Shown here: positions 1 through 64,000 of the stretch, in pieces | How the letters are laid out: the number at the start of each line of letters is the position of its first letter | How positions within the stretch are numbered: the stretch's first letter is position 1 | Assembly (NCBI GenBank): GCA_964645485.1 | Contig: CAZXZO010000001.1 | Location: forward strand, 18,203-82,202 | Direction: 5' to 3' | DNA from: an uncultured Candidatus Poseidoniales archaeon | GTDB lineage: Archaea; Thermoplasmatota; Poseidoniia; Poseidoniales; Thalassarchaeaceae | Length of the DNA stretch: 64,000 nt | The notes under the pieces: model-generated | What the model was told of the DNA's origin: nothing | Seen by the model: the letters and a program-made list of their open reading frames with translations, nothing else | Databases searched by the model: none | Made by a program: the position numbers and the translations under genes

Positions 1-4
1 CTTT

Positions 5-565
5 GTGGTTAGTGAATTGCTCGGCAGGGGTTTTGGGAGTCAATCCCTAGTCATTAATTTGGAGGCGCCATGGATTCATGCTTCGCAAGGTGAACTGATT
101 GGAAATATGTCGCAGTTACCAGATCATACTCTTGTTCACGTCGTTGAATATGAGACAGATATTGTTGTTGAAAAGTGCATTGGGCGCTGGCAGCATGCTC
201 GCTTACTTGCTCGGGATGGTATCACCTCTCTGCCGTCTGAGCAAGTACTTTTCTTGCAAGTTTCTACAGATTTCCATGGATTCCCAAGACTAATGGCATC
301 CCATTATTTGCAATCGGATTTTGTTAGAGATTCTTTGGCAAACAATTCTTATTATCCGCGAATTGAAGCACAAGCAGATTTCGTCGCCTCTTCTGCAGTT
401 GGTGATATGGCTTCGGCAGATTCGGCTAAATCATGGTTCATGAATGAAGGAGAAATGACGGATTTAGGAAGTTGGTCCGATGGAACCCCAGTCAAACCAA
501 TGATGATTGTTTCTTCGCCCCTTGAATTGTCGGATGGAGATTGGGATGCTTGTCCTCAACCTTGA
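5..565 (+). CDS. Hypothetical protein, probably 5'-truncated by the window edge
   Basis: 186-codon ORF from the window start, stop TGA at 563-565; no motif recognised. Confidence 0.6.
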   Translation: MVSELLGRGFGSQSLVINLEAPWIHASQGELIGNMSQLPDHTLVHVVEYETDIVVEKCIGRWQHARLLARDGITSLPSEQVLFLQVSTDFHGFPRLMASHYLQSDFVRDSLANNSYYPRIEAQADFVASSAVGDMASADSAKSWFMNEGEMTDLGSWSDGTPVKPMMIVSSPLELSDGDWDACPQP

Positions 566-571
566 GCCATT

Positions 572-628
572 TCAAGCGAGAGGAAGTTCGTAATTTTGTG
601 GTGGAGCGATTCCTAAATCGTCTGGAAT
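572..628 (-). repeat. Diverged tandem copy of the last 19 codons of taw1 (IPDDLGIAPPQNYELPLA*)
   Basis: 572-628 aligns to 629-685 at 46/57 nt, head-to-tail and in frame directly after the taw1 TGA. Confidence 0.95.
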
Positions 629-1753
629 TCAAATCATTGGAAGTTTGTAATTTTGTGGTGGAGCAATCCCTAAATCATCAGGGATTTGCCGAGTAGCAAT
701 GGGCAAGGTTACAGGAATAATTTCCTTACCAATCAGCGCTACTCGACTCTCGCGCCGGTCGGATAGAACTTCTCTGCCAACTAGAGGAGCAAGAGTGTTT
801 GAGAACTCCATGATATCATCGTGAGAAGGCATGTTGTCAATCGTGTGATTGTTTTGGGAATGTCCAACATGGACGTATCCCTTTGCCTCTATCCAGTCAG
901 GGTCTGCCAAATTATCAAGTCTGGCATAATCATCGTGATGACCTAGAGATTCACCTTTCAAGAGCGTATGGCGACACACAGTTCGGGTGTCCAAAGAGGG
1001 GAGCAGTGCGAGGGTTTGCTCAAGTTTTTCCCAGGCATTATCGTTGAACTTTGGTTTACAGAGTTTGTTGAAAAGTTGTTTATTCGGGGCATCAACACTG
1101 ATGTAAAGTTGGGTTGGGAGGGTGTCAAGATTTTCAATTACTTTTGGCAATGAACCATTTGTTACGAGGAAAGTTGAGACACCGTGGTCGTGACAGATTT
1201 CAAGAAATTCAGCGAGCCGAGAATACAGTGTTGGCTCACCGTTGAGAGAGATTGCAACGTGTTTCGGGTTTTGTGCGGCTTCCCATTTTTCAAATGGTAC
1301 ATCTTTGTGACCTTTGAATCCGGTTAGGAGTCTTCTGTGACCTCGAACACTTTCATAGAAAAGATGCTCAGGGTCGTCATCAACTTTGTTCAAAGTTTCT
1401 GAATGAGGTTCTCTCCAGCAGTAGGTGCAGGCGAGATTACAGGTGTCAACATTTGGTGCCATCTGCATGCATCCAGAAGATTCAATTCCGTAGAATGTGC
1501 CTTTGTAGCAATGTCGGTCATTCTTGAGGTCTTCTTTAGTCCAGTGGCAAACTTTGACACCACCGTGTTCTCCAACAAGTTGGTAAGATTGTTTGGCTAG
1601 TTTCACAGCAATTTCAGGTTCGATTTTGCTTTCACTAGTATAGGTAGTGACAGGGCTTCCTTGGGCTGGCATCGCGAATACCTCCAACAAAAACAGATTC
1701 CACAGCGGGATTGTGTCAGTAGTAAAGCGGGCGAGTAGCCTATCAGACTTCAA
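629..1753 (-). CDS. taw1: 4-demethylwyosine synthase (radical SAM, TYW1/Taw1); likely start ATG at 1672
   Basis: CNLACTYC radical-SAM motif, VKVCHWTK and CYKGTFYGIES motifs, AISLNGEPTLY, FLVTNG, WIEAKGY. Confidence 0.95.
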   Translation of the reverse strand: MKSDRLLARFTTDTIPLWNLFLLEVFAMPAQGSPVTTYTSESKIEPEIAVKLAKQSYQLVGEHGGVKVCHWTKEDLKNDRHCYKGTFYGIESSGCMQMAPNVDTCNLACTYCWREPHSETLNKVDDDPEHLFYESVRGHRRLLTGFKGHKDVPFEKWEAAQNPKHVAISLNGEPTLYSRLAEFLEICHDHGVSTFLVTNGSLPKVIENLDTLPTQLYISVDAPNKQLFNKLCKPKFNDNAWEKLEQTLALLPSLDTRTVCRHTLLKGESLGHHDDYARLDNLADPDWIEAKGYVHVGHSQNNHTIDNMPSHDDIMEFSNTLAPLVGREVLSDRRESRVALIGKEIIPVTLPIATRQIPDDLGIAPPQNYKLPMI

Positions 1754-1791
1754 CCCGCCGATTAGCAGAGAAACTTCTCCTCAAAATCTTG

Positions 1792-2187
1792 TTATGGTTT
1801 AATCCCGAGAACTTTAACACCATCAATTCCGATAAAATCACGGTCCTTAGTAATCAACGTTTGACCTGTTCTAATACTCACTGCTAGCATGACAGCATCA
1901 GCAAGAGAGAATTTGGTTCGACCTTCTTGGCGGCATTGCCATTTAATTTTCCCACTTTCGATGAGGTCGTCTTTAGTCAGGGAAATCTTGGTTACGAATA
2001 ATTCTACTTCAGTAAATGAAATATTAGGGTCACGATTATTTTTTACTGTAACATCTGAAATTTCTGCTAGTTGGTGTTGAGTAATGTACGCATTTTCACC
2101 CGATTCAATCAATAATTTAGTTAATTCAGTACTGACCGGTTCACGTTCCCAAATAAAATCTAAGACGATACTAGTATCAAGGATCAT
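1792..2187 (-). CDS. vapC: PIN-domain toxin (VapC-like)
   Basis: MILDTSIVL N-terminus, SLADAVMLA and LITKDRDF acidic PIN motifs; 4-bp overlap with the upstream antitoxin. Confidence 0.9.
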   Translation of the reverse strand: MILDTSIVLDFIWEREPVSTELTKLLIESGENAYITQHQLAEISDVTVKNNRDPNISFTEVELFVTKISLTKDDLIESGKIKWQCRQEGRTKFSLADAVMLAVSIRTGQTLITKDRDFIGIDGVKVLGIKP

Positions 2188-2489
2188 TCCTTATCCACTC
2201 CATATTCTGATTTATCAGATTCCTCAAAATCGTCAGTATCGTAATCCCATTGTTCGTGCTCACCGTACAGCCTTTTGAGGGAACCTCTTGCTGATAAAAT
2301 CCGTTGAATTCGTTTTGCTTCAAGTAAATCGGCCACATTGATTTCAATTATTATTTCATCACCTTTCTTTATTCCAGCATTTGCTAGTATTTTTTTGGGC
2401 AGAATTATTCCGAGCGAATTTCCAATCGCTCGAACCTTCGCTTTTATTGTTGATTTTTCAGACGCCTGATTTTGCTCAATAGTTTGCAT
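2184..2489 (-). CDS. AbrB/MazE/SpoVT-family antitoxin
   Basis: KVRAIGNSLGIILPKKILANAGIKKGDEIII swapped-hairpin signature, acidic C-terminal tail, directly upstream of the PIN gene. Confidence 0.9.
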   Translation of the reverse strand: MQTIEQNQASEKSTIKAKVRAIGNSLGIILPKKILANAGIKKGDEIIIEINVADLLEAKRIQRILSARGSLKRLYGEHEQWDYDTDDFEESDKSEYGVDKE

Positions 2490-2511
2490 GTATTATGCTA
2501 TTTGTTGACAC

Positions 2512-2536
2512 TATTTAAGATATTATGTTATAACAT
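2512..2536 (-). promoter_or_regulatory. Putative TATA box and palindromic operator of the TA operon
   Basis: Minus-strand TTAAATA at 2512-2518, about 25 bp before the ATG at 2489; perfect 12-bp palindrome ATGTTATAACAT at 2525-2536. Confidence 0.55.
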
Positions 2537-2634
2537 TGCTTGGTAATAATGAAAAATCAGAACATAAATAATCAAGAAAATTGGAATCCAAAACGTCAGA
2601 ATTTGAGCCGATTGGGTAAAATTCAACATGAAAA

Positions 2635-3492
2635 TTAGGCAAAATTTCCAGACTGATAATCAATAAATGCTTGCTGGATTTCAGCCTCCGTATTCATCAC
2701 GAATGGACCATATCTTGCTATCGGCTCGTTCAGTGGTTGGCCTGCTAATAGCAGTAATTCGGCACCTTCAACGGCATCTTTTGTAACAGAAAATGTGATT
2801 TCATCGCCATCAGTCAAAATTGCCATCTCTCCGTCATTTACCTCTTGTCCATCCTTCCCCCCGCCAACATTGAGAGCCCCACCAAAACAGAAGACAAGTC
2901 CGGTCAACCCTTGAGATAGGGATTGTGTGAGTGAACCTCCCGGAAGAATAGAAATGTGTAGGTAAGTGATAGGGATAACCGTATCAATAACCGCAGAAAC
3001 ACCCAAACTTTCACCGGCGACAACCACCACTTTGACTAAACCGTCCTCCGATTTTCCGACAGGAATTTCTCGGGCTGGTACATCTTGGTATCGAGGTTGC
3101 ATCATTTTCTTTTCACTGGGTAAATTTACCCAAATTTGGAATCCATGCATAATGCCGCCGGATTCTAGAAAGTCGTCTGGCGGCATTTCAGAGTGAATAA
3201 CTCCGCGTCCAGCAGTCATCCATTGCACGTCTCCTGGTTGCATCAGACTTGAATTACCAGCCGAATCCTCATGCAAGATTTTGCCCTCCAACAGATAAGT
3301 TACGGTCTCAAAACCTCGGTGTGGGTGAGAGGGTGCGCCGATTGCTTCACCGGGTGGCCAGTCGATTGGGCCCATCTCGTCGATGAGAAGAAACGGGTCG
3401 GTTAATTTTCCAAGAGCTGCTGGCCTGCGGACAGGAAAACCTCCACCTTCTAGGAGCCTGTGTGTGGGGATAATCTGGGCAACTTTTCTCAT
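2635..3492 (-). CDS. Pirin family protein
   Basis: DPFLLID, HPHRGFETVTYLLEG, GDVQWMTAGRGVIHSE, GFQIWVNLP, YGPFVMNT. Confidence 0.97.
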   Translation of the reverse strand: MRKVAQIIPTHRLLEGGGFPVRRPAALGKLTDPFLLIDEMGPIDWPPGEAIGAPSHPHRGFETVTYLLEGKILHEDSAGNSSLMQPGDVQWMTAGRGVIHSEMPPDDFLESGGIMHGFQIWVNLPSEKKMMQPRYQDVPAREIPVGKSEDGLVKVVVVAGESLGVSAVIDTVIPITYLHISILPGGSLTQSLSQGLTGLVFCFGGALNVGGGKDGQEVNDGEMAILTDGDEITFSVTKDAVEGAELLLLAGQPLNEPIARYGPFVMNTEAEIQQAFIDYQSGNFA

Positions 3493-3737
3493 GTTAAAAT
3501 CGCCTTGGGTTGCAGATTATTTAATGCTTTTATACAACAATTGGGATGTAATTGGAAATTTTTTTTGACTTGGTTCCAGGCGATTTCTCATCTGAAAATG
3601 TGGCTTTTATATTCCAAATAGCGGACATTGGTTATATTTTCCATTCAAGAAAATTGAAAATGTGGTGCAAATTTTTCACCTTGCTTTTGTCAACGTAACT
3701 GCACTCTATATTACACCGGTCTATTTCGCCCGGCTTA

Positions 3738-6296
3738 ATGAGTGAACTTGCTAGCCTCAAGAAGCGCCGCCGACTGACGCTTTTGGCATTTGGATTAGCG
3801 ACTATTTTCATCTTTTCCGGCTTTGTTTTTGGACCTTCAGGCAACAACCGTTCGGCCTTCACTTTGGTTGATGATGAAACTTGGGCTGCGGCTGCATTAG
3901 CCGATGAAAGAATGACTGAACCTGGCCATGATGCAGTCGTTTTCATCGGTCCAAAATGGGACACCGAAGGTGGTAATATTTTGGCTCTTTCAGTTTTGCA
4001 GGAATTGACCGACCGTCACGATGAAGTAATGTCAAATCCAGAAATCAATGAGCATTTCATCGAAGTTTACCAATGGCAAGTTCAAGCGCATGTCAGAGGC
4101 CCTTGGGGTTTTGGGGAAACCGTTAGAATGGTGATGAATCAAGAATCAATTGTTAGCCAACAAATAGGTTGGAACGGCTCAAGTTTCGAAAACGCCACCA
4201 GCGCCGATTTAGACGATGTGTTGACTAGACTTTTCAACTTCGAATTAGAAGATGGTAGCAAGCCATACAGGCTTATTGTCAGCGGTTTAGAACAAAAATC
4301 AGATGAATCTTGGTATGCCTGCGCAAGCATGATTTTTGGAGTTGCAAACTCCTCATCTTTGTTCGGAGAAGATGGTGAATACTCCAAGGTTCCCGGGGCC
4401 GACAAACCCTTCTTTGAGGAGTGGGAATTGTTGATCGACGACGTCTATGCTCAACCCATGGATGCGACAGGGGAAGATGTTCACGTGTGGTCATTCTTGG
4501 CTATTGACTCAGAGGTAAATGATGAGGTCAACCAAACGATGCCACTGATTGGAGTCTCATTTGTGTTAATGGTGGCTGTAATCGGGCTTTTCTTCCGCGA
4601 TTGGCGCGACGTTCTCTCTGCTACTGCTGGCCTTGGTCTGCTAATGGGTTGGATGTTTGGAACTCAAGCATGGTTAGGTTATCCACAGACCCAAGTTTCT
4701 GCAATGTTGCCAATTCTTTTACTCGCTCTGGGTGTTGATTTCTCTTTCCATAGTTTACAACGTTGGCGGGCGATTTCACACCGGAATGGTGGTGATGAAG
4801 AGGCTAGATTAGCGGCTGCATGGACAAGTATTGGCGAACTTAAGCCTGCACTTGGATTAGCAACAATCACCACCATGATTGCCTTTGGAACCGCTGCATT
4901 TTCTCCAATTCCTGATTTGGCAGAATGGGGTAGGTTAGCAGCGATTTACATTCCCGAAGCCTATCTGTTGCTAGGAATTTTCACAGTGGTACTGCGCTCA
5001 GGAAATGCTGTGCATCGTGGTGAATCACAGAAAGGATTCGCAGAAAAAATGCGTTCTCTTGGAGATTTTCAGGTCAAAAATCCTCTACCGTTTGTTCTAG
5101 CACTGTTGTTACTCTCAGGCAGTGCTTTTGTAATTGGTCAACCCGATTCTGATTTTGATGTTCACGACTATCTGGATGGAGATTCAAGGATGGTTCAATC
5201 GCTAGATACCGCGGCGATTGCATTTGACGAATCTAGTTCAGGTGAACCTGGATTTATTTTAGTCCAAGCAGGAGAGTCATCTGATCTGGCTAATTATGAC
5301 ACAATTCTACAACTTGATGCTTTGATGACTGATATTCGTCAACGCAATTGGACATATGATAATCCGACTATAATTGATGAAATCCGTTGGCAAATCGCAC
5401 TTGTAAATGCCGGAGGACCCGGATATAATTCTTCAACAATTAATCAACAAACAGGATTCCCTGAATCAAGTGCTGATATCCGTGCAATCTTAATTGACAT
5501 CTCAAGAAATGGAACAATGAATCCAGCAGATCCTCGCTCAATATCTACACCAACTCAAGTCGCTGCAATTGCCGCAATTGATTCAGAGACAGGCAAGTTA
5601 GAGATGCTAAAATTACCAATCAAGGTAGAGAAAGCTGAAGATTGGGTTTGGATGGGCGAGTATCAAGATGATGTTGAAGAGGTTATAGACCAACATTTAG
5701 ATTTCAGCAATGGGGAAAAGGCAATATTAACAGGGATTTCATATCAACGATATGTGTATGTAAATGCGATGACAAGTTCATTCCAGAACAGCATTTACAT
5801 CGCAATTATTGCCTGCTTCATTGTACTAATGTTCGTGTTTAGAGATATTCGACTTAGTGTGATAACAATTACACCAGTCGCCGCAGTCTCTTTTTGGCTA
5901 TATGCGGGAATGAATCTCGCAGGCCAAAGTCTCAACATTGTAACTCTCCAAGTCGCAAGTTTAGCCATCGGTTTGGGCTTGGATTATGCAATCCATGTTA
6001 CTCAAGCAATTCGCGAACAAAAGGAGCGACGTCCTGACGCGGGTATGGCGCGTTGGGTGCGGGGTATGATGGGTCACACAGGTACTGCGTTATTCGCCTC
6101 AGGTTTTACAGATATTCTCGGGTTTGCGGTGCTGCTTCTCTCGGTAATGCCGATGTTCACTATGTTTGGAAAAGTCATGATTGTCATGGTTATACTCGCA
6201 CAGGCTGCTTGTGTGTTCATTTTGCCAGCACTTTTGACCCTATTTGGTGGACTTGAAAATGATGTTGAGGCGGCAGACCCCAGCCTAGAATCTTAG
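3738..6296 (+). CDS. MMPL/RND family transporter
   Basis: Two TM bundles, each after a large extracytoplasmic loop; ALGVDFSFH and IGLGLDYAIH motifs. Confidence 0.9.
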   Translation: MSELASLKKRRRLTLLAFGLATIFIFSGFVFGPSGNNRSAFTLVDDETWAAAALADERMTEPGHDAVVFIGPKWDTEGGNILALSVLQELTDRHDEVMSNPEINEHFIEVYQWQVQAHVRGPWGFGETVRMVMNQESIVSQQIGWNGSSFENATSADLDDVLTRLFNFELEDGSKPYRLIVSGLEQKSDESWYACASMIFGVANSSSLFGEDGEYSKVPGADKPFFEEWELLIDDVYAQPMDATGEDVHVWSFLAIDSEVNDEVNQTMPLIGVSFVLMVAVIGLFFRDWRDVLSATAGLGLLMGWMFGTQAWLGYPQTQVSAMLPILLLALGVDFSFHSLQRWRAISHRNGGDEEARLAAAWTSIGELKPALGLATITTMIAFGTAAFSPIPDLAEWGRLAAIYIPEAYLLLGIFTVVLRSGNAVHRGESQKGFAEKMRSLGDFQVKNPLPFVLALLLLSGSAFVIGQPDSDFDVHDYLDGDSRMVQSLDTAAIAFDESSSGEPGFILVQAGESSDLANYDTILQLDALMTDIRQRNWTYDNPTIIDEIRWQIALVNAGGPGYNSSTINQQTGFPESSADIRAILIDISRNGTMNPADPRSISTPTQVAAIAAIDSETGKLEMLKLPIKVEKAEDWVWMGEYQDDVEEVIDQHLDFSNGEKAILTGISYQRYVYVNAMTSSFQNSIYIAIIACFIVLMFVFRDIRLSVITITPVAAVSFWLYAGMNLAGQSLNIVTLQVASLAIGLGLDYAIHVTQAIREQKERRPDAGMARWVRGMMGHTGTALFASGFTDILGFAVLLLSVMPMFTMFGKVMIVMVILAQAACVFILPALLTLFGGLENDVEAADPSLES

Positions 6297-6403
6297 AGTG
6301 GAACCATCATCTAGACTCATTCTACTTTCAATTGCCAAATGCTGGAAGAATACCACTTCTTAACTCCAATTGTTTAATCAAATTCAGCATGCAATTTACT
6401 CAT

Positions 6404-7438
6404 TTATTCAACACTAGAATTCCAATTTTGCATCAAATTTAATTCTTCAGTGACTCCGACCACATCGCCATCTTCCCACCAATCAACGGCGATGAAAGTC
6501 GGGCGATTGCCAACTTCTTGCCAGCATTCAATCGCCCTTGCCAACAAAGTCTCCTTGTCATTGACTTGTTCAGCCCTTTGGGAGTCAGCTAATCCAAGGG
6601 GATTACTCAACCAATTATTGAGATGCCAAACCGGCTGTTCTCGGTCTCCCCGACCCACATCACAGGACATATCCTCTTGTTCGTCTTCTCCGTAAGGGGT
6701 GTCCCAACTATGGGTCCAAGCATGGTGTAACCACGGGTATTGCGTATCGTCTCCTTCATCCCAAAATATTACCAAAGTGCGGTTTGAGAGCACCATTTCT
6801 CCAAGGGTAGGCCAAGGTTCTCCAGGTGAATGAACCCAAGTCCGGTCGAGTAGTCCAGTCTGGTTAAACAGGTGTTCAAGATGGTCAATAGGCACGTAAT
6901 TTTCTAGCAAAATTGAGACAATGTCGTTGGGTGATTCGTTCATGAAACTACTCAATTGAGAGAGCCACGCAAAGGCGTCCACTTCCGAATATTCACACGG
7001 GTGCAGGGATTGGTCCGGGTCGCCATGGCAGAATACAACATCCTCCTTGTTAGTCTGGGATGCTGATTTGTGATGGGTGTCAAGCATATAGGCGCGGATA
7101 CCTCCGTTCCACTGTGCAGTCAATCCGGTATCGTGGTTGGCTGCTAGATACAGGACTCCATCTTCGCTAGTAGCGAATGAGTTGTGGGTTTCAGCGAATG
7201 TGAAATTGTCGTAGGTTCGGAGGCAAAATTCGACCAGGCCTTGACAGGCTGGGGCGTCGGTGGAATCGTTTGGGTTGAGGCCGAATTCAGTCTCATAGCC
7301 ATCAGTCAGGCCGTCGCCGTCGCTGTCAGAATTTGGGTCAAATTCTGGTGAATTAACACCACCTAAACAGCCGGCAAAAAATAGACTAAAGGCTAAAAAA
7401 AGAGCGCAAAAAGATGAGCGCAGACAGGGTGACATCAT
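6404..7438 (-). CDS. PI-PLC X-domain phosphodiesterase, probable lipoprotein
   Basis: FAGCLGG lipobox-like signal, DSDGDGLTD Ca loop, THNSF and GIRAYMLDTH catalytic segments, PTFIAVDWW. Confidence 0.8.
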   Translation of the reverse strand: MMSPCLRSSFCALFLAFSLFFAGCLGGVNSPEFDPNSDSDGDGLTDGYETEFGLNPNDSTDAPACQGLVEFCLRTYDNFTFAETHNSFATSEDGVLYLAANHDTGLTAQWNGGIRAYMLDTHHKSASQTNKEDVVFCHGDPDQSLHPCEYSEVDAFAWLSQLSSFMNESPNDIVSILLENYVPIDHLEHLFNQTGLLDRTWVHSPGEPWPTLGEMVLSNRTLVIFWDEGDDTQYPWLHHAWTHSWDTPYGEDEQEDMSCDVGRGDREQPVWHLNNWLSNPLGLADSQRAEQVNDKETLLARAIECWQEVGNRPTFIAVDWWEDGDVVGVTEELNLMQNWNSSVE

Positions 7439-7557
7439 TCACTGATGTTAGCCACTTGGGAATCAACCCTTCGTAAACCAAGGGGCTTTTTTATTTCTCG
7501 GACATTGGGTATTTCACCTGAACGGCCTTCATAGTAATTTTTCATTTACAGCGAAAT

Positions 7558-7778
7558 TTATCGTTCGCTATCCCCGCGGACAATTTTGACTCCTTTTGGC
7601 CAAAGCACGAGAATTAGGGTTTTTTCACGGGTTTTTGGATTGTGGGTAGTTTCGGGGCCCATCCATACTAGGCTGCCCTGTGGGTACGTCCCTGACTCGT
7701 CGTACACCTCGCCACGCAGAACTAGGTAAGCCTCTCCACCTGGGTGCATGTGGGGCATAAACGCCTCCACCTCAACTT
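7558..7778 (-). pseudogene. Displaced 3' fragment of the cupin gene; could still encode a 66-70 aa mini-cupin
   Basis: 96% identical to the 3' half of 12682..13047 but with a different C-terminus (KIVRGDSER* versus KII*). Confidence 0.85.
7582..7778. repeat. 197-bp direct repeat, left copy (att-like)
   Basis: Matches 12688-12884 with 8 mismatches; 7695-7778 is identical. Confidence 0.95.
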
Positions 7779-10375
7779 TGGTTTCTCAGAAACTTCTTAT
7801 TGAAGAAAATTAGCACTAAAAAGAGAGAGGCCATTGAGGAAAACAGAAGAAGCCCATCCTGAATTGTTGATGTTGTTTCGTATTCTAGTGTGGCATTTGT
7901 GTGGTGTTTACAGCCATCAAGAGATTTCATTGAATCCACTGGTTCGTAGGGGCAACGATCAGCGCGAAATTCTCCTTCGATCCATAATCCAATTCCATCT
8001 TGGCGGGAATCATTCCAACTAGTATTCCACCAATTGTCACCCCAACTATCTCCATCACTATCATTCCATTGATAATAATTTAAGGGGAACAAGTCAATCA
8101 AATCTGCCCATCCATCTTGATCTATATCAGGGCATCCAAGATAATTTGCTTCTGTACTAGTTCCACTATCAAAGATACAGGCATCAAATTCATCGAGCCA
8201 ATCGTCATTATCATCATCATCGTCTTCATCAGAATCTCTACAACCATCAAAATCATTGTCACTGTTTGAATTGATAGTCCAATTGACGATTCCAATTGGA
8301 CAAAGGTCCCTTAAATCAATCAATTCATCGTTATCATCATCATCATCTTCCGTTGAATCTTGACAACCATCTCCGTCATGGTCGCTAGAATTGTTTGAAA
8401 TCCAATCAATATTCCCCCTAGTACAATAATCTGAGATATCTACTATACCATCATCATCATCATCGTCATCTTCCGTTGAATCCTGGCAACCATCTCTATC
8501 ATGGTCGCTAGAATTGTTTGAAATCCAATCAATATTCCCCCTAGTACAATAATCTGAGATATCTACTATACTATCATCATCATCATCGTCATCTTCCGTT
8601 GAATCCTGACACCCATCTCTATCATGGTCGGTTGATTGAATTGAGGTCCAGTTAAGTGTTCCTCGTGGGCATGAATCATTGAAGTCTATAATTCCATCAT
8701 TGTCATTATCTTCATCACAACTGTCACCTATATCATCACCATCATAATCTGATTGATTCGGATTTTCGGTTAAATTGCAATTATCTAAATAGTTGGGTAC
8801 ACCATCGCCATCTTTATCTGGATAAAATTGCCATAGAAAGAAATCTACATTCCTATCTAGTCCAAATGCAACTTTTGTTTGATTTTTAACACTCATATTG
8901 TAGGTAAATTTCCCGACCACGCTTATCATTCCATCATTTGATACCTCAATCGATATGGGTAGTCCGGATGGGTTTGTTTCAAGAGGCCCAGAGAATTCCG
9001 CCAACCAATATTTTTCAATGATGTTTTCATCATTGATTTTTAAAATAATAATAGCACTATTTGTTTTAATTGGCAGTGGCTTGTCGTACCAACTCGTATT
9101 GCCGTAGTATTTGATTGCTGCCAAGATACTTCCATCAGGGTGTTGAGTAACACTGTTAGGGATTACTTGGCTCAAAATTGTACACTCATTCGTTTTGACA
9201 TTAGTCCAAATCCCATCCTCACTGATAAATCCAGTGAATGTATTACAACTCAAGCCATTGATTTCAAATGTTCCGAACTGATAAGTATCATTAAAAAATG
9301 CTGGATTTGATGGATACATCCTTTGCATCCTTCCAGTAATAATAACTGATTTATTATCTAACAATAATATGTCAAAAATTTCAACTTGGCCCACACCATC
9401 AATAATAATTTTTGATAGTAGGTTCCAATAGCCTTCGCTAGAATAATGGAGAATGAAGGCACCTAGAGGGATATGTGAATAATTTTGGTCATGCGACGTA
9501 TTGATTGAATGATCACCAAATGATATATTCCCCTCTAAAATGACTCCCACTATCCATGCACCATCATTATCACATTCAAGACCATTCAATATAAGGGAAG
9601 AAATACTTCCTCCCTCACTACTTTCAATAGACTCGATAAAACCATAAATTCCATATTTCATGACAAATATGTCAAATCCTTGGCTTGTTACTTCGTTACT
9701 TACCGTGGTTGGGGATATTCTACCAGAATAGATCCCGGAAACGTATGAATTTCCAATGCTATCATGGCAAACTAATTGTGCACTCGACGAATCAAGGGAA
9801 AATGAGGGTTCATTATTGAAAATTTGAGATGTCAATAGTTCTCCAGAAGTTGAAATTATCGCAATAAATCCAGATTTATTTCCCTCATTTAGATAAGTAA
9901 AATTATTAATTGTTAGGTTTGTATAGACCTCGCCAACAGCAGTAATTGTATCAGATTGAGATATAGAAAAGTCAAAAAATCTGGCGCTGGTGCCAAGATC
10001 AATTATCCAATCAATACTCCCATTTAGTAAGTATTTTGCAATGAATGAATTACCATTTGTGCCATCTGAATTGTTAAAGAGATGGTTTCCCAACCATCCC
10101 CACGAACCAAATTTCCCGAGAACATACGTGTTTCCTTCCGAATCAAAAATTTGTTTTTCAAGTTGGTCTCCATGTCCTTCGCCACCACCAGATTTAAGAA
10201 TATGGACATAGTTTTCATCAGATAATGGGACATTTTCATCAGCTAATAGAATGTCATTTTGAAGAACAAGGTTTGATGCTGAATTCAACAATAACATCAC
10301 TATGGTAATCAACAAAACAAATTTACTAAAATATTTGGTTTGTGGCAGTGATAACCCCTTGTCGTTCATCAACAT
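7772..10375 (-). CDS. Membrane-anchored beta-propeller (SBBP-like) protein with TSP3-like Ca-binding repeats
   Basis: Signal/TM at the N-terminus; repeated D-x-x-GN-x-Y-V-x-G and FIAKY blades; DxDxDG/DDDNDG repeats with Cys; C-terminal TM. Confidence 0.8.
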   Translation of the reverse strand: MLMNDKGLSLPQTKYFSKFVLLITIVMLLLNSASNLVLQNDILLADENVPLSDENYVHILKSGGGEGHGDQLEKQIFDSEGNTYVLGKFGSWGWLGNHLFNNSDGTNGNSFIAKYLLNGSIDWIIDLGTSARFFDFSISQSDTITAVGEVYTNLTINNFTYLNEGNKSGFIAIISTSGELLTSQIFNNEPSFSLDSSSAQLVCHDSIGNSYVSGIYSGRISPTTVSNEVTSQGFDIFVMKYGIYGFIESIESSEGGSISSLILNGLECDNDGAWIVGVILEGNISFGDHSINTSHDQNYSHIPLGAFILHYSSEGYWNLLSKIIIDGVGQVEIFDILLLDNKSVIITGRMQRMYPSNPAFFNDTYQFGTFEINGLSCNTFTGFISEDGIWTNVKTNECTILSQVIPNSVTQHPDGSILAAIKYYGNTSWYDKPLPIKTNSAIIILKINDENIIEKYWLAEFSGPLETNPSGLPISIEVSNDGMISVVGKFTYNMSVKNQTKVAFGLDRNVDFFLWQFYPDKDGDGVPNYLDNCNLTENPNQSDYDGDDIGDSCDEDNDNDGIIDFNDSCPRGTLNWTSIQSTDHDRDGCQDSTEDDDDDDDSIVDISDYCTRGNIDWISNNSSDHDRDGCQDSTEDDDDDDDGIVDISDYCTRGNIDWISNNSSDHDGDGCQDSTEDDDDDNDELIDLRDLCPIGIVNWTINSNSDNDFDGCRDSDEDDDDDNDDWLDEFDACIFDSGTSTEANYLGCPDIDQDGWADLIDLFPLNYYQWNDSDGDSWGDNWWNTSWNDSRQDGIGLWIEGEFRADRCPYEPVDSMKSLDGCKHHTNATLEYETTSTIQDGLLLFSSMASLFLVLIFFNKKFLRNQS
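8250..8650 (-). repeat. 123-bp (41-aa) intragenic tandem repeats
   Basis: DHDRDGCQDSTEDDDDDDDxIVDISDYCTRGNIDWISNNSS unit; TCCAATCAAT at 8401 and 8524 gives the 123-bp period. Confidence 0.9.
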
Positions 10376-10403
10376 CCCCCCGCCTTCATTTATTATTATT
10401 GAG

Positions 10404-12614
10404 TTACTCCAAGATACTCCAATCTGAAGGTGTTTGGCACATTAACTGGAAGTTACCGAGATTGCATGGGGTCGCAGAATTGTGAAAAATATATTGATTA
10501 TCGGGGTAGGTTCCGGTATGACCTGACATAACAAAATACAGTTCAGGCTCTGGGGTCATTGAGTTTAATTCGTAAGACCCAACATAAGATACACCGTTTA
10601 CAACAGGTCCGTATTTTTCGTCAGTTATCTTGCGATGTTGGATGACAAAAGAACCAATACAGTATGATTGAGTTGATGAAGGTGATTGGCAACCTAGAGT
10701 GTCAGTGGAATCTTCGTAAGTCGGCCAATTCGAATTGATGTAATTCCACAGTTCATTACAACTAATAGAATCCCAACTGCAAGATTGGCTTGTATCTCTA
10801 GACCAAACGGATATAGGGGCAGAAAACCCTAGCATATGGCTGTTGATTGTTACCAATTGATTCGGCAAATGGTCCACCTCGTTTAATCCTCTAATTGATA
10901 ATAGGCCATATGGTAAATAGTTCACACTGGTGGGATTTGGGTCTTGTCTTTGAATATTTACCCACCAATTTTCAATGTAATAGCCACCCGGCATCCATTG
11001 GGTAGCTTTGAAAATCGGATTTAATTCAATTCGGGTGTAGTTTAACCAATGGGTGCCAGTGATGAATGCGTTGTTCTGTGTCGGCCCATCATTGATTTTA
11101 CTTTGCCATGAAGGGAAAAAATACACAGGATTGAACGCCCCTATTGGATTAGATTTTTCCATGATATCTCGAGGCAGGCAGTTGATTGGATTGTAACAAT
11201 AACCTAAGGTAATAGAGTTCGTTATAATACTGCTGAACGGAAAACCAAACCGTGAATATGGGTGACCCGGGCCACCTAGGGAATGGCCGATTTCATGTGA
11301 TAATGTGATTGCACTCTCAAATATTGGATAAGATTGTGACCAACTCGGGGAATTTCCAGTTCTTGATGTTTGGACGAAAATAAATCGGCCATTGACTTGA
11401 CGAAAACTTGGATGTTGTTCATTTACTAAGACACCATTAGCTCGAAGTGCGGGAGTTGAACAGCCTTGGAGATTGTTGCCGGCACTATTTTTCACAAGAT
11501 TATCCCCCGAAATGAACATAACTAGGTCAACGTCTTCGGTTAGTTCATCATAAATAAGACCATAGTGTTCAATGATATCAGTTTCAAAACTATGCAAGGT
11601 TTGAGTTAATTGGGCAGGATAATTATCGTCCTCACAAATTGCGCCTCTAAATCCATAATTAGTCTTTGTAAATCCATTAATTGAATCAATTATAGAATAA
11701 GGTTGGGTTGAGAGTATATCTTGATATGATGTATATCTCGTCCATTCAACTGTGATTCCTAACTGGTGACGATACCATAAACTAGTACTCGCGAGTATAC
11801 TTTCAATCATGGCCGTGCCGACAGGATTTTGGTTTGACGTAGTTTGAGTCCCTAAGTCAACCACATGAACTCTTAATAATTTGAACACATTTAGCGAGAG
11901 ATTTGTATTCAGAGCCATCGGTGAATAATACCAATCTTCAAATGCAGATGGTGCAGTATAGGGGGTGGTGCCTGCAATTTCGCATGCTGATGTGGTTTTA
12001 CATGCATCATATACAATTACATTCACATCTCCTGAGTTTGATTCAAGAAGTTGAATTTGAACACGATTTTCAACTTCAATCAAGGCTCGAAAATTGTCTT
12101 GAGGATTTCTTGGAAAAAATAAAGTTCCATAGGAAACTTCATCCTGATATTGGGTAATGCCTTCAATCCACCATGAATCCACTCCTTGATCTGGGCCCGG
12201 TCCATCTCCTAAGCTCAGGGGACCAAGGGTGGTTGAGGTTGCAACAAAATCCCACTCAATTACAGAAGAACCACTACCCAATCGCAAAGTTATTCCCCCT
12301 TCACATAAGAAAATATGTTTAATTTCGTCTGGAGTAATAGTTGAGGACGATGGGTTTTGAAATCTCATAAGTTTATTATTAACAATTTCTATTTTTGTAT
12401 AGTTGAGAGGGTGATCGGCGGTTAGCCATTGACCATCATGCCAATTCCCAGTTGAATCCCAAGAATTTTGTGCAGAGATTGTCGGCCCACAGTCATTCTG
12501 CCAATGGTGAGTTGAGCTATCTGAATAACTCTCTGCAGATGACATTGAAATTAATGGTGATAATAGTATTAGCAATACGAAAGTTGCTATTACCTTAGTA
12601 TTTTTTTTATTCAT
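10404..12614 (-). CDS. Secreted zinc metalloprotease, reprolysin/M12-like metzincin
   Basis: Signal peptide, DVDLVMFISG strand, HEIGHSLGGPGH zinc motif, downstream RDIM Met-turn. Confidence 0.7.
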   Translation of the reverse strand: MNKKNTKVIATFVLLILLSPLISMSSAESYSDSSTHHWQNDCGPTISAQNSWDSTGNWHDGQWLTADHPLNYTKIEIVNNKLMRFQNPSSSTITPDEIKHIFLCEGGITLRLGSGSSVIEWDFVATSTTLGPLSLGDGPGPDQGVDSWWIEGITQYQDEVSYGTLFFPRNPQDNFRALIEVENRVQIQLLESNSGDVNVIVYDACKTTSACEIAGTTPYTAPSAFEDWYYSPMALNTNLSLNVFKLLRVHVVDLGTQTTSNQNPVGTAMIESILASTSLWYRHQLGITVEWTRYTSYQDILSTQPYSIIDSINGFTKTNYGFRGAICEDDNYPAQLTQTLHSFETDIIEHYGLIYDELTEDVDLVMFISGDNLVKNSAGNNLQGCSTPALRANGVLVNEQHPSFRQVNGRFIFVQTSRTGNSPSWSQSYPIFESAITLSHEIGHSLGGPGHPYSRFGFPFSSIITNSITLGYCYNPINCLPRDIMEKSNPIGAFNPVYFFPSWQSKINDGPTQNNAFITGTHWLNYTRIELNPIFKATQWMPGGYYIENWWVNIQRQDPNPTSVNYLPYGLLSIRGLNEVDHLPNQLVTINSHMLGFSAPISVWSRDTSQSCSWDSISCNELWNYINSNWPTYEDSTDTLGCQSPSSTQSYCIGSFVIQHRKITDEKYGPVVNGVSYVGSYELNSMTPEPELYFVMSGHTGTYPDNQYIFHNSATPCNLGNFQLMCQTPSDWSILE

Positions 12615-12681
12615 ATATTTTGGGTATTTTCGATGAGTTATATAGTTATACTAAAACTGATTTATGTTCTTTTATCTAGTC

Positions 12682-13047
12682 TTAAATAATTTTGACTCCA
12701 TTTGGCCAAAGCACGAGAATTAGGGTTTTTTCGCGGGTTTTGGGGTTGTGGGTAGTTTCGGGGTCCATCCATACTAGGCTGCCCTTTGGGTACGTGCCCG
12801 ACTCGTCGTACACCTCGCCACGCAGAACTAGGTAAGCCTCTCCACCTGGGTGCATGTGGGGCATAAACGCCTCCACCTCAACTTCTGCATCTGCGTCGTA
12901 TAACACTAGTGAGCAATCACCTTCTCTGGCAAGTTTACCTAGGCGTACGCCAGTTCCAAAGTCCTTCCAGCGGATATTTTCTTCAAGCCATGCGTCATCA
13001 ATTGAGATACCGAGCCAATCTGACAAGTCGTGATTGAATGCCATCAA
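12682..13047 (-). CDS. ChrR-like cupin domain protein
   Basis: PHMHPGGEAYLVLRGEVYDESGTYPKGSLVW...THNP matches cupin motifs 1 and 2 (H-x-H, E, H). Confidence 0.85.
   Translation of the reverse strand: MMAFNHDLSDWLGISIDDAWLEENIRWKDFGTGVRLGKLAREGDCSLVLYDADAEVEVEAFMPHMHPGGEAYLVLRGEVYDESGTYPKGSLVWMDPETTHNPKTREKTLILVLWPNGVKII
12688..12884. repeat. 197-bp direct repeat, right copy (att-like), forming the 3' end of the intact cupin gene
   Basis: Matches 7582-7778; offset 5106 bp. Confidence 0.95.
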
Positions 13048-13916
13048 TTACTGCACAGGCGGATTTCACACATGAGCCTTCGGGCGCAGACTTGATGGCA
13101 GATGAAGTCTTGTGGGCCCATATGGCAGAGGTGATTTTCATCCCTTCATTGCCGCCGGCCTCGCCTTACGAAGCCTATCTCTACATGCTTGTTCTGCCTC
13201 TTTTTTTGAGGCTAATTTTGGTGCTTCCACCCTTGATTGACTTAGTCTCAAAGTTTTCACCTGACCGTAAAATTCTTTTTCAGGCAATTAATTCATTAAA
13301 AATTAAGGGATTATGGGTCATTGTATTCAATGAGGTATTGGCAATTTTCTTACCATTTATATTAGCACTTTATGCACGAACATTGTTTGACCCTATTGGT
13401 TGGGAAGGCTGGAATGAAACTCCTACAGAAGCAATTTATGCATTATTGATAGCTGGAGGATTGTGGTTGTTTGGAGATTTTCTGAGAGTTACACGCACTC
13501 GCCGATTAATCCGCTCGGTATCAGAGCGAAATAGAGTTGTTGTGAAACTTACGGCCCAAGGCATATCACATGCACGTGGTGCTCTAGGATACATTGGTGG
13601 CTTGAGTCTTAAAGGGAAAAAACCAGAGGATGGTGGGCTAGAGGACAATCAGTCTGCGATTGGTGAATCTAAAAAATCAATTTTAGGAACTTTACTTGGT
13701 GCCGGTGGTGTTGCTGGGGATAAGGGTCGCGAACTCGCTGATGCGGCATTTGGTGTTGTCCGAGATAAGGCGAACGACCTTTCCAACAAAATGGATGACC
13801 AAATTCAAAGAGGTATTCGTCAGCAATCAAAGGTTGCTCTAAAACTACTGATTAGAGACATCTTGATGAGCGTTGGACCGATTGTAATCCTTGTTGGACT
13901 TTACAACGTTTGGTAA
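13038..13916 (+). CDS. Hypothetical membrane protein; start probably 13095 or 13122
   Basis: 292-codon ORF with 3-4 hydrophobic helices. Confidence 0.75.
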   Translation: MPSITAQADFTHEPSGADLMADEVLWAHMAEVIFIPSLPPASPYEAYLYMLVLPLFLRLILVLPPLIDLVSKFSPDRKILFQAINSLKIKGLWVIVFNEVLAIFLPFILALYARTLFDPIGWEGWNETPTEAIYALLIAGGLWLFGDFLRVTRTRRLIRSVSERNRVVVKLTAQGISHARGALGYIGGLSLKGKKPEDGGLEDNQSAIGESKKSILGTLLGAGGVAGDKGRELADAAFGVVRDKANDLSNKMDDQIQRGIRQQSKVALKLLIRDILMSVGPIVILVGLYNVW

Positions 13917-14278
13917 TATTGCTGAAAAATTAATATTGGTACTTATGATTCAAAATTCGCCCTAACTCAAATCTAACCAAAAGGCCAATAATTGGGGCAA
14001 GATTTTCTTAATTCAATAAATTATGAATGTTGAATCCGGAAAGGCGAAATAAATCCTTAGCCACTCAAATCCACCCGAAGGGCCAATAATCGAAGCAGGG
14101 TTTTTCGTGATATTATCAAAATGAGATCGATATAAAATTGATTTTGTGGAGGGGCTTGTTCCCTTCACCAAATCTTCTATTGAATGGAAATCCGAAGCGT
14201 AGACGCTGAGGATAAAATAGAAAGAAAATCCGTCGCGTTAGTTGAAATCAATGTAAAAGCGGCACGGGGGGATTGTAA

Positions 14279-14311
14279 GGGGGGCGGCAGCCACCCTACG
14301 GAGGCAGCCCC
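14279..14311 (-). terminator. GC-rich hairpin directly after the HAD gene stop
   Basis: Minus strand GGGGCTGCCTCC-GTAG-GGTGGCTGCCGCCCC, an imperfect stem. Confidence 0.35.
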
Positions 14312-14313
14312 AC

Positions 14314-14733
14314 TTAGTCGTCAAAGACTTCAACTTCAGCCCATCTCTTGACAAACTCAGTAAATTTGGAGGTGAAGCGAGTTGCTCTCACAGTGTGATT
14401 GTCGACCCAGTGGTAGTTTCCGCCTCTTGGTTTGTTGTACAAAACTCCGTGATACTTGAATCCGTTTTTGTCTAACCATGCCTCACTTACCTCTGCATGC
14501 TCGTCCGTCCGGCTGGTGAAAAAAGTGATGATGTGGCCTTCGTCAAACCATCCATTAATTACTTCAACTACGCCATCAAAAACCTCGGCGTCTGCCATTC
14601 TCCAGGGCTCTTCGTTAGGTATGTCCTCACAAACAGTTCCATCAATATCAATGAGATAATTCTTGCATCCTTCGGGCAAACTTGGGCTCATTGCCATGCC
14701 GCGCGCGTCACTCTGGTCCACAAGGTCCGTCAT
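14314..14733 (-). CDS. Small HAD-superfamily phosphatase-like protein
   Basis: YLIDIDGT motif I, FFTSR motif II, NKPRGG. Confidence 0.8.
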   Translation of the reverse strand: MTDLVDQSDARGMAMSPSLPEGCKNYLIDIDGTVCEDIPNEEPWRMADAEVFDGVVEVINGWFDEGHIITFFTSRTDEHAEVSEAWLDKNGFKYHGVLYNKPRGGNYHWVDNHTVRATRFTSKFTEFVKRWAEVEVFDD

Positions 14734-15392
14734 GGCTCGGCCGCACCGCGGACACTTCTTGAATCCAACGCACGCTGGCCAAGGAATGCAAGGGTGCCTG
14801 GAAACTTTTCAGAGGTTGCGGCTTGCCAGATTCTTATGTTCTGAAATCCGGCATTTTGGAGCGCAATTTTCCACTCATCAATGCTCATTGTAGTCATGTG
14901 AACATCGAGTTGGCCAGGCCATTCTAGGCTTGCCTCATGCTCAAGATAATGGTCAACACCAGCAACGAGCCACCCGCCATCCTCAAGCCACTCATCATGG
15001 ATTTTGGTTAGCATTTCTTGGGGGTTTTTCAGGTAGTAAAGGAATTCCATAGTGTGCACCAAGTCAAACCGATTTACGGGTGTCCATTCGGGTAACTTAG
15101 CAAGGTGATAATTTCCTTGTGGGTCAATTCTACGCGCGTTTGAGACCATTTGCTGTGCTCCATCAACACCCTCTGCTTGGCTGGCTCCGAGTTTTGTGAG
15201 TTTGCGGACGACCCAGCCGTTTCCACAGCCGATGTCTATCGCTGAAAACGGCTGTGGCAGATTCGGAATTGCTGATTCTAGCATCTCTGAAACTGAGGCT
15301 GAATGGCCCTTTTCCATACCTATATCCCGGCCTTGTTCTGCCCATTGTGAAAAAACATCAGTTGCAATTCTTGTAGGATTCATGTCATTCAA
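14730..15392 (-). CDS. Class I SAM-dependent methyltransferase
   Basis: IDIGCGNG motif I, GVDGA, FDLVHTMEFLYY. Confidence 0.9.
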   Translation of the reverse strand: MNDMNPTRIATDVFSQWAEQGRDIGMEKGHSASVSEMLESAIPNLPQPFSAIDIGCGNGWVVRKLTKLGASQAEGVDGAQQMVSNARRIDPQGNYHLAKLPEWTPVNRFDLVHTMEFLYYLKNPQEMLTKIHDEWLEDGGWLVAGVDHYLEHEASLEWPGQLDVHMTTMSIDEWKIALQNAGFQNIRIWQAATSEKFPGTLAFLGQRALDSRSVRGAAEP

Positions 15393-15423
15393 CTCAATTT
15401 TTTGTTGTTTTTTTTATTAAACC

Positions 15424-15610
15424 ATTTTTCATAGGGAGAGATTTTCTGTTTTTTCTTCATTTTTCATAGCGAGAGATTTTTCTGTTTTTTATGATTTTTC
15501 AAGGTGAGAGGTTTTTCTGTTTTTTCTTCATTTTTCAAGGTGAGAGGTTTTTCTGTTTTTCTTCATTTTTCATAGCGAGAGATTTTCTGTTTTTTCTTCA
15601 TTTTTCAAGG
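15424..15610 (-). repeat. Tandem array of five 35-36 bp units echoing the MFS gene 3' end
   Basis: Units start at 15424, 15459, 15494, 15530 and 15565; the last contains the gene's stop; consensus ATTTTTCAwrGyGAGAGrTTTTCTGTTTTTTCTTC. Confidence 0.95.
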
Positions 15611-16865
15611 CCAGAAATTTTTTCTCACCCGGTCCAACTATGATTACCCAACATACACCTGACAGGACTTGTAGGATGGCAAAAATCTGGATTCCTTCAC
15701 GCAGTGTCATGTTTGTATATTCTAGGAGTAGGCTTGCTGCTAATGTTGAGAATCCGTTTAGGAGAGTCATCAGCAGGAAATCCGTGCTAAATACCCGGCC
15801 CCTCCAAGCATCCTCACTTCGCTCTTGTAACAGAACAGTCGACAGTACCCAGTTTGCTCCACTCGCCGCATGTCCTATGGTGACAAGGGCGGCAACCCAT
15901 GGTGACCATTCAAGCCAACCTATGGCCATATATGCCAGCCCACAGGCACTCACTAGCCAGCCAAGGAAGAACGGCCAGCGGCTACGATCTGTGAAAGCGT
16001 AGCGTGCAAGAATGGGGCCCAATCCTGTTCCAAGTCCTCGAGCAGCAAACAGAATGCCAATTCCTGCGGCAATACTGCCAACCCCCATATCATCTCCAAC
16101 AAGGACTAGCATGTAGACAAGCCCGCCACCAAACACGCTCCATAGCGCCTTAGCGGTGATGATTCTTCGAACTGGGGGTGTACTGAAAATGATTCGAAAC
16201 CCATCGGTGATTGTGCCTGCTGTATTGGCCCAAATCCCTCCCGGTTTTGCAACATAAGCCTCCTGTGGAATATCGATTGTGCTGTACATAAACGCAGCAA
16301 CCAAGAATGATATTGCATTTACCACGAAGGCAACTTCAACCCCATAGGCTGCAACGACAAATCCGCCAACACTCGCACCTAAACACAATGCAGCACTCCA
16401 CGTTCCGCTGTTCAGCGCATTTGCTGTCAACAACTCGTTATCTTCTGTGATGTTTGGAATCGAAGCATTTTCTGCGGGAATGAACACTGCGTGAAGAATC
16501 ATCAGAACACTAGAGATGACATAGACAAGCCAAACCTCGCTGGCATCATCAACTAGTAACAGCAACAAGACGGCTACAGCCGACAGAAGATTGGCCCAAA
16601 TCATCAGCCACTTCCGACTGAATCGGTCGGCCAACATTCCAGTGAATATTTGAGGAAGAGCCAGCGAGAACATCCTGATAACAAATAGTAGACCAATGCC
16701 CAGCTCCGACCCAGTTAGGGTGTAGATTAGGACGAACAGTGCAACGGTGTTGAACCATTCCCCTAGCATAGAGATTGAGAGACCAATCCACAAACGACGA
16801 TAGACAGGATTGCCTTTGAGAAGTTCGAGAAACCCTACCTCCCGTTCCTGCATGGCTCGCGCCAC
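15570..16865 (-). CDS. MFS transporter (H+ antiporter DHA3-like)
   Basis: About 12 TM helices, GMLADRFSRK motif A, WRGRVFS. Confidence 0.95.
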   Translation of the reverse strand: MARAMQEREVGFLELLKGNPVYRRLWIGLSISMLGEWFNTVALFVLIYTLTGSELGIGLLFVIRMFSLALPQIFTGMLADRFSRKWLMIWANLLSAVAVLLLLLVDDASEVWLVYVISSVLMILHAVFIPAENASIPNITEDNELLTANALNSGTWSAALCLGASVGGFVVAAYGVEVAFVVNAISFLVAAFMYSTIDIPQEAYVAKPGGIWANTAGTITDGFRIIFSTPPVRRIITAKALWSVFGGGLVYMLVLVGDDMGVGSIAAGIGILFAARGLGTGLGPILARYAFTDRSRWPFFLGWLVSACGLAYMAIGWLEWSPWVAALVTIGHAASGANWVLSTVLLQERSEDAWRGRVFSTDFLLMTLLNGFSTLAASLLLEYTNMTLREGIQIFAILQVLSGVCWVIIVGPGEKKFLALKNEEKTENLSL

Positions 16866-16913
16866 TGACTTCTACCTAACAACCTGTGCCTGCGTTCACA
16901 AAAGCCAAGTCTC

Positions 16914-17477
16914 TTGAATGGGCGGCACGGACCAAAAGTGATGGCAAGCGACAACTTGGTATGGATTGACTGTGAATTCACTGGGTTAGACCCAGATGAG
17001 AATCGTCTAATTGAGATTGCAACAATCATCACAGATTCCGAGTTAAACGTCATCGCGGAAGGGCCTTGCCTAGCGATTCACCAATCACCCGAAAGATTGG
17101 CAAGAATGGACGAGTGGAACACCACCCACCACACTCAAAGTGGGCTGGTCGAGAAGGTTTTGGAGAGTGAGATAAACGATGCCGAGGCCGAGAGACTTAC
17201 TCTAGAGTTCGTGCGCGAATACACCAATTCTGGGTCTTCACCACTGTGCGGAAATACGATTTCTCAGGACCGGCGCTTCTTGCGCCGCTATATGCCTGAG
17301 TTGCATGCACATTTTCATTATCGTAGCATTGATGTTTCGACTGTTAAGGAGTTGGCAAAAAGATGGAATCCAGAGATTCCGGCAATGCCGAAGGCGGGCG
17401 GCCACCGCGCTTTGGACGATATTCGTGAATCGGTGGCCGAACTGGCTTATTACCGAGAAAGAATATTCAAATCTTGA
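16914..17477 (+). CDS. orn: Oligoribonuclease (DEDDh); likely start ATG at 16941
   Basis: [63 protein letters not shown]. Confidence 0.97.
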
Positions 17478-17590
17478 AGTAGAAAATTTTCTTTTTAGTT
17501 CCTGAAGTTGGAATATTTCAAACGGTTGAGTTGGAAAAAATCTTCAAATCGTGAATTTTTCATCCAGCCAAGTTGGCTATCAGAAATTTA

Positions 17591-17731
17591 CCCTAAATTC
17601 AGAAATTATTCGTCAGAATCAGGGTTTATTCATCAAATTAAGAAATTTTATTTCGCAAATTAAGAAATTATTCGCCAGAATCAGGGTTTATTCATCAAAT
17701 TAAGAATTTTTATTCCCTAAATTCAGAAATT
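17591..17731. repeat. 62-bp tandem duplication anchored on the JAMM gene stop codon
   Basis: 17596-17657 versus 17658-17719 match at 56/62; CCCTAAATTCAGAAATT is identical at 17591 and 17715. Confidence 0.9.
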
Positions 17732-18502
17732 TTCCCAGCCATATGGGTAACCTTCTTCATCAACGAAAATCACATTGATGGCATTTCCTGACCGATGAAA
17801 AGAAATCAATTCTAATCCGTGAATACTGTGCCCTGTTGGAGCAACTCCCAAGACTGGTTTTTCTGGTGAATTTTTCCATCTACCCCAACCGCGTTTTTGG
17901 CGCACAGGAGCGACCTGTTCAGGTTGCAACTTTCTGCGCACCCCATCAGTATCATCATACCACCCGAAGGGTCCAGAAGGTGAGAATTCAATCCCCAAAA
18001 TCATGTCAACTCCAAGAGTGTACTGAGCCGCTTCAGCATCTTGCTTTGATGGTACAGCAACTGCGTTGGGATGGGTATGTAACCAATGTACAAATCGCCC
18101 ACCCCTTGGACCTCGGCTTTCTGAAAAAATGCCGTCGGTCCATTCTTCAGGAACATGGTGGACAGAGAACGAGTCACCTCGATTTACGATTGTAGCATCA
18201 CCCAAGATATAACCTTCTCCAGCAAATAACCCAATTTCATGGTCATCTCCCTCAAATAATTCCTCAACTTCTCGATGATGAGGTCGGGCATTATTAGCAT
18301 CCAATCCAATTAGGATTTCATCAGGTAGTGATTCTAATGACCAATGTAGAATCTGCTCAAGTGTAACGCCAGGCATCATAACTAGGCCGCGATATCCCTC
18401 TTTATTGGCAAGTGAATCTGCGTTGTACGCTGACATCGCCGAGACTAGCCAACCATCCACCATAGACACGCTCCGGCGGTGAATCCTTAACAGGATTGGC
18501 AC
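17723..18502 (-). CDS. JAB1/MPN/Mov34 (JAMM) metalloenzyme family protein
   Basis: HTHPNAVAVPSKQD equals HxHx7Sx2D; upstream PDEILIG glutamate. Confidence 0.75.
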   Translation of the reverse strand: MPILLRIHRRSVSMVDGWLVSAMSAYNADSLANKEGYRGLVMMPGVTLEQILHWSLESLPDEILIGLDANNARPHHREVEELFEGDDHEIGLFAGEGYILGDATIVNRGDSFSVHHVPEEWTDGIFSESRGPRGGRFVHWLHTHPNAVAVPSKQDAEAAQYTLGVDMILGIEFSPSGPFGWYDDTDGVRRKLQPEQVAPVRQKRGWGRWKNSPEKPVLGVAPTGHSIHGLELISFHRSGNAINVIFVDEEGYPYGWENF

Positions 18503-18526
18503 TGCATCAGCATCACAGGCGAGAGC

Positions 18527-19225
18527 ATGGCACGCAAGAAGAAGGGACTTGGCGGGTTCATTGGTGGACTGACAGGCACACCATATGACCGATTAAGCCG
18601 CCATATTGAGAAAACCGCTGCCAATACATCTGAGGACACTTTAGGGAGAGAGTTGAACAAGATCGTGAAGATTGTTAGACGTGAGTACGACCAAGAGAAC
18701 CTAGATGAGGAAGAGCATGACTTATTGGTTGAAGATATTGAGACAGTCCATCCTGATGGTAGAACATTTCCAAAATTATTGGCTGATTCTGACGAATTCT
18801 ATGATGAGGGAAATATGCCTGATGCGCCAGATTTAGAATTAGGTGGCCCAGTTAACCTAGATGAGTTAATGCGCTCTTCAAGTGATTCTTTCCAAGGGTC
18901 TTGGGGTTCAGACGAGTATGATGATTACAAACGTGAAATGGCAGAAGAATTCTACAAAGATAGCGATGAAGCAGTAGCGTCAGGTGACCACCGCCAAATG
19001 GAGTCACAAGACCCCGTAGCAGGTCGTGTGTTCCATAATGTGGAGGATACAGCATCAGAAGTCAAGAAAGATATTCTTCGAGAGCAAGGAGTTGATGTTG
19101 ATTCCGAAGAAGAAAAAGATGAAGATTACTATGTCGATGACGATAATGTCGAGTGGTGGCGTGATGATAACGGCGAATGGTGGTTTAGGGAGCCTGGTCA
19201 AGAAGATTGGTATCCCGGTAATTAA
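18527..19225 (+). CDS. Acidic hypothetical protein with Trp-rich C-terminus
   Basis: Very D/E-rich; ends VEWWRDDNGEWWFREPGQEDWYPGN. Confidence 0.75.
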   Translation: MARKKKGLGGFIGGLTGTPYDRLSRHIEKTAANTSEDTLGRELNKIVKIVRREYDQENLDEEEHDLLVEDIETVHPDGRTFPKLLADSDEFYDEGNMPDAPDLELGGPVNLDELMRSSSDSFQGSWGSDEYDDYKREMAEEFYKDSDEAVASGDHRQMESQDPVAGRVFHNVEDTASEVKKDILREQGVDVDSEEEKDEDYYVDDDNVEWWRDDNGEWWFREPGQEDWYPGN

Positions 19226-19233
19226 TTCTCAAT

Positions 19234-19593
19234 TCACTTTTTTTTAACCCAAATATTGAGGTTTGTAAGGTTGAACTTCAAAATCGCTTGGTCAGCCCCT
19301 GCCTTGAGCATTTCTCGGTTAGCGAAGTCTGCCGAACTAATTCCTATGATTTGATTGGGTCGTTTCAATTTCCCTTCGCTGACCGCCTCATTGAGCATAT
19401 TGAGAACTTCTAATCCTTTGAATGGTGGCATGAAATAGTCCAGAAGTAATACATCCGGTGCAAATTCCTTGATGATTGTCACAGCATCTTCAGAGGTCCA
19501 ATTTTGTTGAAATTTGAGTTCGCTAGAATCAACATCTCCAGCAATTAATAAATCCAAAATATCATAAGAATCTTCGAAAGCTAAAACACGCAT
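19234..19593 (-). CDS. Stand-alone response regulator receiver (CheY-like)
   Basis: RVLAFED acidic pocket, DVLLLDYFMPPFKGLEVL phospho-Asp segment, IIGISS, AGADQAILKF. Confidence 0.85.
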   Translation of the reverse strand: MRVLAFEDSYDILDLLIAGDVDSSELKFQQNWTSEDAVTIIKEFAPDVLLLDYFMPPFKGLEVLNMLNEAVSEGKLKRPNQIIGISSADFANREMLKAGADQAILKFNLTNLNIWVKKK

Positions 19594-19678
19594 TCTACCA
19601 GACCACTGATTTTTGTTTATTCATCTTGTATTTCATTCCTCTCTTTAACCAAGAATTAAGCCGGTTAATTCAAAGGTT

Positions 19679-20935
19679 ATGTCTAGTGTTGGAGAATCGT
19701 TCCTCATGGTAAATGTCAGCCCGACTCAGCATTTCATCCCGATTAGTCGGGCTGAAATTAAGTCGCTAATATTGGCTGAAAGCGGCGATAATTCAGAAAA
19801 AATAGCAAAAATTTCAGAATTATTGGAGGCACTTTGGCATCATAGAATGCACTCCACTCAAGAATCTCTAAAACGCATTTACTCAGAATTTGACCCTGAT
19901 TCAACAGATGAAGCACCTGAAAAATTTGACCCTACTGAATTCATGAGCCGATTCAGAGATGCTCTAACTGATGGCAATTGGTTAGAAATTACAGATGAAG
20001 AGATGCAAGTAGCATTAGATGGTGAAGATGTGTTCCCAATTAGCCTAGATGTCAGGTTTGAAGAATTCAATTTTTTAGAAACTTACAAATTAGGAGAGAA
20101 GACAATCAAAATTTCAAGGGGCCCCTCACTTTTCGAGAAATTGGTATTGAGAAAAAAACCAATTGAGGTTGATTTGGAGGTGTATGAACGGGTTATCCAG
20201 GTAATGCAGTTTCATGAGAAAGGGTGGTTCACGGAGAACAAAACGTTACGAAATTATCCAGGTGTTGAGGCGAAAGGGTTGCACTTGAAATTATTCAAGA
20301 CTATTCCGAAACTCGACTTGGAAGTAATTTTTCCCAACACTTCACCAAAAATGAGAAGAATAGACCAAATGAAAATATTAGCGCCTTTGGTTGGTGGGTT
20401 AGCCACTTTGGGGATGAAGTTCGGTCCTCTGCTGTTTGGTTATGGTTCAGGGGAAACATCTCTGGCCCTCATTGGCGGAATCTTGTCAGCTTTAGCAACC
20501 TATATTCTCAAGTCTTGGACTAAATATATGAAAACTAAAGAGGCATATCTCTCACAAGTTTCTAAAGACCTTTATTTCAAAGGTCAAGCAAATAATCAAG
20601 CAGTCATCAATATGGTAATCGATTTTTCAGAAGAACAAGAGGTCAAGGAGGCTCTGCTTGCTTACTCATTCCTGCTGTTGGATAGTGGTAAAAAACATAC
20701 AATTAATTCACTTGATAGTCGAATAGAACTTTGGTTGGCAAAACACGGTGTGAATGTGGATTTTGAGGTCGATGATGCACTCAACAAGTTATTTGAATTA
20801 GGGTTGGCGAATTTGGAAATTGGAGAAAGTGGTAGCGGAAATTCAATAACTTCCGAGCAGAAAATTACTGTACTTGAGCCAGATGAAGCATTAGCACGTT
20901 TGGATGAAATATGGGATGGTATTTACAATTACTAA
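19679..20935 (+). CDS. DUF3754/TMEM143-like membrane protein
   Basis: KLFKTIPKLDLEVIFPN, a TM hairpin, EEQEVKEALLAY and VDFEVDDALNKL motifs. Confidence 0.8.
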   Translation: MSSVGESFLMVNVSPTQHFIPISRAEIKSLILAESGDNSEKIAKISELLEALWHHRMHSTQESLKRIYSEFDPDSTDEAPEKFDPTEFMSRFRDALTDGNWLEITDEEMQVALDGEDVFPISLDVRFEEFNFLETYKLGEKTIKISRGPSLFEKLVLRKKPIEVDLEVYERVIQVMQFHEKGWFTENKTLRNYPGVEAKGLHLKLFKTIPKLDLEVIFPNTSPKMRRIDQMKILAPLVGGLATLGMKFGPLLFGYGSGETSLALIGGILSALATYILKSWTKYMKTKEAYLSQVSKDLYFKGQANNQAVINMVIDFSEEQEVKEALLAYSFLLLDSGKKHTINSLDSRIELWLAKHGVNVDFEVDDALNKLFELGLANLEIGESGSGNSITSEQKITVLEPDEALARLDEIWDGIYNY

Positions 20936-20964
20936 TCGCAAAAGGCAGATGCCTCTTACTCATA

Positions 20965-21056
20965 TCAAACGGTGCCACCAGCAAATTTCAAACGGTGCTG
21001 CAAGCAAATTTCAAGCAGTGTCCCAAGCAAATTTCAAATGGTACCGCCAGCAGATT
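20965..21056 (-). repeat. Four 23-bp units echoing the 3' end and TGA of the thioredoxin-like gene
   Basis: Units at 20965, 20988, 21011 and 21034 all begin TCAA (TGA on minus) and end AGCAAATT or AGCAGATT. Confidence 0.95.
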
Positions 21057-21618
21057 CCCAATACGAGGTTATTTCTCCACTGTCAGATAGTCCACCTTTG
21101 TGAATTTCCACGATTCCTCCGTCCGAGTTGACGAAGACAACCGATGGTCTAGAACTAATTTCTACCTCCTCGGCTAGTTCTATTCCCTTAGCAAACGGGA
21201 AATCTAAAGTTTGGCCTAAATCATCACCATCGTCATCATATGAATTTGATCTATCATGCCATTCTGCTAGGCTAATCCCTTGAGGGTTATCAGCAGGGTC
21301 TGTACTTAACACAATAATTGGAGGCCCGTTCAAAGTTGAATTAATTGCATGCATTGTTGAATGACAGGGGGATTCACACCATTCAGCTGAAAAAATTACG
21401 ATGTATGGTGCATCAGCATAATCGCTATTTGAATAGGTTAATCCATCATCCGCAATGGTTGAAAATTCAGGAAACGGTTCTAGTGTTGGCTCATCCCTAG
21501 CTTCATCAAATATTCCACCAAACCATGCAAGAGCAAGTAGGCAAGTGGCAACTGCGCCAACAACCAATTTCTTCTGCATATTTTTGGGATAAAATCTAAT
21601 GTATATAAATGTCAACAA
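21034..21618 (-). CDS. Membrane-anchored thioredoxin-fold (TlpA/SCO-like) protein; likely start 21579
   Basis: N-terminal TM, IVIFSAEWCESPC, cis-Pro SRPSVVFVNSDG. Confidence 0.75.
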   Translation of the reverse strand: MLTFIYIRFYPKNMQKKLVVGAVATCLLALAWFGGIFDEARDEPTLEPFPEFSTIADDGLTYSNSDYADAPYIVIFSAEWCESPCHSTMHAINSTLNGPPIIVLSTDPADNPQGISLAEWHDRSNSYDDDGDDLGQTLDFPFAKGIELAEEVEISSRPSVVFVNSDGGIVEIHKGGLSDSGEITSYWESAGGTI

Positions 21619-22555
21619 TAAACGTCAGCCCTTATTGATTCATAAGAAAAGGCGGATTCGAAAATCCATGAACAGAGTTGCAGCGTGGTTCTGCATTTTT
21701 CTTTCCTTCCTCCTTTTAACATCACCAATTGTTGATGCTCAGGATGATTCAGATGGCGATGGTTACAACGATGAAGATGATGCTTATCCAAATAATTCCG
21801 AAGCATGGTCTGATTCAGACGGTGATGGTTATGCAGACCAACCTGGACTCAATATATCCGATGATTGCCCTAATACAGTGGGTTTTTCTTACCGTTATAT
21901 GAATGGTTGTTACGATACGGATGGAGATGGAATTCCTGATACACTTGACGATGATATAGATGGAGATGGCATTACCAATGATTTAGAATTAGCTTCATCT
22001 ACTGCCCTAAAGAAGTACGATATTTTTGACGCCAATGATGTTCCACCAGATTTCGATTGGGATACGATTCCCGATGTACTTGATGATGATGATGATAATG
22101 ATGGTTGGTCAGACCAAATTGAATTAGAACGAGGTAGTGATACATTCAATGAAAGTGCGACTCCATTTACAATGTATGGGGGTAATACTGGATGGTTCTA
22201 TGTATCTGGTGCAGGTTTTGTCACTGATTATCGTAGTGATGGTACTGAGTTTTCATTATCTTGGTTACTTTCTGCCCTTAGTTCTGAATTAATTATTCCA
22301 ATAGGCTTGATTCCAATATATTTTGGAATATGGTATTACCGACATCGTACATTTGAGAGATACGATAGGGAGTTAGATGAAATAACGAATATTGCCGATT
22401 TGCGTAAATTTGAGATAACAGTAAATGAAGCAATGAGGAGGAGAAGATTGCAGGCTCACCATGGTGTAATATTGAGAAATACAATTGAAACCAAAGAGGA
22501 TGATCTTGATACACTGTGGTTCAAGAAATATGGGTCCTCTGACTCTGAGGAGTGA
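21599..22555 (+). CDS. Membrane protein with TSP3-like Ca-binding repeats; likely start about 21668
   Basis: Signal peptide, DSDGDG/DDDDDNDG repeats, C-terminal TM. Confidence 0.8.
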   Translation: MYINVNNKRQPLLIHKKRRIRKSMNRVAAWFCIFLSFLLLTSPIVDAQDDSDGDGYNDEDDAYPNNSEAWSDSDGDGYADQPGLNISDDCPNTVGFSYRYMNGCYDTDGDGIPDTLDDDIDGDGITNDLELASSTALKKYDIFDANDVPPDFDWDTIPDVLDDDDDNDGWSDQIELERGSDTFNESATPFTMYGGNTGWFYVSGAGFVTDYRSDGTEFSLSWLLSALSSELIIPIGLIPIYFGIWYYRHRTFERYDRELDEITNIADLRKFEITVNEAMRRRRLQAHHGVILRNTIETKEDDLDTLWFKKYGSSDSEE

Positions 22556-22562
22556 ACTACAA

Positions 22563-24461
22563 TTATTCTCCACTTTCTAGTTGTGGAACTACAAACCAAT
22601 GAGAATCTCCTTCAGGTCTGTCAATAATTGGTAGGCCGAGTACACTACTATCATCAAGTGATACACCGATTCCAGATACTGCACATGGAGAAGGCAGGTA
22701 ATCTTCGCCTGATTCAGTCAATGTCACTCGAATCGCGTGCCCTGCTGGTAAATATACATCCATTGGATTAAATTCCATCAACATCAGATAATTCTGACCG
22801 GGAAGAACCGCATTCGCCTCATAACCGCCATCACGGTATCGCAAATCCATAGTCGCGTGTCCTAGCCTCAATCCGGTTTCGTCATCATACATCGTCGCGA
22901 AGACCTGTCCACCATTACAGGGGATGAGAGGGCTTTGAACTGAAAGATGAAGGGTTGGTAATCCAGAGATTACTACATCTTCTTCAAAACTCGGAACAAT
23001 AAATGAAGCCTCGATGTTGGATGACACCCAATTGCCTGTGGTTTCAGCAGTATCTAGAGAGATTAACTCCCACTGGGAATCCTCAGGAGGCCATTTTTCT
23101 TCGACATGCCAATGGCCATCGTTGGTTTGAACTTGAGCAATTGCTCCGGGTTCCTCACCAATACCTTTCAGATAATAACTGAACCAATTGTACAACTCTA
23201 TTGCCCAGTCCATACGACTCATATTTGGGAATCCTTCGGCTCCATACCCACTACCCAGATCATCGTGCCTATCTGGTTGGTCAGGATAGTTATGGGCCCA
23301 TTGACCGACAATTGCGCGAGTATGTATTCCAGCATCATTGAGCCTATTGAATGTGGGGAATGCGTGGTATGGGTCTACATTCCAATCTTGGAATCCCCAA
23401 ACAAGGTAAACACTGCCTTGATAGTTGTCTAGAACATCTTGTAGATGGTAACGCTCATCCCAATAATCGTTCCATTCATCTCCACCTAACCCAGCACCTG
23501 CCCAAGTAGTGAAAGGTGAAATTGGGCCTATGATATCGTCGCTACACATTCGCATATCGTCTTCGGTTGCATCAGTAGTTGCACCTTCGTATAGCACGTC
23601 GTAAAGCATGGCGCGGGCCTCGCTACTACCGTTGCGGTAGAACATCTGTTGGACACCAATCGAGCCTGAAATTGGAACAATTGTCTTGAGATGTTCTGAT
23701 GGATTTTGTGCTGCTTCCCAGTTGGTGGTACCAGCGTATGATTTACCCATTAATCCAACATTTCCATTACTCCATTCTTGCTCGCCTAACCATTGGACAG
23801 CGGCTTGAATTCCAATTTGTTCACCAAGTCCTTTTACATCTTGGCAGTGGGTTGATTTACCTGTGCCAAAAGTGGATATTTGCGCTAGAGCGAATCCATA
23901 TGGAACAAATTGATCTAACACCCAAGCCCCAACACCGCCATCTGGCACTGTATTTGGATTTGAATCGTCTCCGGCTCCGGGTAAACCTTCGCCACCAAAA
24001 TCATAGTATGGATGCACGGTGGCAATAACCGGTACTTTTGTCCCATTTTCGACAACAGGCATCCACAAGGCTACATGCATCAATGCAGGTCCGGGGTAGC
24101 CTCCATCTTGTTCAGACGCGGGTAACTCAACTTCGACAAAGAACTCACTTGGACCAGTCCAGTTGTAAGGCCCTGCTTCGGGAAGTACTGAGCGTTCACC
24201 TGTCACGTTCAAACCCATAGTGTGTCTTTGCTCGAGTGGAACCTCCCACCACTCCCATTGCCCATCTGCACCATATCCTCCACCAATTTTTGAGACAGTG
24301 CCCCAAACTGATGCAAGAACCATGAATATCACAATGACAATTGCAGTAGCACCAACAGCGAGATTCAACTGCTTTTTTTCTCGGCTCGCTTCATCATGCT
24401 CAAATTGTGGTACATTGGTTGGCGGTGAGCCGACTATAATGGCATCCAATGGCTCACCCAT
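22563..24461 (-). CDS. CocE/NonD family hydrolase (peptidase S15, X-Pro dipeptidyl-peptidase-like)
   Basis: GLMGKSYAG nucleophile elbow, GFQDWNVDP, GQWAHNYP; N-terminal TM. Confidence 0.9.
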   Translation of the reverse strand: MGEPLDAIIVGSPPTNVPQFEHDEASREKKQLNLAVGATAIVIVIFMVLASVWGTVSKIGGGYGADGQWEWWEVPLEQRHTMGLNVTGERSVLPEAGPYNWTGPSEFFVEVELPASEQDGGYPGPALMHVALWMPVVENGTKVPVIATVHPYYDFGGEGLPGAGDDSNPNTVPDGGVGAWVLDQFVPYGFALAQISTFGTGKSTHCQDVKGLGEQIGIQAAVQWLGEQEWSNGNVGLMGKSYAGTTNWEAAQNPSEHLKTIVPISGSIGVQQMFYRNGSSEARAMLYDVLYEGATTDATEDDMRMCSDDIIGPISPFTTWAGAGLGGDEWNDYWDERYHLQDVLDNYQGSVYLVWGFQDWNVDPYHAFPTFNRLNDAGIHTRAIVGQWAHNYPDQPDRHDDLGSGYGAEGFPNMSRMDWAIELYNWFSYYLKGIGEEPGAIAQVQTNDGHWHVEEKWPPEDSQWELISLDTAETTGNWVSSNIEASFIVPSFEEDVVISGLPTLHLSVQSPLIPCNGGQVFATMYDDETGLRLGHATMDLRYRDGGYEANAVLPGQNYLMLMEFNPMDVYLPAGHAIRVTLTESGEDYLPSPCAVSGIGVSLDDSSVLGLPIIDRPEGDSHWFVVPQLESGE

Positions 24462-24527
24462 ATATTGCCGGAGTCATGGCTACGCCATGAGCCTAACGCT
24501 TGCCTAAATTTGTGATTGTAGAAGCCA

Positions 24528-25430
24528 TCAACTGATTTTGACATCAACAACACAATGGCGAATGTGTGGTGCATACCACTTCACCTTGACTAGATTATTC
24601 ACAGTGGCTTTGCGACCACTCATGCTTGCTAATTTTGATGCAATTTTTTCAGCCCATTCAATCTCATTTCCGCTAGGTGCATTTCCATGTAGGTGAAGGA
24701 TTCCACCTTCTCCTTTTAGAGCAGAAAGTGCGAGACTCCAACCATCTTCTGATGATGGTAGCAGGCCAAGAATTACTCGGTCACAAGTGCCGATTACAGA
24801 TTCCGCACTGCCTCCAACATTTAGTGAAATTTGATTATCACCAGCATGAACAGTGCAGAATTCATTTACTCCATTTGCGACTAAATTATGTTTCAATGCG
24901 AAGACAGCATCTTCTGACCATTCGCAAGCGTGTATATGTGCGGCCCCAGACCGCACTAGCAAAGGTAGAGTGTAGTATCCAATTCCAGCATACAAATCGA
25001 GGATAGTTTCACCCTTGCAATCAAATTCACCCATCCTACCTCTTTCAGGCAAATTTCCAGCGGAAAACATTGATTTTGTGACATCAAATGAGTATTCTAT
25101 TCCATGTTCTTTGTGGCTAACCCATCCCTCATCACCCAAGAGTAGTTCCACATCTGGTCGGCGCTTGGAACCAGAAACTTCACCCTTTTTTCCTAGTCTT
25201 TTTCCACCTAGGGAATTAACAACAATTCTCCAAAGTCCCTCACAGGCAAAGTTCTCCCAACCCCTAAACGAATCAGTTGGAAGTAGAAGTAGGTCACCGT
25301 GTTTTTCCCATTTTGATGGTACAGAATTTAGTAATTCTTTATCTCCATTATTTTCATAGAGGAATTCATCCAAATTTTTCAATAATTTGGAATGTGGTGT
25401 TGGTTTTTTGTTTTGGCTTGACACCCTCAA
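24528..25430 (-). CDS. taw2: TYW2/Taw2-like (Trm5/Met-10 family) tRNA-modifying SAM transferase
   Basis: WEKHGDLLLL, HKEHGIEYSFDVTKSMFSAGNLPER, DLYAGIGYYTLP, DRVILGLLPSS, VKWYAPHIRHCVVD. Confidence 0.8.
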   Translation of the reverse strand: MRVSSQNKKPTPHSKLLKNLDEFLYENNGDKELLNSVPSKWEKHGDLLLLPTDSFRGWENFACEGLWRIVVNSLGGKRLGKKGEVSGSKRRPDVELLLGDEGWVSHKEHGIEYSFDVTKSMFSAGNLPERGRMGEFDCKGETILDLYAGIGYYTLPLLVRSGAAHIHACEWSEDAVFALKHNLVANGVNEFCTVHAGDNQISLNVGGSAESVIGTCDRVILGLLPSSEDGWSLALSALKGEGGILHLHGNAPSGNEIEWAEKIASKLASMSGRKATVNNLVKVKWYAPHIRHCVVDVKIS

Positions 25431-25501
25431 ATACCCTCCTTCACTTAACCCGTGATGGGGGAACCAAATTAAATGAATAGAGACTGACTAAGTAATTGTA
25501 G

Positions 25502-28500
25502 GTGAGGGGGTCGGGTTCTATGGAGTTGGTTAACAAATCACGAAAGCAAACAATACTTGCACTTTTGATAGTGCCATTACTTTCATCATTTCCTGTGCTT
25601 GGGGAGCCTCCACCAGGTACTCCTGAAGTAACTAATACCTATTGTCAAACTTGGAATAACGGAACTGGAATTTGTGATGATTACAATTTTGCTCATGATT
25701 TAACTCAGTCTAACGAATGGGTGCGTTCTAATTATAAATTTGAGATGCACAATACCACAACAATTACCATGACTCTTGAGTGGGAAATGCATGAGTTTAA
25801 TCGTTCCTTAATTGGTCTTGAGGACATGGAATTAGGTGGTAGTTTTGATGAAAATAGCAGCGGCGCACCAGTAGATTATATTCGAAATTATCTCGGCTAC
25901 ACAACAAATTCAGGTTTACAGGTGCGACAACTCATCCTCAACGAATTTTCATCCACGGTAGAGGGTTTAGTGAACGAAACCTATGGCGGTTCTGCTCAAG
26001 TAGAGAGCCAAATCGTTAATCAGGTGACAATTGAAGGACAGAATATAGCCTGCACGGATGATATGAATGAGGATTCAATTGACGAAGTTTTAGGATTAGC
26101 AAATAATGCGTTTAATCCGCCTCTGTGTTTACAGTCAGTAGCACAAATCCAAGTTGGATCAGATATTCTAGGGGTTACGGGCTCACAACTCGATGTAGAG
26201 AGGGGCTTCCGAGGATTACTTACTATGGGCGCAGAAATAACCTCCAACTTCACTTTAGTGTCAAGAGCGGGGCATCGTTCCACATTTGAGTTAATTCCAC
26301 CAGATTACGCTTCATTCTTATCGGTTGGTGGCGGTGGTAGTTTAGTCCCACATCAGCAAGGAAATATCCAGTACAACTCTGGTTCTTGGGTTACCGATGG
26401 GCTAGGTATGCAAGGGAATACAAATACTCTGATAAATGCCTCAATTACCAGTATCTTGCGCGATGGTACGACCAATGCAGTATCTATTGACGAGAATGTG
26501 GACCATGGAATCTCTATTCATGCTGAAGTAGACCTAAGAGATTCAATCAATAGTAGAGTAAGTGCTGAAATGGACATACATTACCTACCTAAATCAATAT
26601 TAGACGATTGGGGTTTTTCTCTTGGTGATGGTAATATAGAATTACCTTGGATTACCAGTGATGGTATTCGGATGGCCCATGAATATGGGTTACTAGATTT
26701 AGATGAATTCTCCAACATGATTCCATTGGAAGATGTCGAGGCAGCGGTTTACAGTGCTTCTGAAATTGAAATTGGAATGAAGCCTGTAACTTGGAAAGAA
26801 CCCGATGCTTCTAGAGGCTTGAATTTCACTCATACACCAAGTGTTACTTGTGCAGAATCGGCACCGGTAACTCATTGTCTTAGTGGAGGTAGTGCTATGG
26901 ATGGCACCTTCCCGGTAACTTTGGTCACGGCAAGTGAACCATTTCCGGCAGACCCTTTAGAGAAACTCACAGAATTAATTTCAAGACAGGATGGATTAGA
27001 AAATGTAACATCAATAACCCAAGATGATGTTTCAGCATTACTCTCAGTACTAGTGTACCAACATCAGTTAGATACATCTTTCATTTCCGATAGTATCCCC
27101 GATTGGTTACCACCTACCCAATTAGAAGTCACAATATTACTTCCTGATTGGATTGCCTCTGATGATGGTGACCCGCATTCAATCACTCTTACAGCATCTA
27201 GTGCAAGAGGTGAGGAAACTCCGTTGGCAATAACTGCACCAAACCCCTATCATCGTCGTTGGAGTAGACCAATTTGTGATGTTTCTGCAGCATGTAGTGA
27301 TTCAAGTCCAGATTTAATTTGTCAATCAGATTGGCGCTCTTGTATCAAGATACACACCTCTCTAAATCTGCCTGAATTCGAGATTCATGAATGGAGCCAA
27401 GAAATTGAATTTGCCGTCGAAGGTCAAATATCAATTGAGTTGTATAGGATTGAAATTCCACAAGTTCTGATTGAAGATACAGGCGTGGATATCAAAACTA
27501 TGCCAGCAGATTCAATCCGTCACATAATCGCATATGGAGATGAACACGAAGGTGGAATCAATGGATTACTGGGTAAAACAATCGAAGTACCCTTAGGAGA
27601 TGAAGTTCATCATCTTGAACTCTCAAATGATGGTTTACAAGCATTTGCAAATTCACTGAGTGATATGATTAATGATGAAATTTCTACTATGCAACACTCA
27701 GATGATCTACTGACTGTTGACCTTTCCAATCTACGTGTTTCAGCCTCAGTTGACAGAATGGAAAGGCCGTATAATGGAATTATTGATGACGATAAACCAC
27801 TAAAATTCATTCTACAATTAGATAAAACCATTATCAGAGCGAAATATCTTGATGGCTCAATATCTGTCAGCACATCCTCAGCACATGGGGTGGTACCATC
27901 ATTGATGGGTGGAATGTTAGATGTATTCAATATTAGAAATGCTGCAGAATCAGATGGGGTTGTCACATTACCACCTGAGCCTGTAGTTGAACAAATATCA
28001 CCCATGTACATGGTGAAGGATATTGATAGTGGAACTGATTCAAATATGGATGGGAATTTGAACAATGACCGAGATATGGATATCCGCCCGGCTTTGGTTT
28101 TTGAGTTAACCATGCCTAAAGGCTTGGAGTTGGAATTCACATCATCATTAGGCAGGGATGAGCAGAGCACCGTTGATGGTGACCGGCAGCATATTTTGTA
28201 TCGGGTACCACTTTGTGTCGGTGAAAATGCCAATGATTGTGATCTTGAGCAAAGTGACGAAATCTCACTGCAATTCACAGTAGGTTACGGTTTCTTGATT
28301 CAAGAATTGTTATCATATTTGATTGGTCTCTTAGCAATAATTTTCCTGTTATTCTACTGGCGTTCAAGACGTAAAAAGGAAAAGCGCGCAGCCAAACAAG
28401 AGAAACTAATTCAGATTCGTTCAGTCAAGTCAAATACCTACGAGGTTGAAAGAGAATTACTAGGTGTTTCCCCGGTGAGTATGGGGGCAGAAAGTGGGAC

Positions 28501-28549
28501 AGACATTGACTGGACCGCTGGACTTGATTTAAACGATGATAATTGGTGA
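25502..28549 (+). CDS. Large secreted protein with C-terminal membrane anchor, unknown function
   Basis: 1015 codons, signal peptide, C-terminal TM followed by a basic tail. Confidence 0.8.
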   Translation: MRGSGSMELVNKSRKQTILALLIVPLLSSFPVLGEPPPGTPEVTNTYCQTWNNGTGICDDYNFAHDLTQSNEWVRSNYKFEMHNTTTITMTLEWEMHEFNRSLIGLEDMELGGSFDENSSGAPVDYIRNYLGYTTNSGLQVRQLILNEFSSTVEGLVNETYGGSAQVESQIVNQVTIEGQNIACTDDMNEDSIDEVLGLANNAFNPPLCLQSVAQIQVGSDILGVTGSQLDVERGFRGLLTMGAEITSNFTLVSRAGHRSTFELIPPDYASFLSVGGGGSLVPHQQGNIQYNSGSWVTDGLGMQGNTNTLINASITSILRDGTTNAVSIDENVDHGISIHAEVDLRDSINSRVSAEMDIHYLPKSILDDWGFSLGDGNIELPWITSDGIRMAHEYGLLDLDEFSNMIPLEDVEAAVYSASEIEIGMKPVTWKEPDASRGLNFTHTPSVTCAESAPVTHCLSGGSAMDGTFPVTLVTASEPFPADPLEKLTELISRQDGLENVTSITQDDVSALLSVLVYQHQLDTSFISDSIPDWLPPTQLEVTILLPDWIASDDGDPHSITLTASSARGEETPLAITAPNPYHRRWSRPICDVSAACSDSSPDLICQSDWRSCIKIHTSLNLPEFEIHEWSQEIEFAVEGQISIELYRIEIPQVLIEDTGVDIKTMPADSIRHIIAYGDEHEGGINGLLGKTIEVPLGDEVHHLELSNDGLQAFANSLSDMINDEISTMQHSDDLLTVDLSNLRVSASVDRMERPYNGIIDDDKPLKFILQLDKTIIRAKYLDGSISVSTSSAHGVVPSLMGGMLDVFNIRNAAESDGVVTLPPEPVVEQISPMYMVKDIDSGTDSNMDGNLNNDRDMDIRPALVFELTMPKGLELEFTSSLGRDEQSTVDGDRQHILYRVPLCVGENANDCDLEQSDEISLQFTVGYGFLIQELLSYLIGLLAIIFLLFYWRSRRKKEKRAAKQEKLIQIRSVKSNTYEVERELLGVSPVSMGAESGTDIDWTAGLDLNDDNW

Positions 28550-28571
28550 ATAAAAAGAAAATTACCTTTCT

Positions 28572-30791
28572 TCAAATAAGACGCATAGCATCGTGTAATT
28601 TGTGTTGTAATTGGATGTACGCACTTGCACATTCTGCCATGCCAAATCGGTGCAAGGCTTCTTGCCAGAATTTTACCCGCTGTCTAGAATCAACCAAACC
28701 GCGCCAATACCAGTGCTGGGCAGATAGCCGCCTTGCTGTGGTTGTACCCATATCGGGTGGGTGTTCAACACCTGCTAAAATTTCTCCAATATCAGGGTCC
28801 TTTTGTTGGTGAGCATGGTTTACCAATAAGAGCCCCAGTGCACATCTTCTAAGTGGATTGCTTGTTCGTGAAATAAGGCTCATCACACGGGTTGGGTCAC
28901 CCCCAAAGACTAGGGCTGCACGGGCAGACATTTCCTCTATCACGGGGTCATCCGGGCTTGAGGTAGTGGCTAAATCAGTTCGAATTTTTGCTGCCACTTC
29001 TGGATTTCCTGCTTCCAAGGATAATGCATGACGAATAGAAGCAATAGTGACTAAAGCTGCTTTTCGATTGTTTGCTGTCAAAGAAGATACATCAACCTTT
29101 GAAATCTCAAGTTCAACAGAATCACGGGTTTTTTCGTCACTTGTTCCAGGTAGTCTATCTTCTAGTCCAAGGATTAAACGATTTAGCCGAATTTTTGCCC
29201 CAAGAGTTGGGTCTGCTTCTTTGAGGATTAATTCTTCTGCTTTACTTGCTTCATCAAATTCTCCTCGCAATCTCTTGGTTCGAGCACTCAGTAATCCCCA
29301 CTGTGCATCCTTTTGAAGGTCTTTATCACATCTGCTCAGTTCTTTTTCAGCGATTTCACCCTCGCCTCTTTCGATTGCAACTTTTGCCGATAAGAGGCGT
29401 AAACGGTGTGCGCTTGGAAGTATGCGGATGGCGTCTGAAATGATTGCAGCCGCGGCAGCGGAATCAATTGTTAGGATATCTTGAATCCCGTTTTCTAGAG
29501 AGTTAGAAACCTCTTCTGCAGATTCTGAATTTGCTGCTTGAACTCGATGATATGCCTCATGTAATCTCGCCTCTGGCTCAATTCTTTCCGCCCAATATTT
29601 CGCAGCCAGAGAATGAATATCCCTCGCTTCCTTCTCATTCCACATTGTTCGACGAACATTCCTTACTAGGTGTTGGAGTTCAAGCGATTCTCCACTCCAG
29701 CGTAACAAAGCCGCCTCGTCTAGAGGTTCAACTCCTTCATCGTTGGCCATTTGGTCAGCCAAAATTGGTAGAGGTGAGGCGGCCAATTCATCTAAAGTTG
29801 TGATTTCTTCGGAAGGAAGTTTTTCCACTACATCAGTGCGAATAAATTCTTGAATTCGGTCATCCGCTTCTGGAAGAGAATGGCCTGGTTGCCATAGTTT
29901 CAGTGCTAATGGATGGCCACCAAGACCACTAATCACTTGTTGAGCAGTAGTATCATCTAAGTCTTCAGGAAGTAACTTTCTAGCATCATCAACTGAGATT
30001 TCATCCACTTTGAATTCACTCTCAACAGAAATTGGAGAGGGGGCTCTACATCCTATTGCGATAGTGACATCATCACTCTTTGCTAACATCTCAATCAAAG
30101 CCATTACATCGGCTTTGTGACGCTCATGCACTGCTTGTAATTCATCGACTACAAACAGAGTTTTCTTAGAAGTATCAGAGACTGCAGAAAACGCTGCCGC
30201 GACATCTTTTGGACCATTTTCAATATCTAATAACTCAGATGAAAACTTACCAACATCATGGAATGATTGCATTGTTATCCAGTTTACATTCCAGCCATCC
30301 GAAAGGGCACTTTCTGCTACCACCCTGAGCAGTGAAGTTTTACCAATTCCTGGAAGACCCACAACTTGTATTGTGGCCCCATTTTCTAATTCATTAATCA
30401 AAGCATGAAGCAAGTCTTCTCTGCCGTGAATATCTGTTAGCGGCGGTATTTGACCATGGATTTCCCCAGATGTATCAGTCTCATGTTCGGGTTCTAATTT
30501 TGCTACAATTTTTCTGCCCTTTTCAGTAATATGAACCACTGTTCGTTTGCGGTGTCCCCCACCAATCACATGGGTTTTTCGAGTGTGCACCAAACCTTCC
30601 TTTTCTAGTGAAGAAATAGGTGGATTCAGTGCTGAGCGTACAACCCCTAACCTGTCGGCTAAACCTGGCAAAGAGAGTTCGCGTGGCACATCCCAAGCAT
30701 CCTCTAAAGTGTCTTGAAATGTAGACAGAAGCCGCAGAAGTCTGGTCTGCGCTTCGGTGAGCATGAATTGCGAGGTAAGGCGTGGGTTCAT
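28572..30791 (-). CDS. Winged-helix plus STAND-type P-loop ATPase with helical C-terminus; likely start 30764
   Basis: wHTH (LSLPGLADRLGVVRSAL), Walker A GLPGIGKT, Walker B FVVDELQ, GGHPLAL (GxP). Confidence 0.8.
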   Translation of the reverse strand: MNPRLTSQFMLTEAQTRLLRLLSTFQDTLEDAWDVPRELSLPGLADRLGVVRSALNPPISSLEKEGLVHTRKTHVIGGGHRKRTVVHITEKGRKIVAKLEPEHETDTSGEIHGQIPPLTDIHGREDLLHALINELENGATIQVVGLPGIGKTSLLRVVAESALSDGWNVNWITMQSFHDVGKFSSELLDIENGPKDVAAAFSAVSDTSKKTLFVVDELQAVHERHKADVMALIEMLAKSDDVTIAIGCRAPSPISVESEFKVDEISVDDARKLLPEDLDDTTAQQVISGLGGHPLALKLWQPGHSLPEADDRIQEFIRTDVVEKLPSEEITTLDELAASPLPILADQMANDEGVEPLDEAALLRWSGESLELQHLVRNVRRTMWNEKEARDIHSLAAKYWAERIEPEARLHEAYHRVQAANSESAEEVSNSLENGIQDILTIDSAAAAAIISDAIRILPSAHRLRLLSAKVAIERGEGEIAEKELSRCDKDLQKDAQWGLLSARTKRLRGEFDEASKAEELILKEADPTLGAKIRLNRLILGLEDRLPGTSDEKTRDSVELEISKVDVSSLTANNRKAALVTIASIRHALSLEAGNPEVAAKIRTDLATTSSPDDPVIEEMSARAALVFGGDPTRVMSLISRTSNPLRRCALGLLLVNHAHQQKDPDIGEILAGVEHPPDMGTTTARRLSAQHWYWRGLVDSRQRVKFWQEALHRFGMAECASAYIQLQHKLHDAMRLI

Positions 30792-32548
30792 TGCCCTTCA
30801 CCTTCCCCGATTGTCTAATGTCAGTGGATGCATCCAAGTTGCATCTGCCCTCAAAGCCGGGTGTTTATCTCTTCAAACGTGAAGATGGGATAGTCCTCTA
30901 TGTTGGAAAGGCAACAGTATTGAAAGAACGAGTGAAATCTTATTTTTCAACTAATCCAGATCGTGATATGATTCCTAAATTAGTACAAGAGGCTGACAAC
31001 ATAGATTGCATTGTGACGCCAAATCCCCGCGAAGCGTTAACATTGGAGCGGGAACTTATTCGTAGCCATAAACCAAAATATAATTCTTTGATGACTGATG
31101 ACAAATCGTATCCGTTTATTGCTATCACCGATGAAGAGGTACCTCGAATAATTTATACTCGGCACCCGCCGAAAAATGCAAGGCTGTGGGGACCATTTCC
31201 AGATGCGGGTGCTGCCAAACGGGTAATCCAACTTTTAAGACAGCAATTTGGGGTGAGGGATTGCCCGACTTTGCTTCCCCAAGGTTGTCTAGCGATGCAT
31301 ATAGGATTGTGTTCGGCCCCTTGCATCGATGCAACAGGATATCAACAACAAGTTGAAGCAGTTACTCAAGTCATGGAAGGCAATGCTGAGTCGCTTCTCA
31401 GCGCCTTACAAACAGAGATGGATTTAGCAAGTGAACAATTGCAATTTGAAGAAGCGGCAAGAAGCCGCGATATAATTTCATCAGTACAGAGAACACTTTC
31501 CCAAAAAGTGGTTTCAAGCAGGTTTTACCAAGATGTTGACGCCATTGGATTTGGTAGCCGTGGCGACATTGGCGCAGTAGTATTTCTGCATGCAAAACAA
31601 GGGATAGTTTCAGGAAAAACTCACTATCCACTATTACATAGAGGAGATATTTCAGAATCAGTTAGTCTCATCTTATCTGAACATTATCAATCGCGACGTC
31701 CTCCAGCAAAAATCCTGACCCCAACTCCAATCGGTCAGCAATTAGAAGATTGGTTGAAAGAACGTCGGGAGGGTGCGATTGAAATTAGAGTTCCAATCCG
31801 TGGTGAATTAGCAACTCTCAGAGCATTAGCAGACCAAAATGCAGATATGCAAGCCCAAAGGTCATTTGACAAGCGTTCGTCAGGAAACCTTGAGAAACAA
31901 TCAGCCAGTGAATGTGCAACTTATTTGGAGGTCGAATCTCTTGACACAGTAGTTTGTTTTGATATGGCTCAACTCCAAGGTAATGAGAAAGTAGGTGCGT
32001 GCATAACTCTACGAAATGGGCGCCCAAACAAGAAGGATTACCGGACATACAAGGTGAAACAGGAAGTTTTTGATGACTTGAGGATGATGAGAGAGGTAGT
32101 AGAGCGGTGGCTTAAACGCCAAGATGAATGGCCAGACCTTCTCTTACTAGACGGGGGAGAAACTCATCTTTCCACCATTTCAGGCTTGCTTGAGGAACAT
32201 GGGTTACAAGACCGGATTCCACTTGGGGCATTGGCCAAAAAGGAAGAGACATTATACCGGCCAAACAAAGATCCATTAGTTCTTGATAGAAGAGGCAGAC
32301 TCCTCGTTTTTGCTCGTGATGAAGCACATCGGTTTGTCAATAAATTTCACAGAAAAAGGCGAGCAAAATCCACCCTAAAAGACCCACTAGAAGTGGTTGA
32401 AGGCTTGGGGGCGAAGAAATTGCAAGCGTTGCTACGACATTTCGGTGGTCGCAAGGGAATTGATGAGGCATCCGTCAAAGCGCTGCAGAAGGTTCCTGGT
32501 ATCGGCAAGGCTCTTGCTGAGAGAATCCATAGCCATCTTCATGACTAA
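30782..32548 (+). CDS. uvrC: Excinuclease ABC subunit C; likely start 30818
   Basis: GIY-YIG (PGVYLF...LYVGKA), UVR domain LQFEEAA, RNase H-like PDLLLLDGG, RDEAHRF, HhH VPGIGKALA. Confidence 0.98.
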   Translation: MGSLPFTFPDCLMSVDASKLHLPSKPGVYLFKREDGIVLYVGKATVLKERVKSYFSTNPDRDMIPKLVQEADNIDCIVTPNPREALTLERELIRSHKPKYNSLMTDDKSYPFIAITDEEVPRIIYTRHPPKNARLWGPFPDAGAAKRVIQLLRQQFGVRDCPTLLPQGCLAMHIGLCSAPCIDATGYQQQVEAVTQVMEGNAESLLSALQTEMDLASEQLQFEEAARSRDIISSVQRTLSQKVVSSRFYQDVDAIGFGSRGDIGAVVFLHAKQGIVSGKTHYPLLHRGDISESVSLILSEHYQSRRPPAKILTPTPIGQQLEDWLKERREGAIEIRVPIRGELATLRALADQNADMQAQRSFDKRSSGNLEKQSASECATYLEVESLDTVVCFDMAQLQGNEKVGACITLRNGRPNKKDYRTYKVKQEVFDDLRMMREVVERWLKRQDEWPDLLLLDGGETHLSTISGLLEEHGLQDRIPLGALAKKEETLYRPNKDPLVLDRRGRLLVFARDEAHRFVNKFHRKRRAKSTLKDPLEVVEGLGAKKLQALLRHFGGRKGIDEASVKALQKVPGIGKALAERIHSHLHD

Positions 32549-32562
32549 TCTGTCTATTAATT

Positions 32563-32799
32563 TTAGATTTCAGCGCCAATCAGGGTACGTGTTTCGGTAA
32601 TCCCTTCAATGGTTCTAATTTTTTCAACTATACAGCGCGTTAGGTCAGCATCATCATCGGCTTCAACTTTTGTGATAATGTCAAACTCACCGAAAACACC
32701 CCAGCGTCCGGTGACGAGTTCAATGCTGTCAAGGGCTACGCGAACATCCCTTTCAAATCCTGCTTTTGTAACAATTAAAACAAATCCAACAGCCATCAT
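32563..32799 (-). CDS. Lrp/AsnC ligand-binding domain protein
   Basis: VFGEFDIITKVE...IRTIEGITETRTLI; no HTH. Confidence 0.9.
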   Translation of the reverse strand: MMAVGFVLIVTKAGFERDVRVALDSIELVTGRWGVFGEFDIITKVEADDDADLTRCIVEKIRTIEGITETRTLIGAEI

Positions 32800-32805
32800 T
32801 TCACC

Positions 32806-33039
32806 TCAGTAATCCACCGCGATTAGAGTCTCAGTCTCACGTACACCGTCTATTTGGCGTAGTTGCTTCATTAGAATAGAAGTCAAATTTTTGGATGTTT
32901 CACATTTGATAATCGCCAGCAAATCATATTCGCCGTAAAGAGCGTGAGTTTCAACAACTTCACTAACCTCAAGAAGGGCTGAATATACCTCTCTTTCGCG
33001 GGCTGGCTCGGTTTTTAGGAGGATGAAAGCCGTCTCCAT
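32806..33039 (-). CDS. Lrp/AsnC ligand-binding domain protein (tandem paralog)
   Basis: LYGEYDLLAII...LRQIDGVRETETLI. Confidence 0.9.
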   Translation of the reverse strand: METAFILLKTEPAREREVYSALLEVSEVVETHALYGEYDLLAIIKCETSKNLTSILMKQLRQIDGVRETETLIAVDY

Positions 33040-33169
33040 GTTTGCCGCCGACTGACCACCCCATCATAACCTCATCTGTTTGTAGAAGGTGCGGTTTGAG
33101 AACTAATTATTGCTCTAAACCACATTGTTCCATGCATGGGTTTATCATCTCACACCTGTATTCGTCTAA

Positions 33170-33619
33170 ATGATGGGAGAATCAGGGACTGATATCATAG
33201 GCCGGCTCGGTGGAAAGGATTTGAATGAAGATGGGAGAATAATCAATCTCGTTATTGTTGGTTCAAGTAGATTTTATGATTTTTCTGTGGTGGAACAAGC
33301 GATTGAAGATTGGACCGAGAAGGAAGCACATCCCGATTTAGTAATCACCGGTGGTGCTAGCGGAGTAGATTACCTAGCCGAGCGTTGGGCTGAGAACAAC
33401 AATGTCCCGCACGCCGCTTTCAGTGAGGAATGGGGTTCTCCAAGAAAGGGATTGCAGGATTCGGGTCGCGATGAAGCACCTACATCTCTTACCCATCGCC
33501 TCCTTGATGCAGCAACAGAACTCATCGCTTTTCCTTCAAGCACAAGTAAGTGGACTAGAATTGTAATTGAGATGGCAGAAGAGCGTGGAATTCCCTTCAC
33601 AGTAGTTGAAGTTGATTGA
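33170..33619 (+). CDS. SLOG family protein (YspA/DUF2493-like)
   Basis: LVIVGSSRF, VITGGASGVDYLAERWA. Confidence 0.8.
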   Translation: MMGESGTDIIGRLGGKDLNEDGRIINLVIVGSSRFYDFSVVEQAIEDWTEKEAHPDLVITGGASGVDYLAERWAENNNVPHAAFSEEWGSPRKGLQDSGRDEAPTSLTHRLLDAATELIAFPSSTSKWTRIVIEMAEERGIPFTVVEVD

Positions 33620-33723
33620 GAAATAATCCAAGAAAAGGGTCAACAGGCCACAAATTTATCTGACTTTCTCTTAATACACAAGAGGGGAATCATCAAACAT
33701 GGTGTGGTTGGCGTGGTTATAGT

Positions 33724-36700
33724 ATGGCCGGAGGTATGAGAACTGCTCTCCTGTTCACTTTGGTGTTAGCCTTCTCATCAGTTGTATCTATATTACCAGT
33801 TGAGGAACATCAAAACTTATCATCCGAAGAGGAATCTCTACCAACTTCCTCTAAGGCACTAATTATCTGGTCAGGGACCATGGATATCAACAATGATTTC
33901 ACTGTTGCTGCCGGTGATGAATTGCGCATTTTTGCTGGAACAACTCTGCAAATGGGGCCAGGCGTTAGAATTTATGTTGATGGCAAAGTAGTAGCAGATG
34001 GTACCGCGGCTGACCCAATTACCATCCAAGTTCAATCAGGATTCACTTGGCACGATGGATTTCAATTTAATTCGTCAAGCCGAAATAGAGGTTCTTCTCT
34101 GCGAAACGTTACCTTCAATGACGCACAATTTGGAATTACAATATTCAACAGCGACCCAGTTATTGAAGATGTTTTATTCAATAATGTTGACTTAGTTGCT
34201 ATTGATTTGTTTGACGGTGCGAATCCGATTATTCGAAGAACCACCTTCGCAGGTGGTGGTCAAGATGTGCATGGAAGCATGACTAATTGGCGTTATGGAA
34301 TTGGGCTATCTATCGGTGCGAGTTCAGCACCATTTGTTGAAGATGTAAATTTCACAAATCAAATCACTCGGGCAATTTCCTACTGGGGAAATAGTGGTGG
34401 TGTCATTCGGGGAGTGAATATCACAGATGTTGGTGGGGCAACAATGAATATTTCAGCCGCAATTTTTGTTGAAGACTCATTGCCCCTGATTGAAGACGTA
34501 TCGATCTCAAAATGTGATAATGGAATTTACATTCTTCATGCAACTGACAGCCTAATTACCCGGCCAGTTTTCAGAGACGTAGTTGTAGGGGATTCACAAT
34601 ACTCTGCAATAATGATGACCAAATCTGACCGTTCCAACTATTCAACCTACATGATGGGGCGTTTCCATAATTTGGAAGTGTTTGGTACAGGTGGACCAAA
34701 CTCATCATCTCCTGGCTTGGCATATGGAACAGTTTTCCTCAACACAAGTGGTGGCTGGTTCGAAGATGTGAACATCCATGATAATACCATCAACGGGATA
34801 AAATTGTACATGACAGACCCAGCTACGAGTTTCATAAACACCTCGATAACTCGCTCTGGTGCCCTCATAGGGGGTACAAATGAGCGTGCAGGTTTCTTCA
34901 TGCGAAGTAGTAGTAATGGTGGTCCATCAATACAAAATCTGACTGTTTCAGAGTCTCCGGGAGTTGGTATTTTTGTGTCTAAGGGGGATGTTAGTGGTTC
35001 AGATTGGGTCACAGAAGATAACGGGAATGAAGGTCTACTTGTTCAGGATGCATTCCCCTCTGTTTCCAACATTTTATCACAAAATAATGGCTTTTCTGGA
35101 TTACGGGTGAGTAATTCCAATAGGCTTGCGTTGCAGAATTTTGAATCTAGACATAATGGCTATTCCGCTCCTAGTGCCCAGAATGGTGCAGGCATGGTTT
35201 TTGTTGAAAGTAATCAATATGGTATGTTTGCTGGAACCAATGTACAATGCGCTCAATGTAAATCAATTGACGATAATTGGGGGGCACTTAGAGTTCAAGA
35301 TTCAGTTGACATTCAGTTTGTAGATTTGGAGGTCAATGACCCGAATGTAGCCCAAGGACAGTCAGCGATTGTTATCGACGATTCGAATATGAATTGGGAT
35401 GGTTGGGTTGATTTTGATGGCGCTGAAATCCATGCAAATTTATCGGCAACCGCACCAGTCATACTGATTGATGACGCAGATGCTAGACTCGAAGGAATCA
35501 ATCTATATGGGAATCATTCAGGAATCCAATGGAGTGGAAGAACTCTTGATTCTAAGATAGGAAACAGCACTTTAGTAGGGAATAACTGTTTATCGCTATC
35601 AAATCTACCAAAATTGAACACATGGGGCTTGGATGTTTCAGGGTGTTCAGGCAGCGTGACGGTTGCTGGAAGCGACCTAAATCTAACTGATTACATTCAG
35701 GGTAGTGTGCCTTTCTCAATTACTGGGCAGAGTTATGTCCGCGCAATTTCAAGTCAAGTGACGATTCCCACATTGGCACCGAGTGTAACCTTTGACGAAA
35801 TGTGGTTTGTTGATTTGTGGGTCGTTAATCAGTTTAGTCATGGATTACCAAATGCAATTGTTAACGCATCTTTTTCACAATTTGAAACTGATTTCTCAAC
35901 AACAGTTCCGTACGGTGGAAACAAAATTCTCGGGCCGTTTGTTGGCCAAAGGCATACATTAACGGGCGCATCTGCAGTGACAGATTTCTCAACAGAATGT
36001 TGGTATGATAATACGCAAGGAACTACTGGTCCAGATGCACTCAATCAAGATTTGATGATGCACTTGTGCACCATTACCCTAGTCAACCAAGCCCCACTAA
36101 TTCTTTGGGACGAGCCTTTGAATGGAACAGTAACCAGTTCAGGCGCGGAAATCTGGTTTAACGCTAGTAACTCATGGGATTTGGATAATGACCCAATCAC
36201 TTTCCAATGGATAAGTGACATTGATGGCGATGCACCTTCATTCTGCGGTGGTTTTGGTAACGGAGTTGTACCCGGCGACTTGTTGGTTAACGGGCCCGAT
36301 ATCCAAGGTCAGTGTACGCTTACAGATGGTGTTCACCAAATCACTCTAGAGGTATGTGACGACCAAGGTAACTGTGCTAGTGAAACTCGCACAATTGAGT
36401 TTGTTAATCTGCCACCCTCAGTCATTGTCCAGACGACACCCCCTCTTGACTGGGACGGGGTACTACGTCTCAATTTCACAGAAAATCTCCATGTTAACGC
36501 AAGTGATACAACTGACGCCGAGGGTGACTTTATTCAGACTGGTGAATGGGCAGACTATGAGCAGGCTGGAATTCAAGTTTCAGCCACCTATCCCCTTGAA
36601 TGGAATAGGACATTTGAGTTGGCTACAAACAGGCAATTCACATACACGATGGCATTCTCTGACGGACTAAATCCGACTGTGTATTACAACATCTCAGTCG

Positions 36701-38532
36701 AAGTTCAAAATGAATATCCTCATCCATCTTTCACAGTCAACCGAGATTCTAATTTGTCTCAGTCAGTCATAACACTAGATGGCTCAGCATCGTTTGACCC
36801 TGAGGGTGATACAATTTCTGCATGGTGGCATTCCGATATTGATGGTGACTTGAATACATCAATGTCAAACCCACTAATTTGGAACGGGTATCTTAGCCAA
36901 GGTTCACACACCATTAGCCTACGACTCTCTGATGATGATTCATACCATATCAATCAGTGGTCAGCACCATTTGAAGTTGAGGTTGAGGTACTCAACTCTC
37001 CTCCGCTAGCCCACATTGAATTACCAACTCCAACTGATAGTATTGAGTCAGCCGACTTAGTTCAATTTTCAGCCTATGGTTCAGGCGATTGGGATGCTCC
37101 TTGCTCAGAAGCATTTCCCGAAATGTCAACTGGTTGGTTGTGTAACCCAGGCAACCCTTCTATGCCCGATACAGTAACACCTGTGTGGACTAGTGATTTG
37201 CTTAGTGAACCATTTGGCGGTGATTGGCAGGTAGAGGCTAGATTACCTAGTGGCACTAATGTAGTCACTCTCACAGTCTCAGATGGGGTAAACCCCCCAG
37301 TAACCGATTCTATTACTCTTGAAGTTTCAACAAGCGCCCCGATTCTAGTCCTCAGTTCGCCAGACGATGGGATTGAAGTTGTGAGCAACGAAGTTGTACT
37401 TTTTGACCCTCAACAATCTTGGGACCCCGATGGTGATAACTTTACTTTTTCAGTCACTTCTAACCTGTTTAGTGAGCCTATACTTGATGCGGTTAATCCA
37501 AATTTCTGGTACTCAAGATATGTTCCCTCGGGTGATCACATCCTAACCTACACTGTTACAGATGAAACTGGGAAGAGTAGGAATGAGACGCGTTCTTTGA
37601 AGGTTTTAGCATCTCCACCTGTGGCAATTATTTCCTCACCTCAAGAAGGAGAAACAATTTCTCCTGGTGCAAACATAATGCTCAATGCTAACGAATCATG
37701 GGATGCGGATGAGGACATAATTCTCTATCGCTGGTACCTTGGTCAGGGTTCATCTGCTGTGTTGTTGAATGAGACTGAAATGGGCAACCAGACATTGGCT
37801 CCGGGATTACATCTGGTTTCACTCCAAGTCAAAGATAGTCGAGGTTCTTCAACATGGGCTTTCGTCAACATTACTGTTGAAGATTCGTGGCCGGTCTTGG
37901 ATGATTTGTTAGTTGAACCGGGCACATTGACTGCTGGAGTTGAATCAGTAATTACAACCAGGGCTATCGTACTTGATGCTGATATGACAACATGGGAATG
38001 CGTAGGTTGGGCATCTCAAGGTGGAATTGAGACCGAATTTTCACTTTCTGATGATGGTACAAATTCTGATGACGTTGCTAGTGACAGCACTTGGACAGGC
38101 CAAGTGAAAATCACACCTGGCCGTGATGGATGGGTGAATATCGAGGTAGTTTGCCGTGATGGACCCAGTGCTGAACCTCAATTATCAAATCGTCTTTCTT
38201 CTACTATTAGAGTTGAAGGAGCATCTCAACAATCATCATTCTTTGATGTCATAATGGATAGTACAATTGCAATTATTCTTGGTCTTCTTGGACTTGCAAT
38301 TGTCGGCGGCGTATTCTTCACATTTGCTCGTAAACGCCGCCTTGCTGCCGACTTACAGATGATTGAATCGTGGGGTGTTGGTGGATTTGGTGATGAAGAT
38401 GATGAGTCACCATTTGATGAAGAAGATACAATCGCTGTATCAGGCAATGTAAAACCTCTTGACTTTACTGAAGAGGTAGATTCTGAAGGAATATCAGATG
38501 ATGATATTCCTTCGATGGTTGAACTTGACTAA
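33724..38532 (+). CDS. Large surface protein: right-handed beta-helix repeats, PKD-like Ig domains, C-terminal TM
   Basis: Parallel beta-helix-type repeats in the N-half; FNASNSWDLDND, LDGSASFDPEGD and LNANESWDADED PKD motifs; LSDDGTNSDDVASDSTWTG; TM and acidic tail. Confidence 0.85.
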   Translation: MAGGMRTALLFTLVLAFSSVVSILPVEEHQNLSSEEESLPTSSKALIIWSGTMDINNDFTVAAGDELRIFAGTTLQMGPGVRIYVDGKVVADGTAADPITIQVQSGFTWHDGFQFNSSSRNRGSSLRNVTFNDAQFGITIFNSDPVIEDVLFNNVDLVAIDLFDGANPIIRRTTFAGGGQDVHGSMTNWRYGIGLSIGASSAPFVEDVNFTNQITRAISYWGNSGGVIRGVNITDVGGATMNISAAIFVEDSLPLIEDVSISKCDNGIYILHATDSLITRPVFRDVVVGDSQYSAIMMTKSDRSNYSTYMMGRFHNLEVFGTGGPNSSSPGLAYGTVFLNTSGGWFEDVNIHDNTINGIKLYMTDPATSFINTSITRSGALIGGTNERAGFFMRSSSNGGPSIQNLTVSESPGVGIFVSKGDVSGSDWVTEDNGNEGLLVQDAFPSVSNILSQNNGFSGLRVSNSNRLALQNFESRHNGYSAPSAQNGAGMVFVESNQYGMFAGTNVQCAQCKSIDDNWGALRVQDSVDIQFVDLEVNDPNVAQGQSAIVIDDSNMNWDGWVDFDGAEIHANLSATAPVILIDDADARLEGINLYGNHSGIQWSGRTLDSKIGNSTLVGNNCLSLSNLPKLNTWGLDVSGCSGSVTVAGSDLNLTDYIQGSVPFSITGQSYVRAISSQVTIPTLAPSVTFDEMWFVDLWVVNQFSHGLPNAIVNASFSQFETDFSTTVPYGGNKILGPFVGQRHTLTGASAVTDFSTECWYDNTQGTTGPDALNQDLMMHLCTITLVNQAPLILWDEPLNGTVTSSGAEIWFNASNSWDLDNDPITFQWISDIDGDAPSFCGGFGNGVVPGDLLVNGPDIQGQCTLTDGVHQITLEVCDDQGNCASETRTIEFVNLPPSVIVQTTPPLDWDGVLRLNFTENLHVNASDTTDAEGDFIQTGEWADYEQAGIQVSATYPLEWNRTFELATNRQFTYTMAFSDGLNPTVYYNISVEVQNEYPHPSFTVNRDSNLSQSVITLDGSASFDPEGDTISAWWHSDIDGDLNTSMSNPLIWNGYLSQGSHTISLRLSDDDSYHINQWSAPFEVEVEVLNSPPLAHIELPTPTDSIESADLVQFSAYGSGDWDAPCSEAFPEMSTGWLCNPGNPSMPDTVTPVWTSDLLSEPFGGDWQVEARLPSGTNVVTLTVSDGVNPPVTDSITLEVSTSAPILVLSSPDDGIEVVSNEVVLFDPQQSWDPDGDNFTFSVTSNLFSEPILDAVNPNFWYSRYVPSGDHILTYTVTDETGKSRNETRSLKVLASPPVAIISSPQEGETISPGANIMLNANESWDADEDIILYRWYLGQGSSAVLLNETEMGNQTLAPGLHLVSLQVKDSRGSSTWAFVNITVEDSWPVLDDLLVEPGTLTAGVESVITTRAIVLDADMTTWECVGWASQGGIETEFSLSDDGTNSDDVASDSTWTGQVKITPGRDGWVNIEVVCRDGPSAEPQLSNRLSSTIRVEGASQQSSFFDVIMDSTIAIILGLLGLAIVGGVFFTFARKRRLAADLQMIESWGVGGFGDEDDESPFDEEDTIAVSGNVKPLDFTEEVDSEGISDDDIPSMVELD

Positions 38533-38550
38533 GTTTTGATTACAACAATG

Positions 38551-38952
38551 TTAGATGAGATGGGACATGTCCCATTGATTTTCTGATTGATTATTTAGCG
38601 GCACACCTAGATTAAATGCTTGAGTTTTATTCACCGGAATTCGCATTCTTAGCACAGATTGACCCCATATTTTCCCTTGTGAATCGAGTCTCAAGGAAGT
38701 TGTAGCGCCCCCACCTAATCCTTCCCTTAACAAGCAATTCACTGCACCTATACCAGGCATAGGCCAAACCGATATTTGACCGGTGACCGAATCGCCATAC
38801 CACTCTTCTAGGAGTTTTGGGGTTAGAGCATCCTCTAAGATTTCGAGCCACTTTTTTTGGTGAGCAATTAGTCCAATATTGAACGAATCTCCTTTATCAC
38901 CTGACCTACCATGTGCTAAATCTGATAGTGGTATCCAAACAACTTCACTCAA
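38551..38952 (-). CDS. AtuA-related C-terminal domain protein
   Basis: LSDLAHGRSGDKGDSFNIGLIA...LGGGATTSLRLDSQGK. Confidence 0.85.
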   Translation of the reverse strand: MSEVVWIPLSDLAHGRSGDKGDSFNIGLIAHQKKWLEILEDALTPKLLEEWYGDSVTGQISVWPMPGIGAVNCLLREGLGGGATTSLRLDSQGKIWGQSVLRMRIPVNKTQAFNLGVPLNNQSENQWDMSHLI

Positions 38953-40604
38953 GTTTCCACCTCTTTTTCAGTTAAATTAGTTAATTCAATTATTGGATCG
39001 GTTTTTTCCCACCCGAGTTTCTTGGTAATTGGGTGTGTCCACTCTCGCTCTTCAAGTTCATCTTGTAAGCGAGAGATGAAGCCTCTTGTGCGCTTGCGAA
39101 TAAAATGGAACCGTTCACTTTCTTCATTGATATGAATATGAGTAAGAATTTCAACTTTCACCATAGATTCAACAGATTTTCTTGAGATTAGAGTTGGCCA
39201 AAATTGTAGTTGACGGCGCGGTTTTGGACGTGCTCCATATCCGCCAACTCCCGCTGGACCAGTTAGTACAAGCGGAGCAATTTCTCTTGTGAATTCTGTT
39301 ATATTTTGACGAATAGGACTTGTGGCTGCCCACCGAAGTAAGATTTCAGGTGGGTTAAGTTTTGGTGACATTCTCTGGCGGACATTGTCGGGTAGACTAA
39401 CTCCGCCACCGATGAATTCGGTGTGAATTTCCAATTCTTCTAAGTCAGCAAGCCTAGTTCTCAAAGCGGTATCACAAGCGGTCGCTCTGGCCATTGCATC
39501 GGGTCCACTGACAAGAAGGCTGGAGGAAGCAAACCAACCACCCTCTATAGCGGCGCTGACTTTCAGAGAGCTCGGTTCAGTTTTACCTACAGCACCTCTG
39601 ACTACAACTACATCCTCAGATTCATCTTCAATAGTAATATTCCGCATATCAACTACAACATCAGGGGTGATATATGATTCAGGATTCCCGATTTCATAAA
39701 TCAATTGTTCAGCAACAATATTTCTGTTCACCATGCCACCTCCGCCTTCACCTCGAGTAATTTTCACATCACCATTTGCATAAATTTCAGCAATCGGTAA
39801 GGTGAGAGTTGCAAGGTTTTGCACCTCAGTCCAATTAGAATAATTCCCTCCACAAACTTGCGCCCCACATTCTATCAAATGGCCTGCAGTGGTCCATTGT
39901 GCAAGAATATCGATCGGATTTGTGATGTGTGAGGGAGCCCAATCTACGACCGGAGATTCTCGAGTTAGCCCAAGTTTGAATGCATTTGATGCCCAGCCTG
40001 CAGAATGTAACATACAGCCGACTAGAAGGCTAGCATCTGCAACTCGTCCTGTAATGATGATATCCGCACCGATTTCAAGTGCAGATGCTATTGGCCCAGC
40101 GCCAAGATAGGCATTTGCTGACATCATCTCAGAGCCATTTCTGGGGAGTGTTTCTCCACTTTCAAAATGAGTTAATTGTTCTCCATTTTTTAGTAGATAA
40201 TCAAGTCTAGGTAGGATATCATCTCCTAAAATGACCGCAACCCTACAGTCGTGCCAACCTATTCTGGCTGCTTGTTTGAGGACCATTTTCGCACAAGATT
40301 CGGGATTTGCACCACCACCATTTGTAACCAACTTCACTGATTTTTTCCTCAGTGCATCTATTCCACCTGCAGAAAGCCATGTTTCAAGGTCTGTTGCCCA
40401 CCCTGCATTCGGGTCACGGCTTTTCTGTTTGGCCATAATTGAGAGAGTTAATTCAGCAAGGTAATCAATCATCATGTAATCTAAATCATCGCTCTTGAGA
40501 AGGTCAATTGGTGCAAGAGGTCTGTCACCCCAAAAACCACCACCTGAACCAATTCTAATTGGCTCTTCGCAGACAACACCAAAATTGGATGTACTAACCG
40601 TCAA
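38949..40604 (-). CDS. atuA: Acyclic terpene utilization AtuA family protein (DUF1446)
   Basis: RIGSGGGFWGDR, DYLAELT, ANAYLGA, IITGRVADAS, GHLIECGAQVCGGN, EQLIYEI. Confidence 0.9.
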   Translation of the reverse strand: MTVSTSNFGVVCEEPIRIGSGGGFWGDRPLAPIDLLKSDDLDYMMIDYLAELTLSIMAKQKSRDPNAGWATDLETWLSAGGIDALRKKSVKLVTNGGGANPESCAKMVLKQAARIGWHDCRVAVILGDDILPRLDYLLKNGEQLTHFESGETLPRNGSEMMSANAYLGAGPIASALEIGADIIITGRVADASLLVGCMLHSAGWASNAFKLGLTRESPVVDWAPSHITNPIDILAQWTTAGHLIECGAQVCGGNYSNWTEVQNLATLTLPIAEIYANGDVKITRGEGGGGMVNRNIVAEQLIYEIGNPESYITPDVVVDMRNITIEDESEDVVVVRGAVGKTEPSSLKVSAAIEGGWFASSSLLVSGPDAMARATACDTALRTRLADLEELEIHTEFIGGGVSLPDNVRQRMSPKLNPPEILLRWAATSPIRQNITEFTREIAPLVLTGPAGVGGYGARPKPRRQLQFWPTLISRKSVESMVKVEILTHIHINEESERFHFIRKRTRGFISRLQDELEEREWTHPITKKLGWEKTDPIIELTNLTEKEVET

Positions 40605-40623
40605 ATCCTACTACCGGAATCGT

Positions 40624-40689
40624 ATTACTACTGTGTAGTAATTGAACCTATGAGTGTCTATGGTAACAGGAGGTGTTGGTAGCAACACC
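40624..40689. promoter_or_regulatory. Two perfect inverted repeats between the GT2 and atuA genes
   Basis: ATTACTAC-TGT-GTAGTAAT (40624-40642) and GGTGTTG-GTAG-CAACACC (40672-40689). Confidence 0.4.
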
Positions 40690-40702
40690 GATTTTTATTG
40701 TG

Positions 40703-41449
40703 TTATTCCTCTGGACCCCAAGGCGAACGAGTTCGATTCAGTCCGAAACGCTTGAGATATAGGAAGATTAGATTCTTTCTTCCATCTGCCCATGTGTTGA
40801 TTTCAGCGTCTCCAACTCGAGGATAATATGGCACTGAAATTTCAATTGCCTTTTTCTTGCCAAAACAGCGCCGTGCATTGATTTTCATTTCTTCTGAAAG
40901 TGGCATTCCATCATTTGTTGGCCTCATTTTCGGATTATCCATGATACGCTTGTAAAATACCCACATACCGGATTGGGAATCATGAATTCCATACCAAAAT
41001 AACATGCGGGCGGTGAAAGACAAGGCCCAATTTCCAAAGCCATGCATACCTGACATACTTCCTTCTTCGGCTCTCTTGAGACGATCACAGGTGATAAATT
41101 CCAATTTTTCTTCAACTAATTTTCTAACTAACCCAGGGACTTCTTCTCCAGGATAGGTGCAGTCTGCATCCATTGTTACGATAATTTCTCCCGGGGCCAT
41201 CGCGAACCCTGTTCGATATGCTCGACCATACCCTTTTCGTGGCTCAAGATATACCTGTGCTCCTTCTTGTTCCGCTAGTTCTCTTGTTTTATCAGATGAA
41301 TTTCCGTCAATGATTAAGAAATCTAGTTTTTCACACCATCCATCAGACGGTACCGAACGAATCGTATCAACGATTGCAGCCTCTTCATTCCGGGTCGGTA
41401 TAACCACTGTCACATGTACTGGGAGTGTATCAGACATCTCTGTCACCAA
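40703..41449 (-). CDS. GT2 glycosyltransferase (polyprenol-phosphate sugar synthase-like)
   Basis: VVIPTRNEE, IIDGNSSD, RKGYGRAY, VTMDADCTYP, DSQSGM. Confidence 0.95.
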   Translation of the reverse strand: MVTEMSDTLPVHVTVVIPTRNEEAAIVDTIRSVPSDGWCEKLDFLIIDGNSSDKTRELAEQEGAQVYLEPRKGYGRAYRTGFAMAPGEIIVTMDADCTYPGEEVPGLVRKLVEEKLEFITCDRLKRAEEGSMSGMHGFGNWALSFTARMLFWYGIHDSQSGMWVFYKRIMDNPKMRPTNDGMPLSEEMKINARRCFGKKKAIEISVPYYPRVGDAEINTWADGRKNLIFLYLKRFGLNRTRSPWGPEE

Positions 41450-41526
41450 ATCGCCGACTTACCCATCTCTCTTGAAAGGCTCTATCGGATGAACTATCAA
41501 GGAAGCGCTTGAAAACCATAGCCTAA

Positions 41527-42837
41527 GTGGCCGTTATGCCTGAATTGGCATTTGGAGGTGGGAAATTGCACGTGGCAATGTTGTCGGGCGAATATCCACC
41601 CCGTTGGGGTGGGATGGGTTCAACCGTCTTTCATCTATCAGGTGCCCTAGCCAAAATAGGACACAAGGTGACGGTGATAACGCGCCGCGATTCTCAGGCG
41701 ATAAAGAATCCATCTTTGATTCCTAAACTCGACGGCGTGAATGTTTTGATGGTAAAATGGGCAAAAATCCCAATGGCTTTCACCCGTTCATATGGTCGGC
41801 ACGCATTGAAGGAATTGTTACGACTTCACAAGGTTGATCCAGTGGATGCAGTTCATGTGCATGCGCCGATGATTTCCTGGACCGCCAAACAATTTGCCCA
41901 AGTTCGGGCTGAAATTGGTAACGTCACAACAACTCTGCATGGTTCTTGGCTTGGCGAGAGAGATGGGATGCTTCGGGCAGCAAAACTTGGGGAGTCAGCG
42001 ACTTGGAAGAATGCAAATGATTTAGCGATTTTATTGTCGGCTAAACATTATGCAAAATATGAGCGCGCCGCGGTTCGTGGTTCAACTGTTTGCGTTGCTA
42101 ATTCGGAGGCTACTAAACTAGATTTTGAACAGCGATATGACCCGCCTAAAAATTGGCGCGTTGAGGTAGTGCGATGGGGTGTTGATATTGACATGTTCCG
42201 TCCGCAAAATCATGATGATGAAGATTCACAATTAGCACATGAAAAAATGCGCAGTCGTTATGGTCAACCAGATGAAGCTGCACTCCGAGGTGATGCTGAT
42301 ACAAAGACTCCATTATTGTTAGCAGTAGGCCGATTAGCAGGGCGTAAAGGCTTCCGAACTTTACTAAGAGGGATGCCCGAAATTTTAGAAAAAAATAGTG
42401 GTGCACATTTGGTAATTGTTGGCCGTGGTCACATGCGAAAAACCCTATTGAAGCAGGCAAAAAAACTAGGTATCCGGGATTCAGTAACGATAGAATCTGG
42501 AATGGCATTTTCAGACTTGGCTCAGTTATTCAGGTCTGCTGATTTAACCATCTATCCTTCGCTATATGAGGGTCAAGGATTGATACCATTGGAATCAATG
42601 GCATCTGGTACTCCTTGTGCAACTGTGAATGATGGTCCCCTACCCGAAATGGTGGATGAATCAGTTGGTGGCTTATTTGAAGTTGGTAACCCTTCTTCTC
42701 TCGCTGAAACAGTCAACGGACTTCTCAACAACCCAGAACTTATTCCAGAATTAGTGGCAAACGGCCGAAGAAGGGTGGTTGAGGAATATACATATCACTT
42801 AAATGCAGAAAAATATGCAATTTTTTACTCACAATGA
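41527..42837 (+). CDS. GT4 glycosyltransferase
   Basis: EYPPRWGGMG, LLAVGRLAGRKG, PSLYEGQGLIPLESMASG. Confidence 0.95.
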   Translation: MAVMPELAFGGGKLHVAMLSGEYPPRWGGMGSTVFHLSGALAKIGHKVTVITRRDSQAIKNPSLIPKLDGVNVLMVKWAKIPMAFTRSYGRHALKELLRLHKVDPVDAVHVHAPMISWTAKQFAQVRAEIGNVTTTLHGSWLGERDGMLRAAKLGESATWKNANDLAILLSAKHYAKYERAAVRGSTVCVANSEATKLDFEQRYDPPKNWRVEVVRWGVDIDMFRPQNHDDEDSQLAHEKMRSRYGQPDEAALRGDADTKTPLLLAVGRLAGRKGFRTLLRGMPEILEKNSGAHLVIVGRGHMRKTLLKQAKKLGIRDSVTIESGMAFSDLAQLFRSADLTIYPSLYEGQGLIPLESMASGTPCATVNDGPLPEMVDESVGGLFEVGNPSSLAETVNGLLNNPELIPELVANGRRRVVEEYTYHLNAEKYAIFYSQ

Positions 42838-42921
42838 GGTATTCATACTCACAATTGGTGATTTTCCCTTTCATCAAGCCTGCAAAGCGATTATCACTAT
42901 GAGGGATGCCTAAGGCATCCA

Positions 42922-45282
42922 ATGCGAGCCGGGCTGCGTGTAATCGCGATTTTCATTGCCCTTACACTTATCCCAATTCCAACATCATCTGCTGACAATT
43001 CAATATCAACTGCTGCAACCCTTACTGATGGTTCAACTAGCAGTGGTTCAGTCAATGCCGATGGTGATACAACCGATTGGTGGAAAATAGAAGCCTGGAC
43101 TGGTGACTCAGTGAGTCTGAGTGTAAGCACATGTTGTCACGGTACCTTCGATGGTTATGATGGCCAAATGGGTATTTACGATTCCTCTGGAAATGAATTG
43201 ACATCAACAAATTTCGCAAATGATGGAACTAGAAACATTGCCGCAACTGCAACATCCCATGACTGGTATTTTTTCCGTATCAAAGCAGTGCCAGATGGCT
43301 GGTTTTCTAGTCAATTCGATTACGATGTGACTCCGCAACTTCAAACCGGATATCGTGATACTGATGACGACGGTTTCACCGATAATAACGATGATTGTGA
43401 TACCATACCTGGTGATTCCACATCCGACAGAGATGGCTGTCCAGATACAGATGGTGATGGGTATAGTGACCCAAGTTCAGGATGGACTATTGCCCAAGGG
43501 GCAGACGCATTTTTCCAAGATAGCACTCAATGGCATGATTCAGATGGTGATGACTTTGGAGACAACCCGGCACCGGCTTTGAATCCTGATGGTTGCCCTG
43601 ATTTCTACGGCCATTCAACCCAAGACCGCAACGGCTGCACAGATAGTGATGGTGATGGTTGGTCGGACCCAGACCCAACCTCACTCTGGTCCGATTCTCC
43701 TTGGTATGTTTCAGATGGTGCCGACGCATTTTTCCAAGATAATACTCAATGGCACGACACAGATTCAGATTCCTTCGGTGATAATTGGGCCGACATGAGT
43801 TGGGGTGCTTGGAGGGATGGAACTGGGCTAGGAGAGTATGTTGAAAATGCAACTCGGCCAGATTTTTGCCCCGCAGAATGGGGTAATTCCACAGAAGACA
43901 GATTTGGTTGCCTAGATAGCGATGGTGATGGCTGGTCAAATCCTGATATGAACTGGACTTTTGACCCAGTTTTGTGCTTGAACAATGAAACCCACTGCGC
44001 CGATGCTTTTCCAGATGACCCTACTCAATGGGCCGACAGAGATTTGGATGGATTTGGCGATAATCCGCTTGGCACAGACCCAGACGCATTCCCAGACAAT
44101 CCAACTCAATGGCTTGATTCAGATGGCGATGGTTACGGGGATAACACAGCGTCTGGGGCTTGGCAGGCTGACAATTTTTCACATGAGCCAACTCAGTGGG
44201 CTGATTTAGACGGCGATGGATACGGAGACAATCTTTCAGGTGCTGAACCTGATTCTTGTATCAATAGGATAGGAAGCAGTCATCACGACCGATATGGTTG
44301 CCCTGATTCAGATGGAGATGGCTACTCAAATGCTGATGGCAATTGGTTAGCACACCCTTCCGGCTTTGGTGACGCATTCCCTGATGAAATAACTCAATGG
44401 CATGATGTTGATGGTGATGGGTTTGGCGATAACCAAGAACTAGGAGCCTGGCAATCAGACTCTTGTGTTGCAACTTTTGGCAAATCTTACCTTGACCGAT
44501 GGGGTTGTCCAGACACTGATGGTGACGGCTCTTCTGATGCCCAGCCAGAACTTGGTTGGCTAGCAAATCCATTTGGTGAAGCAGATGCCTTCATCAATGA
44601 CCCAACTCAGTGGGAAGATTTTGATGGCGATGGTTTCGGTGATAACCAAGCAACAGGAGCAACAACTCCAGACCGCTGCAAAGAAACACCCGGCACAAGC
44701 AGGGAAGACCGTCATGGTTGCACAGATTCAGACAATGATGGGTATAGTGACATGGGAGACCGTTTCCCATATGACCCTAGTCAATGGGCAGATTCTGATG
44801 GAGATGGATTTGGAGACAACAGTTTTGGTCACCAACCAGATGCTTGTCCATTTGAGGAAGTTAGCCTTGGAGTTTCTCTAATCGATCGTTTGGGTTGCCC
44901 CGACATTGACCGAGATGGATACTCAGATCCTGCTGATAATTGGTTAGCAAATCCAGAAGGAAAAGCAGACGCCTTCCCCAAAAACCGGTTGCAATGGTCT
45001 GACCAAGATGGTGATGGGTATGGTGACAATTCGATGGGCACCCTCAGAGATGACTGCCCTATTGAGGCAGGCACCTCGTACATTGATTTGCAGGGTTGCC
45101 CAGATTCCAATAGTGATGGATTCAGTGACTCCTATGGTACAATAAACGCTCACATTTCGTTGATGTCTGAGAATCCATCATCCTCAATTTTCACATTCCT
45201 CCCTCCACTAATCATTTTTGTCTTGACATTCTTGTTTGTCACGGCTTTACGTAAACAGGATGAAGGTGATATTCTTGAGTAA
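42922..45282 (+). CDS. Surface protein with PPC-like domain and about 20 TSP3-like repeats, C-terminal TM
   Basis: Signal peptide, DTTDWWKI beta-domain, repeated DAFPxDxTQWxDxDGDGYGDN and DRxGCPDxDGDG. Confidence 0.85.
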   Translation: MRAGLRVIAIFIALTLIPIPTSSADNSISTAATLTDGSTSSGSVNADGDTTDWWKIEAWTGDSVSLSVSTCCHGTFDGYDGQMGIYDSSGNELTSTNFANDGTRNIAATATSHDWYFFRIKAVPDGWFSSQFDYDVTPQLQTGYRDTDDDGFTDNNDDCDTIPGDSTSDRDGCPDTDGDGYSDPSSGWTIAQGADAFFQDSTQWHDSDGDDFGDNPAPALNPDGCPDFYGHSTQDRNGCTDSDGDGWSDPDPTSLWSDSPWYVSDGADAFFQDNTQWHDTDSDSFGDNWADMSWGAWRDGTGLGEYVENATRPDFCPAEWGNSTEDRFGCLDSDGDGWSNPDMNWTFDPVLCLNNETHCADAFPDDPTQWADRDLDGFGDNPLGTDPDAFPDNPTQWLDSDGDGYGDNTASGAWQADNFSHEPTQWADLDGDGYGDNLSGAEPDSCINRIGSSHHDRYGCPDSDGDGYSNADGNWLAHPSGFGDAFPDEITQWHDVDGDGFGDNQELGAWQSDSCVATFGKSYLDRWGCPDTDGDGSSDAQPELGWLANPFGEADAFINDPTQWEDFDGDGFGDNQATGATTPDRCKETPGTSREDRHGCTDSDNDGYSDMGDRFPYDPSQWADSDGDGFGDNSFGHQPDACPFEEVSLGVSLIDRLGCPDIDRDGYSDPADNWLANPEGKADAFPKNRLQWSDQDGDGYGDNSMGTLRDDCPIEAGTSYIDLQGCPDSNSDGFSDSYGTINAHISLMSENPSSSIFTFLPPLIIFVLTFLFVTALRKQDEGDILE

Positions 45283-46609
45283 ACAGTTAATTGCGTATTT
45301 GTCGCTTTTTGTACTGTTAGCACCTCTTTTCGCAACAGCAGTTTCAGGCCAAGACCCACCGCATATTGGGGTAGATAGTTCAAGAGCTGACAGGCTAGAT
45401 TTAGACAATGATGGTGATAGAGATACCATCAGAGTAGTCTATCTTCTAAACACCACTTCACACTATGCAGAGGCAGCAGTTCAAATCGATGTCGAGCATG
45501 CGGGGATGACACTAACTTTCTGGGACAATCTCACCTTTAACCGAACAACCCCTTATTTCGGTTCTACTGATGTTCAGGCGTGGGGAGATGGTACATTCTA
45601 TGTTAGAATGAAAGTCTGGGATGCTGAGTCTAACATGATAGTTTACTCAGAAGATTTTGGTGAATATGAACTGATGGCAAGTCTAACTGCGCCTTACTTA
45701 AGATTTGATTTAGAGGCGGCATCAACAATTTTCTTAGGCGATGATTGTGTAATTGAGAGAGTGTTCCTAGATGAGATTGGTGACCTATATGGTGCGACTG
45801 GTGTAATCTCACTAAGTGGTACACCGTGGCTTGTTCCCAGTGATCTCTCAGACATCGATTGCTCAACTTGGCCTGCTCGGGATTATCAGTTGGAGATGTT
45901 CTATCAAAATAGCCTAGGATTCTCAACCTCAACAACAAAAGAGTTCACAATTCACTCACTGCCTCCACCCGTATTCACACTTAATGTGACAGGGAATAAC
46001 GACGAAGTAGGTTCACCGTGTTCGGTGGCTATTGAGCCATCAATTGGCACTATAATGGCACTTATGGCTGTAGAGTGGGAAATTACTGACCCTCGTGGTG
46101 AGGATGTTTCTGTGCCCGGTTTTTCAACTCTTGACTGCCGTCTTTGGCAAGTCGGCTTCAGTAAGGTTAGGGTCACAGTGACTTCGCCAGAAGGACAATC
46201 CACTCGGGGGGCATTCAATCTAGTTCGCTTACCGCCGATTGGCGAAGTATCTGCTGAGGTACTAGATGCGGCAGGGCCTGAAAATATGTGGCCAGAACGT
46301 TCGTTTGGAGAAGAATATGAGCCAACACCGTTCTTTGGTGAGTCAACATTGGCGGCCCAAGGTGTTGTGCTGGTGGTTGGTCTTGGTGCGGCAATATTGT
46401 TAGGATTGTTTGGAGGAGCAATGTGGAACCGGAGAGGTGATGAAGAAATGGCATTTGGTGATGTGAATGCAATGGAATTAGAACCTGACTCAGATGGTTT
46501 GCCATCTTACGTGGACCCTACTGGTGTTCACTGGCGACAGCATCCTGATGGCGCTGTTGATTGGTTTGACCAAGTTTCTGGTCAATGGGTACCTTATTCC
46601 GAAGTCTAA
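45236..46609 (+). CDS. Membrane-anchored protein with Ig-like domains and Trp-rich tail; likely start 45260
   Basis: Signal peptide, DLDNDGD loop, TM, C-terminal YVDPTGVHWRQHPDGAVDWFD. Confidence 0.75.
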   Translation: MSRLYVNRMKVIFLSKQLIAYLSLFVLLAPLFATAVSGQDPPHIGVDSSRADRLDLDNDGDRDTIRVVYLLNTTSHYAEAAVQIDVEHAGMTLTFWDNLTFNRTTPYFGSTDVQAWGDGTFYVRMKVWDAESNMIVYSEDFGEYELMASLTAPYLRFDLEAASTIFLGDDCVIERVFLDEIGDLYGATGVISLSGTPWLVPSDLSDIDCSTWPARDYQLEMFYQNSLGFSTSTTKEFTIHSLPPPVFTLNVTGNNDEVGSPCSVAIEPSIGTIMALMAVEWEITDPRGEDVSVPGFSTLDCRLWQVGFSKVRVTVTSPEGQSTRGAFNLVRLPPIGEVSAEVLDAAGPENMWPERSFGEEYEPTPFFGESTLAAQGVVLVVGLGAAILLGLFGGAMWNRRGDEEMAFGDVNAMELEPDSDGLPSYVDPTGVHWRQHPDGAVDWFDQVSGQWVPYSEV

Positions 46610-46678
46610 GATTGAATCAACATAGGCGCCTTCAATCAATTGTCAGAAGAAATGGGTTAATTGTCAGGAGGTTGAAAA

Positions 46679-47146
46679 ATGGTTCAAGATTCAACACCCG
46701 ATGAGGACATAATTGAGATGGTTCAAGATTCTCCACCCGATGAAGGCATCATTGCAGAAGTGAAATCACTTTGGAAATTCATCGGACTAGGAGCCGTTAC
46801 CGCCTCTATGTGTTGTCTACCCAGCATTGTCTGGGTTCTTTTTGCTGGTTCATCAGCAATTGTAGCAGCAGACCAATTATCGAATGATTTGTACTATGGT
46901 ATTGCTCGTCCAATTGTTTACACTCTTGCAATCGGTATGGTGACTGCCGGGTTAGTAATTCATTTCCGAAGTCGTGGAATCTGTACTCTTGACCAAGCAA
47001 AGAAGGACAGGAGACGAATAATCAATACGGCTTTGGCAGTATTAACTATCACTTTCATCGTTTATTTTATTTGGAACTTTATTATTCTAGAATTGGTTGG
47101 TCTTTATCTCGGATTACCATGGGAAGATTCAGCCATCTGGAGATGA
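46679..47146 (+). CDS. MerT/MerF-like small membrane protein with a CC motif
   Basis: TASMCCLPSIV in TM1, three TM helices; 39-bp duplicated N-terminus; GGAGG before the ATG. Confidence 0.55.
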   Translation: MVQDSTPDEDIIEMVQDSPPDEGIIAEVKSLWKFIGLGAVTASMCCLPSIVWVLFAGSSAIVAADQLSNDLYYGIARPIVYTLAIGMVTAGLVIHFRSRGICTLDQAKKDRRRIINTALAVLTITFIVYFIWNFIILELVGLYLGLPWEDSAIWR

Positions 47147-47163
47147 TTGGTTGTTAACAAATC

Positions 47164-47793
47164 TCATTTATTGTTCGTGAGAAGAATAAGTGAATCACCA
47201 GAATGAACCTCAATATGGAGGGTGCCTTTGGATTGATTGGAAAGTCCCTTAGTTGAAAAGGTCACATTTTCATTTTCTAGATTCCATTCTGCGCCAGTCA
47301 AGGTGACGACAGATTGACCAAAACTGAACAGTGAAAATGTGCCAGAAAAATTTCGTTCATGATTTTGGTTTGCGCTAATTCTAGTCAATGTTGTATCCCC
47401 AAGAATTGCTTGGATATTCAGGTTGGCTGGAGCATCAGAAATAGAAGCAAGACTACCAAGTTGGTGGTCAATTCTTCCACCATCTATTCCAGAGATTTGA
47501 ATTTGGTGAAATTGCCGCTCAGTGCAGAGGTTAAGTGCCTTAGAAAGGTCACTTGAATCCTGTTCTTCTATGCGTATTATTTCAGCCCCAATTTCACGCC
47601 CCCAAACGATGTCAGATTCAGTTGCCGAATCTAGGTCACCAACAATGATATCAGGCACTATATTCAAGCGTCTCAAATGCCGGACACCGCCGTCAACAGC
47701 AATCACTATTGAGGCCAAATCACAGGCTGTTGTTAATGTGGAATCCTCGCCAACTTCGCCTGCCGCTACCAGCAGAGTTACATCTTGTTCCAC
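47164..47793 (-). CDS. thiN: Thiamine diphosphokinase (bacterial ThiN/eukaryotic TPK type)
   Basis: AVDGGVRHL, PDIIVGDLDS, QDSSDLSKAL, GGRIDHQL, KGLSN. Confidence 0.93.
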   Translation of the reverse strand: MEQDVTLLVAAGEVGEDSTLTTACDLASIVIAVDGGVRHLRRLNIVPDIIVGDLDSATESDIVWGREIGAEIIRIEEQDSSDLSKALNLCTERQFHQIQISGIDGGRIDHQLGSLASISDAPANLNIQAILGDTTLTRISANQNHERNFSGTFSLFSFGQSVVTLTGAEWNLENENVTFSTKGLSNQSKGTLHIEVHSGDSLILLTNNK

Positions 47794-47891
47794 GATTGTC
47801 CTAGTGGCTGCTAACTTATTCGTTTTACTAGTCTAATGGATTCCACATTCATTGACTACCCTTTTACAGGAACGATGTTTCCATCGGCCCC

Positions 47892-50800
47892 ATGGGGGCC
47901 GAACGAGTAGCAAGCAGAGAGTTGTTGCTTCCTTCAGCATTGATAATTTTGATGTTACTTTCAGTAATGACTCCAATCGTTTCTTTCTCTCCTAATGATG
48001 AAACTCTAGATGAAAACCAAGTGATTGCACCTAGCACTTCATTTTCTAATGGCAGTGGCGAGCAATTTGCTGGTAATACTTTGATTATCAATGCCACAGA
48101 TTGGGTGGTTGACTCAACACGAGGGATGGATGTTTGGCAAACCACTGCCTTAAACACCTCACTTACATTTGATGAAATAAAGCTCTCAAGAGATGATAGG
48201 GGCAGGGCTAGAGGATGTTTACATCAGGACACTGGGGGTGTTTGGATTGCTACTCTCGAATTTGGGGGCGCCACGACACTTACTCAAATTGAGGCTGGAG
48301 ATGAAGAACTTGGTAAAAAATGTTCAATCATTCTCGATGAGCGTGAACTGATCCATATTGCTTATACAAATGAGTCCGGATTCCTTAGGGTTGCATATCA
48401 AAGAGCGAGTGGATTATGGAACATGAGGACAATTGAAAATGAAACCCAAGTCGCAAAAATTACCCTACTTCTTGATTCAGAAGGTGCTGAAAATGTGCTC
48501 TGGCTAGATTCCAATAACGGGCTTCATTTGTCATCATACAGTACATGGTGGACTCATCAAGACTTGTTAGTGGGGGCGAGGGTTGGCAACAATTACGAGG
48601 CTTTCATTGACTCAGATGATTCACTGCATATTTTCTATAAAAATCTCGACACAACCCAAATGATTCATGGGATACTAGCCCAAGACGGAAACTGGACTTT
48701 GACATCTCTCACTGCTGGACAAGACCTAGGACCTGCGATGTCCTTTGCCAAGGACCCTTCAACCGGAAATATCCAATATGTGTACGGTTCTTCTAATTCT
48801 TCTGAGTTAACCATTGTACGAGATTTAACCGGTCAAGAGAACGGTCGCCTTTCACCAACAATTGATACTTTGACCACAGGCTCAGTGAGTGATGAATATG
48901 CAACTCAAGCCATCAATGACCTTGACTTCGATTGTGACGGTACTGATGATTTGATTGTCAGCCGACCGGCTGCAAATTCTGAAACCGGCGCAGTCGACAT
49001 CTTTTGGGGCTCTGGCATGGGGATTTCAACTAACCCAGATTACAATCTTACAGGAGCAGCCGGAGGCGATAGGTTTGGTTCAGCCATAGCAAACGCAGGC
49101 GATGTAAATGGCGATGGCTGTTCTGACCTGCTGGTTGGGGCTATTGGTGCAACAAACAGTTTTGGATTTGCAACAGGAGCATCTTACATCTTCTATGGAG
49201 GTAATCGTAATTATACATCCGCAAACTGGTCAGACACAGGTGAAGGTGGCGGAGATAAATTCGGTGGAAATGTCGTATCTGCTGGCGATATCAATAACGA
49301 TAGTTACGCAGATATTCTAATTGCTGCTACTGGTTTCACTCAACAGGGAGGTGAAGGCAAAGTCTACCTTTATTTGGGCTCACCAACCGGACCTGGCACA
49401 GACCACGATTGGTATACTCGTGGTTATTGGTCGAATGTAATTCAAGGTTGGTCAATGGCTGGAATTGGAGACATCAATGGTGATGGTTTTGATGATATTG
49501 CCTTAGGTGCAGCCGGCTCGTTTTCAGACCTAACTGGCAACGGTAGAGTAGAAGTCTACACAGGCTCACAGGCCGGAACCATGACAATAGACAATTACTG
49601 GACCACTACAACAACCAATACATTGCTAGGTTACTCTGTTGTTGGTATTGGGGATGTTGATCAAGATGGGTTTGATGACTTTGCCTATGGTGAGCCATTG
49701 TATGACAATTTGGCACTAGGTAAGGTGACAATTCTCCGTGGCTCTGCAAATGGACTTCCTGACAACCCTGCCTTGGAATTGATTGGTACAGAATCAAGTC
49801 AAGCACTTGGAAGCGCGCTGGCAACGATTGGTGATATTAATGACGACGGTCTTTCAGAAATTGCCATTTCTTCAATAGGGATTAACAGCGTTGGAGCAGG
49901 GAAGGTCGAGTACTTCTTTGCTGACAATACTCAACTTCTTCGTCGTGGGGTAAACTCAGTTCTCGTGGAAGGGGTGAGTGGACAACACCTCGGTAGGACA
50001 ATAAACGGTGGAGGAGACATTGATGGGGATGGCAAATTTGAGATTATTGTTACATCTCTTGACAAGGACATGGCTGGCAATTCCGCAGGGGTCGTTATTC
50101 AAATTGAAAAGCGAAATAGTGAATATTCTGATCTTCAGATTGGGGGTGGCGCGCAAATTGATGGTGTTGACCTAAATTTGGATGATTCTGGTAGGTTCCA
50201 CTTATTTTTGAAATCAGCAGTCATGAATCAATCCCTCCACCTTGAACGGCCAAATGCTGTCACAAATGCTGCTGATGAATGGGAACAAAGTTCCTTTTCA
50301 CTAAATGCATCAATGGTGGTCACTCGGTCTGGAAAAACGATTGTACTCGATGAAAACAATAATTTCGTTGAGCAAGCAGGTCACACAATTCTGACAACCC
50401 AGCATCCTCTTGCGACTCACAATCGGATGGACATTGATTTGGTAATTAATGATGAGCAGAGTTTAATTTTCACCACATCTTACCAAAATGCCACAGTCTC
50501 AGATGTTGAGTTAAGGGCAGAAACTGATTCTGGTTTCTTGACTTCTACTGTTGTAGCAAATAGTTCACTTGGCGCTGGAATATCAACTGCATTCGCTCTC
50601 ACTCATCAATCGCCAAGTATTGATGATAGTTGGAACATCATCGGTTCAAATTCAAATGGTTCCGAACAATATGGGGATAGTTCGGGTTGTCAACTTGATA
50701 ATGGAACAGGTGTTCTAGTTAGTTCAGTTACAACTTCAAACCAGACTATACTCAGTTACATTGAGGAAAATGGCAACGTTTCAACACTCTCAATTTGGGG

Positions 50801-53800
50801 ATACCAAAGTGAAAATGATGTTGCTTGTAGAACTGACGGAACCGTACAAGTTGCACTCGTAAATAGTTCGGGAATGGCAGAAGTGTTGTCAATAAATGGC
50901 ACCAACATCACATCATTGATGACTACAACATTAACTCCCACTATCGGTATGAATTCCCATATATTGAATCAAAACACAGTCTTGTTTACCGAACAAACTC
51001 AGACATTTGATGCAAAACTATGTACCGTGAGTACAGCCAATTGTGTGCCGTTGTTAATTGGTTATTTTTCAAGCGATTTGTTTAGTGCTGGAAGTACCGG
51101 AGAAGGAATTCCTTGGATAGCCTATGATGGTGGCCCGGGAGTGGAGAGAATGACATTAGCAATAATTCATGGTTCAATGGTTGAACCCGTGTACACCGCC
51201 ACAGCACCAGGTGATATTTGCGGTGTTGATATGGAAACAGATGCTGCAGGTGTAATCAGAGTAGTTGCGTGTCATTTCGATTTGAACTCAAACAATCGTC
51301 TGACGAGTTACCGGATTTATGGGGATTGGGACCGAGATTTCGTACCGTCACCTTGGGACGATGTTCCATTTGTCGGTGGCCAATGGAATGATGCTGATGC
51401 GGATGGATATGGAGATAACCCAGGTGGGCCAACGCCTGACAGGTGCATTAACAGTGGAACTGATTTACTTGATAGAGGAAGTCGATGGGGATACTTTGGT
51501 TGTAGTGACCAAGACCTAGATGGCTGGGCAGACGCAGTTGATATTTGCCAGAATACGAGAGGCAACTCATGGGTTGACAGAAAAGGCTGTGAAGATTCTG
51601 ATGGAGATGGTTGGAGCACAGATTCTGACCAAAACCCAGTCAATTGGCATCAACAAAGAGATACAGATGGCGATGGCCATTATGATAACCATGGTCCAGA
51701 TTGTTGTGGCGGTTCTTCAACCGATATTTACCCATTGAATGGGAACCAGTGGGAAGATTTGGATAATGATGGTTGGGGAGATAATCATAATTTCCAATAT
51801 GCCAACGAATCTCTGCGATTATTCAACGGTCATGATGTTGATGGTGATGGCACTCCTGACTGGTTCAACATTGATTGGACAGGCGACCAGTGCCCCGGAT
51901 TCCAGGGATTTTCAGCGCATGACCGCGGAGGATGTTTAGATACGGACGGAGATGGTTGGTCAGACCCTCACGTTGCTCAAAACGCTCAAGAAAGTACATG
52001 GATTTACAATCGGAGCCAATGTAACGCGATAGATTCTGATGGCCGAAATGGATGCGCTGATAATTGGCCAGGAGGAAATGGCAATTCAGGTGAAGACTGT
52101 GGCAGTCTTGCAAATTGTTCTCAACAATGGCATGACAAAGATGGTGATGGATATGGAGATAATTCAACACCGCTCTCTTGGAGGCAAGATGCTTTCAACG
52201 AAGATCCAAGTCAATGGAACGATACTGACTTGGATGGTTTTGGTGATAATCCAACAGGTACTACACCGGACTCTTGCCCGGTCGATTTTGGTAATTCTAC
52301 CGTTGATAGGTTTGGGTGTCTAGATGACGACGGTGATGGGTGGTCAAACCCCGACTCTACTGAAAGTGCACATCCTACAGGTAACGCCGATTCAAATAGT
52401 TCTAATGCTGATCAGTGGAGAGATTCCGATGGAGATGGATTCGGGGATTTCACAAATCGCACAAATGGTGACTTCTGCCCGCAACAATTTGGGTATGCAA
52501 ATGGGGAAGGTGGACGCGGATGTCCTCTTCCGGCAGAGGATGCTGATGGAGATGGAATTATTGATGAAGACGATGTTTGTGGCAACACGACATTTGGTGA
52601 AGTCGTTGATACATCAGGACAGTGGGTAGGTTGCTCTGAAAATCAAAAGGATGACGATGGAGATAATGTTTCAAATTCACTAGACCGATGTGCTAATACA
52701 ACGGCGCTTGCAGAGGTTGATGAAAACGGTTGTAGTCAGGACCAATTGACACTCGATACAGATGCTGATGGTGTTCCTGATATTGCAGATGAATGTCCAA
52801 ATACAGACACGCTTCAAATCGATGAGTATTTTGACAATTTAACAGGATGCGCCACATATCAATTGGATGAGGATAATGATGGTGTTTCCAATGCATTGGA
52901 TGAATGCCCTGGCACTACCGATGGTGCGGAAGTAGATGAAGTCGGTTGTCCACGTAATGACGTCGATTCTGATGGTGACGGTTTCTTCGATGATGTAGAT
53001 ATGTTTCCTCTTGAGTCTACCCAGTGGGGAGATTTGGATCTGGATGGATTTGGTAACGAAATAGACGGTTTCCAAGGTGATAGTTGTACAAATGTTGCCG
53101 GTAATTCAACAGGTTCCCCAAACGGTGACCGGTGGGGTTGCCCAGATACAGATGGTGATGGTTGGTCTGACCCTGGAGCGGGATGGGATGTTGAGGATGG
53201 GGCTGATGCTTTCATCAATGACCCAACTCAATGGAAAGACAATGATGGCGATGGATTTGGAGACAATCTTACAGGCTTTGAAGGCGATGAATGCCCCATT
53301 ACACCGGGAGTTATTGATGGCGTTCTAGGAGTAGGATGTCCAGCGGCAACGGGTGTTGATGGCAACGCAGTAGATGAATGCTCAAAATGGGAGGATTTTT
53401 ACAATCCAACTTTAAGTCCCGGAATGATAGTTCCAGAGGAATATCAATCGTGTGAATGGTACGATGAGTGGTATGGTTCAACCGAATCTTCTTCTTTGCC
53501 TTTGAAGATGATTGGCATTGGTGTTGGAGCATTAATTGCTCTTGTGGTGTTGTCTTTGGTTGTCGTCAGAATAATTCGTGGAGGAGATGATTGGGATGAT
53601 GATGAGGATGATATGTATGATGATTTTGAAGAGGATGACGATGACGATATATTCGCTTCAAGGTCTGGCGGAGGATGGAGAGCACCCGCAGCAAGACAGG
53701 ACTTTTCAGGTCTAGGCGATAATCAACCTAGTAGAGGTGGCCCGGCTGGTCGGGCAGGCCCTCCAAGTCGTGGTGCTGGTGGACCAACACCGAGTCCTAG

Positions 53801-54308
53801 AGCCGGTGGACCGAGTCGCCAAGGCGGCTCAAGTAGCCCGCCGGGTCGTTCCCCGGGTCCCCCGGGCCGTGCCGGACCTCCGAGTCGTGCTGGCCCTCCG
53901 AGTCGTACAGGCCCTCCCGGTCGTGCAAGCCCTGCTCCTAAAGCGAAGAAGACTCGGCGAACAGTAAGCTCAGATTCTGCGCCACCTGCAGATGCACCTT
54001 CTCGTAAAGTCCGCAAAGTTTCAGGTGCACCAAAACCTGAAAATGTCAAGACAAGGTCTACCAAAAAGAACCGTAGTGAGCCAAAGGTTGAAGCCCAACA
54101 AAGGCCAAAGAAAAAGCCCAAGGCACCCAGCAAATGGGAGGACCTTTTCACCCCGAGAGATTCAGCCAATTTCGAGAAGTCACTCGGTGATGCTCGTGAC
54201 TCCATCGCTGCAGGAGAATCCGAAAGAAACATTCTGCGTGGATTGCAAACAAATGGTTGGAATGCCAAACAATCTCGATACATAATCAATGAAGCGGGCT
54301 TAAATTGA
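47892..54308 (+). CDS. Giant single-pass protein with FG-GAP propeller, TSP3-like repeats, TM and low-complexity cytoplasmic tail
   Basis: Seven FG-GAP/DxNxDG blades at about 48900-50100; DxDGDG/Cys repeats at about 51330-53350; TM at about 53510-53580; G/P/R/S-rich tail. Confidence 0.9.
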   Translation: MGAERVASRELLLPSALIILMLLSVMTPIVSFSPNDETLDENQVIAPSTSFSNGSGEQFAGNTLIINATDWVVDSTRGMDVWQTTALNTSLTFDEIKLSRDDRGRARGCLHQDTGGVWIATLEFGGATTLTQIEAGDEELGKKCSIILDERELIHIAYTNESGFLRVAYQRASGLWNMRTIENETQVAKITLLLDSEGAENVLWLDSNNGLHLSSYSTWWTHQDLLVGARVGNNYEAFIDSDDSLHIFYKNLDTTQMIHGILAQDGNWTLTSLTAGQDLGPAMSFAKDPSTGNIQYVYGSSNSSELTIVRDLTGQENGRLSPTIDTLTTGSVSDEYATQAINDLDFDCDGTDDLIVSRPAANSETGAVDIFWGSGMGISTNPDYNLTGAAGGDRFGSAIANAGDVNGDGCSDLLVGAIGATNSFGFATGASYIFYGGNRNYTSANWSDTGEGGGDKFGGNVVSAGDINNDSYADILIAATGFTQQGGEGKVYLYLGSPTGPGTDHDWYTRGYWSNVIQGWSMAGIGDINGDGFDDIALGAAGSFSDLTGNGRVEVYTGSQAGTMTIDNYWTTTTTNTLLGYSVVGIGDVDQDGFDDFAYGEPLYDNLALGKVTILRGSANGLPDNPALELIGTESSQALGSALATIGDINDDGLSEIAISSIGINSVGAGKVEYFFADNTQLLRRGVNSVLVEGVSGQHLGRTINGGGDIDGDGKFEIIVTSLDKDMAGNSAGVVIQIEKRNSEYSDLQIGGGAQIDGVDLNLDDSGRFHLFLKSAVMNQSLHLERPNAVTNAADEWEQSSFSLNASMVVTRSGKTIVLDENNNFVEQAGHTILTTQHPLATHNRMDIDLVINDEQSLIFTTSYQNATVSDVELRAETDSGFLTSTVVANSSLGAGISTAFALTHQSPSIDDSWNIIGSNSNGSEQYGDSSGCQLDNGTGVLVSSVTTSNQTILSYIEENGNVSTLSIWGYQSENDVACRTDGTVQVALVNSSGMAEVLSINGTNITSLMTTTLTPTIGMNSHILNQNTVLFTEQTQTFDAKLCTVSTANCVPLLIGYFSSDLFSAGSTGEGIPWIAYDGGPGVERMTLAIIHGSMVEPVYTATAPGDICGVDMETDAAGVIRVVACHFDLNSNNRLTSYRIYGDWDRDFVPSPWDDVPFVGGQWNDADADGYGDNPGGPTPDRCINSGTDLLDRGSRWGYFGCSDQDLDGWADAVDICQNTRGNSWVDRKGCEDSDGDGWSTDSDQNPVNWHQQRDTDGDGHYDNHGPDCCGGSSTDIYPLNGNQWEDLDNDGWGDNHNFQYANESLRLFNGHDVDGDGTPDWFNIDWTGDQCPGFQGFSAHDRGGCLDTDGDGWSDPHVAQNAQESTWIYNRSQCNAIDSDGRNGCADNWPGGNGNSGEDCGSLANCSQQWHDKDGDGYGDNSTPLSWRQDAFNEDPSQWNDTDLDGFGDNPTGTTPDSCPVDFGNSTVDRFGCLDDDGDGWSNPDSTESAHPTGNADSNSSNADQWRDSDGDGFGDFTNRTNGDFCPQQFGYANGEGGRGCPLPAEDADGDGIIDEDDVCGNTTFGEVVDTSGQWVGCSENQKDDDGDNVSNSLDRCANTTALAEVDENGCSQDQLTLDTDADGVPDIADECPNTDTLQIDEYFDNLTGCATYQLDEDNDGVSNALDECPGTTDGAEVDEVGCPRNDVDSDGDGFFDDVDMFPLESTQWGDLDLDGFGNEIDGFQGDSCTNVAGNSTGSPNGDRWGCPDTDGDGWSDPGAGWDVEDGADAFINDPTQWKDNDGDGFGDNLTGFEGDECPITPGVIDGVLGVGCPAATGVDGNAVDECSKWEDFYNPTLSPGMIVPEEYQSCEWYDEWYGSTESSSLPLKMIGIGVGALIALVVLSLVVVRIIRGGDDWDDDEDDMYDDFEEDDDDDIFASRSGGGWRAPAARQDFSGLGDNQPSRGGPAGRAGPPSRGAGGPTPSPRAGGPSRQGGSSSPPGRSPGPPGRAGPPSRAGPPSRTGPPGRASPAPKAKKTRRTVSSDSAPPADAPSRKVRKVSGAPKPENVKTRSTKKNRSEPKVEAQQRPKKKPKAPSKWEDLFTPRDSANFEKSLGDARDSIAAGESERNILRGLQTNGWNAKQSRYIINEAGLN

Positions 54309-54410
54309 AAGAATCAATCAAGCAATTTGGAATCAATCTCAAAGTAATTGGATTTCCATATACATGGGTCAATTCTCAGTTTATTTCAATTGCTTTTCTA
54401 GCAATTATTT

Positions 54411-54477
54411 CGGCGGAGACTTCATGGTAGATGGTTGGTGGGAGCGGTGCGTAGCACCGCACAACCTTCACCGCGAA
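54411..54477 (+). other. Long imperfect stem-loop in the 5' region of 54494..56035
   Basis: Core GCGGTGC-GTA-GCACCGC (54444-54460), extended by GGTTG/CAACC and TTCG(G)CGG/CCGCGAA. Confidence 0.4.
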
Positions 54478-54493
54478 CAGGAGAGAATTACGA

Positions 54494-56035
54494 ATGAATA
54501 CACCAAGTGGGACTGAGGTTGAAGGAGCCTCAATGCCTCAAGGGATTGCGGTTGATGAGGCGGCTGCATACTTCGGTGTAACTGATTCAGCTGACATTAT
54601 CATGCATCTGAATCAAACCGACCAAATAACTGGAATGGGAGAGTTTTTCTCCATCGCGATTGATTTGGTTCTGCAACCCGAATTTGGTTTTGAAGAGGCC
54701 GCACAAAGACTTGGATGTGAGGGTGGTGAAATCTATTATCTTTTGACAGGACCTTTTGGTTTAGTCTCTCTAAGCGACCCACTACGAGTTTACCTTGGTG
54801 GCGAGGATTCAGAAGGAAATGTCGGAGTCCATCCAGGCTTTCCAGAAAATGAGATGAATGCGCTTGAATCATTAACAGATATCTTCTCTCTTCTCAAAAT
54901 GTTTGGGCTCGGTCATTTAATCGGTGGATTACCCCTACTGAGTCATTATGTCTCAAAATATGCAGAGTTGGTAGCGGCATCTGACATGAATAAAATAGCG
55001 TTATTACAATTAAGTCAGGAACTGCATGTTGTGATTGAACAGACAAAGTCTGGCTCCGTAAGTCCGATTTCATGTTTAGGGGCACCTACACATGCTTCTC
55101 AGCCTGCACCCGCTCCGTCTACAGCGCCTGCACCTGCTCCGGTTCAATCACCAGCGCCTTCACCCGCTCCTGTTTCAGCGCCTTCACCTACACCGGTTCA
55201 ATCACCAGCGCCTGCACCCGCCCCTGTTTCAGCGCCTTCACCCGCTCCTGTTTCAGCGCCTGCACCTGCTCCGATTCAATCACCAGCGCCTGCACCCGCC
55301 CCTGTTTCAGCGCCTGCACCAGCGCCTTCACCCGCCCCGGTTCAATCACCAGCACCTGCACCTGCCCCGGCACCTGCAGCGGCTCCGGTTGCATCCCCTG
55401 CAATCACTTCTCCCCAGCCTGTGAATGTAGTTCCTAAAGAGCCGGCTGAGCAACCCCCAGTTGAATCTACAATGATTGAACAAGCACCACCTGCTACAAC
55501 AGAATCTATTCAACCAACACCTGAACAGCAGGTGGCTACTTCTGATGCATTCGCATCACAATTTTCTGCTGCAGCAGATATTGATGCCTCGGTCACACCT
55601 GTTGAAGCAGAACCGGTTTCTGAGGCTCCCCCAACAGTCAGTCAATCTCCGCCAATTGGCCAGAAACCTCAACCCTTTGTCGAACCACAAGTTGAAGCAC
55701 CTGCACCAAAAGAAACAGTACAACAAACTCCTCAAGCCGTTGCCCCAAAACGAGCGCCAATAGTGGCGAGTGCTCCTCCAACACCTACAACTGGATGGCC
55801 AACTCAAGAACCACCACAGATGCCAGAAACAGGTTGGCCGGCGGGCGCTTCTAGTCCTCCTGAAAAATCAGCACTTGATTCGGTTTCAGATTTAGTGAGT
55901 GGCGGTCCACATGCCCCCCAAGCACCTGTGCAATCTGTTCACCACAACATTCAGTCGGGCAAGAATTGCTCTCGTTGTGGAATTGGGGTAGAACAAAGTT
56001 GGCAGTATTGCCCGATTTGTAATTGCAATCTTTGA
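54494..56035 (+). CDS. Protein with Pro/Ala/Ser repeat linker and C-terminal zinc ribbon
   Basis: (P/S)APAPV(Q/S) 8-aa repeats at about 55100-55390; CSRCG...CPIC at the end. Confidence 0.8.
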   Translation: MNTPSGTEVEGASMPQGIAVDEAAAYFGVTDSADIIMHLNQTDQITGMGEFFSIAIDLVLQPEFGFEEAAQRLGCEGGEIYYLLTGPFGLVSLSDPLRVYLGGEDSEGNVGVHPGFPENEMNALESLTDIFSLLKMFGLGHLIGGLPLLSHYVSKYAELVAASDMNKIALLQLSQELHVVIEQTKSGSVSPISCLGAPTHASQPAPAPSTAPAPAPVQSPAPSPAPVSAPSPTPVQSPAPAPAPVSAPSPAPVSAPAPAPIQSPAPAPAPVSAPAPAPSPAPVQSPAPAPAPAPAAAPVASPAITSPQPVNVVPKEPAEQPPVESTMIEQAPPATTESIQPTPEQQVATSDAFASQFSAAADIDASVTPVEAEPVSEAPPTVSQSPPIGQKPQPFVEPQVEAPAPKETVQQTPQAVAPKRAPIVASAPPTPTTGWPTQEPPQMPETGWPAGASSPPEKSALDSVSDLVSGGPHAPQAPVQSVHHNIQSGKNCSRCGIGVEQSWQYCPICNCNL

Positions 56036-56043
56036 ACATTTGT

Positions 56044-57114
56044 TCAGTCTAGGACCTCACCGGCTTGCAGTAGCACCATTTCATCGAGGTGAATTGTAGG
56101 CTCAAGCATGACTCCTGTATGATGAATTCCAACATTCGCTGACCCTCCTAAAGCGGTGTTATCCCCGAATCCGAGGTAGCAGGTTCCCTTTACCTTCTCA
56201 TCTTCCAATACATTTCCAATTAGCCGGGCTTTTGGATTCATACCAAAACCGAATTCAGCAACTGTCCAGACACTATCTTTGTCTTTGGGTTTCAGCCTTT
56301 CAGCAGCCCTCTCATATGCTTCTTCGATTTGTTCGGCCATACTTCCCCCTTCTAGAGATGTGACTAGTCCATCCTTGATAGTGAAGGTCAGAGGTTCCTC
56401 AAGTAGAGTTGAATCCCATGACCCATCAATCACCAATTTCCCATTCATTGTATCTTTCTTTGGTCTCGTGAAAATTTTACCTGCAGGCAGATTTGTTACG
56501 TGGCTAGGACGATTGCATATTCCGTTGTCTTCTAGTTTCCATCGCCGATGTTCAACTTCAAATTCAACATGAGTTCCAGCCTCGCTAGTTATCTTAATTT
56601 GTCGTCGGCGCTTGAGATTTCCACCAACCCGTGTGATGTCTTCTCGGAGGAGGTCAAAATCGGCAGTCATCCCTCCTTCGGTGAAAATATCTAGTGTGAT
56701 CCCTGGTAGAGTGGCAATTCGAGCACCATCATTGCGAGCAATTCTAGTTGCCCTTGTATGAGTCAAAGAAAAGCGGGTTGGAGCGATTACAATTTGTTGT
56801 TTTCTCATCAATTCTGAGACTGCACCTGGTGGTTCATCGCCATGTTGATGTGATGATGGCATCATTAAGAGAAGGACTCGTTCAGAGATAAGTGAGGCTT
56901 GCTCATAAATCGCTTGACCGATTTGAGCGGTGTGAGGGTCAGTAATAATTAGGGTGTTTTCGTATGAACGCATCTGCATACAAGTTCTAACAACTGTTCG
57001 AGCAGATGCACGGAGTTTTTTCTCCAATTTATCATCATCAAGTTTTGGACCTCCATCGTCCTCACTTGATGGTGATTTCTTACCAGCCATGCTCGCCCCA
57101 ATGGACTGTTTCAT
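56044..57114 (-). CDS. Aminopeptidase (peptidase M29-like)
   Basis: NLPAGKIF, GKLVIDGS, AEFGFGMNP, EDEKVKGTCYLGFGDN, HHTGV. Confidence 0.88.
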   Translation of the reverse strand: MKQSIGASMAGKKSPSSEDDGGPKLDDDKLEKKLRASARTVVRTCMQMRSYENTLIITDPHTAQIGQAIYEQASLISERVLLLMMPSSHQHGDEPPGAVSELMRKQQIVIAPTRFSLTHTRATRIARNDGARIATLPGITLDIFTEGGMTADFDLLREDITRVGGNLKRRRQIKITSEAGTHVEFEVEHRRWKLEDNGICNRPSHVTNLPAGKIFTRPKKDTMNGKLVIDGSWDSTLLEEPLTFTIKDGLVTSLEGGSMAEQIEEAYERAAERLKPKDKDSVWTVAEFGFGMNPKARLIGNVLEDEKVKGTCYLGFGDNTALGGSANVGIHHTGVMLEPTIHLDEMVLLQAGEVLD

Positions 57115-57126
57115 CCCTACCTATTA

Positions 57127-59400
57127 TTACTCTTCTTCCGGTTTTTCATTATCGGATGTTGAATTATTTTTGTAGGTGGATAACTTGAATCCAACGCCAA
57201 TCAAGATGAGTATCATTACAAAGTAGATTGCTGAATTAACATTTTGATGTAATCCTAGGTCAAAAACCTCGTACAACATGCTTGTGGGTTCTTGCATTAC
57301 TAGAGTTTGGTCTGCATTCACATTTCGTTCAATTTGGGTAATCCCAGTTGACCAAACGACTTCAACTGATTTCACCGAATCATCAGTATCCAATCCGAAA
57401 TGCACTGTTGGTTCGTTGCTTCCTAGGAATCCGCTTCCAGCATACACATGCTGGCGTAATTCGTGACCATCTTCGAGGGTCACAATTACAAGACATCCTG
57501 TTCCATAACTGTTGGAATAATGACGCTGTCCAGAGTCCTGGTTAGTATTGACACCTGTTTGTCGGCCTTCAAGTTGTACTTTGAGCCAATGGCGGCCAGT
57601 TTCCTCAACAGCATTATTTGAGAATAATTGAGGTGCTCTATCAGAATGGCCAAGCATGATATCTAAGTCACCGTCATTATCATAATCAAAGATTGAGGCA
57701 CCCATTGTTTTGTTACCATTGAAGCCAGTTCTCAAGCCGATTTCACCACTTATGTCAACAAAATTGACATAACCATCACCATCGATATCTCCATCGTTGC
57801 GATACAATGTGTTATTGTTGTAGGCAGTGAACCGGTTGATTCTTCCAACACCAAAGAAAATGTCCAAATCTCCATCAAGGTCGTAGTCAAAGAATTGACA
57901 AGCCCAATTTACAGCAACAAATGAGCCCGCTGAGCCATTATCGCGGAACCCTAGGTTTCGACTATTCTCACTAAAGGAATTCCCACCCTCGTTTTCCCAG
58001 AGGTAGTTTGGTCCGAAGTTTGAGTGACACAGGTCAAGATAACCATCTCCATTCCAATCCCCAGCGTGTGCGCCCATGCCAGTTCCTGGTAGGTCCATAT
58101 CCAACTGTTCAGTCACCACAGTGAACGTGCCATCGCGATTGTTGTGATAGATAGGGGACATACCAAAGTCAGATGCAACATAGAGGTCTTCCCAACCATC
58201 ATTGTTGTAGTCAAACCATACTCCAGCGAAAGATAGTCCAGTTCCTCTGTGGTCTGCAGAAGCGATTTGTGCCATTGTAGAAGGATTAGAAGGACTCGCT
58301 TGGTCCATTCTGTAAAGTCCTGAAAGGAATAATTGATTGGGGGCATCTGAGACTTCAGCCTGACCGCTAACACCTGCGTGGTTTGTTACATCGCTAAATT
58401 CTATTTCTCCATCTCCGTCGATATCTCCATCATTGCGATACAGGAAGTTGGTTTCTGTGCGTGCCCAATATAATTCCTCATTTACAATTCCAAGATTCAT
58501 AGAGTAGAGGTCAACATCACCATCTTGGTCGTAGTCTGCCCAAATTGCCGTTGTGCTATGACCATAATTTGCAACCCCGCTTACAAATATCACTTGGGGA
58601 GGATTTTCTTCGTCGTAGCCTTCTCCTCCATCGGTCATGATAACAGATGAAATTTCACCATCACCGGTTACGATTGCTTCAGCCTTCGCACCATTCCCAG
58701 AGGAATCGCGGAAGTAAATTGCTGGAGCAAGTCCACCAGATGCAGCATAATTGGAGCCTGAGTTTTGCATCACAACTTCTGTGACATTTCCATTTACCAC
58801 AACTGCATTTGCAATTGCGCCTTCACCAACTCCAGTCGCTGTAGTTACATCAGTGAAAACACAATTTCCATTATTTTTGAAGAGGATATTTCTTTCTCCG
58901 GATTCCAAATTATCAACATCTGATTCTCCAAAGGCGCTTAGATAAACATCTTTGTCGCCATCATTATCGTAATCTGCCCAAGAAGATCCAATTACAGTAG
59001 TATTTCCTAAATTCATACCAGAATTAGCCGTCCAATCGGTAAAGGTGCCGTCTCCATTGTTAAGCATAAATTGAATCGAACCAGATTCAAATTCTAAATT
59101 TTCGTAAGAAAGGTGGTCAAATCTAGCTGTAACAATGACATCCATGTCTCCATCTTGATCACAATCATCAACCGAGACTCCTGGACCATAACTAGCCCAG
59201 TATGATAGAGGCCCAGTATCAACAAGACTGATACCACTGGCCTCTGAAACATCAGTGAAAGTTACCTGGCTTGTGGTTGGAACTCCTTCTGAATGTGCAA
59301 GTGCAGGAGAAGCAAGGGCAGATAAAAGAGTTGAAATCATTAGAACCGCCATTAAAATAGCAGTTTTATTCAGCCGATTAATTGAATTTTCTACAATCAT
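57127..59400 (-). CDS. CRTAC1 family protein (FG-GAP/VCBS repeats plus ASPIC/UnbV), C-terminal TM
   Basis: FTDVSEASG and ADYDNDGDKDVY repeats, HWLKVQL, GSGFLGSNEPTVHFGL. Confidence 0.93.
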   Translation of the reverse strand: MIVENSINRLNKTAILMAVLMISTLLSALASPALAHSEGVPTTSQVTFTDVSEASGISLVDTGPLSYWASYGPGVSVDDCDQDGDMDVIVTARFDHLSYENLEFESGSIQFMLNNGDGTFTDWTANSGMNLGNTTVIGSSWADYDNDGDKDVYLSAFGESDVDNLESGERNILFKNNGNCVFTDVTTATGVGEGAIANAVVVNGNVTEVVMQNSGSNYAASGGLAPAIYFRDSSGNGAKAEAIVTGDGEISSVIMTDGGEGYDEENPPQVIFVSGVANYGHSTTAIWADYDQDGDVDLYSMNLGIVNEELYWARTETNFLYRNDGDIDGDGEIEFSDVTNHAGVSGQAEVSDAPNQLFLSGLYRMDQASPSNPSTMAQIASADHRGTGLSFAGVWFDYNNDGWEDLYVASDFGMSPIYHNNRDGTFTVVTEQLDMDLPGTGMGAHAGDWNGDGYLDLCHSNFGPNYLWENEGGNSFSENSRNLGFRDNGSAGSFVAVNWACQFFDYDLDGDLDIFFGVGRINRFTAYNNNTLYRNDGDIDGDGYVNFVDISGEIGLRTGFNGNKTMGASIFDYDNDGDLDIMLGHSDRAPQLFSNNAVEETGRHWLKVQLEGRQTGVNTNQDSGQRHYSNSYGTGCLVIVTLEDGHELRQHVYAGSGFLGSNEPTVHFGLDTDDSVKSVEVVWSTGITQIERNVNADQTLVMQEPTSMLYEVFDLGLHQNVNSAIYFVMILILIGVGFKLSTYKNNSTSDNEKPEEE

Positions 59401-59556
59401 TTACTCCCTCCGATGAAGTTTCACCAACATTTGCTACACCGATATTACCTATGAATGGTACCCATACTATTTTTTCTCTATTTTAGAATAAAATTAGATT
59501 ACTCAGGGAGAACAAACTTCTAACCCGAAGTTGGAGTCGAAGAAAGTGGTTGAGGT

Positions 59557-61467
59557 ATGTCTATCCAAAATAGGTCGCGAAACCACCCTCAATACATCTC
59601 CCCAACGGTACTTCTTTCCCAAATAATTGTACTCTCACTATTATCGGTCTCGTTAGCGCTTCCTACAATAGCATCACCAGTTGTAAAAGAAGAGTCGAGT
59701 GTATTCGCATCTCAGGATGAAATACCACCTCAAGAAACTCGAAATAATGATGGTAGTTACAATAATATCGCTAACTCCAATTGGGGTGCGGTTAACAGCC
59801 AAATCAATCGATTGACTTCACCGTCATTCAATGACAGCATTTCTGAGATGGCACACTTAGAATATGAAAATCCTAGAATTATTTCAAATCAAGTGTGTGT
59901 AGAAACAGGTGTAACACCAAGCCCCCTTGGTCTGTCAAACATGAATGTTCTTTGGTCTGAATTTGTGAACAACGATATGCAATTTTCAACACATCAAGAC
60001 TCATCTCAGGAAGGCGGTATGGAGGAGGCTCACATTTCAATTCCAATTGATGATGAAATCATGAACCCTGGTGGGGTTGAAGATTCTAGAATTAAGTATT
60101 TACGAACTTCTTACGACCCTACTACAGGGGATAGTGAAGAGAATCCTAGAGAGTATCTCAATGAGGTAAGTAGTTGGATTGATGGGAGTTCAATTTATTC
60201 ATTCAGTGTAGAATTCCAAGATTATTTACGCACGGGTGAAGGTGGCCAACTCAAAGTTACAGATGTTGATGGTTGGGACATGGTGCCTGGTCGGACCACT
60301 GACTACGTAGCAACTGTGTCAGGCGATGACCCTAATCTCCAATTTTTTTCCGGTGATTCAAGAAACTTAGAGCACATTGGTCTGACTTCACTCCAAGTCT
60401 TGTTCCTTAGAGAACACAACCGGATAGCAGAAGGCTTGAATGAGCGCCATTCGGATTGGGATGATGAACAGATTTTTCAGCGGGCTAAGAAAATAGTTCA
60501 AGCAGAAATTCAAGCGATTACATACAATGAATATTTGCCATCTATTGGAATTATTTTGGAAGATTACTCCGGGTATAATTCAACAATTAATCCACACTTA
60601 AGTAATGAATTCATTTTGTTAGCAGCAATTTCTACAGGCAGCCAAATGGCTGATGGTTGGTTACAATTTGATGAAGGATTGAATGAATCCACTGGCGGCC
60701 ACCTAGAATTGCGGGATGGCTTTTGGACATCATCTGCGTTAATTGAGGCTGGTGGAATTGATACTACAATTCGAGGGGCAGCATATGATACTCAACGCGA
60801 AATGGATTTGGCTGTAATCCCTAGTCTTCGTAACTTAATGAGTGGAGCAATGTGGGGTGGTTGGATGGATGATTGTGCAATGGACATTCAACGTGGCCGT
60901 GACCGTGGGCTGACAAATTACAATTCCTTGAGAGAAGGTCTTGGATTAGAAAGAGTCACAATTTGGAGTGATATCACTTCTAATGTTGATTCACAAGAGA
61001 AACTAGCCTCTGTGTACTCTGATGTTGACAGCGTTGATGCATATATCGGCGTGATGGCAGAAGATAGGCTTGAATCTTCCATCTATGGGGAAACTCAGCA
61101 ACTGTTGGTGTTGGACCAGTTCCAGAGGGTTCGAGATGGTGATAGATTTTGGTATGAAAATGATGCGGAATTAAATTCCTTAATCGATGAGTTCAACTCT
61201 TTACGATTGTCGGACATCATTCTCAGAAATACAGAAATTGAATCCATTCAATGTGATGTTTTCTTTGCAGAGACGGACTCAAGCAGTTTTGAATGCCATC
61301 TTGAAAATTACGAAACCTCATCAGGTTCAGATGGCATTGAGGAGGATGAAAGTTCAAACAAAATGAGTGCTATAATCGTAATGGGAATTGTTTTAATTTT
61401 AGTCGCGGTAGCAATATTATCTGGGAGAGCGCCAGATAGACAGGGAAAAAATGTGGAGGAAGAATAA
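59557..61467 (+). CDS. Animal-type heme peroxidase homologue lacking both catalytic His (pseudo-peroxidase), membrane anchored
   Basis: RNNDGSYNN, GDSRNLEH, FLREHNRIA, QRGRDRG, RVRDGDRFWYE; distal segment WSEFVNND and proximal segment ISTGSQ lack His. Confidence 0.85.
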   Translation: MSIQNRSRNHPQYISPTVLLSQIIVLSLLSVSLALPTIASPVVKEESSVFASQDEIPPQETRNNDGSYNNIANSNWGAVNSQINRLTSPSFNDSISEMAHLEYENPRIISNQVCVETGVTPSPLGLSNMNVLWSEFVNNDMQFSTHQDSSQEGGMEEAHISIPIDDEIMNPGGVEDSRIKYLRTSYDPTTGDSEENPREYLNEVSSWIDGSSIYSFSVEFQDYLRTGEGGQLKVTDVDGWDMVPGRTTDYVATVSGDDPNLQFFSGDSRNLEHIGLTSLQVLFLREHNRIAEGLNERHSDWDDEQIFQRAKKIVQAEIQAITYNEYLPSIGIILEDYSGYNSTINPHLSNEFILLAAISTGSQMADGWLQFDEGLNESTGGHLELRDGFWTSSALIEAGGIDTTIRGAAYDTQREMDLAVIPSLRNLMSGAMWGGWMDDCAMDIQRGRDRGLTNYNSLREGLGLERVTIWSDITSNVDSQEKLASVYSDVDSVDAYIGVMAEDRLESSIYGETQQLLVLDQFQRVRDGDRFWYENDAELNSLIDEFNSLRLSDIILRNTEIESIQCDVFFAETDSSSFECHLENYETSSGSDGIEEDESSNKMSAIIVMGIVLILVAVAILSGRAPDRQGKNVEEE

Positions 61468-63491
61468 TGTTAGGAAATATTGAATCAAACAAAGGACTAT
61501 CAAATCGCAAAAGATTTGCTTTAATGACTGTGGCACTTTTCATGCTTGTAGGTTTGGCAACCGTTTCGGCTTCAACCATTGAAAAGGAGGATGGTGCAAG
61601 GACCTATGCCTCGGCTGGCGAATCTGTAATGAATTCTGAAACATCGTATGGATATAATGGCTCAGGAGTTAATCTTGAAAACCCAGAATATGGCGAGGTA
61701 GGCTCACAACTTATTCGATTCGCAGATAGATATTCTACAACCGATGGCGAAAATCTAACCTTTTGGGACCGCTCAGATATTCCCAACCCACGCGAAATAA
61801 GTAATTCACTTTGCCATGAAGAACAAACACACCCGGATTCACGTGGACTGTCTGACTTCAACTGGTTGTGGGGGCAGTTCATCACCCATGATATTGACCA
61901 TACTACAACTCAGGATGGTAGGACACCAGACCAAGACCAACCAGACACAGCATATATTCCAATCTCGGAAAATGATGAATGGATGGGATTCCCCGGTGGT
62001 TTGCAAATGAGATTTTTCCGCTCAATAGTTGCAGATGGAACTGGAGACGGAGACCCGCTAAATCAAAGAGAACATCCTAACACTATTTCGACTTGGATAG
62101 ATGGTTCGGTTGTTTACGGTAGCGATGAAGGAAGAGCTGATTGGTTGCGAGAACACCGTGCAGGACTCATGAAAGTCACTGAGTTTGAGGAAGGAGATTT
62201 GCTGCCACAGGCAAATTATGATGAGGACCCAACTACTCCTGGAATGTCGTTTGCTGGTTTCAATTTTACAAATTCATTTGTCGCGGGAGATGCAAGAGCG
62301 AACGAACATGTAGCGCTACTATCGATGCACATATTGTTCGTTCGAGAGCACAACCGATTGGCAGGAGAAATTTTGGAGAGGAATCCCGATTGGTCTGATG
62401 AACAGATATACCAATATGCAAGGCACATCAATATTGGACTGATAGAGTCTATCACATACAATGAATTCTTGCCATCTTTAGGTATTGAATTAGACCCATA
62501 CGAAGGTTACAATTCAGCAATTAACCCGGCAATTTCCAATGAGTTTGCAACCGTAGCGTTCCGCATGGGTCATAGCCAAATAGGTAGTACTATGCTCAGA
62601 TTAGATGAATCAAGAATGACCGCGACAGATGGCCATCTCACTCTTAGAGAAGGGTTCTTTGATGTCACTCCAATAACTGAGGGCGGGGGGATAGACCCGA
62701 TTTTACGAGGCCTTGCTTTCAATGTACAGCCTGAAAATGACTTGATGTTTGTTGATGATTTGCGAAATCAAATGTTTGGTCCTCCTGGAGCAGGCGGAAT
62801 GGATTTGTGTGCAATTGATACTCAACGAGGTCGGGACCATGGTGTTCCTGATTTCAACACTGTTCGAGAGGCATTTGGATTAGAAAGATATACGAATTGG
62901 AGTGATTTCTCAAGTGACAACGCTACGATTGAAGCATTAAACAACACGTTTCCTGATGTCGACAGTGTTGATGCACTTATCGGAATGTTGGCAGAAGACC
63001 ATGTAGAAGATTCAGCATTAGGAGAAACAATGCGTGTCATAATTAAGGAGCAATTTACAAGATTGAGAGATGGTGACAGACTTTACTATGGTTCAGAATA
63101 TTCAGAATTGGCTGGCATTGAAGACCAGATTGAAAGCACAACTCTGTCAGAGGTAATCCTTAGGAATACGAAAATTGAGAATATTCAATGCAATGTGTTT
63201 TTCTCAGAGCAAGTCAACGCTGAAATGGGTTGTAGTTTGGAAAATATAGATGGTACAAGTGACGGTTCGGGCAATAACGCCCCATCAACAAGCAATAGCG
63301 ATATTATCACATATGCGGTACCATTAGTTTTGATTATTTTAGTTCTGATAGTGGCAATTTCACAGTCAAGCATTTCCAATGAAAATGATAAGAAAGATAT
63401 CCCAGAAAAGCAATCACTAAATGAAGATGAAAATGGGTCACAACCAATTCTTGCAACTAGTCAACATGAGGAAATCAACCAGCACAGGTAG
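61467..63491 (+). CDS. Animal-type heme peroxidase (peroxidase-cyclooxygenase superfamily), membrane anchored
   Basis: WGQFITHD (distal Q/H), GDARANEH (distal R, ester-forming E), FVREHNRLA, AFRMGHSQ (proximal H), QRGRDHG, RLRDGDR; start overlaps the upstream stop (TAATG). Confidence 0.93.
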   Translation: MLGNIESNKGLSNRKRFALMTVALFMLVGLATVSASTIEKEDGARTYASAGESVMNSETSYGYNGSGVNLENPEYGEVGSQLIRFADRYSTTDGENLTFWDRSDIPNPREISNSLCHEEQTHPDSRGLSDFNWLWGQFITHDIDHTTTQDGRTPDQDQPDTAYIPISENDEWMGFPGGLQMRFFRSIVADGTGDGDPLNQREHPNTISTWIDGSVVYGSDEGRADWLREHRAGLMKVTEFEEGDLLPQANYDEDPTTPGMSFAGFNFTNSFVAGDARANEHVALLSMHILFVREHNRLAGEILERNPDWSDEQIYQYARHINIGLIESITYNEFLPSLGIELDPYEGYNSAINPAISNEFATVAFRMGHSQIGSTMLRLDESRMTATDGHLTLREGFFDVTPITEGGGIDPILRGLAFNVQPENDLMFVDDLRNQMFGPPGAGGMDLCAIDTQRGRDHGVPDFNTVREAFGLERYTNWSDFSSDNATIEALNNTFPDVDSVDALIGMLAEDHVEDSALGETMRVIIKEQFTRLRDGDRLYYGSEYSELAGIEDQIESTTLSEVILRNTKIENIQCNVFFSEQVNAEMGCSLENIDGTSDGSGNNAPSTSNSDIITYAVPLVLIILVLIVAISQSSISNENDKKDIPEKQSLNEDENGSQPILATSQHEEINQHR

Positions 63492-63558
63492 TGAATAAAT
63501 CACTTGTTATTGGGCAAAAACCATTGAATTTTGGTAAAATCATTGAACCAACTCGGTT

Positions 63559-64000
63559 ATGTCTGTAACCCTGTTCTCAGGGGACAACATGAACCGAGTT
63601 GTTGGTTATCGGGTGCTAGCACTGATTGCTGTGCTAGGTGTTTTGGTAACGGCCTACAATAGCGCAATCATAATCGACTTTTTCGCCACAGAAGATGAAC
63701 CTCCAACCGATGATGTAGATCCATTCGCTGCTGAGATGGTGATGGATGAAAGCGGCGAATCCGAAGATGATAGCGGTGCTGCCCCAGATTCGGAAGAATC
63801 AAGAGATTCCGAGCCAATTTTTGATGAGGTGGCGAGTGATTCAGTAGGAATCGGATTTACAGCAATTATTGCGGCTCTACTTTTAGCCATGGTAACCGTT
63901 GGTCTTGTCGGCAGTTTGGGAGTTGGAATCATAGTGAGTGAAGGCGTAAAAACCGGACTTATTTTGGCATTAGCTGGGCCACTTTTGGCGAAACTTCACG
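63559..64000 (+). CDS. Membrane protein, truncated by the window end; start 63559 or 63589
   Basis: Open frame MNRVVGYRVLALIAVLGVLV...acidic linker...second TM, running off the window. Confidence 0.7.
   Translation, partial: MSVTLFSGDNMNRVVGYRVLALIAVLGVLVTAYNSAIIIDFFATEDEPPTDDVDPFAAEMVMDESGESEDDSGAAPDSEESRDSEPIFDEVASDSVGIGFTAIIAALLLAMVTVGLVGSLGVGIIVSEGVKTGLILALAGPLLAKLH

Follow-up and report, generated by a model that had tools for sequence, protein, structure and literature searches.

Integrative elements that occupy the 3' ends of tRNA or protein genes, among them prophage e14, which sits in icd, supply a replacement gene end, leave the displaced end as a direct repeat beyond their cargo and have empty sites in relatives. 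We analysed a Candidatus Poseidoniales genome (G000; a scaffolded MAG, 82% complete) in which some genes have residual copies of their own 3' ends just beyond them, here called echoes. Cargo between 3'-end direct repeats, together with a replacement end, is present at the cupin locus (197 bp) of the window, the whole 64,000-nucleotide stretch under study, and at pyrC (61 bp), outside it; it is absent at the taw1, MFS, JAMM and trx loci. Unlike integrative elements, the echoes lie at protein genes of many unrelated kinds that have no att motif in common, their repeat lengths vary, most lack cargo, and no cognate integrase was found. The tRNA-fragment cassettes of Ca. Actinomarinales are likewise additive islands at gene 3' ends (PMC7771536). 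WHO elements at yeast FBA1 (PMC7282813) resemble the echoes in that the 3' end gives way to that of a different allele and the earlier end is shifted downstream, forming stacks as at pyrC. They differ in that the cargo here has no recognised endonuclease gene (no nuclease Pfam match at cupin or pyrC), no single gene is targeted and no sign of homing is seen; at taw1, MFS, JAMM and trx there is no gene at all between live end and fragment.

Enzyme-free routes offer other likenesses. Linear DNA that circularised and then integrated by a single crossover left lacZ-end duplications of 109-950 bp, and joins made by homology-facilitated illegitimate recombination (HFIR) use 3-10-bp microhomology (PMC3240628). 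Both processes share with the echoes the lack of a dedicated enzyme and homology at one end; the single-crossover products also share the gene-end duplication, in a size range that includes the cupin and 16S (193 bp) repeats of G000. HFIR, however, usually removes a resident stretch about as long as the incoming one, whereas here the resident end is kept, and both processes were shown in laboratory bacteria. Slipped-strand VNTRs of Wolbachia and of Ehrlichia ruminantium, where repeats overlap gene ends, form head-to-tail units of 20-90 bp that vary between strains and are concentrated in one lineage. In G000, unlike these, roughly one non-coding array in two includes a stop codon, and a minority look like alleles and not like decayed copies. 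The VNTR traits that we do see are lineage-specific shared states with neutral decay (ten loci and the middle trx units) and strain variation (JAMM and MFS). E. ruminantium has a repeat-rich genome (PMC3287509). Literature searches gave no description of echo-type gene ends in Poseidoniales. Among archaea, Haloquadratum walsbyi has deletion-coupled insertions and repeat-bounded indels, and the available part of that account describes untargeted uptake, probably from close relatives, and variable content at identical positions (PMC3119063). The cupin-taw1 interval, which holds different cargo in nearly every relative, is similar. In the same part of the account (PMC3119063), by contrast, resident sequence is deleted or mostly 4-20-bp repeats are used, and no allelic gene-end duplicates are among the events described.

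Results

The taw1 and cupin echoes

A first-pass annotation of the window listed five repeats, at taw1, cupin, MFS, JAMM and trx, and all five are present (Table 1). The units at MFS and JAMM do not copy the ancestral terminal codons.

Table 1. Features of the echo loci in the window
Feature	Position	Strand	Remarks
taw1 echo, ancestral-type end LPLA*	572..628	-	runs on into ancestral downstream spacer
taw1, radical SAM wyosine-forming enzyme	629..1753	-	Pfam PF08608, PF04055; live end LPMI*
Gene directly after cupin in G011	6404..7438	-	marks ancestral downstream side
Cupin echo	7558..7778	-	distal 197-bp repeat 7582-7778 plus original C-terminus KIVRGDSER*
Cargo gene, 867-aa TSP3-repeat protein	7772-10375	-	
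Cargo, 4.9 kb	7779..12687	-	GC 37.7% vs 44%
Cargo gene, 736-aa protein	10404-12614	-	weak reprolysin-like match
ChrR-type cupin gene	12682..13047	-	PF12973; replacement end KII*
Proximal 197-bp direct repeat	12688..12884	-	live cupin tail
MFS minisatellite	15423..15622	-	35/36-bp units
RNase T-family exonuclease end echo	17534..17554	+	short; convergent gene 16914-17477
JAMM minisatellite	17591..17738	-	62-bp period built of 20-22-bp subunits
trx, AhpC/TSA-like, array	20965..21056	-	23 bp x4

The taw1 echo and the live copy (629-685) differ at 11 positions, 7 of them at codon position 3, which amounts to 6 synonymous and 3 non-synonymous codon differences. The echo matches the allele of another species (G009) at 51 of 57 positions and its adjoining live copy at only 46 of 57. 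It has the look of a working allele, not of a slippage copy in decay, and is the displaced end of ancestral type. No foreign sequence (0 bp) lies between live end and echo. None of 42 other distinct taw1 ends has an echo, no natural taw1 allele ending LPMI* was found, and an exact-protein look-up with taw1 and cupin returned no match.

At the cupin locus, the two repeats are 96% identical; all 8 differences (5 synonymous and 3 non-synonymous at the codon level) fall in the last 112 bp, and the first 85 bp are identical. The echo also carries a decayed GC hairpin together with the original C-terminus. In G011 the site is empty: the gene ends in KIVRERSGR*, an end orthologous to the G000 echo, and is followed by the same downstream gene. 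Comparison with this relative, in which a hairpin foot coincides with the end of the repeat, shows that the echo is the displaced original end. The cargo is absent from this site in relatives. No donor for it was found in the genome contig collection or in 151 genomes of the order, which gave TSP3-repeat matches only; the queries used found no cargo orthologues, and the cupin end was not found in viral contigs. None of 89 other cupin loci has an echo. X4 lacks cover over most of the cargo; as none of its contigs connects the two sides, it is not counted as another empty cupin site. Other cargo after 12599 is hinted at by loose ends in X3.

Outside the window, the tpiA echo resembles G014, and the 12 bases that the live end brings with it do not resemble the resident spacer. 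The pyrC site holds cargo in G000 (1.8 kb) and in G011; in G005, G009, G013 and G017 it is empty. In both loaded genomes the cargo is the same gene (79% identical) and the echo starts at the same 8-bp-stem hairpin. A 34-nt displaced end of pyrC is nearer to the cargo-side end of G011 (IQFV*/IQFA*) than to the adjoining live end. The stacks of allelic ends expected by the first-pass annotation exist here, just outside the window, and at no other locus. Empty sites occur in relatives at every locus tested, and none of the live ends could be traced to a donor. At taw1, tpiA, cupin and pyrC, a post hoc grouping, the two copies appear to come from different functional alleles. In an uncontrolled count, candidate microhomologies at the joins are short: 3-4 nt for taw1 and for trx, about 3 nt for cupin, and no clear one for tpiA.

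Tandem arrays at MFS, JAMM and trx

The MFS units are not multiples of 3 in length, and the array lies upstream of the ancestral stop (about 15394-15396); the present stop (15570-15572) results from a frameshift in the second unit. The present JAMM stop is also new, formed within a unit. In relatives, the stops of both genes lie downstream of the entire array. Both loci differ in a sister strain, as seen in X4 and X5 at JAMM and in X4 at the MFS end, at a depth of 5-7x. Of the trx units, the last retains AGGTV*, the ancestral end also present in G014, and the middle ones have decayed, mostly by non-synonymous changes (AWDTA*, ACSTV*). MFS, JAMM, the middle trx units and most other echoes are tandem repeats in neutral decay, and a single origin for the five loci is not supported. 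Cargo together with an echo was seen in no relative at MFS, JAMM, trx or taw1, and the idea that cargo-less echoes are empty scars of lost cargo is not borne out.

Synonymous and non-synonymous differences

Our unpolarised comparison counted 40 synonymous and 40 non-synonymous differences at 14 loci (p = 5e-6 against pure neutrality); MFS and JAMM, whose units are out of frame, were left out of codon scoring. The bias becomes modest (p = 0.02) under a null in which the live gene also evolves, and no locus is significant singly. After polarisation, the four loci taw1, cupin, tpiA and pyrC, chosen post hoc, have 23 synonymous differences, against 8 non-synonymous ones that lie on the echo side or are ambiguous (p = 2e-4), the ten others have 15 against 22 (p = 0.6), and the pooled set gives p = 0.01. 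The synonymous bias reported earlier is real overall but limited to four loci. The accompanying statement that neutral decay does not predict it was too strong, because the live gene adds synonymous changes. At most loci the copies carry common G000-specific states, including GCT in taw1 and ATA in tpiA. Divergence along genes is patchy, and in trx of G004 the last 63 nt ahead of its own terminal codons are identical to G000. Short-patch exchange within the genus is evident from these patterns.

Genome-wide frequency

In a genome-wide scan with scaffold-gap artefacts taken out, 20 of 1,430 G000 gene ends scored at least 15, and about 1.5% of genes have leftover copies of their own ends downstream. 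Matches of the 5' control at this score were scaffold-gap artefacts or coding-sequence repeats, and the frequency is thus beyond chance. With the same caller, echoes were found at 22 of 1,392 gene ends in G000 and at none of 873 in five congeners. The stop codon is overlapped in 17 of 37 duplications, compared with 24-32% under random placement of tolerated duplications. Overlaps with the start codon only are rare in the genome, although the same null makes them as frequent as stop-only overlaps. Random duplication followed by selection explains most of the stop-anchoring. Among echo loci, no stop-codon preference was significant (p = 0.15); echo-bearing gene ends are no more structured than others (p = 0.29), and echo boundaries have no common motif. 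Searches for tRNAs and Rfam families gave no match, and GC-skew in contig C1 shows no clear switch.

Discussion

We propose that general recombination and repair give rise to the echoes as by-products, which selection then filters, and that the echoes fall into two classes, recombination scars and tandem repeats; we give this reading a probability of about 0.6. In the first class (taw1, cupin, tpiA and pyrC), DNA from a related strain or species would pair with the gene by homology and rejoin upstream of the resident stop, through short microhomology or through circularisation and a single crossover. The gene would thereby gain the donor's end and the DNA that follows it (0 bp at taw1, 12 bp at tpiA, 1.8 kb at pyrC and 4.9 kb at cupin), and the resident end, pushed downstream, would become the echo. 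One-sided homologous recombination or single-crossover insertion-duplication is the likely mechanism; the 85 identical bp at the start of the cupin repeat would need gene conversion or some further crossover detail. In the second class (MFS, JAMM, the middle trx units and most others), duplications by slippage or unequal crossover may have expanded, contracted and decayed. Both classes would gather at 3' ends because a duplication that retains the stop spares the protein; those that fall within genes or span start codons would be purged. The foreign origin of the live ends and the chemistry of joining are our inferences.

The reading closest to the first-pass annotation holds that the echoes mark dedicated, reused docking sites, with cargo-less echoes as scars of lost cargo and a recombinase supplied in trans, XerA or that of a visiting element, acting at att-like hairpins. 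In its favour are the variable cupin-taw1 interval, the shared hairpin start and loaded state of pyrC in two genomes among empty relatives, and the hairpin foot at the end of the cupin repeat in G011. It must nevertheless contend with the absence of echoes at all the other cupin and taw1 ends surveyed, with the lack of a boundary motif or excess structure, with the neutral decay at MFS, JAMM and trx, and with pyrC cargo so alike in the two genomes that it may record one event; site reuse by different cargo with an echo was seen nowhere. We therefore regard repeated docking as improbable. The claim that the sites lack an integrase fared better: none was found in the island, and the one tyrosine recombinase of G000, presumably XerA, lies on another contig and has orthologues across the genus. 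No serine recombinase or resolvase-family match was found in the 82% complete genome, from whose assembly a recombinase could be missing. A hairpin mobile repeat between gene end and echo was rejected, being absent at the four tandem loci and having no structure enrichment. Products of reverse transcription, either the template and variable repeats of a DGR or cDNA of mRNA ends, would suit the arrangement, since the DGR layout pairs the 3' end of a gene with a divergent copy farther downstream; we consider them extremely improbable, as none of 21 genomes of the genus has an RVT_1 match and only 30% of the differences fall at echo adenines and 20% at gene adenines. Head-to-tail co-assembly of strain variants has in its favour that exact lag-155 duplicates, which are assembly artefacts, flank the N gaps of this scaffolded MAG, and that a few near-identical arrays occur elsewhere (C3:12311, C13:3798). 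Contigs from other runs argue against it. The taw1 echo is bridged by a single X2 contig (450-7624) at a uniform 153x and by a single X3 contig (450-3595), and X2 contigs cross all four cupin junctions. At the MFS and JAMM arrays no contig among the pieces listed runs through to give the number of units. Many units, moreover, carry non-synonymous decay seen in no coding allele. An artefact is largely refuted for taw1 and cupin and is very improbable overall.

A more serious, if still unlikely, alternative is that the cargo-less echoes arose by slippage in the cell's own DNA and were later refreshed by recombination with unduplicated relatives, the live copy from upstream and the echo from the side of the downstream gene, which would yield the same synonymous bias. 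The G000-specific states common to the copies fit this course, as does the short-patch exchange described above, and the convergent genes adjoining the taw1 and tpiA echoes offer downstream homology. The two pyrC copies of G011 point the same way, being 91.5% alike and of G011-type states though their cargo is common to G000. Refreshment leaves the foreign tpiA spacer, the extra displaced pyrC end and the cargo insertions unexplained, however, and unduplicated donors should more often delete the duplication.

The excess in the G000 lineage suggests an altered repair or deletion rate, which may be the cause of its many scars. Repair loss was rejected as an explanation (mutS is intact, and no member of the genus has NucS), as was relaxed selection (the amino-acid/4-fold ratio is 0.13-0.15 on the G000 branch, not above relatives). 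We offer, tentatively and with some doubt, the broader possibility that untargeted, recombinase-free gene gain is the main route in this lineage, in which donor fragments that start in any conserved gene replace its 3' end and carry in the DNA that lies downstream in the donor. If so, echoes with or without cargo (cupin, pyrC, 16S rRNA, taw1, tpiA) and occasional stacks of ends would document gene flow between archaeal species in a form that can be dated. Allele-like echoes hold donor and recipient ends together, making route and direction of transfer testable, which is relevant to DNA exchange and the gain of surface-protein genes in the abundant, uncultured Marine Group II archaea. If echoes are mostly tolerated tandem repeats, stop-anchoring and synonymous bias alone do not show targeting.

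The heptamer ATGATTT also occurs inside the taw1 unit, and the MI* end of the live gene could be a local template switch.

Frequency and assembly support

All five repeats (taw1, cupin, MFS, JAMM and the thioredoxin-like trx) were found as the first-pass annotation had described them, and Pfam backed the gene names. The window corresponds to C1:18203-82202 of the source genome, G000 (a MAG of 1.94 Mb, 82% complete). Across G000 we sought copies of each gene's last codons within 400 bp downstream, with scaffold-gap artefacts taken out. Such echoes of the live end occur at 20 of 1,430 gene ends, as 19 arrays, and the control scan at gene starts yielded only scaffold-gap artefacts and repeats within coding sequence. 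With a single gene caller for all genomes, the counts were 22/1,392 gene ends in G000 versus 0/873 in five congeners (Fisher p=3e-5, the genomes being related and hence non-independent). Tandem Repeats Finder gave 18 arrays overlapping stops in G000 versus none in 0.9 Mb of the relatives G011 and G016; per Mb, purely intergenic arrays are as frequent in G011 as in G000. Contig C1 holds 7 of the 20 echoes and 108 of the 1,430 genes (p=4e-4, the window having been picked for echoes), and the syntenic G011 contig bears no tandem echo. The 100-N scaffold gaps of G000 are flanked on both sides by exact 55-bp duplicates resembling echoes, which need filtering out in any such scan.

The runs X2 and X3 support the taw1 and cupin arrangements by contigs rather than single molecules, and these runs and the source sample may stem from one campaign. 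In X2 (153x, uniform depth), a single contig with four differences spans 450-7624 and bridges the taw1 echo, as X3 also does, and additional X2 contigs traverse the remaining cupin junctions; MFS and JAMM copy numbers are unbridged in the listed pieces, and trx lies outside the compared stretch. In the marine runs X4 and X5, a close relative of G000 (about 97-98% over long pieces) has a different JAMM array, and the MFS end in X4 bears another small duplication, both at low depth.

Probable recombination scars and tandem repeats

Alignment of orthologous loci, as had been proposed, pointed to two classes. In G011, the cupin leads directly into the gene that lies at 6404-7438 in the window, with no intervening cargo, and the C-terminus and downstream spacer of the G000 echo are orthologous to those of G011. 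Therefore, 5,106 bp (the 197-bp repeat and 4.9 kb of cargo at 37.7% GC) were inserted in G000, the live end being new and the echo the old end. Between cupin and taw1 the content varies across nearly all relatives, but the 89 other cupin loci are all free of echoes. The taw1 echo and its downstream bases are likewise the ancestral end; this echo matches G009 at 51/57 positions and the neighbouring live copy at 46/57, and has one amino-acid change of its own. Allelic ends are stacked most clearly at pyrC, where the cargo measures 1.8 kb and the 61-bp echo begins at an 8-bp-stem palindrome. G011 shares this cargo and has an echo of its own beginning at the same hairpin, and the site is empty in G005, G009, G013 and G017. 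Directly after the G000 stop lies a 34-nt displaced end, which resembles the G011 cargo-side end more than the adjoining live end, so that the stack comprises three or more ends that differ in type. The second cargo-separated echo in G011 indicates that loaded echoes are not limited to G000. The C10 repeat resembles the loaded pyrC case in anatomy and the cupin repeat in length.

The description of genes trailed by their own terminal codons does not hold for MFS and JAMM, where the whole array precedes the ancestral stop and the units are out of frame. Their present stops originated within a unit, and the stop is therefore repeated trivially in every later unit. The last trx unit matches the end of G014, and the middle units have changes found in no coding allele. 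The identity pattern at the trx end suggests, by sequence comparison, a transfer from the G000 lineage to G004.

Coordinates and contents of the features (G001-G018, relatives of G000)
Feature	Position	Content
pyrC (dihydroorotase-like amidohydrolase) 3' end	L116:2111-4017 = G000 C1:85610-87516	~3.4 kb past window end
tpiA-like gene (named from sequence)	L105:735-855 = G000 C31:11534-11654	allele-like 54-bp echo; 12 foreign spacer bases
Perfect direct repeat, 193 bp	L118 = G000 C10:33898-37901	copies 3.8 kb apart, enclosing about 3.6 kb
Second cargo-separated echo of G011	L250:11208-14911	116 bp, 73%; two cargo genes
trx end	window 21034-21110 vs L011	63 nt identical in G000 and G004; proteins 81% identical
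cupin-taw1 interval	window 1754-12681	G010, G018: empty; G017: pirin only; G009, G016: MMPL and pirin; G001, G003, G005: other genes
PIN/MazE toxin-antitoxin pair	window 1792-2489	G000 and G011 only, among mapped loci
GC-hairpin repeat	window 14181-14301; C1:82952; C1:89673	dispersed, MITE-like

Synonymous bias and placement

At 14 loci, gene and echo differ by 40 synonymous and 40 non-synonymous changes, rejecting pure neutrality (p=5e-6). The first-pass annotation had stated that such a bias is not predicted by neutral decay; under the proper null, however, the live gene is allowed silent drift alongside the decay of the echo, and the p-value becomes 0.02. Polarised with relatives, the echo-unique changes (10 synonymous versus 31 non-synonymous, silent changes being under-counted in this category) match the neutral-decay prediction; polarised counts pooled over all loci give p=0.01. 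The excess lies in taw1, tpiA, cupin and pyrC (23 synonymous versus 8 non-synonymous, p=2e-4, a post hoc grouping), whereas the ten other loci agree with the null (15 versus 22, p=0.6). The gene/echo differences have no adenine-specificity.

When duplications of the observed sizes are dropped at random and those falling within a gene or overlapping only a start are set aside, 24-32% of the remainder overlap a stop, versus 17/37 observed. Start-only overlaps are as frequent as stop-only ones in this null, and number just 2-3 in G000. Random placement and this rarity together indicate that selection accounts for most stop-anchoring without targeting; echo-bearing ends have no extra structure relative to other gene ends.

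Origin of the echoes

The most likely mechanism, to which we assign a probability of about 0.6, combines recombination with a relative's DNA, separate slippage and selection. Incoming DNA would pair by homology inside the gene and be rejoined on the upstream side of the resident stop, either directly or via a circle and a single crossover; slippage would separately yield tandem repeats, and selection would retain duplications sparing the protein. Short-patch exchange among congeners is evident at trx and along echo genes; no donor was found for the live ends or the cupin cargo. The laboratory analogue is the integration of a DNA circle through one crossover; there the end of lacZ was duplicated over 109-950 bp, and HFIR is a related one-sided route (PMC3240628). 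Among archaea, untargeted uptake of DNA from close relatives has a precedent in Haloquadratum (PMC3119063). The main rival, a less probable course, is that slippage came first and ordinary recombination then refreshed either copy; taw1 fits this course and the recombination model alike. Dedicated docking sites, used repeatedly as the annotation had proposed, appear improbable: pyrC alone speaks for them, echoes are absent from all 89 other cupin loci, and all 42 distinct taw1 ends examined are single.

In anatomy the loaded cases correspond to additive islands whose target ends have been displaced (PMC7771536) and to WHO clusters (PMC7282813), but the defining enzymes of both were not found here, and we therefore assign them to neither. 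The tandem arrays are ordinary VNTRs (PMC3287509). Neither a resolvase-family serine recombinase nor a reverse transcriptase was found in the 82% complete G000. No dedicated enzyme was found; G000 has one tyrosine recombinase, common to the genus. Nor is the excess in G000 explained by mismatch repair loss or relaxed selection, since mutS is intact, NucS is missing genus-wide and purifying selection is not weakened. In agreement with the annotation, the literature search found no published description of gene-end echoes in Poseidoniales. The echoes are a real feature, a mix of two ordinary processes with a lineage-specific excess.

The window copy of the GC-hairpin repeat lies within a 400-bp stretch absent from the X4/X5 relatives; among relatives, the repeat recurs downstream of the G011 JAMM stop and is present in several copies in G001.

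Follow-up and report, generated by a model that had tools for sequence, protein, structure and literature searches.

We analysed a 64,000-nucleotide stretch of DNA (the window) from an uncultured Poseidoniales archaeon, a member of marine group II. The locus considered here is centred on taw1, which encodes 4-demethylwyosine synthase (TYW1/Taw1) on the minus strand at positions 629..1675. The longest frame in the ORF listing extends from 629 to 1753 and comprises 374 aa from a TTG. The ATG at 1675, which gives a product of 348 aa, was taken as the likely start because homologues of 338–352 aa begin at the matching Met. Judged from its sequence, the gene is clearly TYW1/Taw1. In an equivalog profile search, the product matches TIGR03972 at 1.5e-105 with 352.6 bits, above the cut-off of 317.95, and the Pfam search places a Radical_SAM domain (PF04055) and a Wyosine_form domain (PF08608) in it. 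Solved homologues of the product are 2yx0, 6djt, and 2z2u. The aligned part of the match to 2yx0_A (4.6e-78) stops at residue 319 of 348, and the last 29 residues therefore form a tail outside the known fold. The 18 residues that are duplicated at this locus lie beyond the portion that aligns to the three solved homologues. Additionally, the core motif of the Taw1 tail, [FILY]P.[DN]LG[IV]A.[PS]..., was found in every relative examined across the order.

The gene that converges on taw1 is represented in the window by the C-terminal part of a 545-aa ORF on the plus strand (2..565), for which the Pfam search gave no family. On the other side of taw1, this genome carries a PIN/MazE-type toxin–antitoxin pair between pirin and taw1. 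The order of pirin, taw1, and the 545-aa ORF is retained in close relatives, and the toxin–antitoxin pair is absent in five close relatives that have both pirin and taw1 in the locus (L002, L004, L005, L006, and L007). The pair is common only to this genome and G011, in which it is diverged, and the insertion lies on the 5′ side of taw1. Consensus scans of positions 300–1000 returned no promoter-like or terminator-like sites.

On the minus strand, taw1 ends in TRQ, followed by IPDDLGIAPPQNYKLPMI and a stop (629..685); directly after this stop, in frame and with zero spacer, comes IPDDLGIAPPQNYELPLA with a stop of its own (572..628). The segment at 629..685, hereafter copy A, consists of the live last 18 codons plus the TGA and closes taw1 today. 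The segment at 572..628, hereafter copy B, is contiguous with the native flank. At the duplication junction (628..629), as read from the sequence, the TGA of A abuts the first codon of B. The initial annotation had described an in-frame second C-terminus placed directly after the TGA of taw1, and this description was confirmed. Its counts were reproduced as well: 46 of 57 nt are identical between A and B (11 differ), and six of the nine differing codons are synonymous, while three alter the residue. The differing bases fall on codon positions one, two, and three in the numbers 3, 1, and 7, and the longest exact stretch common to both copies measures 18 nt. A direct-repeat search returned this pair as one family (57 nt, spacing 57, 81% identity); Tandem Repeats Finder, run at a minimum score of 30, reported no repeat in positions 1–3000 of the window. 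The stop of B and that of the convergent 545-aa ORF are 6 nt apart, and B makes up nearly the entire 63-nt spacer between the live genes. The flanking microhomology that is recognisable today at 628/629 amounts to at most 2 nt (AA), the copies being 19% diverged, and the original microhomology arms may have been erased by this divergence.

Two further ideas about the junction region were considered and rejected. The junction creates an EcoRI site (GAATTC), as might be expected of a ligation artefact, but neither parental boundary in this genome has the site. In addition, the I-P...G-I codons form a hairpin in each copy, with two of the A/B differences apparently compensatory, but four of the seven close relatives inspected have a mismatch at this pair, and a conserved structure was rejected.

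The copies are joined in real molecules. Logan contigs, which were made with a different assembler than the genome, cross positions 250–1050 with 0 differences in runs X1 (7,921 nt, depth 240) and X2 (13,494 nt, depth 153), which are possibly the source samples. In an unrelated marine run (X5), a 133-nt contig aligns to 536–667 with 8 mismatches and no gap, bridging the B/A junction at approximately 94% identity. This variant carries 637 T>G, which changes Met to Leu at the penultimate codon of A. Run X5 also contains a more abundant relative (depth 118) that lacks the duplication, its sequence leading from a B-like end directly into the gene body. In another contig of X5, the end is A-like and the flank a different one. 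The contigs of run X4 leave positions 574–762 uncovered and thus bear on neither view.

The genome is metagenome-assembled, and assembly or binning could in principle put two strain variants of the taw1 end in tandem. Indeed, of the tandem hits found genome-wide (see below), 6 of 65 lie at or near contig starts (within ~225 nt), a position typical of assembly ends. Against such an origin at taw1 stand the independent contigs of X1 and X2, which cross the region without a difference at depths of 240 and 153, and the junction-bridging contig in a third, unrelated run. Moreover, the 18-nt exact stretch would be too short to mislead an assembler working with 31-letter words, which we take to be the word length of the Logan assembly. 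An assembly artefact as the source of the doublet is very unlikely, and we regard its probability as negligible. Chance similarity was addressed by a scan of neighbouring units (period 30–300, at least 78% identity between adjacent units), which gave 65 tandem hits in the 1.94-Mb genome and none in mononucleotide-shuffled contigs; chance is therefore excluded.

The taw1 tail is single in the relatives. Of 29 loci from relatives at the level of genus, family, or order, 28 have one tail, the sequence of the remaining locus (L019) stopping before the 3′ end of the gene, and all 80 metagenome loci likewise have a single tail with no echo. Among 226 genomes of the family, the whole 181-nt query was matched by this genome (G000) only, and the 11 other genomes with a match each aligned to one half of the query only. 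Taw1 tails of the same genus end in KLPLA, KLPIA, KLPLT, or similar before the stop, and KLPLA ends occur in the same-genus loci L002 and L004 and in the close metagenome loci L044 and L046. The suggestion that natural Taw1 proteins with an ELPLA-like end exist was thus borne out for LPLA ends, while ELPLA itself was not found. As single-copy tails, KLPMI, KLPLI, and ELPLA were all absent from the 28 relatives' loci, the 80 metagenome loci, and 9 protein representatives.

Where the neighbour gene is kept, the single tail of the relatives is followed by a flank that reads N-[GN]-S-R-L-R-A-S-I-P..., which is the end of the convergent gene read in reverse. In G000, the N-[GN]-S-R-L-R... flank comes after B and not after A. 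Because the flank of the relatives' single tail is attached to B, B represents the orthologous ancestral end and A the extra copy. By this comparison of sequences, the original end of the gene survives as B, an untranslated relic, and A, which closes the frame, was added. B is identical to the tail of L002/L044 at 51 of 57 positions. The last two codons of A (atg att) occur in none of the 12 closest relatives.

Two bases that the copies have in common bear on their origin. At unit position 24, both A and B have T, where all 12 close relatives have A; furthermore, both copies read TTA where 10 of the 12 close relatives read TTG. A derived base that both copies have and that none of the 12 close relatives has speaks for an old tandem duplication in place. 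The surroundings of the copies were compared in the same way. The gene body is nearest to L007 (88.1%), L003 (87.3%), and L004 (87.2%), and the downstream flank is nearest to L004 (84.7%), L007 (83.2%), and L048 (82.7%). Gene body and flank have the same nearest relatives, and there is no signal of a recombination breakpoint at the junction; neither a donor lineage nor an inserted element was found. We consider that the doublet is probably the neutral relic of an old head-to-tail tandem duplication of the taw1 tail that occurred in place.

Two gene ends would also be juxtaposed if diverged taw1 alleles had recombined unequally or illegitimately, one of them arriving, for example, in DNA imported from a related species; A and B would each have been coding until they were joined. 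Such an event would fit the A–B identity, which at 46/57 is no higher than the identity to other species' tails, and it would fit the bias of the A/B differences to synonymous changes. At the polymorphic unit positions 6, 18, 21, and 49, moreover, A has the states of L048/L003 and B those of L002/L044/L046. However, these four sites occur in 7 combinations among 12 relatives, and a match means little. No single-copy KLPMI, KLPLI, or ELPLA tail that could represent such an allele was found in the loci and proteins surveyed above, and the base common to A and B but lacking in all 12 relatives, together with the agreement of gene body and flank in their nearest relatives, speaks against joined alleles. 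Furthermore, other stop-spanning doublets of this genome have identities of 95–100% and cannot be joins of diverged alleles. Recombination of alleles is therefore regarded as unlikely. The initial annotation had proposed an allelic 3′ end from another lineage as the source of the echo, and this reading does not hold in that form: the roles are reversed, with B sitting on the native flank, and neither a donor tail nor a break between gene body and flank was found.

The same annotation had named an att scar as an alternative. An element targeting the 3′ end of taw1 would have brought its own gene end, as e14 does at icd/icdC, and would later have been lost. In the available portion of the source on that system (PMC13626634), the icd/icdC architecture yields a displaced C-terminal pseudogene of this kind, and the taw1 locus of this genome does carry an insertion, the PIN/MazE pair between pirin and taw1 that is missing from the five relatives named above. 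This pair, however, lies on the 5′ side of taw1 and not at the duplicated end; 0 bases separate the copies, leaving no room for element DNA; and only one copy, not two, remains after site-specific excision. No integrase family was detected among the scanned neighbours (the 545-aa ORF, taw1, PIN, MazE, and pirin), which extend approximately 1.7 kb to one side and 2.9 kb to the other side. The replacement end is also not foreign to the lineage, as indicated by the derived base that A and B have in common against 12 of 12 relatives and by the agreement of the nearest relatives of body and flank. With nothing between the copies, an att-type scar is not supported, and we consider it very improbable.

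A tandem duplication in place leaves the age of the event to be estimated from the divergence of the copies. A and B differ at 7 of 18 third positions (0.39), and G000 differs from its relatives at 0.28–0.38 of third positions over 207–311 gene-body codons. The divergence between A and B (11/57) is greater than that of either copy from some other species' tails (6–10/57), and an in-place event must therefore date back almost to the separation from the sampled species. We infer that the age of the event is close to the split from the nearest sampled species, which would make the duplication old. This degree of divergence, and the fact that no sampled species has the taw1 duplication despite an age near the species split, stand against the in-place reading.

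The excess of synonymous differences had been taken as a sign that the echo evolved as coding sequence. B is indeed a former coding end, but the excess does not require that the echo evolved as coding sequence (P = 0.11). Polarising the synonymous changes by outgroups was attempted and proved unreliable, since the relatives differ at 28–38% of third positions. Changes were placed securely on the branch of B where A and 11–12 of 12 relatives agree against B, which gave unit positions 3, 9, 40, and 48, three of them silent and one nonsynonymous. B thus has 1 change on 36 first and second codon positions and at least 3 on 18 third positions; given equal rates at all sites, the probability of at least three of four changes at third positions is 9/81 = 0.11. 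The live copy A, which is under constraint, accounts for about half of the A/B differences. When 16 duplicated gene ends were pooled, 24 of 42 differences fell on third positions, somewhat above a rough expectation of ~45% for a constrained live copy paired with a free relic. Collectively, the pattern of changes in B hints at being more codon-like than expected of a neutral relic and gives no evidence of coding constraint.

A functional device was also considered, in which low-level readthrough or recoding of the TGA gives a Taw1 with a doubled tail and B is held under selection at the codon level. B is in frame and uninterrupted and has its own stop, of the private changes that can be placed on it securely, 3 are synonymous and 1 is nonsynonymous, and the duplication is kept in the variant of run X5, which is diverged by ~6%. 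Against these points, TGA is the main stop of the genome (582 of the 951 ORFs that reach 250 aa end in it), and a stop-reading anticodon, whether of a suppressor or of a Sec tRNA, was absent from the 34 tRNAs found in this genome (82% complete). Rfam gave 0 matches in positions 1–2500 of the window, hence no SECIS-type element, and the folding of the region is unremarkable (z = −2.0 for the minus strand and −0.2 for the plus strand). In addition, neither an extended tail nor an in-frame echo was present in any of the 28 relatives' loci and 80 metagenome loci. A copy is in frame by chance one time in three, and 8 of the 15 similar doublets of this genome are out of frame. The duplicated tail by TGA readthrough proposed in the initial annotation is unsupported by these data, and we judge such a device extremely improbable.

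The taw1 doublet is not alone in this genome. Of the 65 tandem hits, the 6 at or near contig starts (within ~225 nt) were set aside, and the remaining 59 internal doublets were classified by their placement relative to our own crude gene calls (1,542 ORFs, 90.6% coding). Just over half, 31 of the 59, lie inside a gene and are mostly in-frame protein repeats, and a further 15 span a stop codon, the taw1 doublet among them. Four lie in convergent spacers, two beside a 3′ end at a contig edge, five across a called start, and two in divergent spacers; co-directional spacers contain none, although they make up the largest share of the spacer DNA (76.5 kb, compared with 36.1 kb of convergent and 45.4 kb of divergent spacer). 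Among the stop-spanning doublets, 8 of 15 periods are not multiples of three, and the in-frame state of B is therefore incidental. Their identities range from 78 to 100%, which fits one continuing process followed by decay. Other genes of this genome also have a "second C-terminus", for example, DLADLLAQFRA, TTLLKCQACGATRPVKL, and TKANDPQGILANLVSKL, each followed by a stop, and some of these copies are still identical.

The placement of the stop-spanning doublets could point to a genus with an active process that preferentially duplicates gene 3′ termini, for example, by template switching where transcription ends or converges, with some relics such as B kept by selection as spacers, as 3′-UTR elements, or through rare readthrough. 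We regard this as improbable. A duplication that includes the stop keeps the gene whole, and one at a convergent site touches no promoter, so that selection alone can explain the placement. The density of doublets per 100 kb is 3.4 in this genome (G000), 16 in a 100-kb piece of G001, 2.1 in G011, 1.6 in G005, 1.0 in G026, and 0 in G009 (76 kb). Loss of the flap endonuclease was considered as a cause of many duplications and was rejected, as all five genomes that were tested have PF00867, the duplication-rich G000 and G001 among them.

Under our preferred reading, an in-place tandem duplication, a 57-bp segment comprising the last 18 codons of taw1 and its TGA would have been doubled head-to-tail in the ancestry of this Poseidoniales species. 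The event was probably brought about by replication slippage, template switching, or unequal exchange and would then belong to the class of short, often microhomology-mediated tandem duplications (MTD). Since the duplicated unit contains the stop, the upstream copy A would close the frame and taw1 would stay whole, while the downstream copy B, being the original end on the original flank, would become noncoding spacer between taw1 and its convergent neighbour. The mostly synonymous differences between A and B would then reflect changes in A that are confined to silent sites, together with chance in a sample of 57 nt. The doublet would persist because a stop-spanning doublet at a convergent junction harms neither gene. 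We infer both the mechanism and the neutrality of the taw1 doublet.

Short tandem duplications of this class, often mediated by microhomology, arise de novo in bacteria, archaea, fungi, and viruses (PMC13167724; bioRxiv 10.64898/2026.02.28.708716), according to the available parts of these sources. They are mostly neutral and depleted from coding regions, and 50–60% of those in reference genomes are now without microhomology arms, the candidate definition using arms of 4–25 bp, as far as the available part of PMC13167724 reports. The taw1 doublet resembles them: a segment present once was doubled head-to-tail without a spacer, in what is probably a neutral event, tolerated where it lies outside the functional reading frame. 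The many doublets of this genome are similarly alike, with sizes of 43–155 nt and a partial third copy of 0–11 nt; in the younger doublets, the microhomology or partial third copy likewise measures 0–11 nt. In contrast, the taw1 doublet has at most 2 nt of microhomology, whereas the papers, in their available parts, use arms of at least 4 bp to predict sites, and it is old (19% diverged), whereas an MTD is a reversible, recent variant. Gene-end-spanning duplications are not the subject of any passage in the available main text of these papers (PMC13167724 and the bioRxiv version), and a search for literature on gene-end tandem duplications in prokaryotes or Poseidoniales found nothing specific.

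Two other known systems invite comparison. In E. coli K-12, the displaced homologous end icdC is a C-terminal fragment pseudogene that differs from icd mainly by silent changes plus a few residues (PMC13626634, available part). As described there, the case is like taw1 in that a housekeeping gene has received a replacement C-terminal end and the old end survives as a fragment. It is unlike taw1 in that the 15-kb prophage e14 lies between the ends and an integrase makes and resolves the arrangement, whereas the taw1 copies abut, with no element or integrase. In addition, in contrast to icd/icdC, the displaced copy at taw1 is the one remaining on the native flank. Bacterial and archaeal minisatellites (VNTR-type intergenic tandem repeats) are similar in having units of tens of bases located in spacers and a copy number and state of decay that vary between relatives. 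The taw1 doublet differs from them in having two copies only and in being derived from coding sequence plus a stop. In kind, the taw1 doublet is probably an ordinary, harmless short tandem duplication.

Taken alone, the finding at taw1 matters little; the locus holds a well-preserved fossil of an older gene end, left by a stop-including duplication that is invisible to selection. Such relics can nevertheless mislead annotation and recoding screens, since a second C-terminus that is in frame does not constitute evidence of readthrough. B also preserves the older tail (…LPLA), which shows that the Poseidoniales-specific Taw1 tail can vary freely in its last two residues (from LA to MI). Finally, the density of doublets ranges from 0 to 16 per 100 kb across close relatives in the pieces examined, and this variation could be used to study duplication and deletion rates in streamlined, uncultured archaea.

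Based on a comparison of the Taw1 C-terminal tail (residues 320–348; window 629–715, minus strand) with loci L002–L123 from relatives and metagenomes, the tail is conserved among Poseidoniales as [FILY]P.[DN]LG[IV]A.[PS]..., mostly with a terminal LP.., and it extends past both the solved archaeal Taw1 structures and the TIGR03972 model. Additionally, the tail is internally expanded in one of the compared loci (L051). At the junction between the two copies of the taw1 gene end, the duplication creates the EcoRI-type site GAATTC (window 626–631), which is present at neither parental boundary in the genome's own sequence; we judged this site to be a coincidence.

On the other side of the gene, a toxin–antitoxin gene pair (PIN-domain toxin, MazE/AbrB-type antitoxin) lies on the minus strand between pirin and taw1 (window 1792–2489). 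The same spot in a relative, G011, is occupied by a diverged pair with 48–66% identity to this one. The pair is absent from the five close relatives with both genes in the locus (L002, L004, L005, L006, and L007), and there pirin adjoins taw1.

The scan for tandem doublets, two adjacent head-to-tail units with a period of 30–300 nt and an identity of at least 78%, also located such units at convergent gene junctions within the window. A T-rich doublet at 15440–15581 (G000:C1:33642–33783 in the genome under study; period 71 nt, 85% identity) overlaps the stop codon of a minus-strand ORF of 433 aa. Another, at 17591–17714 (G000:C1:35793–35916; period 62 nt, 90% identity), is located inside a convergent spacer, and 8 nt separate its end from the stop codon of a minus-strand ORF of 289 aa. 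Moreover, the doublet at 20965–21056 (G000:C1:39167–39258; period 46 nt, 78% identity) extends across the stop codon of a minus-strand ORF of 196 aa. Here the gene ends in SAGGTI* and the echo, which is out of frame, in FACSTV*; this doublet is old. Three more doublets are found at 8376–8621, 46677–46754, and 55152–55307. Two of them, with periods of 123 nt (98% identity) and 78 nt (95%), are located within long ORFs and are probably in-frame protein repeats, and the third (period 39 nt, 85%) is located at the start of a called gene.

Among relatives, the first 100 kb of contig C5 of G001, a member of the same genus (G001:C5:1–100000; loci L167–L171), contains 16 tandem doublets per 100 kb, approximately five times the G000 average. 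In G009, no tandem doublet was found in the 76 kb scanned. A flap endonuclease gene was found in both genomes.

Outside the window, further genes of G000 have their last 6–22 codons and stop copied just downstream, in near-identical or decaying form. Examples are C13:3798–3973, C13:4812–4925, C3:12311–12585, C1:133664–133780, C31:11532–11663, and C46:1784–1911; the doublet on C46 (period 63) covers the stops of both convergent genes.

Follow-up and report, generated by a model that had tools for sequence, protein, structure and literature searches.

A secreted-protein islet bounded by a duplicated cupin gene tail in a Poseidoniales archaeon looks like the product of ordinary recombination

How did two genes for secreted proteins come to lie between two copies of the 3′ end of a single cupin gene? 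Such an arrangement occurs in a 64,000-nucleotide stretch of DNA (the window) from a metagenome-assembled genome of an uncultured Candidatus Poseidoniales archaeon (Marine Group II, Thalassarchaeaceae). Archaea of Marine Group II are abundant, have not been cultured, and have no gene-transfer machinery that we know of. An initial annotation of the window read the locus as an integrase-less cargo island that had docked in the cupin gene as a circle. Here, we describe the locus, its cargo, its relatives, and similar loci, and we weigh the ways in which it could have arisen.

RESULTS

A duplicated gene tail bounds a two-gene insert

The minus-strand order is an intact cupin gene, a 736-amino-acid (aa) open reading frame (ORF), an 867-aa ORF, a cupin 3′ fragment, and a gene for a 344-aa lipoprotein. 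The parts of the locus are as follows.

12682 to 13047, minus strand: intact Cupin_7 (ChrR-like) gene, 121 aa, ending in ...NGVKII and a stop codon (Pfam PF12973, E 1.3e-12)
12688 to 12884, minus strand: repeat copy B, inside the functional cupin gene
12615 to 12687, minus strand: AT-rich spacer from the cupin stop to the first cargo gene, the left edge of the inserted DNA
10404 to 12614, minus strand: cargo gene 1, 736 aa
7772 to 10375, minus strand: cargo gene 2, 867 aa (Pfam TSP_3)
7582 to 7778, minus strand: repeat copy A, the 3′ end of the resident cupin gene, now displaced
7558 to 7778, minus strand: the whole displaced cupin fragment to its own stop codon, ending in ...KIVRGDSER
6404 to 7438, minus strand: resident neighbor, a 344-aa lipoprotein gene (precomputed Pfam domains PI-PLC_X/Rv2075c_cat)

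Positions 7582 to 7778 and 12688 to 12884 form a direct repeat of 197 nucleotides (nt) with 96% identity, and these two copies, both at the cupin locus, are the only ones in the 1.94-Mb assembly. The replacement 3′ end is the last 197 or more nt of the intact cupin gene, and the displaced fragment is a pseudogene remnant because its start codon and 5′ half are absent. When repeat positions are numbered starting at the gene-proximal end, the copies differ at positions 86, 89, 99, 121, 140, 143, 152, and 185, and five of these differences are synonymous and three non-synonymous (K/Q, D/G, and N/K). A recount agreed with the initial annotation on the 197-bp length, the eight mismatches and their effects, and their confinement to the gene-distal part; the identical gene-proximal stretch that it described was also found, at 85 nt rather than 84, and the remainder is ~7% diverged. 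Each copy carries private changes that are absent from relatives. The mostly synonymous character of the differences fits two alleles, each evolved as coding sequence.

Similarity begins abruptly at 7778/12884 and stops at the last codons of the cupin gene, and homology, both of copy to copy and to all relatives, stops immediately past ...GTCAAAATT. The insert lies between repeats made of the cupin gene's 3′ end, and the cupin gene itself is intact. One junction is seamless and lies within a conserved anchor, the cupin gene being conserved in 34 of the 41 Poseidoniales genomes searched, and the second is abrupt and without homology. The stop codon of the 867-aa ORF (7772 to 7774) falls inside repeat copy A, as had been claimed, and the cargo fills the space between the repeats tightly, leaving no junk. 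Also upheld was the description of an AT-rich interior with two genes and no recombinase: GC content is 0.377 in the interior versus 0.453 in each flank (0.22 over the first 128 nt of cargo), and a search of the two cargo proteins for recombinase domains found none. We conclude that the cupin gene has a replaced tail and that its former tail lies beyond the cargo.

The cargo is nearly orphan

The 736-aa protein has an N-terminal signal or membrane segment and a zinc-peptidase-like (HExxH) motif, HEIGHSLGGPGH, and searches of Pfam and NCBIfam returned no match. It is a near orphan, with four relatives among 1.84 billion representatives, and it is absent from 300 genomes of the order except for one marginal 59-aa match (E 5e-4). 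Residues H440, E441, and H444 are invariant in the alignment of these relatives, and one homologue (P0005) gave a sub-threshold match to Reprolysin_3. An AlphaFold model, built on a four-sequence alignment, was unusable (mean pLDDT 28.6).

The 867-aa protein has an N-terminal hydrophobic segment, thrombospondin type-3 (TSP3) calcium-binding repeats, and a C-terminal membrane anchor. The TSP3 repeats are encoded by 123-nt tandem units at 8192 to 8694, the NCBIfam match is to an MtsC-like TSP3 region, and residues 30 to 520 have no homologue in a large protein database. Both cargo genes were found only in this lineage. Judged by motifs only, gene 1 most likely encodes a metallopeptidase-like protein that is secreted or anchored, and gene 2 a surface protein that binds calcium.

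The site is empty in the nearest species

In the nearest species, G011, the lipoprotein gene comes directly after the cupin gene, and an MMPL gene comes next. The cupin end of that species (...KIVRERSGR and stop) and the DNA downstream of it match the tail type of copy A. The initial annotation would have been undermined had all relatives carried the two genes without an empty allele, and G011 speaks against that, the empty site being that of another species rather than a same-species allele. The comparison supports the block as a true insertion relative to G011. Copies A and B are 96% identical to each other and at most 88% identical to any other species, which argues both that the insertion postdates the split from G011 and that the two tails came from the same species-level pool.

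A survey of 40 relatives, together with 80 loci from metagenomes and 80 from genomes, found neither a second cupin copy nor the cargo genes, and it does not bear out the earlier description of the cassette as "swappable." Relatives differ in the genes that they have between the cupin gene and taw1, a hypervariable interval of the kind that a recombination hot spot would produce. No relatives of the cupin were found on viral contigs. In collections that exclude near-identical records, an exact 34-mer scan of metagenome contigs matched no allele of the species itself, whether empty or occupied. Two candidates from the survey were set aside. A 60-aa cupin ORF from other metagenomes (P0017), considered as a second echo of the gene tail, sits where the cupin gene normally does and is probably either a miscall or a gene with a frameshift. 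A cupin of 120 aa whose residues resemble those of copy A (P0019), considered as a same-species empty allele, lies on a contig that is ~85% identical and comes from a different species.

No recombinase or site-specific signal was found to account for the insert

A genome search for tyrosine or serine recombinases, which had been proposed as a check, found in the assembled genome (82% complete) a single tyrosine recombinase, an XerA orthologue conserved order-wide. Serine recombinases, TnpB, and Cas1 were not found in the same 82%-complete genome. No terminal inverted repeats pair the two ends of the cargo, and with neither these nor TnpB the insert does not qualify as a transposon or insertion sequence. 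The repeats of this islet and of the two described below have no motif in common beyond chance 10- to 11-mers. For an Xer-exploiting element (IMEX), which would insert at a dif-like site common to such elements, the observation is again that the islet repeats have no shared motif.

The anatomy recurs at other genes

A second islet in the genome adjoins the 16S rRNA gene, where genes for secreted proteins of 788 and 193 aa are flanked by a perfect repeat, 193 bp long, of the 3′ end of 16S rRNA. This site too is empty in G011, the repeat has no degenerate upstream extension, and the 788-aa protein is absent from 150 genomes of the family. A reading in which this islet ends in a broken dehydrogenase gene was discarded, as the aldehyde dehydrogenase match was non-significant (E 0.88) and there was no Pfam match. 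At a third islet, the tail of a cyclophilin gene is present three times around genes of 844 and 238/239 aa; four relatives have an empty site here, and G011 carries the same islet, its echo being 73% identical. Within the nested cyclophilin islet, a 5′ piece of an aconitase gene is joined to the last 72 nt of an 844-like gene, a junction that is an arbitrary fragment end and not a cassette boundary. Repeat lengths are similar in the three islets (168 to 197 bp). Profile comparison of the 736-aa family and the 788/844-aa family detected no homology, and hence the cupin islet's cargo has no demonstrable tie to that of the other two.

Elsewhere, the tail of taw1 is duplicated with nothing between the copies. 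Moreover, an unrelated contig, L219, carries a distant homologue of the 736/867 pair that also echoes the tail of its upstream gene, over ~24 nt and with synonymous differences only; we report this echo as a new observation. We conclude that the pattern of the cupin islet recurs at other genes of the genome, and it looks like ordinary recombination rather than a self-mobile element.

DISCUSSION

The explanation that we favor, with modest confidence, is that the host's own recombination added DNA from another strain, anchored in the cupin gene. A 4.9-kb block from a closely related strain, consisting of the donor's own cupin 3′ end followed by two secreted- or surface-protein genes, would have been added behind the cupin gene. 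The incoming DNA would have paired homologously with the resident cupin gene to give the seamless junction, and the far end of the block would have met the chromosome at a point 203 nt upstream of the stop codon of the functional cupin gene. Two routes could give this second junction: a linear fragment joined illegitimately, through microhomology, or a circular fragment that bore the 197-bp homology and underwent reciprocal exchange. By either route, the donor tail would have become the working gene end and the resident tail a dead echo 5.1 kb downstream. The initial annotation had proposed single-crossover integration of a circle carrying a replacement cupin 3′ end; the insertion and the replaced tail hold, and the circle is one possible form of the donor, since a linear fragment with one homologous and one illegitimate junction would give the same product. 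The integrase in trans that the annotation named as an alternative is likewise a conjecture.

Host homologous recombination as the catalyst, the form of the donor DNA, and an origin in a related strain are points that we infer. In favor of this explanation are the empty site in G011, the timing of the insertion, the coding character of both tails, the lack of a recombinase, the lack of site-specific signals, the same anatomy at other anchor genes, the arbitrary fragment end in the cyclophilin islet, and the variable interval between the cupin gene and taw1. Several observations count against it. In collections that exclude near-identical records, neither a donor arrangement, with the cupin gene, 736, and 867 but no echo, nor a same-species empty allele turned up. 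The cargo is nearly orphan and its GC content is below that of the flanks, which fits a hypervariable surface-gene pool and does not thereby prove related-strain origin. The distal joint coincides exactly with the stop codon of the 867-aa gene, which is tidier than a random end, and the L219 echo has a length typical of att cores, which is short for homologous recombination. Finally, 85 nt of identity followed by 7% divergence is not predicted, and would need either mosaic alleles or later gene conversion.

One might ask whether the joined structure exists at all. An empty chromosome and a separate 5.1-kb circle, or another strain sharing the 85-bp stretch, could have been mis-threaded by the assembler: a chromosome and a repeat-sharing circle give the same assembly graph as an integrated islet, and the assembly was made with k=55 scaffolds. 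Scaffold joins account for the many 55-bp repeats in the rest of the assembly, however, and these are unrelated to the 197-bp repeat; the island region contains no N; normal reads are longer than the 85-bp identical stretch; and the abrupt junction between the end of the 867-aa gene and the repeat must be present in reads. A contig from a JGI metagenome (L041), 13 single-nucleotide polymorphisms (SNPs) from the window over 20.6 kb, has both repeat copies and the same gene order, the 736-aa protein is found on contigs of at least 20 kb in four database blocks, and the cupin-fragment ORF is recorded on four contigs. With at least one independent assembly, 13 SNPs apart, showing the same joined structure, the assembly artefact against which the initial annotation had cautioned is very improbable. 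Quite improbable, too, is a repeat that arose on the spot. It would then be a long target duplication that the insertion itself generated, with staggered breaks or replication-fork template switching as the mechanism, or else a local duplication of older date; in this lineage its copies would later have diverged. The perfect identity of the 193-bp 16S repeat, the like lengths of the repeats in the three islets, and the identity of the first 85 nt of the cupin repeat would all suit such an origin. Nevertheless, the differences in the cupin repeat are clustered and mostly synonymous even though the echo is untranslated, private changes are present in both copies, and 8 of 11 differences in the cupin repeat and L219 together are synonymous, against an estimated ~44% for decay of one copy (P ~0.05). 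To our knowledge, no prokaryotic process makes target duplications of 200 bp.

In another reading, the islet is a mobilisable cassette without an integrase, comparable to a cis-mobilisable element (CIME) or a ccr-less SCC cassette, and the 197-bp repeats would be its attL and attR: a site-specific recombinase from elsewhere (viral, plasmid-borne, or encoded in the 18% of the genome that is unassembled) would insert and excise a 5.1-kb circle on which the recoded cupin tail serves as attP. The anatomy is that seen when an element integrates into a protein gene at its 3′ end, e14 in icd with its icdC remnant being an example (PMC13626634), and the cargo is tightly packed between the repeats. Echoes are found in all four cassettes of two families, and the homologous pair on L219 has an att-sized echo with only synonymous differences. 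Against this stand XerA as the genome's only integrase, the 200 related loci without a second cupin copy or an element at the site, and the lack of any cupin relative on viral contigs. The anchors differ and have no common motif, the echoes vary in length from 24 to 197 nt, and one islet has a truncated gene at its boundary. We regard such a cassette as unlikely. A broader conjecture, distinctly unlikely at present, is that Poseidoniales carry a family of integrase-free secreted-protein cassettes in which the recoded host-gene tail acts as a homology "address"; these might travel from cell to cell, perhaps inside vesicles, in the form of fragments or small circles, and dock behind that gene via the host's RadA machinery or an unrecognised enzyme, with the echo a working part of an exchange system and not a scar.

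Several known systems resemble the islet in part. The CIMEs of streptococcal integrative and conjugative elements (ICEs) and the ccr-less SCC elements at the 3′ end of rlmH are integrase-less remnants bounded by att repeats, and they have a short defined att core in common with integrase-bearing relatives at the same site. Like the cupin islet, they carry cargo only and lie behind a conserved gene, with copies of its end on either side, and are sometimes stacked in tandem, whereas here neither integrase-bearing relatives at the site nor a common core was found. In Escherichia coli, the prophage e14 (and phage 21) integrate in icd and leave behind the C-terminal pseudogene icdC (PMC13626634). 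The likeness lies in an insert in the 3′ end of a protein gene, a replacement tail that is mostly synonymous, and an original tail kept at the far end (PMC13626634); in contrast, e14 encodes an integrase and excises site-specifically, and the islet has two cargo genes in a genome with XerA only. Homology-facilitated illegitimate recombination combines one homologous anchor with one illegitimate joint (PMC3240628). It shares with the islet a seamless anchor junction, an abrupt other junction, and foreign DNA beside the anchor. The process is familiar in transformable bacteria and in conjugation, and it is not known to occur in uncultured Marine Group II archaea.

Among marine plankton, SAR11 has a hypervariable region adjoining its rRNA genes. 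In Prochlorococcus, which has tRNA-flanked genomic islands, the tycheposons have site-specific integrases, replication modules, and tRNA targets (10.1101/2020.12.28.424599). Both the Prochlorococcus islands and the SAR11 region resemble the islets in belonging to streamlined marine plankton and in placing niche or surface genes by conserved anchors, with partial copies of anchor ends and stacked insertions. Unlike tycheposons, the islets are anchored at a cupin gene, the 16S rRNA gene, and a cyclophilin gene, and they have no integrase. The Charybdis elements of Marine Group II archaea are ~4.6-kb circles with ~10 small genes, including one for the double Greek-key protein Gp3 (10.1101/2025.08.03.668216); by that description the islet, which has two large genes only, is not one of them.

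On present evidence, the cupin locus serves as an instructive case of an island that grew through recombination. Together with its sister loci, it gives a clean before-and-after view of one gain of secreted or surface genes. The echo of the anchor tail marks such gains and could serve to count them in metagenomes. If it were true that echoes serve excision and re-docking, these archaea would have an integrase-free cassette system.

Architecture of the cupin islet

A 197-nt direct repeat (7582-7778, copy A; 12688-12884, copy B; 96% identity) brackets two cargo genes behind a cupin gene, and no third copy was found in the 1.94-Mb assembly. We refer to cargo genes that lie behind an anchor gene and are flanked by copies of its tail as an islet, and to the distal tail copy, here copy A, as an echo. 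In minus-strand order, the features are as follows.

13047..12682, minus strand: intact Cupin_7 gene, 121 aa, ending in copy B
Between the cupin gene and the 736-aa ORF: spacer of 73 nt, strongly AT-rich
10404..12614, minus strand: 736-aa ORF
7772..10375, minus strand: 867-aa ORF, stop codon (7772-7774) within the distal repeat
After the 867-aa ORF, minus strand: cupin 3′ fragment, which continues to its own stop and ends KIVRGDSER
After the cupin 3′ fragment, minus strand: lipoprotein gene, 344 aa, with PI-PLC_X-type domains

The GC content of the islet interior is 0.377, compared to 0.453 in each flank, and terminal inverted repeats were absent from the cargo ends. The two copies differ by eight mismatches at repeat positions 86 to 185, numbered from the gene-proximal end, such that 85 nt at that end are without mismatch. 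Recomputation in the cupin frame gave the same five synonymous and three nonsynonymous (K/Q, D/G, and N/K) differences as the initial annotation.

The genome that holds the window (G000) contains numerous exact 55-bp repeats with a spacing of 155 (e.g., window 63946-64000), which are scaffold joins in which duplicated k=55 overlaps flank 100 N, an assembly feature unconnected with the 197-nt repeat. The islet region itself is free of N. Moreover, a 22.5-kb JGI metagenome contig (L041), in which 20.6 kb can be compared to the window with 13 SNPs between them, has the same gene order and contains both copies, each identical to its counterpart. The 736-aa protein was found on contigs of at least 20 kb in four database blocks, and the cupin fragment ORF was found on four contigs from three sources. 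Because of L041, the further contigs, and an identical stretch (85 nt) that is shorter than a normal read, we take the integrated form to be real. Mis-threading, an assembly artifact of the sort that the initial annotation named as a potential refutation, is highly improbable.

Both cargo genes are intact. The 736-aa protein has a hydrophobic N terminus and a HEIGHSLGGPGH motif, and matched no Pfam or NCBIfam family. Only four of 1.84 billion representative proteins are related to it. H440, E441, and H444 are invariant across those relatives, one of which has a subthreshold match to Reprolysin_3, and a putative zinc metallopeptidase is a reasonable guess; the predicted structure (pLDDT 28.6) was unusable. 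In the 867-aa protein, a hydrophobic segment at the N terminus is accompanied by thrombospondin type-3 (TSP3) repeats and a C-terminal membrane anchor; no relative was found for its N-terminal 500 residues.

One relative of the 736-aa protein (P0005, 29% identity) is encoded on an unrelated 4-kb contig, L219 (Logan SRR29008692_206226, 1-4009), where the gene for this 693-aa HExxH protein precedes one for a 551-aa TSP3 protein anchored at its C terminus. The two genes are thus a distant homologue of the cargo pair. The gene upstream of the pair ends ...ISDWLQVNM*. Downstream of the pair lies an echo that encodes ...ISDWLQVN*, with about 21 of 24 nt matching and 14 nt exact; all three differences are synonymous. 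Therefore, both known complete copies of the pair sit behind differing genes, and each is followed by a tail echo.

Polarity and age of the gain

[quoted passage not shown] G011, the nearest species, has the lipoprotein gene and an MMPL gene immediately after cupin, and the cupin tail there, KIVRERSGR, is of the copy A type. Thus, copy A is the resident end, and the added DNA consists of copy B and the two ORFs. The empty site in G011 also counts against the alternative, raised in the initial annotation, that the same two genes occupy this position in all relatives.

Copies A and B share 96% identity, and each is at most 88% identical to the sequence of any other species. Had the insertion predated the split from G011, the untranslated echo would be expected to have diverged by at least the divergence between species, and it has not. 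The comparison indicates that the gain was recent, in this lineage, with both tails drawn from one species-level pool. Each copy shows states absent from relatives at the eight variable sites; with so few sites the statistical support is weak, and the 5:3 synonymous excess and private states would fit a pair of alleles that each evolved while serving as a working gene end. In comparisons across species, 9 to 19 differences fall in the first 84 nt of the segment and 16 to 31 in the other 113 nt, such that the former stretch is not unusually conserved. Therefore, the identical block reflects real heterogeneity (P of about 0.01 to 0.03 by our estimate). The block can be explained by mosaic alleles or by gene conversion at a later time, and no model predicts it outright.

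Gene content downstream of cupin is modular

The interval between cupin and taw1 (window 600-13050; L023-L038 and L046-L125 in other genomes and contigs) is hypervariable across the genus, with a modular gene content in which the lipoprotein, MMPL, pirin, MazE-PIN, and a CxxCH-containing protein of 846 to 897 aa with a 168-aa membrane protein are variously combined, or all genes are missing. In every case, similarity stops at the last codons of cupin. On the far side, at window 572-685, taw1 (629..1753, minus) ends ...NYKLPMI* and is followed without spacer by an in-frame 57-nt copy of its own tail; the distal copy ends ...NYELPLA* and resembles the usual tail of relatives.

Other features were also noted. 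A tandem array of five units of ~36 to 37 nt (window 15424-15610) starts at the last codons of an MFS gene (15570..16865, minus), and the methyltransferase gene that follows is missing in some relatives. Gene calls on Lau Basin metagenome contigs from four samples (L228-L231) give a 60-aa ORF, beginning MPHMH, for cupin in its usual place, which suggests either that cupin is frameshifted or N-terminally disrupted in that lineage or that there are sequencing errors.

Other islets in the genome

Whole-genome self-comparison of G000 revealed further islets of like anatomy, alongside which the cargo-less tail copy behind taw1 can be placed.

G000:C10:33898-37901 (L044 5899-9902): 16S islet, perfect 193-bp repeat, encoding a 788-aa HExxH secreted protein and a 193-aa protein
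G000:C1:137767-143347 (L045 about 5768-11348): cyclophilin islet, some 55 kb past the window end

The 16S islet repeat joins ~132 nt from the end of the only 16S rRNA gene to 61 nt of trailer, and 405 nt of noncoding DNA precede the distal copy. The site is empty in G011, and a JGI contig (L218) breaks within both repeat copies. In G005, a further relative, a 2,237-aa ORF comes after the 16S end (L234, G005:C12, 938-8606), and a second 16S 3′ end starts another contig beside the usual downstream gene (L235, G005:C25, 1-233), which suggests differing cargo at the same anchor, with the contig breaks leaving this uncertain.

The cyclophilin tail (last 99 nt and 69 nt of trailer) is present three times around 844-aa and 238/239-aa proteins, and the 844-aa protein is homologous to the 788-aa protein of the 16S islet (26% identity; E, 1e-25). 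The 5′ end of an aconitase gene occurs twice at this site (586 bp, 99%). Four relatives have an empty site and G011 has an orthologous islet with an echo 73% identical, and thus such echoes can persist and decay. No motif was common to the cupin, 16S, and cyclophilin repeats.

Separately, just past the window end, a lone 529-aa gene lies between the copies of a 61-nt direct repeat (82%; G000:C1:85610-85670 and 87456-87516). The 3′ end of a 493-aa minus-strand gene forms one of these copies, and this may be a further case of a tail echo.

Origin of the cupin islet

The cupin islet encodes no recombinase. The genome search proposed in the initial annotation was run, and G000 (82% complete) yielded one tyrosine recombinase, a XerA orthologue whose best NCBIfam match was the archaeal XerA model, at a bit score slightly under the cutoff, and no serine recombinase, TnpB, or Cas1. 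Genomes across the order have a single XerA each, with identity that follows phylogeny. The data give no sign of a circle, of excision, or of the proposed swapping of cassettes at the cupin site. Among about 200 loci, a second cupin copy was found in no further genome or contig, and no cupin tail was found on viral contigs. The Charybdis elements, small circles reported for this archaeal order, differ from the cupin islet in gene content (10.1101/2025.08.03.668216).

Three processes yield the order gene, new tail, cargo, and old tail: (a) a site-specific integrase could act on a circle with a gene-tail mimic, as for prophage e14 in Escherichia coli icd (PMC13626634); (b) a circle carrying a gene tail could enter by a homologous single crossover; or (c) a linear fragment could be imported, with a homologous crossover upstream in cupin and the far end joined illegitimately inside the resident cupin. 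Process (c) would tend to leave echoes in compact genomes: a joint inside the anchor gene would be harmless because the donor supplies an intact end, and one further downstream would hit the next gene. We lean toward host recombination, by either (b) or (c), because an integrase is lacking, the anchors are unrelated and without common motif, echoes vary in length between 24 and 197 nt, the cyclophilin site joins an aconitase 5′ piece to the last 72 nt of a gene like that for the 844-aa protein, a junction that is an arbitrary fragment end, and gene content between cupin and taw1 varies modularly among relatives.

Site-specific integration would account for the tidily packed cargo, a distal joint that coincides exactly with a stop codon, the shortness of the L219 echo, which is att-sized, and the presence of an echo with every cassette seen; we nonetheless consider it rather unlikely. 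Less likely still is a target duplication created by the insertion itself, which fits the perfect 16S repeat but not the synonymous bias between the cupin copies. We know of no process that makes such a target duplication.

We conclude that the cupin islet is a real, recent, integrase-less gain of two genes behind a conserved gene, in which the tail was replaced and the echo displaced, and that it is one among several islets of this kind in G000. Its place is among the known islands that have target-end duplications at their bounds, with host recombination as its most likely maker.

What the first reader, a model, noticed from the sequence alone, without database searches (positions are those of the whole stretch)
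59557..63491. Coupled active plus pseudo animal-type heme peroxidase pair in a marine archaeon
Seen: two paralogues joined by a TAATG stop/start overlap, each with an N-terminal signal/TM and a C-terminal TM. The second retains distal Gln/His/Arg, the heme-linking Glu and the proximal His, but has Thr at the second ester (Asp) position. The first has lost both histidines (WSEFVNND; ISTGSQ) yet is full length and uninterrupted. Established: this superfamily (myelo- and lactoperoxidase) oxidises halides and thiocyanate and is known mainly from eukaryotes and some bacteria; a Dictyostelium member with a single Glu ester prefers iodide/thiocyanate; human DUOX peroxidase-like domains lack the heme His. 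Inference: a surface heterodimer of a (halo)peroxidase with a regulatory or scaffold pseudoenzyme, possibly in iodide/bromide chemistry, polymer attack, Mn oxidation or defence. I know of no characterised archaeal example.
Basis: partly seen in the sequence, partly recalled or inferred. Interest (0 to 1): 0.8.

Follow-up and report, generated by a model that had tools for sequence, protein, structure and literature searches.

The report
Archaeal surface peroxidase with haem-less twin
A Marine Group II ocean archaeon carries two back-to-back genes for membrane-anchored "animal-type" haem peroxidases, one with a working active site and one that has lost its haem-binding residues but is still kept by selection. 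Both sit next to a cartilage-acidic-protein-like surface propeller that related archaea fuse directly to the peroxidase.

Summary
Gene A (59557-61467) and gene B (61467-63491) are full-length PF03098 peroxidases joined by TAATG. Each has a signal peptide and a C-terminal membrane anchor.

B keeps distal Gln/His/Arg, the ester Glu and the proximal His, with Thr at the ester-Asp position. A has lost the distal Gln and His, the proximal His and the propionate-binding Arg.

The contig is archaeal (Marine Group IIb). The tandem pair is specific to one genus. A is under purifying selection (dN/dS about 0.14, against about 0.10 for B), so it is a conserved pseudoenzyme and not a decaying gene.

- The Thr/Ser change is clade-wide and goes with a proximal Asn-to-Asp change.
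- The divergent neighbour, a CRTAC1-like FG-GAP/ASPIC propeller, is linked to the peroxidase in almost all MGII loci examined. In many genera the two are fused, and the opposite domain order occurs elsewhere.
- A, not B, kept the ancestral -EEE cytoplasmic tail.
- The genome has no detectable KatG or catalase.

The heterodimer idea is plausible but untested.

This scan reported the same pair before in other MGIIb genomes (e1-1237300, e1-1478782). One paper lists "PXDN" genes in MGIIb. I rate it a new variant of a known kind, of moderate interest.

The parts
57127..59400 (-). CRTAC1-like surface propeller (757 aa). It has a signal peptide, FG-GAP/VCBS repeats, an ASPIC/UnbV domain, a C-terminal TM and a cytoplasmic tail ending -EEE. 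It is transcribed divergently from gene A.
   Evidence: Pfam FG-GAP_3 2e-32 and UnbV_ASPIC 2e-17. The only PDB hit is cartilage acidic protein 1, 9etn, E 9e-14. Hydropathy. The gene is linked or fused to the peroxidase across MGII.
59401..59556 (.). 156-bp AT-rich intergenic region shared by the divergent propeller gene and the A-B operon. It probably holds the promoters.
   Evidence: Read directly. No promoter test was possible for archaea.
59557..61467 (+). Gene A: haem-less pseudo-peroxidase, 636 aa, a type I membrane protein. Peroxidase domain at aa 62-569.
59953..59976 (+). A distal motif WSEFVNND. Gln is replaced by Glu and the distal His by Asn. The motif is conserved in all A copies.
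60616..60642 (+). A former proximal-His helix, LAAISTGSQ. His is replaced by Gly and the propionate Arg is lost. This stretch varies among A copies.
61351..61464 (+). A C-terminal TM anchor and short cytoplasmic tail ending -EEE.
61455..61469 (+). GGAGG Shine-Dalgarno-like site inside the end of A, followed by the TAATG stop/start overlap.
61467..63491 (+). Gene B: catalytically complete single-ester haem peroxidase, 674 aa, a type I membrane protein. Peroxidase domain at aa 63-578.
61869..61892 (+). B distal motif WGQFITHD, with Gln, Thr at the ester-Asp position, the distal His and the Ca-ligand Asp.
62286..62309 (+). B motif GDARANEH, with the distal Arg and the ester-forming Glu.
62559..62576 (+). 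B motif FRMGHS, with the propionate Arg and the proximal His.
62817..62843 (+). B motif DTQRGRDHG. Asp stands where the family has the Asn that hydrogen-bonds the proximal His, followed by the conserved Arg.
   Evidence: Residue counting on the DdPoxA alignment against PMC5787809. Statistics.
63288..63488 (+). B C-terminal TM and a cytoplasmic tail of about 40 aa with no -EEE.
63559..64000 (+). Start of a membrane-tethered HTH regulator (HVO_0163-type HTH plus a MarR-like wHTH). It runs off the window. The gene is conserved directly after B in 4 sister species.

Best explanation
The locus encodes a cell-surface oxidative module of a Marine Group IIb archaeon, built from three single-pass, outward-facing membrane proteins.

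- B is the working enzyme, a Family-6-like (LspPOX/DdPoxA-like) haem peroxidase. Its haem can be tied to the protein only through the Glu ester, and its proximal triad is His-Asp-Arg instead of His-Asn-Arg.
- By analogy with the single-ester DdPoxA, B should use H2O2 to oxidise easy substrates at the cell surface, such as iodide, thiocyanate and phenolic or tyrosyl groups. It should not oxidise chloride and should be poor on bromide (inferred).
- The CRTAC1-like Ca-propeller is its conserved functional partner. It probably binds or presents a macromolecular target or positions the enzyme (partnership shown by gene linkage and fusion; role inferred).
- A arose by a tandem duplication in the ancestor of this genus, followed by division of labour. 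A kept the ancestral gene position beside the propeller and the ancestral -EEE cytoplasmic tail, but lost haem ligation. B kept catalysis and lost that tail.
- A therefore most likely acts as a non-catalytic adaptor or scaffold subunit for B and/or the propeller (inferred, not shown).
For: - **Pair and motifs:**
- **Archaeal setting:**
  - Wyosine genes TYW1 and TYW2, found in archaea and eukaryotes and not in bacteria (from general knowledge), lie in the window.
  - An archaeal SSU rRNA lies in the same bin.
  - Relatives are named Thalassarchaeaceae or Poseidoniales.
- **Distribution:** PF03098 occurs in 33 of 201 genomes of the order. Two copies occur only in the window's own genus. Seven genomes of the genus, this one included, carry the complete tandem pair. 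An eighth has the pair split across a contig end.
- **Selection on A:** dN/dS is 0.13-0.15 at dS below 1, against 0.07-0.12 for B. The A and B subtrees mirror each other.
- **Origin of A:** an in-genus duplication is not rejected (AU p = 0.33).
- **Propeller linkage:**
  - The propeller gene is divergent, convergent, co-directional with a 4-nt gap, or fused in nearly all MGII loci examined.
  - About 37 fusion clusters appear in the large database.
  - The opposite domain order occurs in P0311 and P0331.
- **-EEE tails:** nearly all A copies end -EEE, as do 5 of 5 propeller proteins of the genus. Seven of the 13 separate single-copy peroxidases in other genera end exactly -EEE, and most of the rest have related acidic ends. 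None of 7 B copies ends -EEE. Genome-wide, 3.1% of ORFs end -EEE.
- **Active-site covariation:** Thr/Ser at the ester-Asp position goes with a proximal Asp in 87 of 91 MGII-type sequences and in 37 fusion proteins. Asp goes with Asn in 68 of 83 other (mostly bacterial) sequences.
- **Chemistry by analogy:** single-ester DdPoxA oxidises I- and SCN- very fast, oxidises Br- poorly and does not oxidise Cl- (PMC5787809).
- **Other H2O2 enzymes:** no KatG or catalase domain was found in this genome, which is 82% complete.
Against: - No experiment or expression data were available for any of the three proteins.
- Haem binding by B is inferred from residues only.
- A-B contact rests on gene order, translational coupling and the complementary losses. 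None of these proves binding.
- One MGII genome (G004) has the peroxidase without a propeller gene within 4 kb.
- In the free tree A branches at the base of all MGII copies on a long stem. An older origin is therefore not excluded.
- The meaning of the -EEE tail is unknown.
Confidence: 0.55

Rival explanations
1. A is an independent, non-enzymatic surface protein, for example a ligand-binding or adhesion protein that reuses the peroxidase fold as peroxinectin-type proteins do. It does not bind B, and the adjacency merely reflects the duplication.
For: A has its own signal peptide, anchor and tail. A has 11 clade-invariant substitutions, including two Gly-to-Trp changes and a conserved distal motif, which would fit a new binding surface.
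Against: The stop/start overlap with an internal SD site and the complementary loss of tail against catalysis fit a shared function better. The pair is never seen separated in 7 complete loci.
Confidence: 0.25
2. B's main role is to remove H2O2 at the cell surface, replacing the KatG or catalase that this lineage lacks. Whatever reductant is at hand serves as donor, and the oxidised products have no function of their own.
For: No PF00141 or PF00199 was found in the genome. PMC10783094 reports katG/gpx mainly in MGIIa and 'PXDN' mainly in MGIIb. MGII live in sunlit, H2O2-containing surface water (general knowledge).
Against: Only 25 of 99 sampled genomes of the family carry the gene. A dedicated propeller partner and a pseudo-subunit are not expected for plain detoxification. 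The genome is only 82% complete.
Confidence: 0.25
3. The module oxidises Mn(II) or produces extracellular superoxide, as described for bacterial animal-haem-peroxidase homologues (MopA; Roseobacter).
For: Such activities are published for bacterial members of the same Pfam family (titles and abstracts, e.g. PMC6247904, PMC6414704).
Against: The MGII proteins lack the hemolysin-type Ca-binding repeats of MopA-like proteins. Their closest solved relatives are halide and thiocyanate oxidisers. Nothing in the locus points to Mn.
Confidence: 0.1
4. Gene A is a decaying pseudogene, or the pair is bacterial contamination of the bin.
For: A lacks the catalytic histidines. The nearest non-archaeal relatives of the family are bacterial.
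Against: A is an uninterrupted ORF in at least 8 species with dN/dS of about 0.14. The window carries wyosine-pathway genes. MGII copies form one clade against the bacterial outgroups, with SH-aLRT 99. The family is found in 33 independent MGII genomes.
Confidence: 0.02

Closest known systems
DdPoxA, secreted peroxidase A of Dictyostelium discoideum (PDB 6erc; PMC5787809)
   Same: Same superfamily, E 1e-88 to B. It has only the Glu ester, because the Asp position is not acidic (Ile there, Thr in B). Distal Gln-His-Arg and the proximal His and Arg are conserved.
   Different: DdPoxA is soluble, monomeric and eukaryotic. Its proximal partner is Asn, whereas B has Asp. It has no pseudo-paralogue, no propeller partner and no membrane anchor.
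Cyanobacterial Family 6 peroxidase (best PDB hit 8s6c, deposited as 'Lactoperoxidase', 528 aa; LspPOX-type)
   Same: Closest solved sequence, E 1e-104 over the whole domain. It is prokaryotic with a single domain.
   Different: It has both ester residues (Asp and Glu) and the proximal Asn. LspPOX oxidises bromide (PMC5787809). It is not membrane-anchored.
Peroxidase-homology domain of dual oxidases (DUOX1, PDB 6wxr/7d3e; Family 7)
   Same: It is an extracellular peroxidase-fold domain that has lost the proximal His (PMC4420034) and works with a catalytic partner. It is the best precedent for A as a structural pseudo-peroxidase. It matches B at E 6e-41.
   Different: In DUOX the dead domain is fused to an NADPH oxidase, not paired with a live peroxidase. 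It is eukaryotic. A arose independently within one archaeal genus.
MGII peroxidase-propeller fusion proteins and CRTAC1 (PDB 9etn)
   Same: The same peroxidase clade and the same FG-GAP/ASPIC module occur as one 1113-1234-aa chain in other MGII genera. The propeller is the only PDB-detectable relative of human CRTAC1 in this locus.
   Different: Here the modules are separate genes, and a third, haem-less copy has been added. I found no paper linking CRTAC1-type proteins to peroxidases.
Two-domain T9SS peroxidases of Bacteroidota (e.g. P0034, P0041)
   Same: They carry tandem peroxidase modules. In one protein (P0055) the second domain has also lost His/His/Glu.
   Different: The domains are fused in one chain and are usually both active, with canonical Asp/Asn residues. 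They are bacterial and secreted by T9SS.

Membership tests
Peroxidase-cyclooxygenase superfamily (Pfam PF03098) | Full-length match to the family profile | tested here: met
   A 411 bits and B 470 bits, both covering the 530-position model.
Peroxidase-cyclooxygenase superfamily, catalytically active member | Distal Gln-His-Arg triad | tested here: met
   Met for B (WGQFITHD, GDARANEH). Not met for A (Glu and Asn replace Gln and His; the Arg is kept).
Peroxidase-cyclooxygenase superfamily, catalytically active member | Proximal His ligand with the propionate Arg | tested here: met
   Met for B (FRMGHS). Not met for A (AISTGS, with both residues lost).
Peroxidase-cyclooxygenase superfamily, catalytically active member | Proximal His hydrogen-bonded to Asn (the rule outside Families 4 and 7; PMC4420034) | tested here: not met
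   Both A and B have Asp at that position. It aligns to DdPoxA Asn-403. Asp occurs in 87 of 91 MGII-type sequences.
Two-ester peroxidases (Families 1, 2 and LspPOX-type) | Asp before the distal His, forming the second haem ester | tested here: not met
   Thr in B, and Thr or Ser in all active MGII copies.
Single-ester peroxidase (DdPoxA type) | Glu ester residue present and Asp ester residue absent; covalent haem link actually formed | tested here: inconclusive
   The residue pattern is met in B. The covalent bond itself cannot be tested without protein.
Haem-less peroxidase-fold pseudoenzyme (DUOX PHD type) | Fold kept, haem ligands lost, purifying selection | tested here: met
   For A: full profile match, ligands lost in all copies, dN/dS 0.13-0.15. 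Absence of haem is not testable here.
Obligate A-B heteromer | Physical contact between the two ectodomains | not testable with these tools
   Only indirect evidence is available: the stop/start overlap and the complementary losses.
CRTAC1/ASPIC family (neighbour gene) | FG-GAP/VCBS propeller plus an ASPIC/UnbV domain | tested here: met

The most novel reading that the evidence does not exclude
The peroxidase and the CRTAC1-like propeller form an undescribed two-part extracellular oxidation system. It has been assembled repeatedly, as neighbours, as fusions in both domain orders, and in archaea, bacteria and a record named for a coral. In this system the propeller binds the target and the peroxidase modifies it. 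In this genus a haem-less twin has become an obligate adaptor that carries the lineage's -EEE cytoplasmic tag. This would give a first functional handle on the CRTAC1 family and on the -EEE tag. It would also make MGII archaea candidates for iodide or organic-matter oxidation in the surface ocean.
Probability: 0.2. Interest if true: 0.75.

Novelty: new variant of a known kind. Interest (0 to 1): 0.55.

Why it matters
Marine Group II archaea are among the most abundant archaea of the sunlit ocean and remain uncultured. A dedicated, outward-facing H2O2-using enzyme system would bear on three questions:
- how these archaea cope with, or exploit, photochemically made peroxide;
- how they attack organic matter;
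- who oxidises iodide in seawater.

For enzymologists, the clade offers a natural series of single-ester peroxidases with a His-Asp-Arg proximal triad, a coupled pair of substitutions that should shift redox potential.

For evolutionary biology, it is a clean prokaryotic case of a duplicated enzyme splitting into a catalytic copy and a conserved dead copy.

The repeated fusion to a CRTAC1-like propeller gives a testable lead for a protein family whose molecular role is unknown, in animals as well.

Tried and rejected
- **Complex prediction:** I ran A residues 71-569 with B residues 78-578, both with alignments. The result was ipSAE 0.00, verdict 'no answer'. This is not evidence either way. 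The chains had to be trimmed to fit the 1000-residue limit, and the TM segments and tails were left out.
- **Other libraries:** NCBIfam gave no family for either protein. Rfam and tRNA scans of the window found nothing.
- **Literature:**
  - 'Marine Group II' plus 'heme peroxidase' gave 0 papers.
  - 'PF03098' plus 'archaea' gave nothing relevant.
  - A CRTAC1/FG-GAP/ASPIC search gave no link to peroxidases.
  - The insect double peroxidase DBLOX exists, but I did not check its residues, so I do not use it as a comparison.
- **Rejected readings:** the decaying-pseudogene and contamination readings fail on selection, synteny and phylogeny.
- **Older-paralogue reading:** the free tree places A as sister to all MGII peroxidases, which would make it an old paralogue. 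I did not adopt this, because A sits on a long stem (0.75), occurs only in one genus, and the constrained tree is not rejected (AU p = 0.33). It is not excluded.
- **Structure prediction:** I did not run it on A. The tool returns no coordinates, so it could not show whether the two new Trp residues fill the haem pocket.
Full report
**1. The observation**

The window has two same-strand ORFs at 59557-61467 (A, 636 aa) and 61467-63491 (B, 674 aa). The junction reads TAATG, so the stop of A and the start of B share one base. A GGAGG sits 7 nt upstream of B's ATG inside the end of A, which fits co-transcription and coupled translation.

Both proteins match Pfam An_peroxidase (PF03098) over the whole 530-position model, at E 7e-123 and 1e-140. 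They are 39% identical to each other. A Kyte-Doolittle scan gives one N-terminal hydrophobic segment and one C-terminal membrane span in each. Both are therefore exported type I membrane proteins with the peroxidase domain outside.

**2. Active sites**

The best solved relatives of B are a 528-aa cyanobacterial-type enzyme (8s6c, E 1e-104) and Dictyostelium DdPoxA (6erc, E 1e-88). I read the residue-by-residue alignments against the residue numbers in PMC5787809.
- B has the distal Gln, His and Arg, the ester-forming Glu, the proximal His and the preceding Arg.
- B has Thr where two-ester enzymes have the ester Asp. DdPoxA has Ile there.
- B has Asp where DdPoxA has Asn-403, the hydrogen-bond partner of the proximal His.
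- A has Glu for the distal Gln, Asn for the distal His and Gly for the proximal His, and has lost the preceding Arg.
- A keeps the distal Arg, the Glu and the Ca-loop motif.

**3. Is it archaeal?**

- The window is part of a 162-kb contig of a 1.94-Mb bin, 82% complete with 0% contamination.
- The bin holds a full archaeal SSU rRNA on another contig.
- The window itself carries TYW1 (radical SAM plus wyosine domain, 629-1753) and TYW2/Trm5 (24528-25430). From general knowledge, wyosine synthesis occurs in archaea and eukaryotes and not in bacteria.
- Named relatives of both proteins come from Thalassarchaeaceae, Poseidoniales and 'Euryarchaeota' MAGs.
- Earlier notes of this scan on the same genome also place it in Marine Group II.

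**4. Distribution and origin of the pair**

PF03098 occurs in 33 of 201 sampled genomes of the order and in 9 of 24 genera. It is commoner in the window's own family (25 of 99) than in the other large family (5 of 99). That agrees with a paper that lists 'PXDN' genes mainly in MGIIb (PMC10783094).

Two copies occur only in the window's genus.
- Seven genomes of the genus, including this one, show the complete A-B tandem.
- One further genome has the pair split at a contig end.
- One has only fragments.
- One has a single active copy on a 6-kb contig that groups with another genus.

In the large protein collection, A-type sequences form a closed set of about 27 clusters (44-100% identity). Below that set, the next hits are active MGII enzymes at 41%.

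In a maximum-likelihood tree the MGII sequences form one clade against the bacterial outgroups (SH-aLRT 99). The A clade sits on a long stem (0.75) at the base of the MGII clade. The A and B subtrees have the same species order. A tree forcing A together with the genus's B copies is only 4.5 log-likelihood units worse and is not rejected (AU p = 0.33). The simplest history is a tandem duplication in the ancestor of the genus followed by fast change in A. An older origin is not excluded.

**5. Selection**

I computed Nei-Gojobori estimates on codon alignments, using pairs with dS below 1. They give dN/dS of 0.13-0.15 for A and 0.07-0.12 for B. A is slightly less constrained than B but clearly under purifying selection.

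Constraint within A is uneven.
- The former proximal-His helix varies freely among A copies.
- The distal motif W-x-E-F-x-x-N-D is conserved.

Eleven positions are fixed in A but differ from the residue fixed in active enzymes. They include two Gly-to-Trp changes in the loop before the proximal Asp/Arg helix and two His-to-Arg changes. Whether the Trp residues fill the old haem pocket could not be tested.

**6. A clade-wide active-site variant**

The Thr is not peculiar to B.
- Of 91 MGII-type near-length relatives, 87 have Gln..Thr-His together with the proximal Asp.
- All 37 peroxidase-propeller fusion proteins scored have Thr or Ser together with Asp.
- Of 83 other (mostly bacterial) relatives, 68 have Asp-His together with Asn. 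Only 2 combine Asp-His with a proximal Asp.

Loss of the second ester residue and the Asn-to-Asp change thus go together.

PMC5787809 reports that the Fe(III)/Fe(II) potential and the ability to oxidise Br- and Cl- fall with the number of haem-protein links. It also reports that the single-ester DdPoxA oxidises I- and SCN- above 1e8 M-1 s-1, oxidises Br- poorly and does not oxidise Cl-. By inference the MGII enzymes are low-potential peroxidases suited to iodide, thiocyanate or phenolic and tyrosyl donors. This is an inference from residues, not a measurement.

**7.

The gene divergent from A (57127-59400, minus strand) encodes a 757-aa protein. It has a signal peptide, FG-GAP/VCBS repeats, an ASPIC/UnbV domain and a C-terminal anchor. 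Its only solved relative is human cartilage acidic protein 1 (9etn, E 9e-14).

A homologue lies beside the peroxidase in nearly every MGII locus examined, in four arrangements:

| Arrangement | Where |
|---|---|
| Divergent | this genus |
| Convergent | three genera |
| Co-directional, 4 nt apart | one genome |
| Fused in one chain of 1113-1234 aa (peroxidase first, propeller second, one anchor) | four genera |

Only one genome (G004) lacked the propeller gene within 4 kb.

The large collection holds about 37 clusters of such fusions at 43-56% identity to B. It also holds two proteins with the opposite order, propeller first and peroxidase last. One of these comes from a record named for the coral Porites lutea. 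Linkage that survives rearrangement, together with fusion in both orders, is strong comparative evidence that the two modules work together. What the propeller does is unknown.

**8. Division of labour after duplication**

- The cytoplasmic tails of nearly all A copies end in Glu-Glu-Glu.
- So do all five complete propeller proteins of the genus.
- Seven of the 13 separate single-copy peroxidases in other genera end exactly -EEE, and most of the others have related acidic ends.
- None of the seven B copies does. B has a longer tail of its own instead.
- About 3% of long ORFs in this genome end in -EEE. An earlier report of this scan described the ending as a conserved tag of unknown meaning (e1-3232218).

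So A kept the ancestral tail and the position next to the propeller gene, while B kept the chemistry. This complementary pattern, together with the coupled translation, is my main reason to favour A as a non-catalytic partner of B and/or the propeller. It is an argument, not a demonstration.

**9. Other context**

- No KatG-type (PF00141) or catalase (PF00199) domain was found in this 82%-complete genome. A peroxide-removal role for B is a live, non-exclusive alternative.
- A membrane-tethered HTH regulator gene follows B here and in four sister species.
- In this genus the module sits in a different neighbourhood from other genera, where it lies near RNase PH-like and riboflavin-synthase-like genes. 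The duplication therefore came with a relocation.

**10. What is known**

- The 2015 review of haem peroxidase superfamilies says the family occurs in all domains. It discusses no archaeal member, states the His-Asn rule, and notes that DUOX peroxidase domains lack the proximal His (PMC4420034).
- MGII genomics papers mention only catalase-peroxidase, or list 'PXDN' by KEGG name.
- I found no paper on the pseudo copy, the propeller linkage or the active-site covariation.
- This scan had already reported the same active/dead pair in two other MGIIb genomes (e1-1237300, e1-1478782), and the fusion form in others (e1-770023, e1-2843405). My analysis was done before I read those notes and agrees with them.

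**11. Verdict**

The enzyme belongs to a known superfamily, and its presence in MGIIb is already listed. Four features appear undescribed:
- the conserved haem-less twin;
- the complementary retention of the tail against catalysis;
- the coupled Thr/Asp active-site variant;
- the recurrent partnership with a CRTAC1-like propeller.

I class it as a new variant of a known kind and score interest at 0.55. The heterodimer, haem binding and substrate range remain to be tested.

Noticed in passing
window 61456-61464 and 57127-57138 (minus strand); L035-L039: Gene A and the neighbouring propeller protein both end in Glu-Glu-Glu, as do their orthologues across the genus. B does not. Genome-wide, 33 of 1048 ORFs of 200 aa or more end in -EEE.
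   Followed up: partly
P0055 (1156 aa, Bacteroidota-type T9SS protein): Bacteroidota two-domain peroxidases normally have two intact active sites. In P0055 the second domain has lost the distal His, the ester Glu and the proximal His. This is an independent 'live plus dead' peroxidase pair within one chain.
   Followed up: partly
P0311 (record named Porites lutea, 1329 aa) and P0331: These proteins carry an FG-GAP/ASPIC propeller followed by a peroxidase domain, the reverse order of the MGII fusions, at about 40% identity to B. I did not check whether the coral record is a true animal gene or comes from an associated microbe.
   Followed up: no
window 63559-64000 and beyond (G000:C1:81761-82830): A membrane-tethered transcription regulator (two TM segments, an acidic outer linker, an HVO_0163-type HTH and a MarR-like wHTH) follows B and is conserved in four sister species. 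In this assembly the gene is interrupted by a run of N just past the window end.
   Followed up: partly
window 629-1753 and 24528-25430: The wyosine-pathway genes TYW1/Taw1 and TYW2/Trm5-like lie 23 kb apart in the window. They are useful as markers of an archaeal contig.
   Followed up: no
window 47892-54308 and 33724-38532: Two giant surface proteins (2138 aa with FG-GAP repeats; 1602 aa with a beta-helix and PKD domains) lie upstream. The region is rich in surface-protein genes.
   Followed up: no
B cytoplasmic tail, window about 63384-63488: B's tail carries its own short motif (Asn/Asp-Glu-Asp-Glu-Asn-Gly-Ser-Gln) shared by four species of the genus. It may replace whatever the -EEE tail did.
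   Followed up: no
L041 (G143:C60): One genome assigned to the same genus has a single active peroxidase, ending -EEEE, on a 6.3-kb contig. It groups with another genus in the tree. This may be a mis-binned contig or a different locus type.
   Followed up: no
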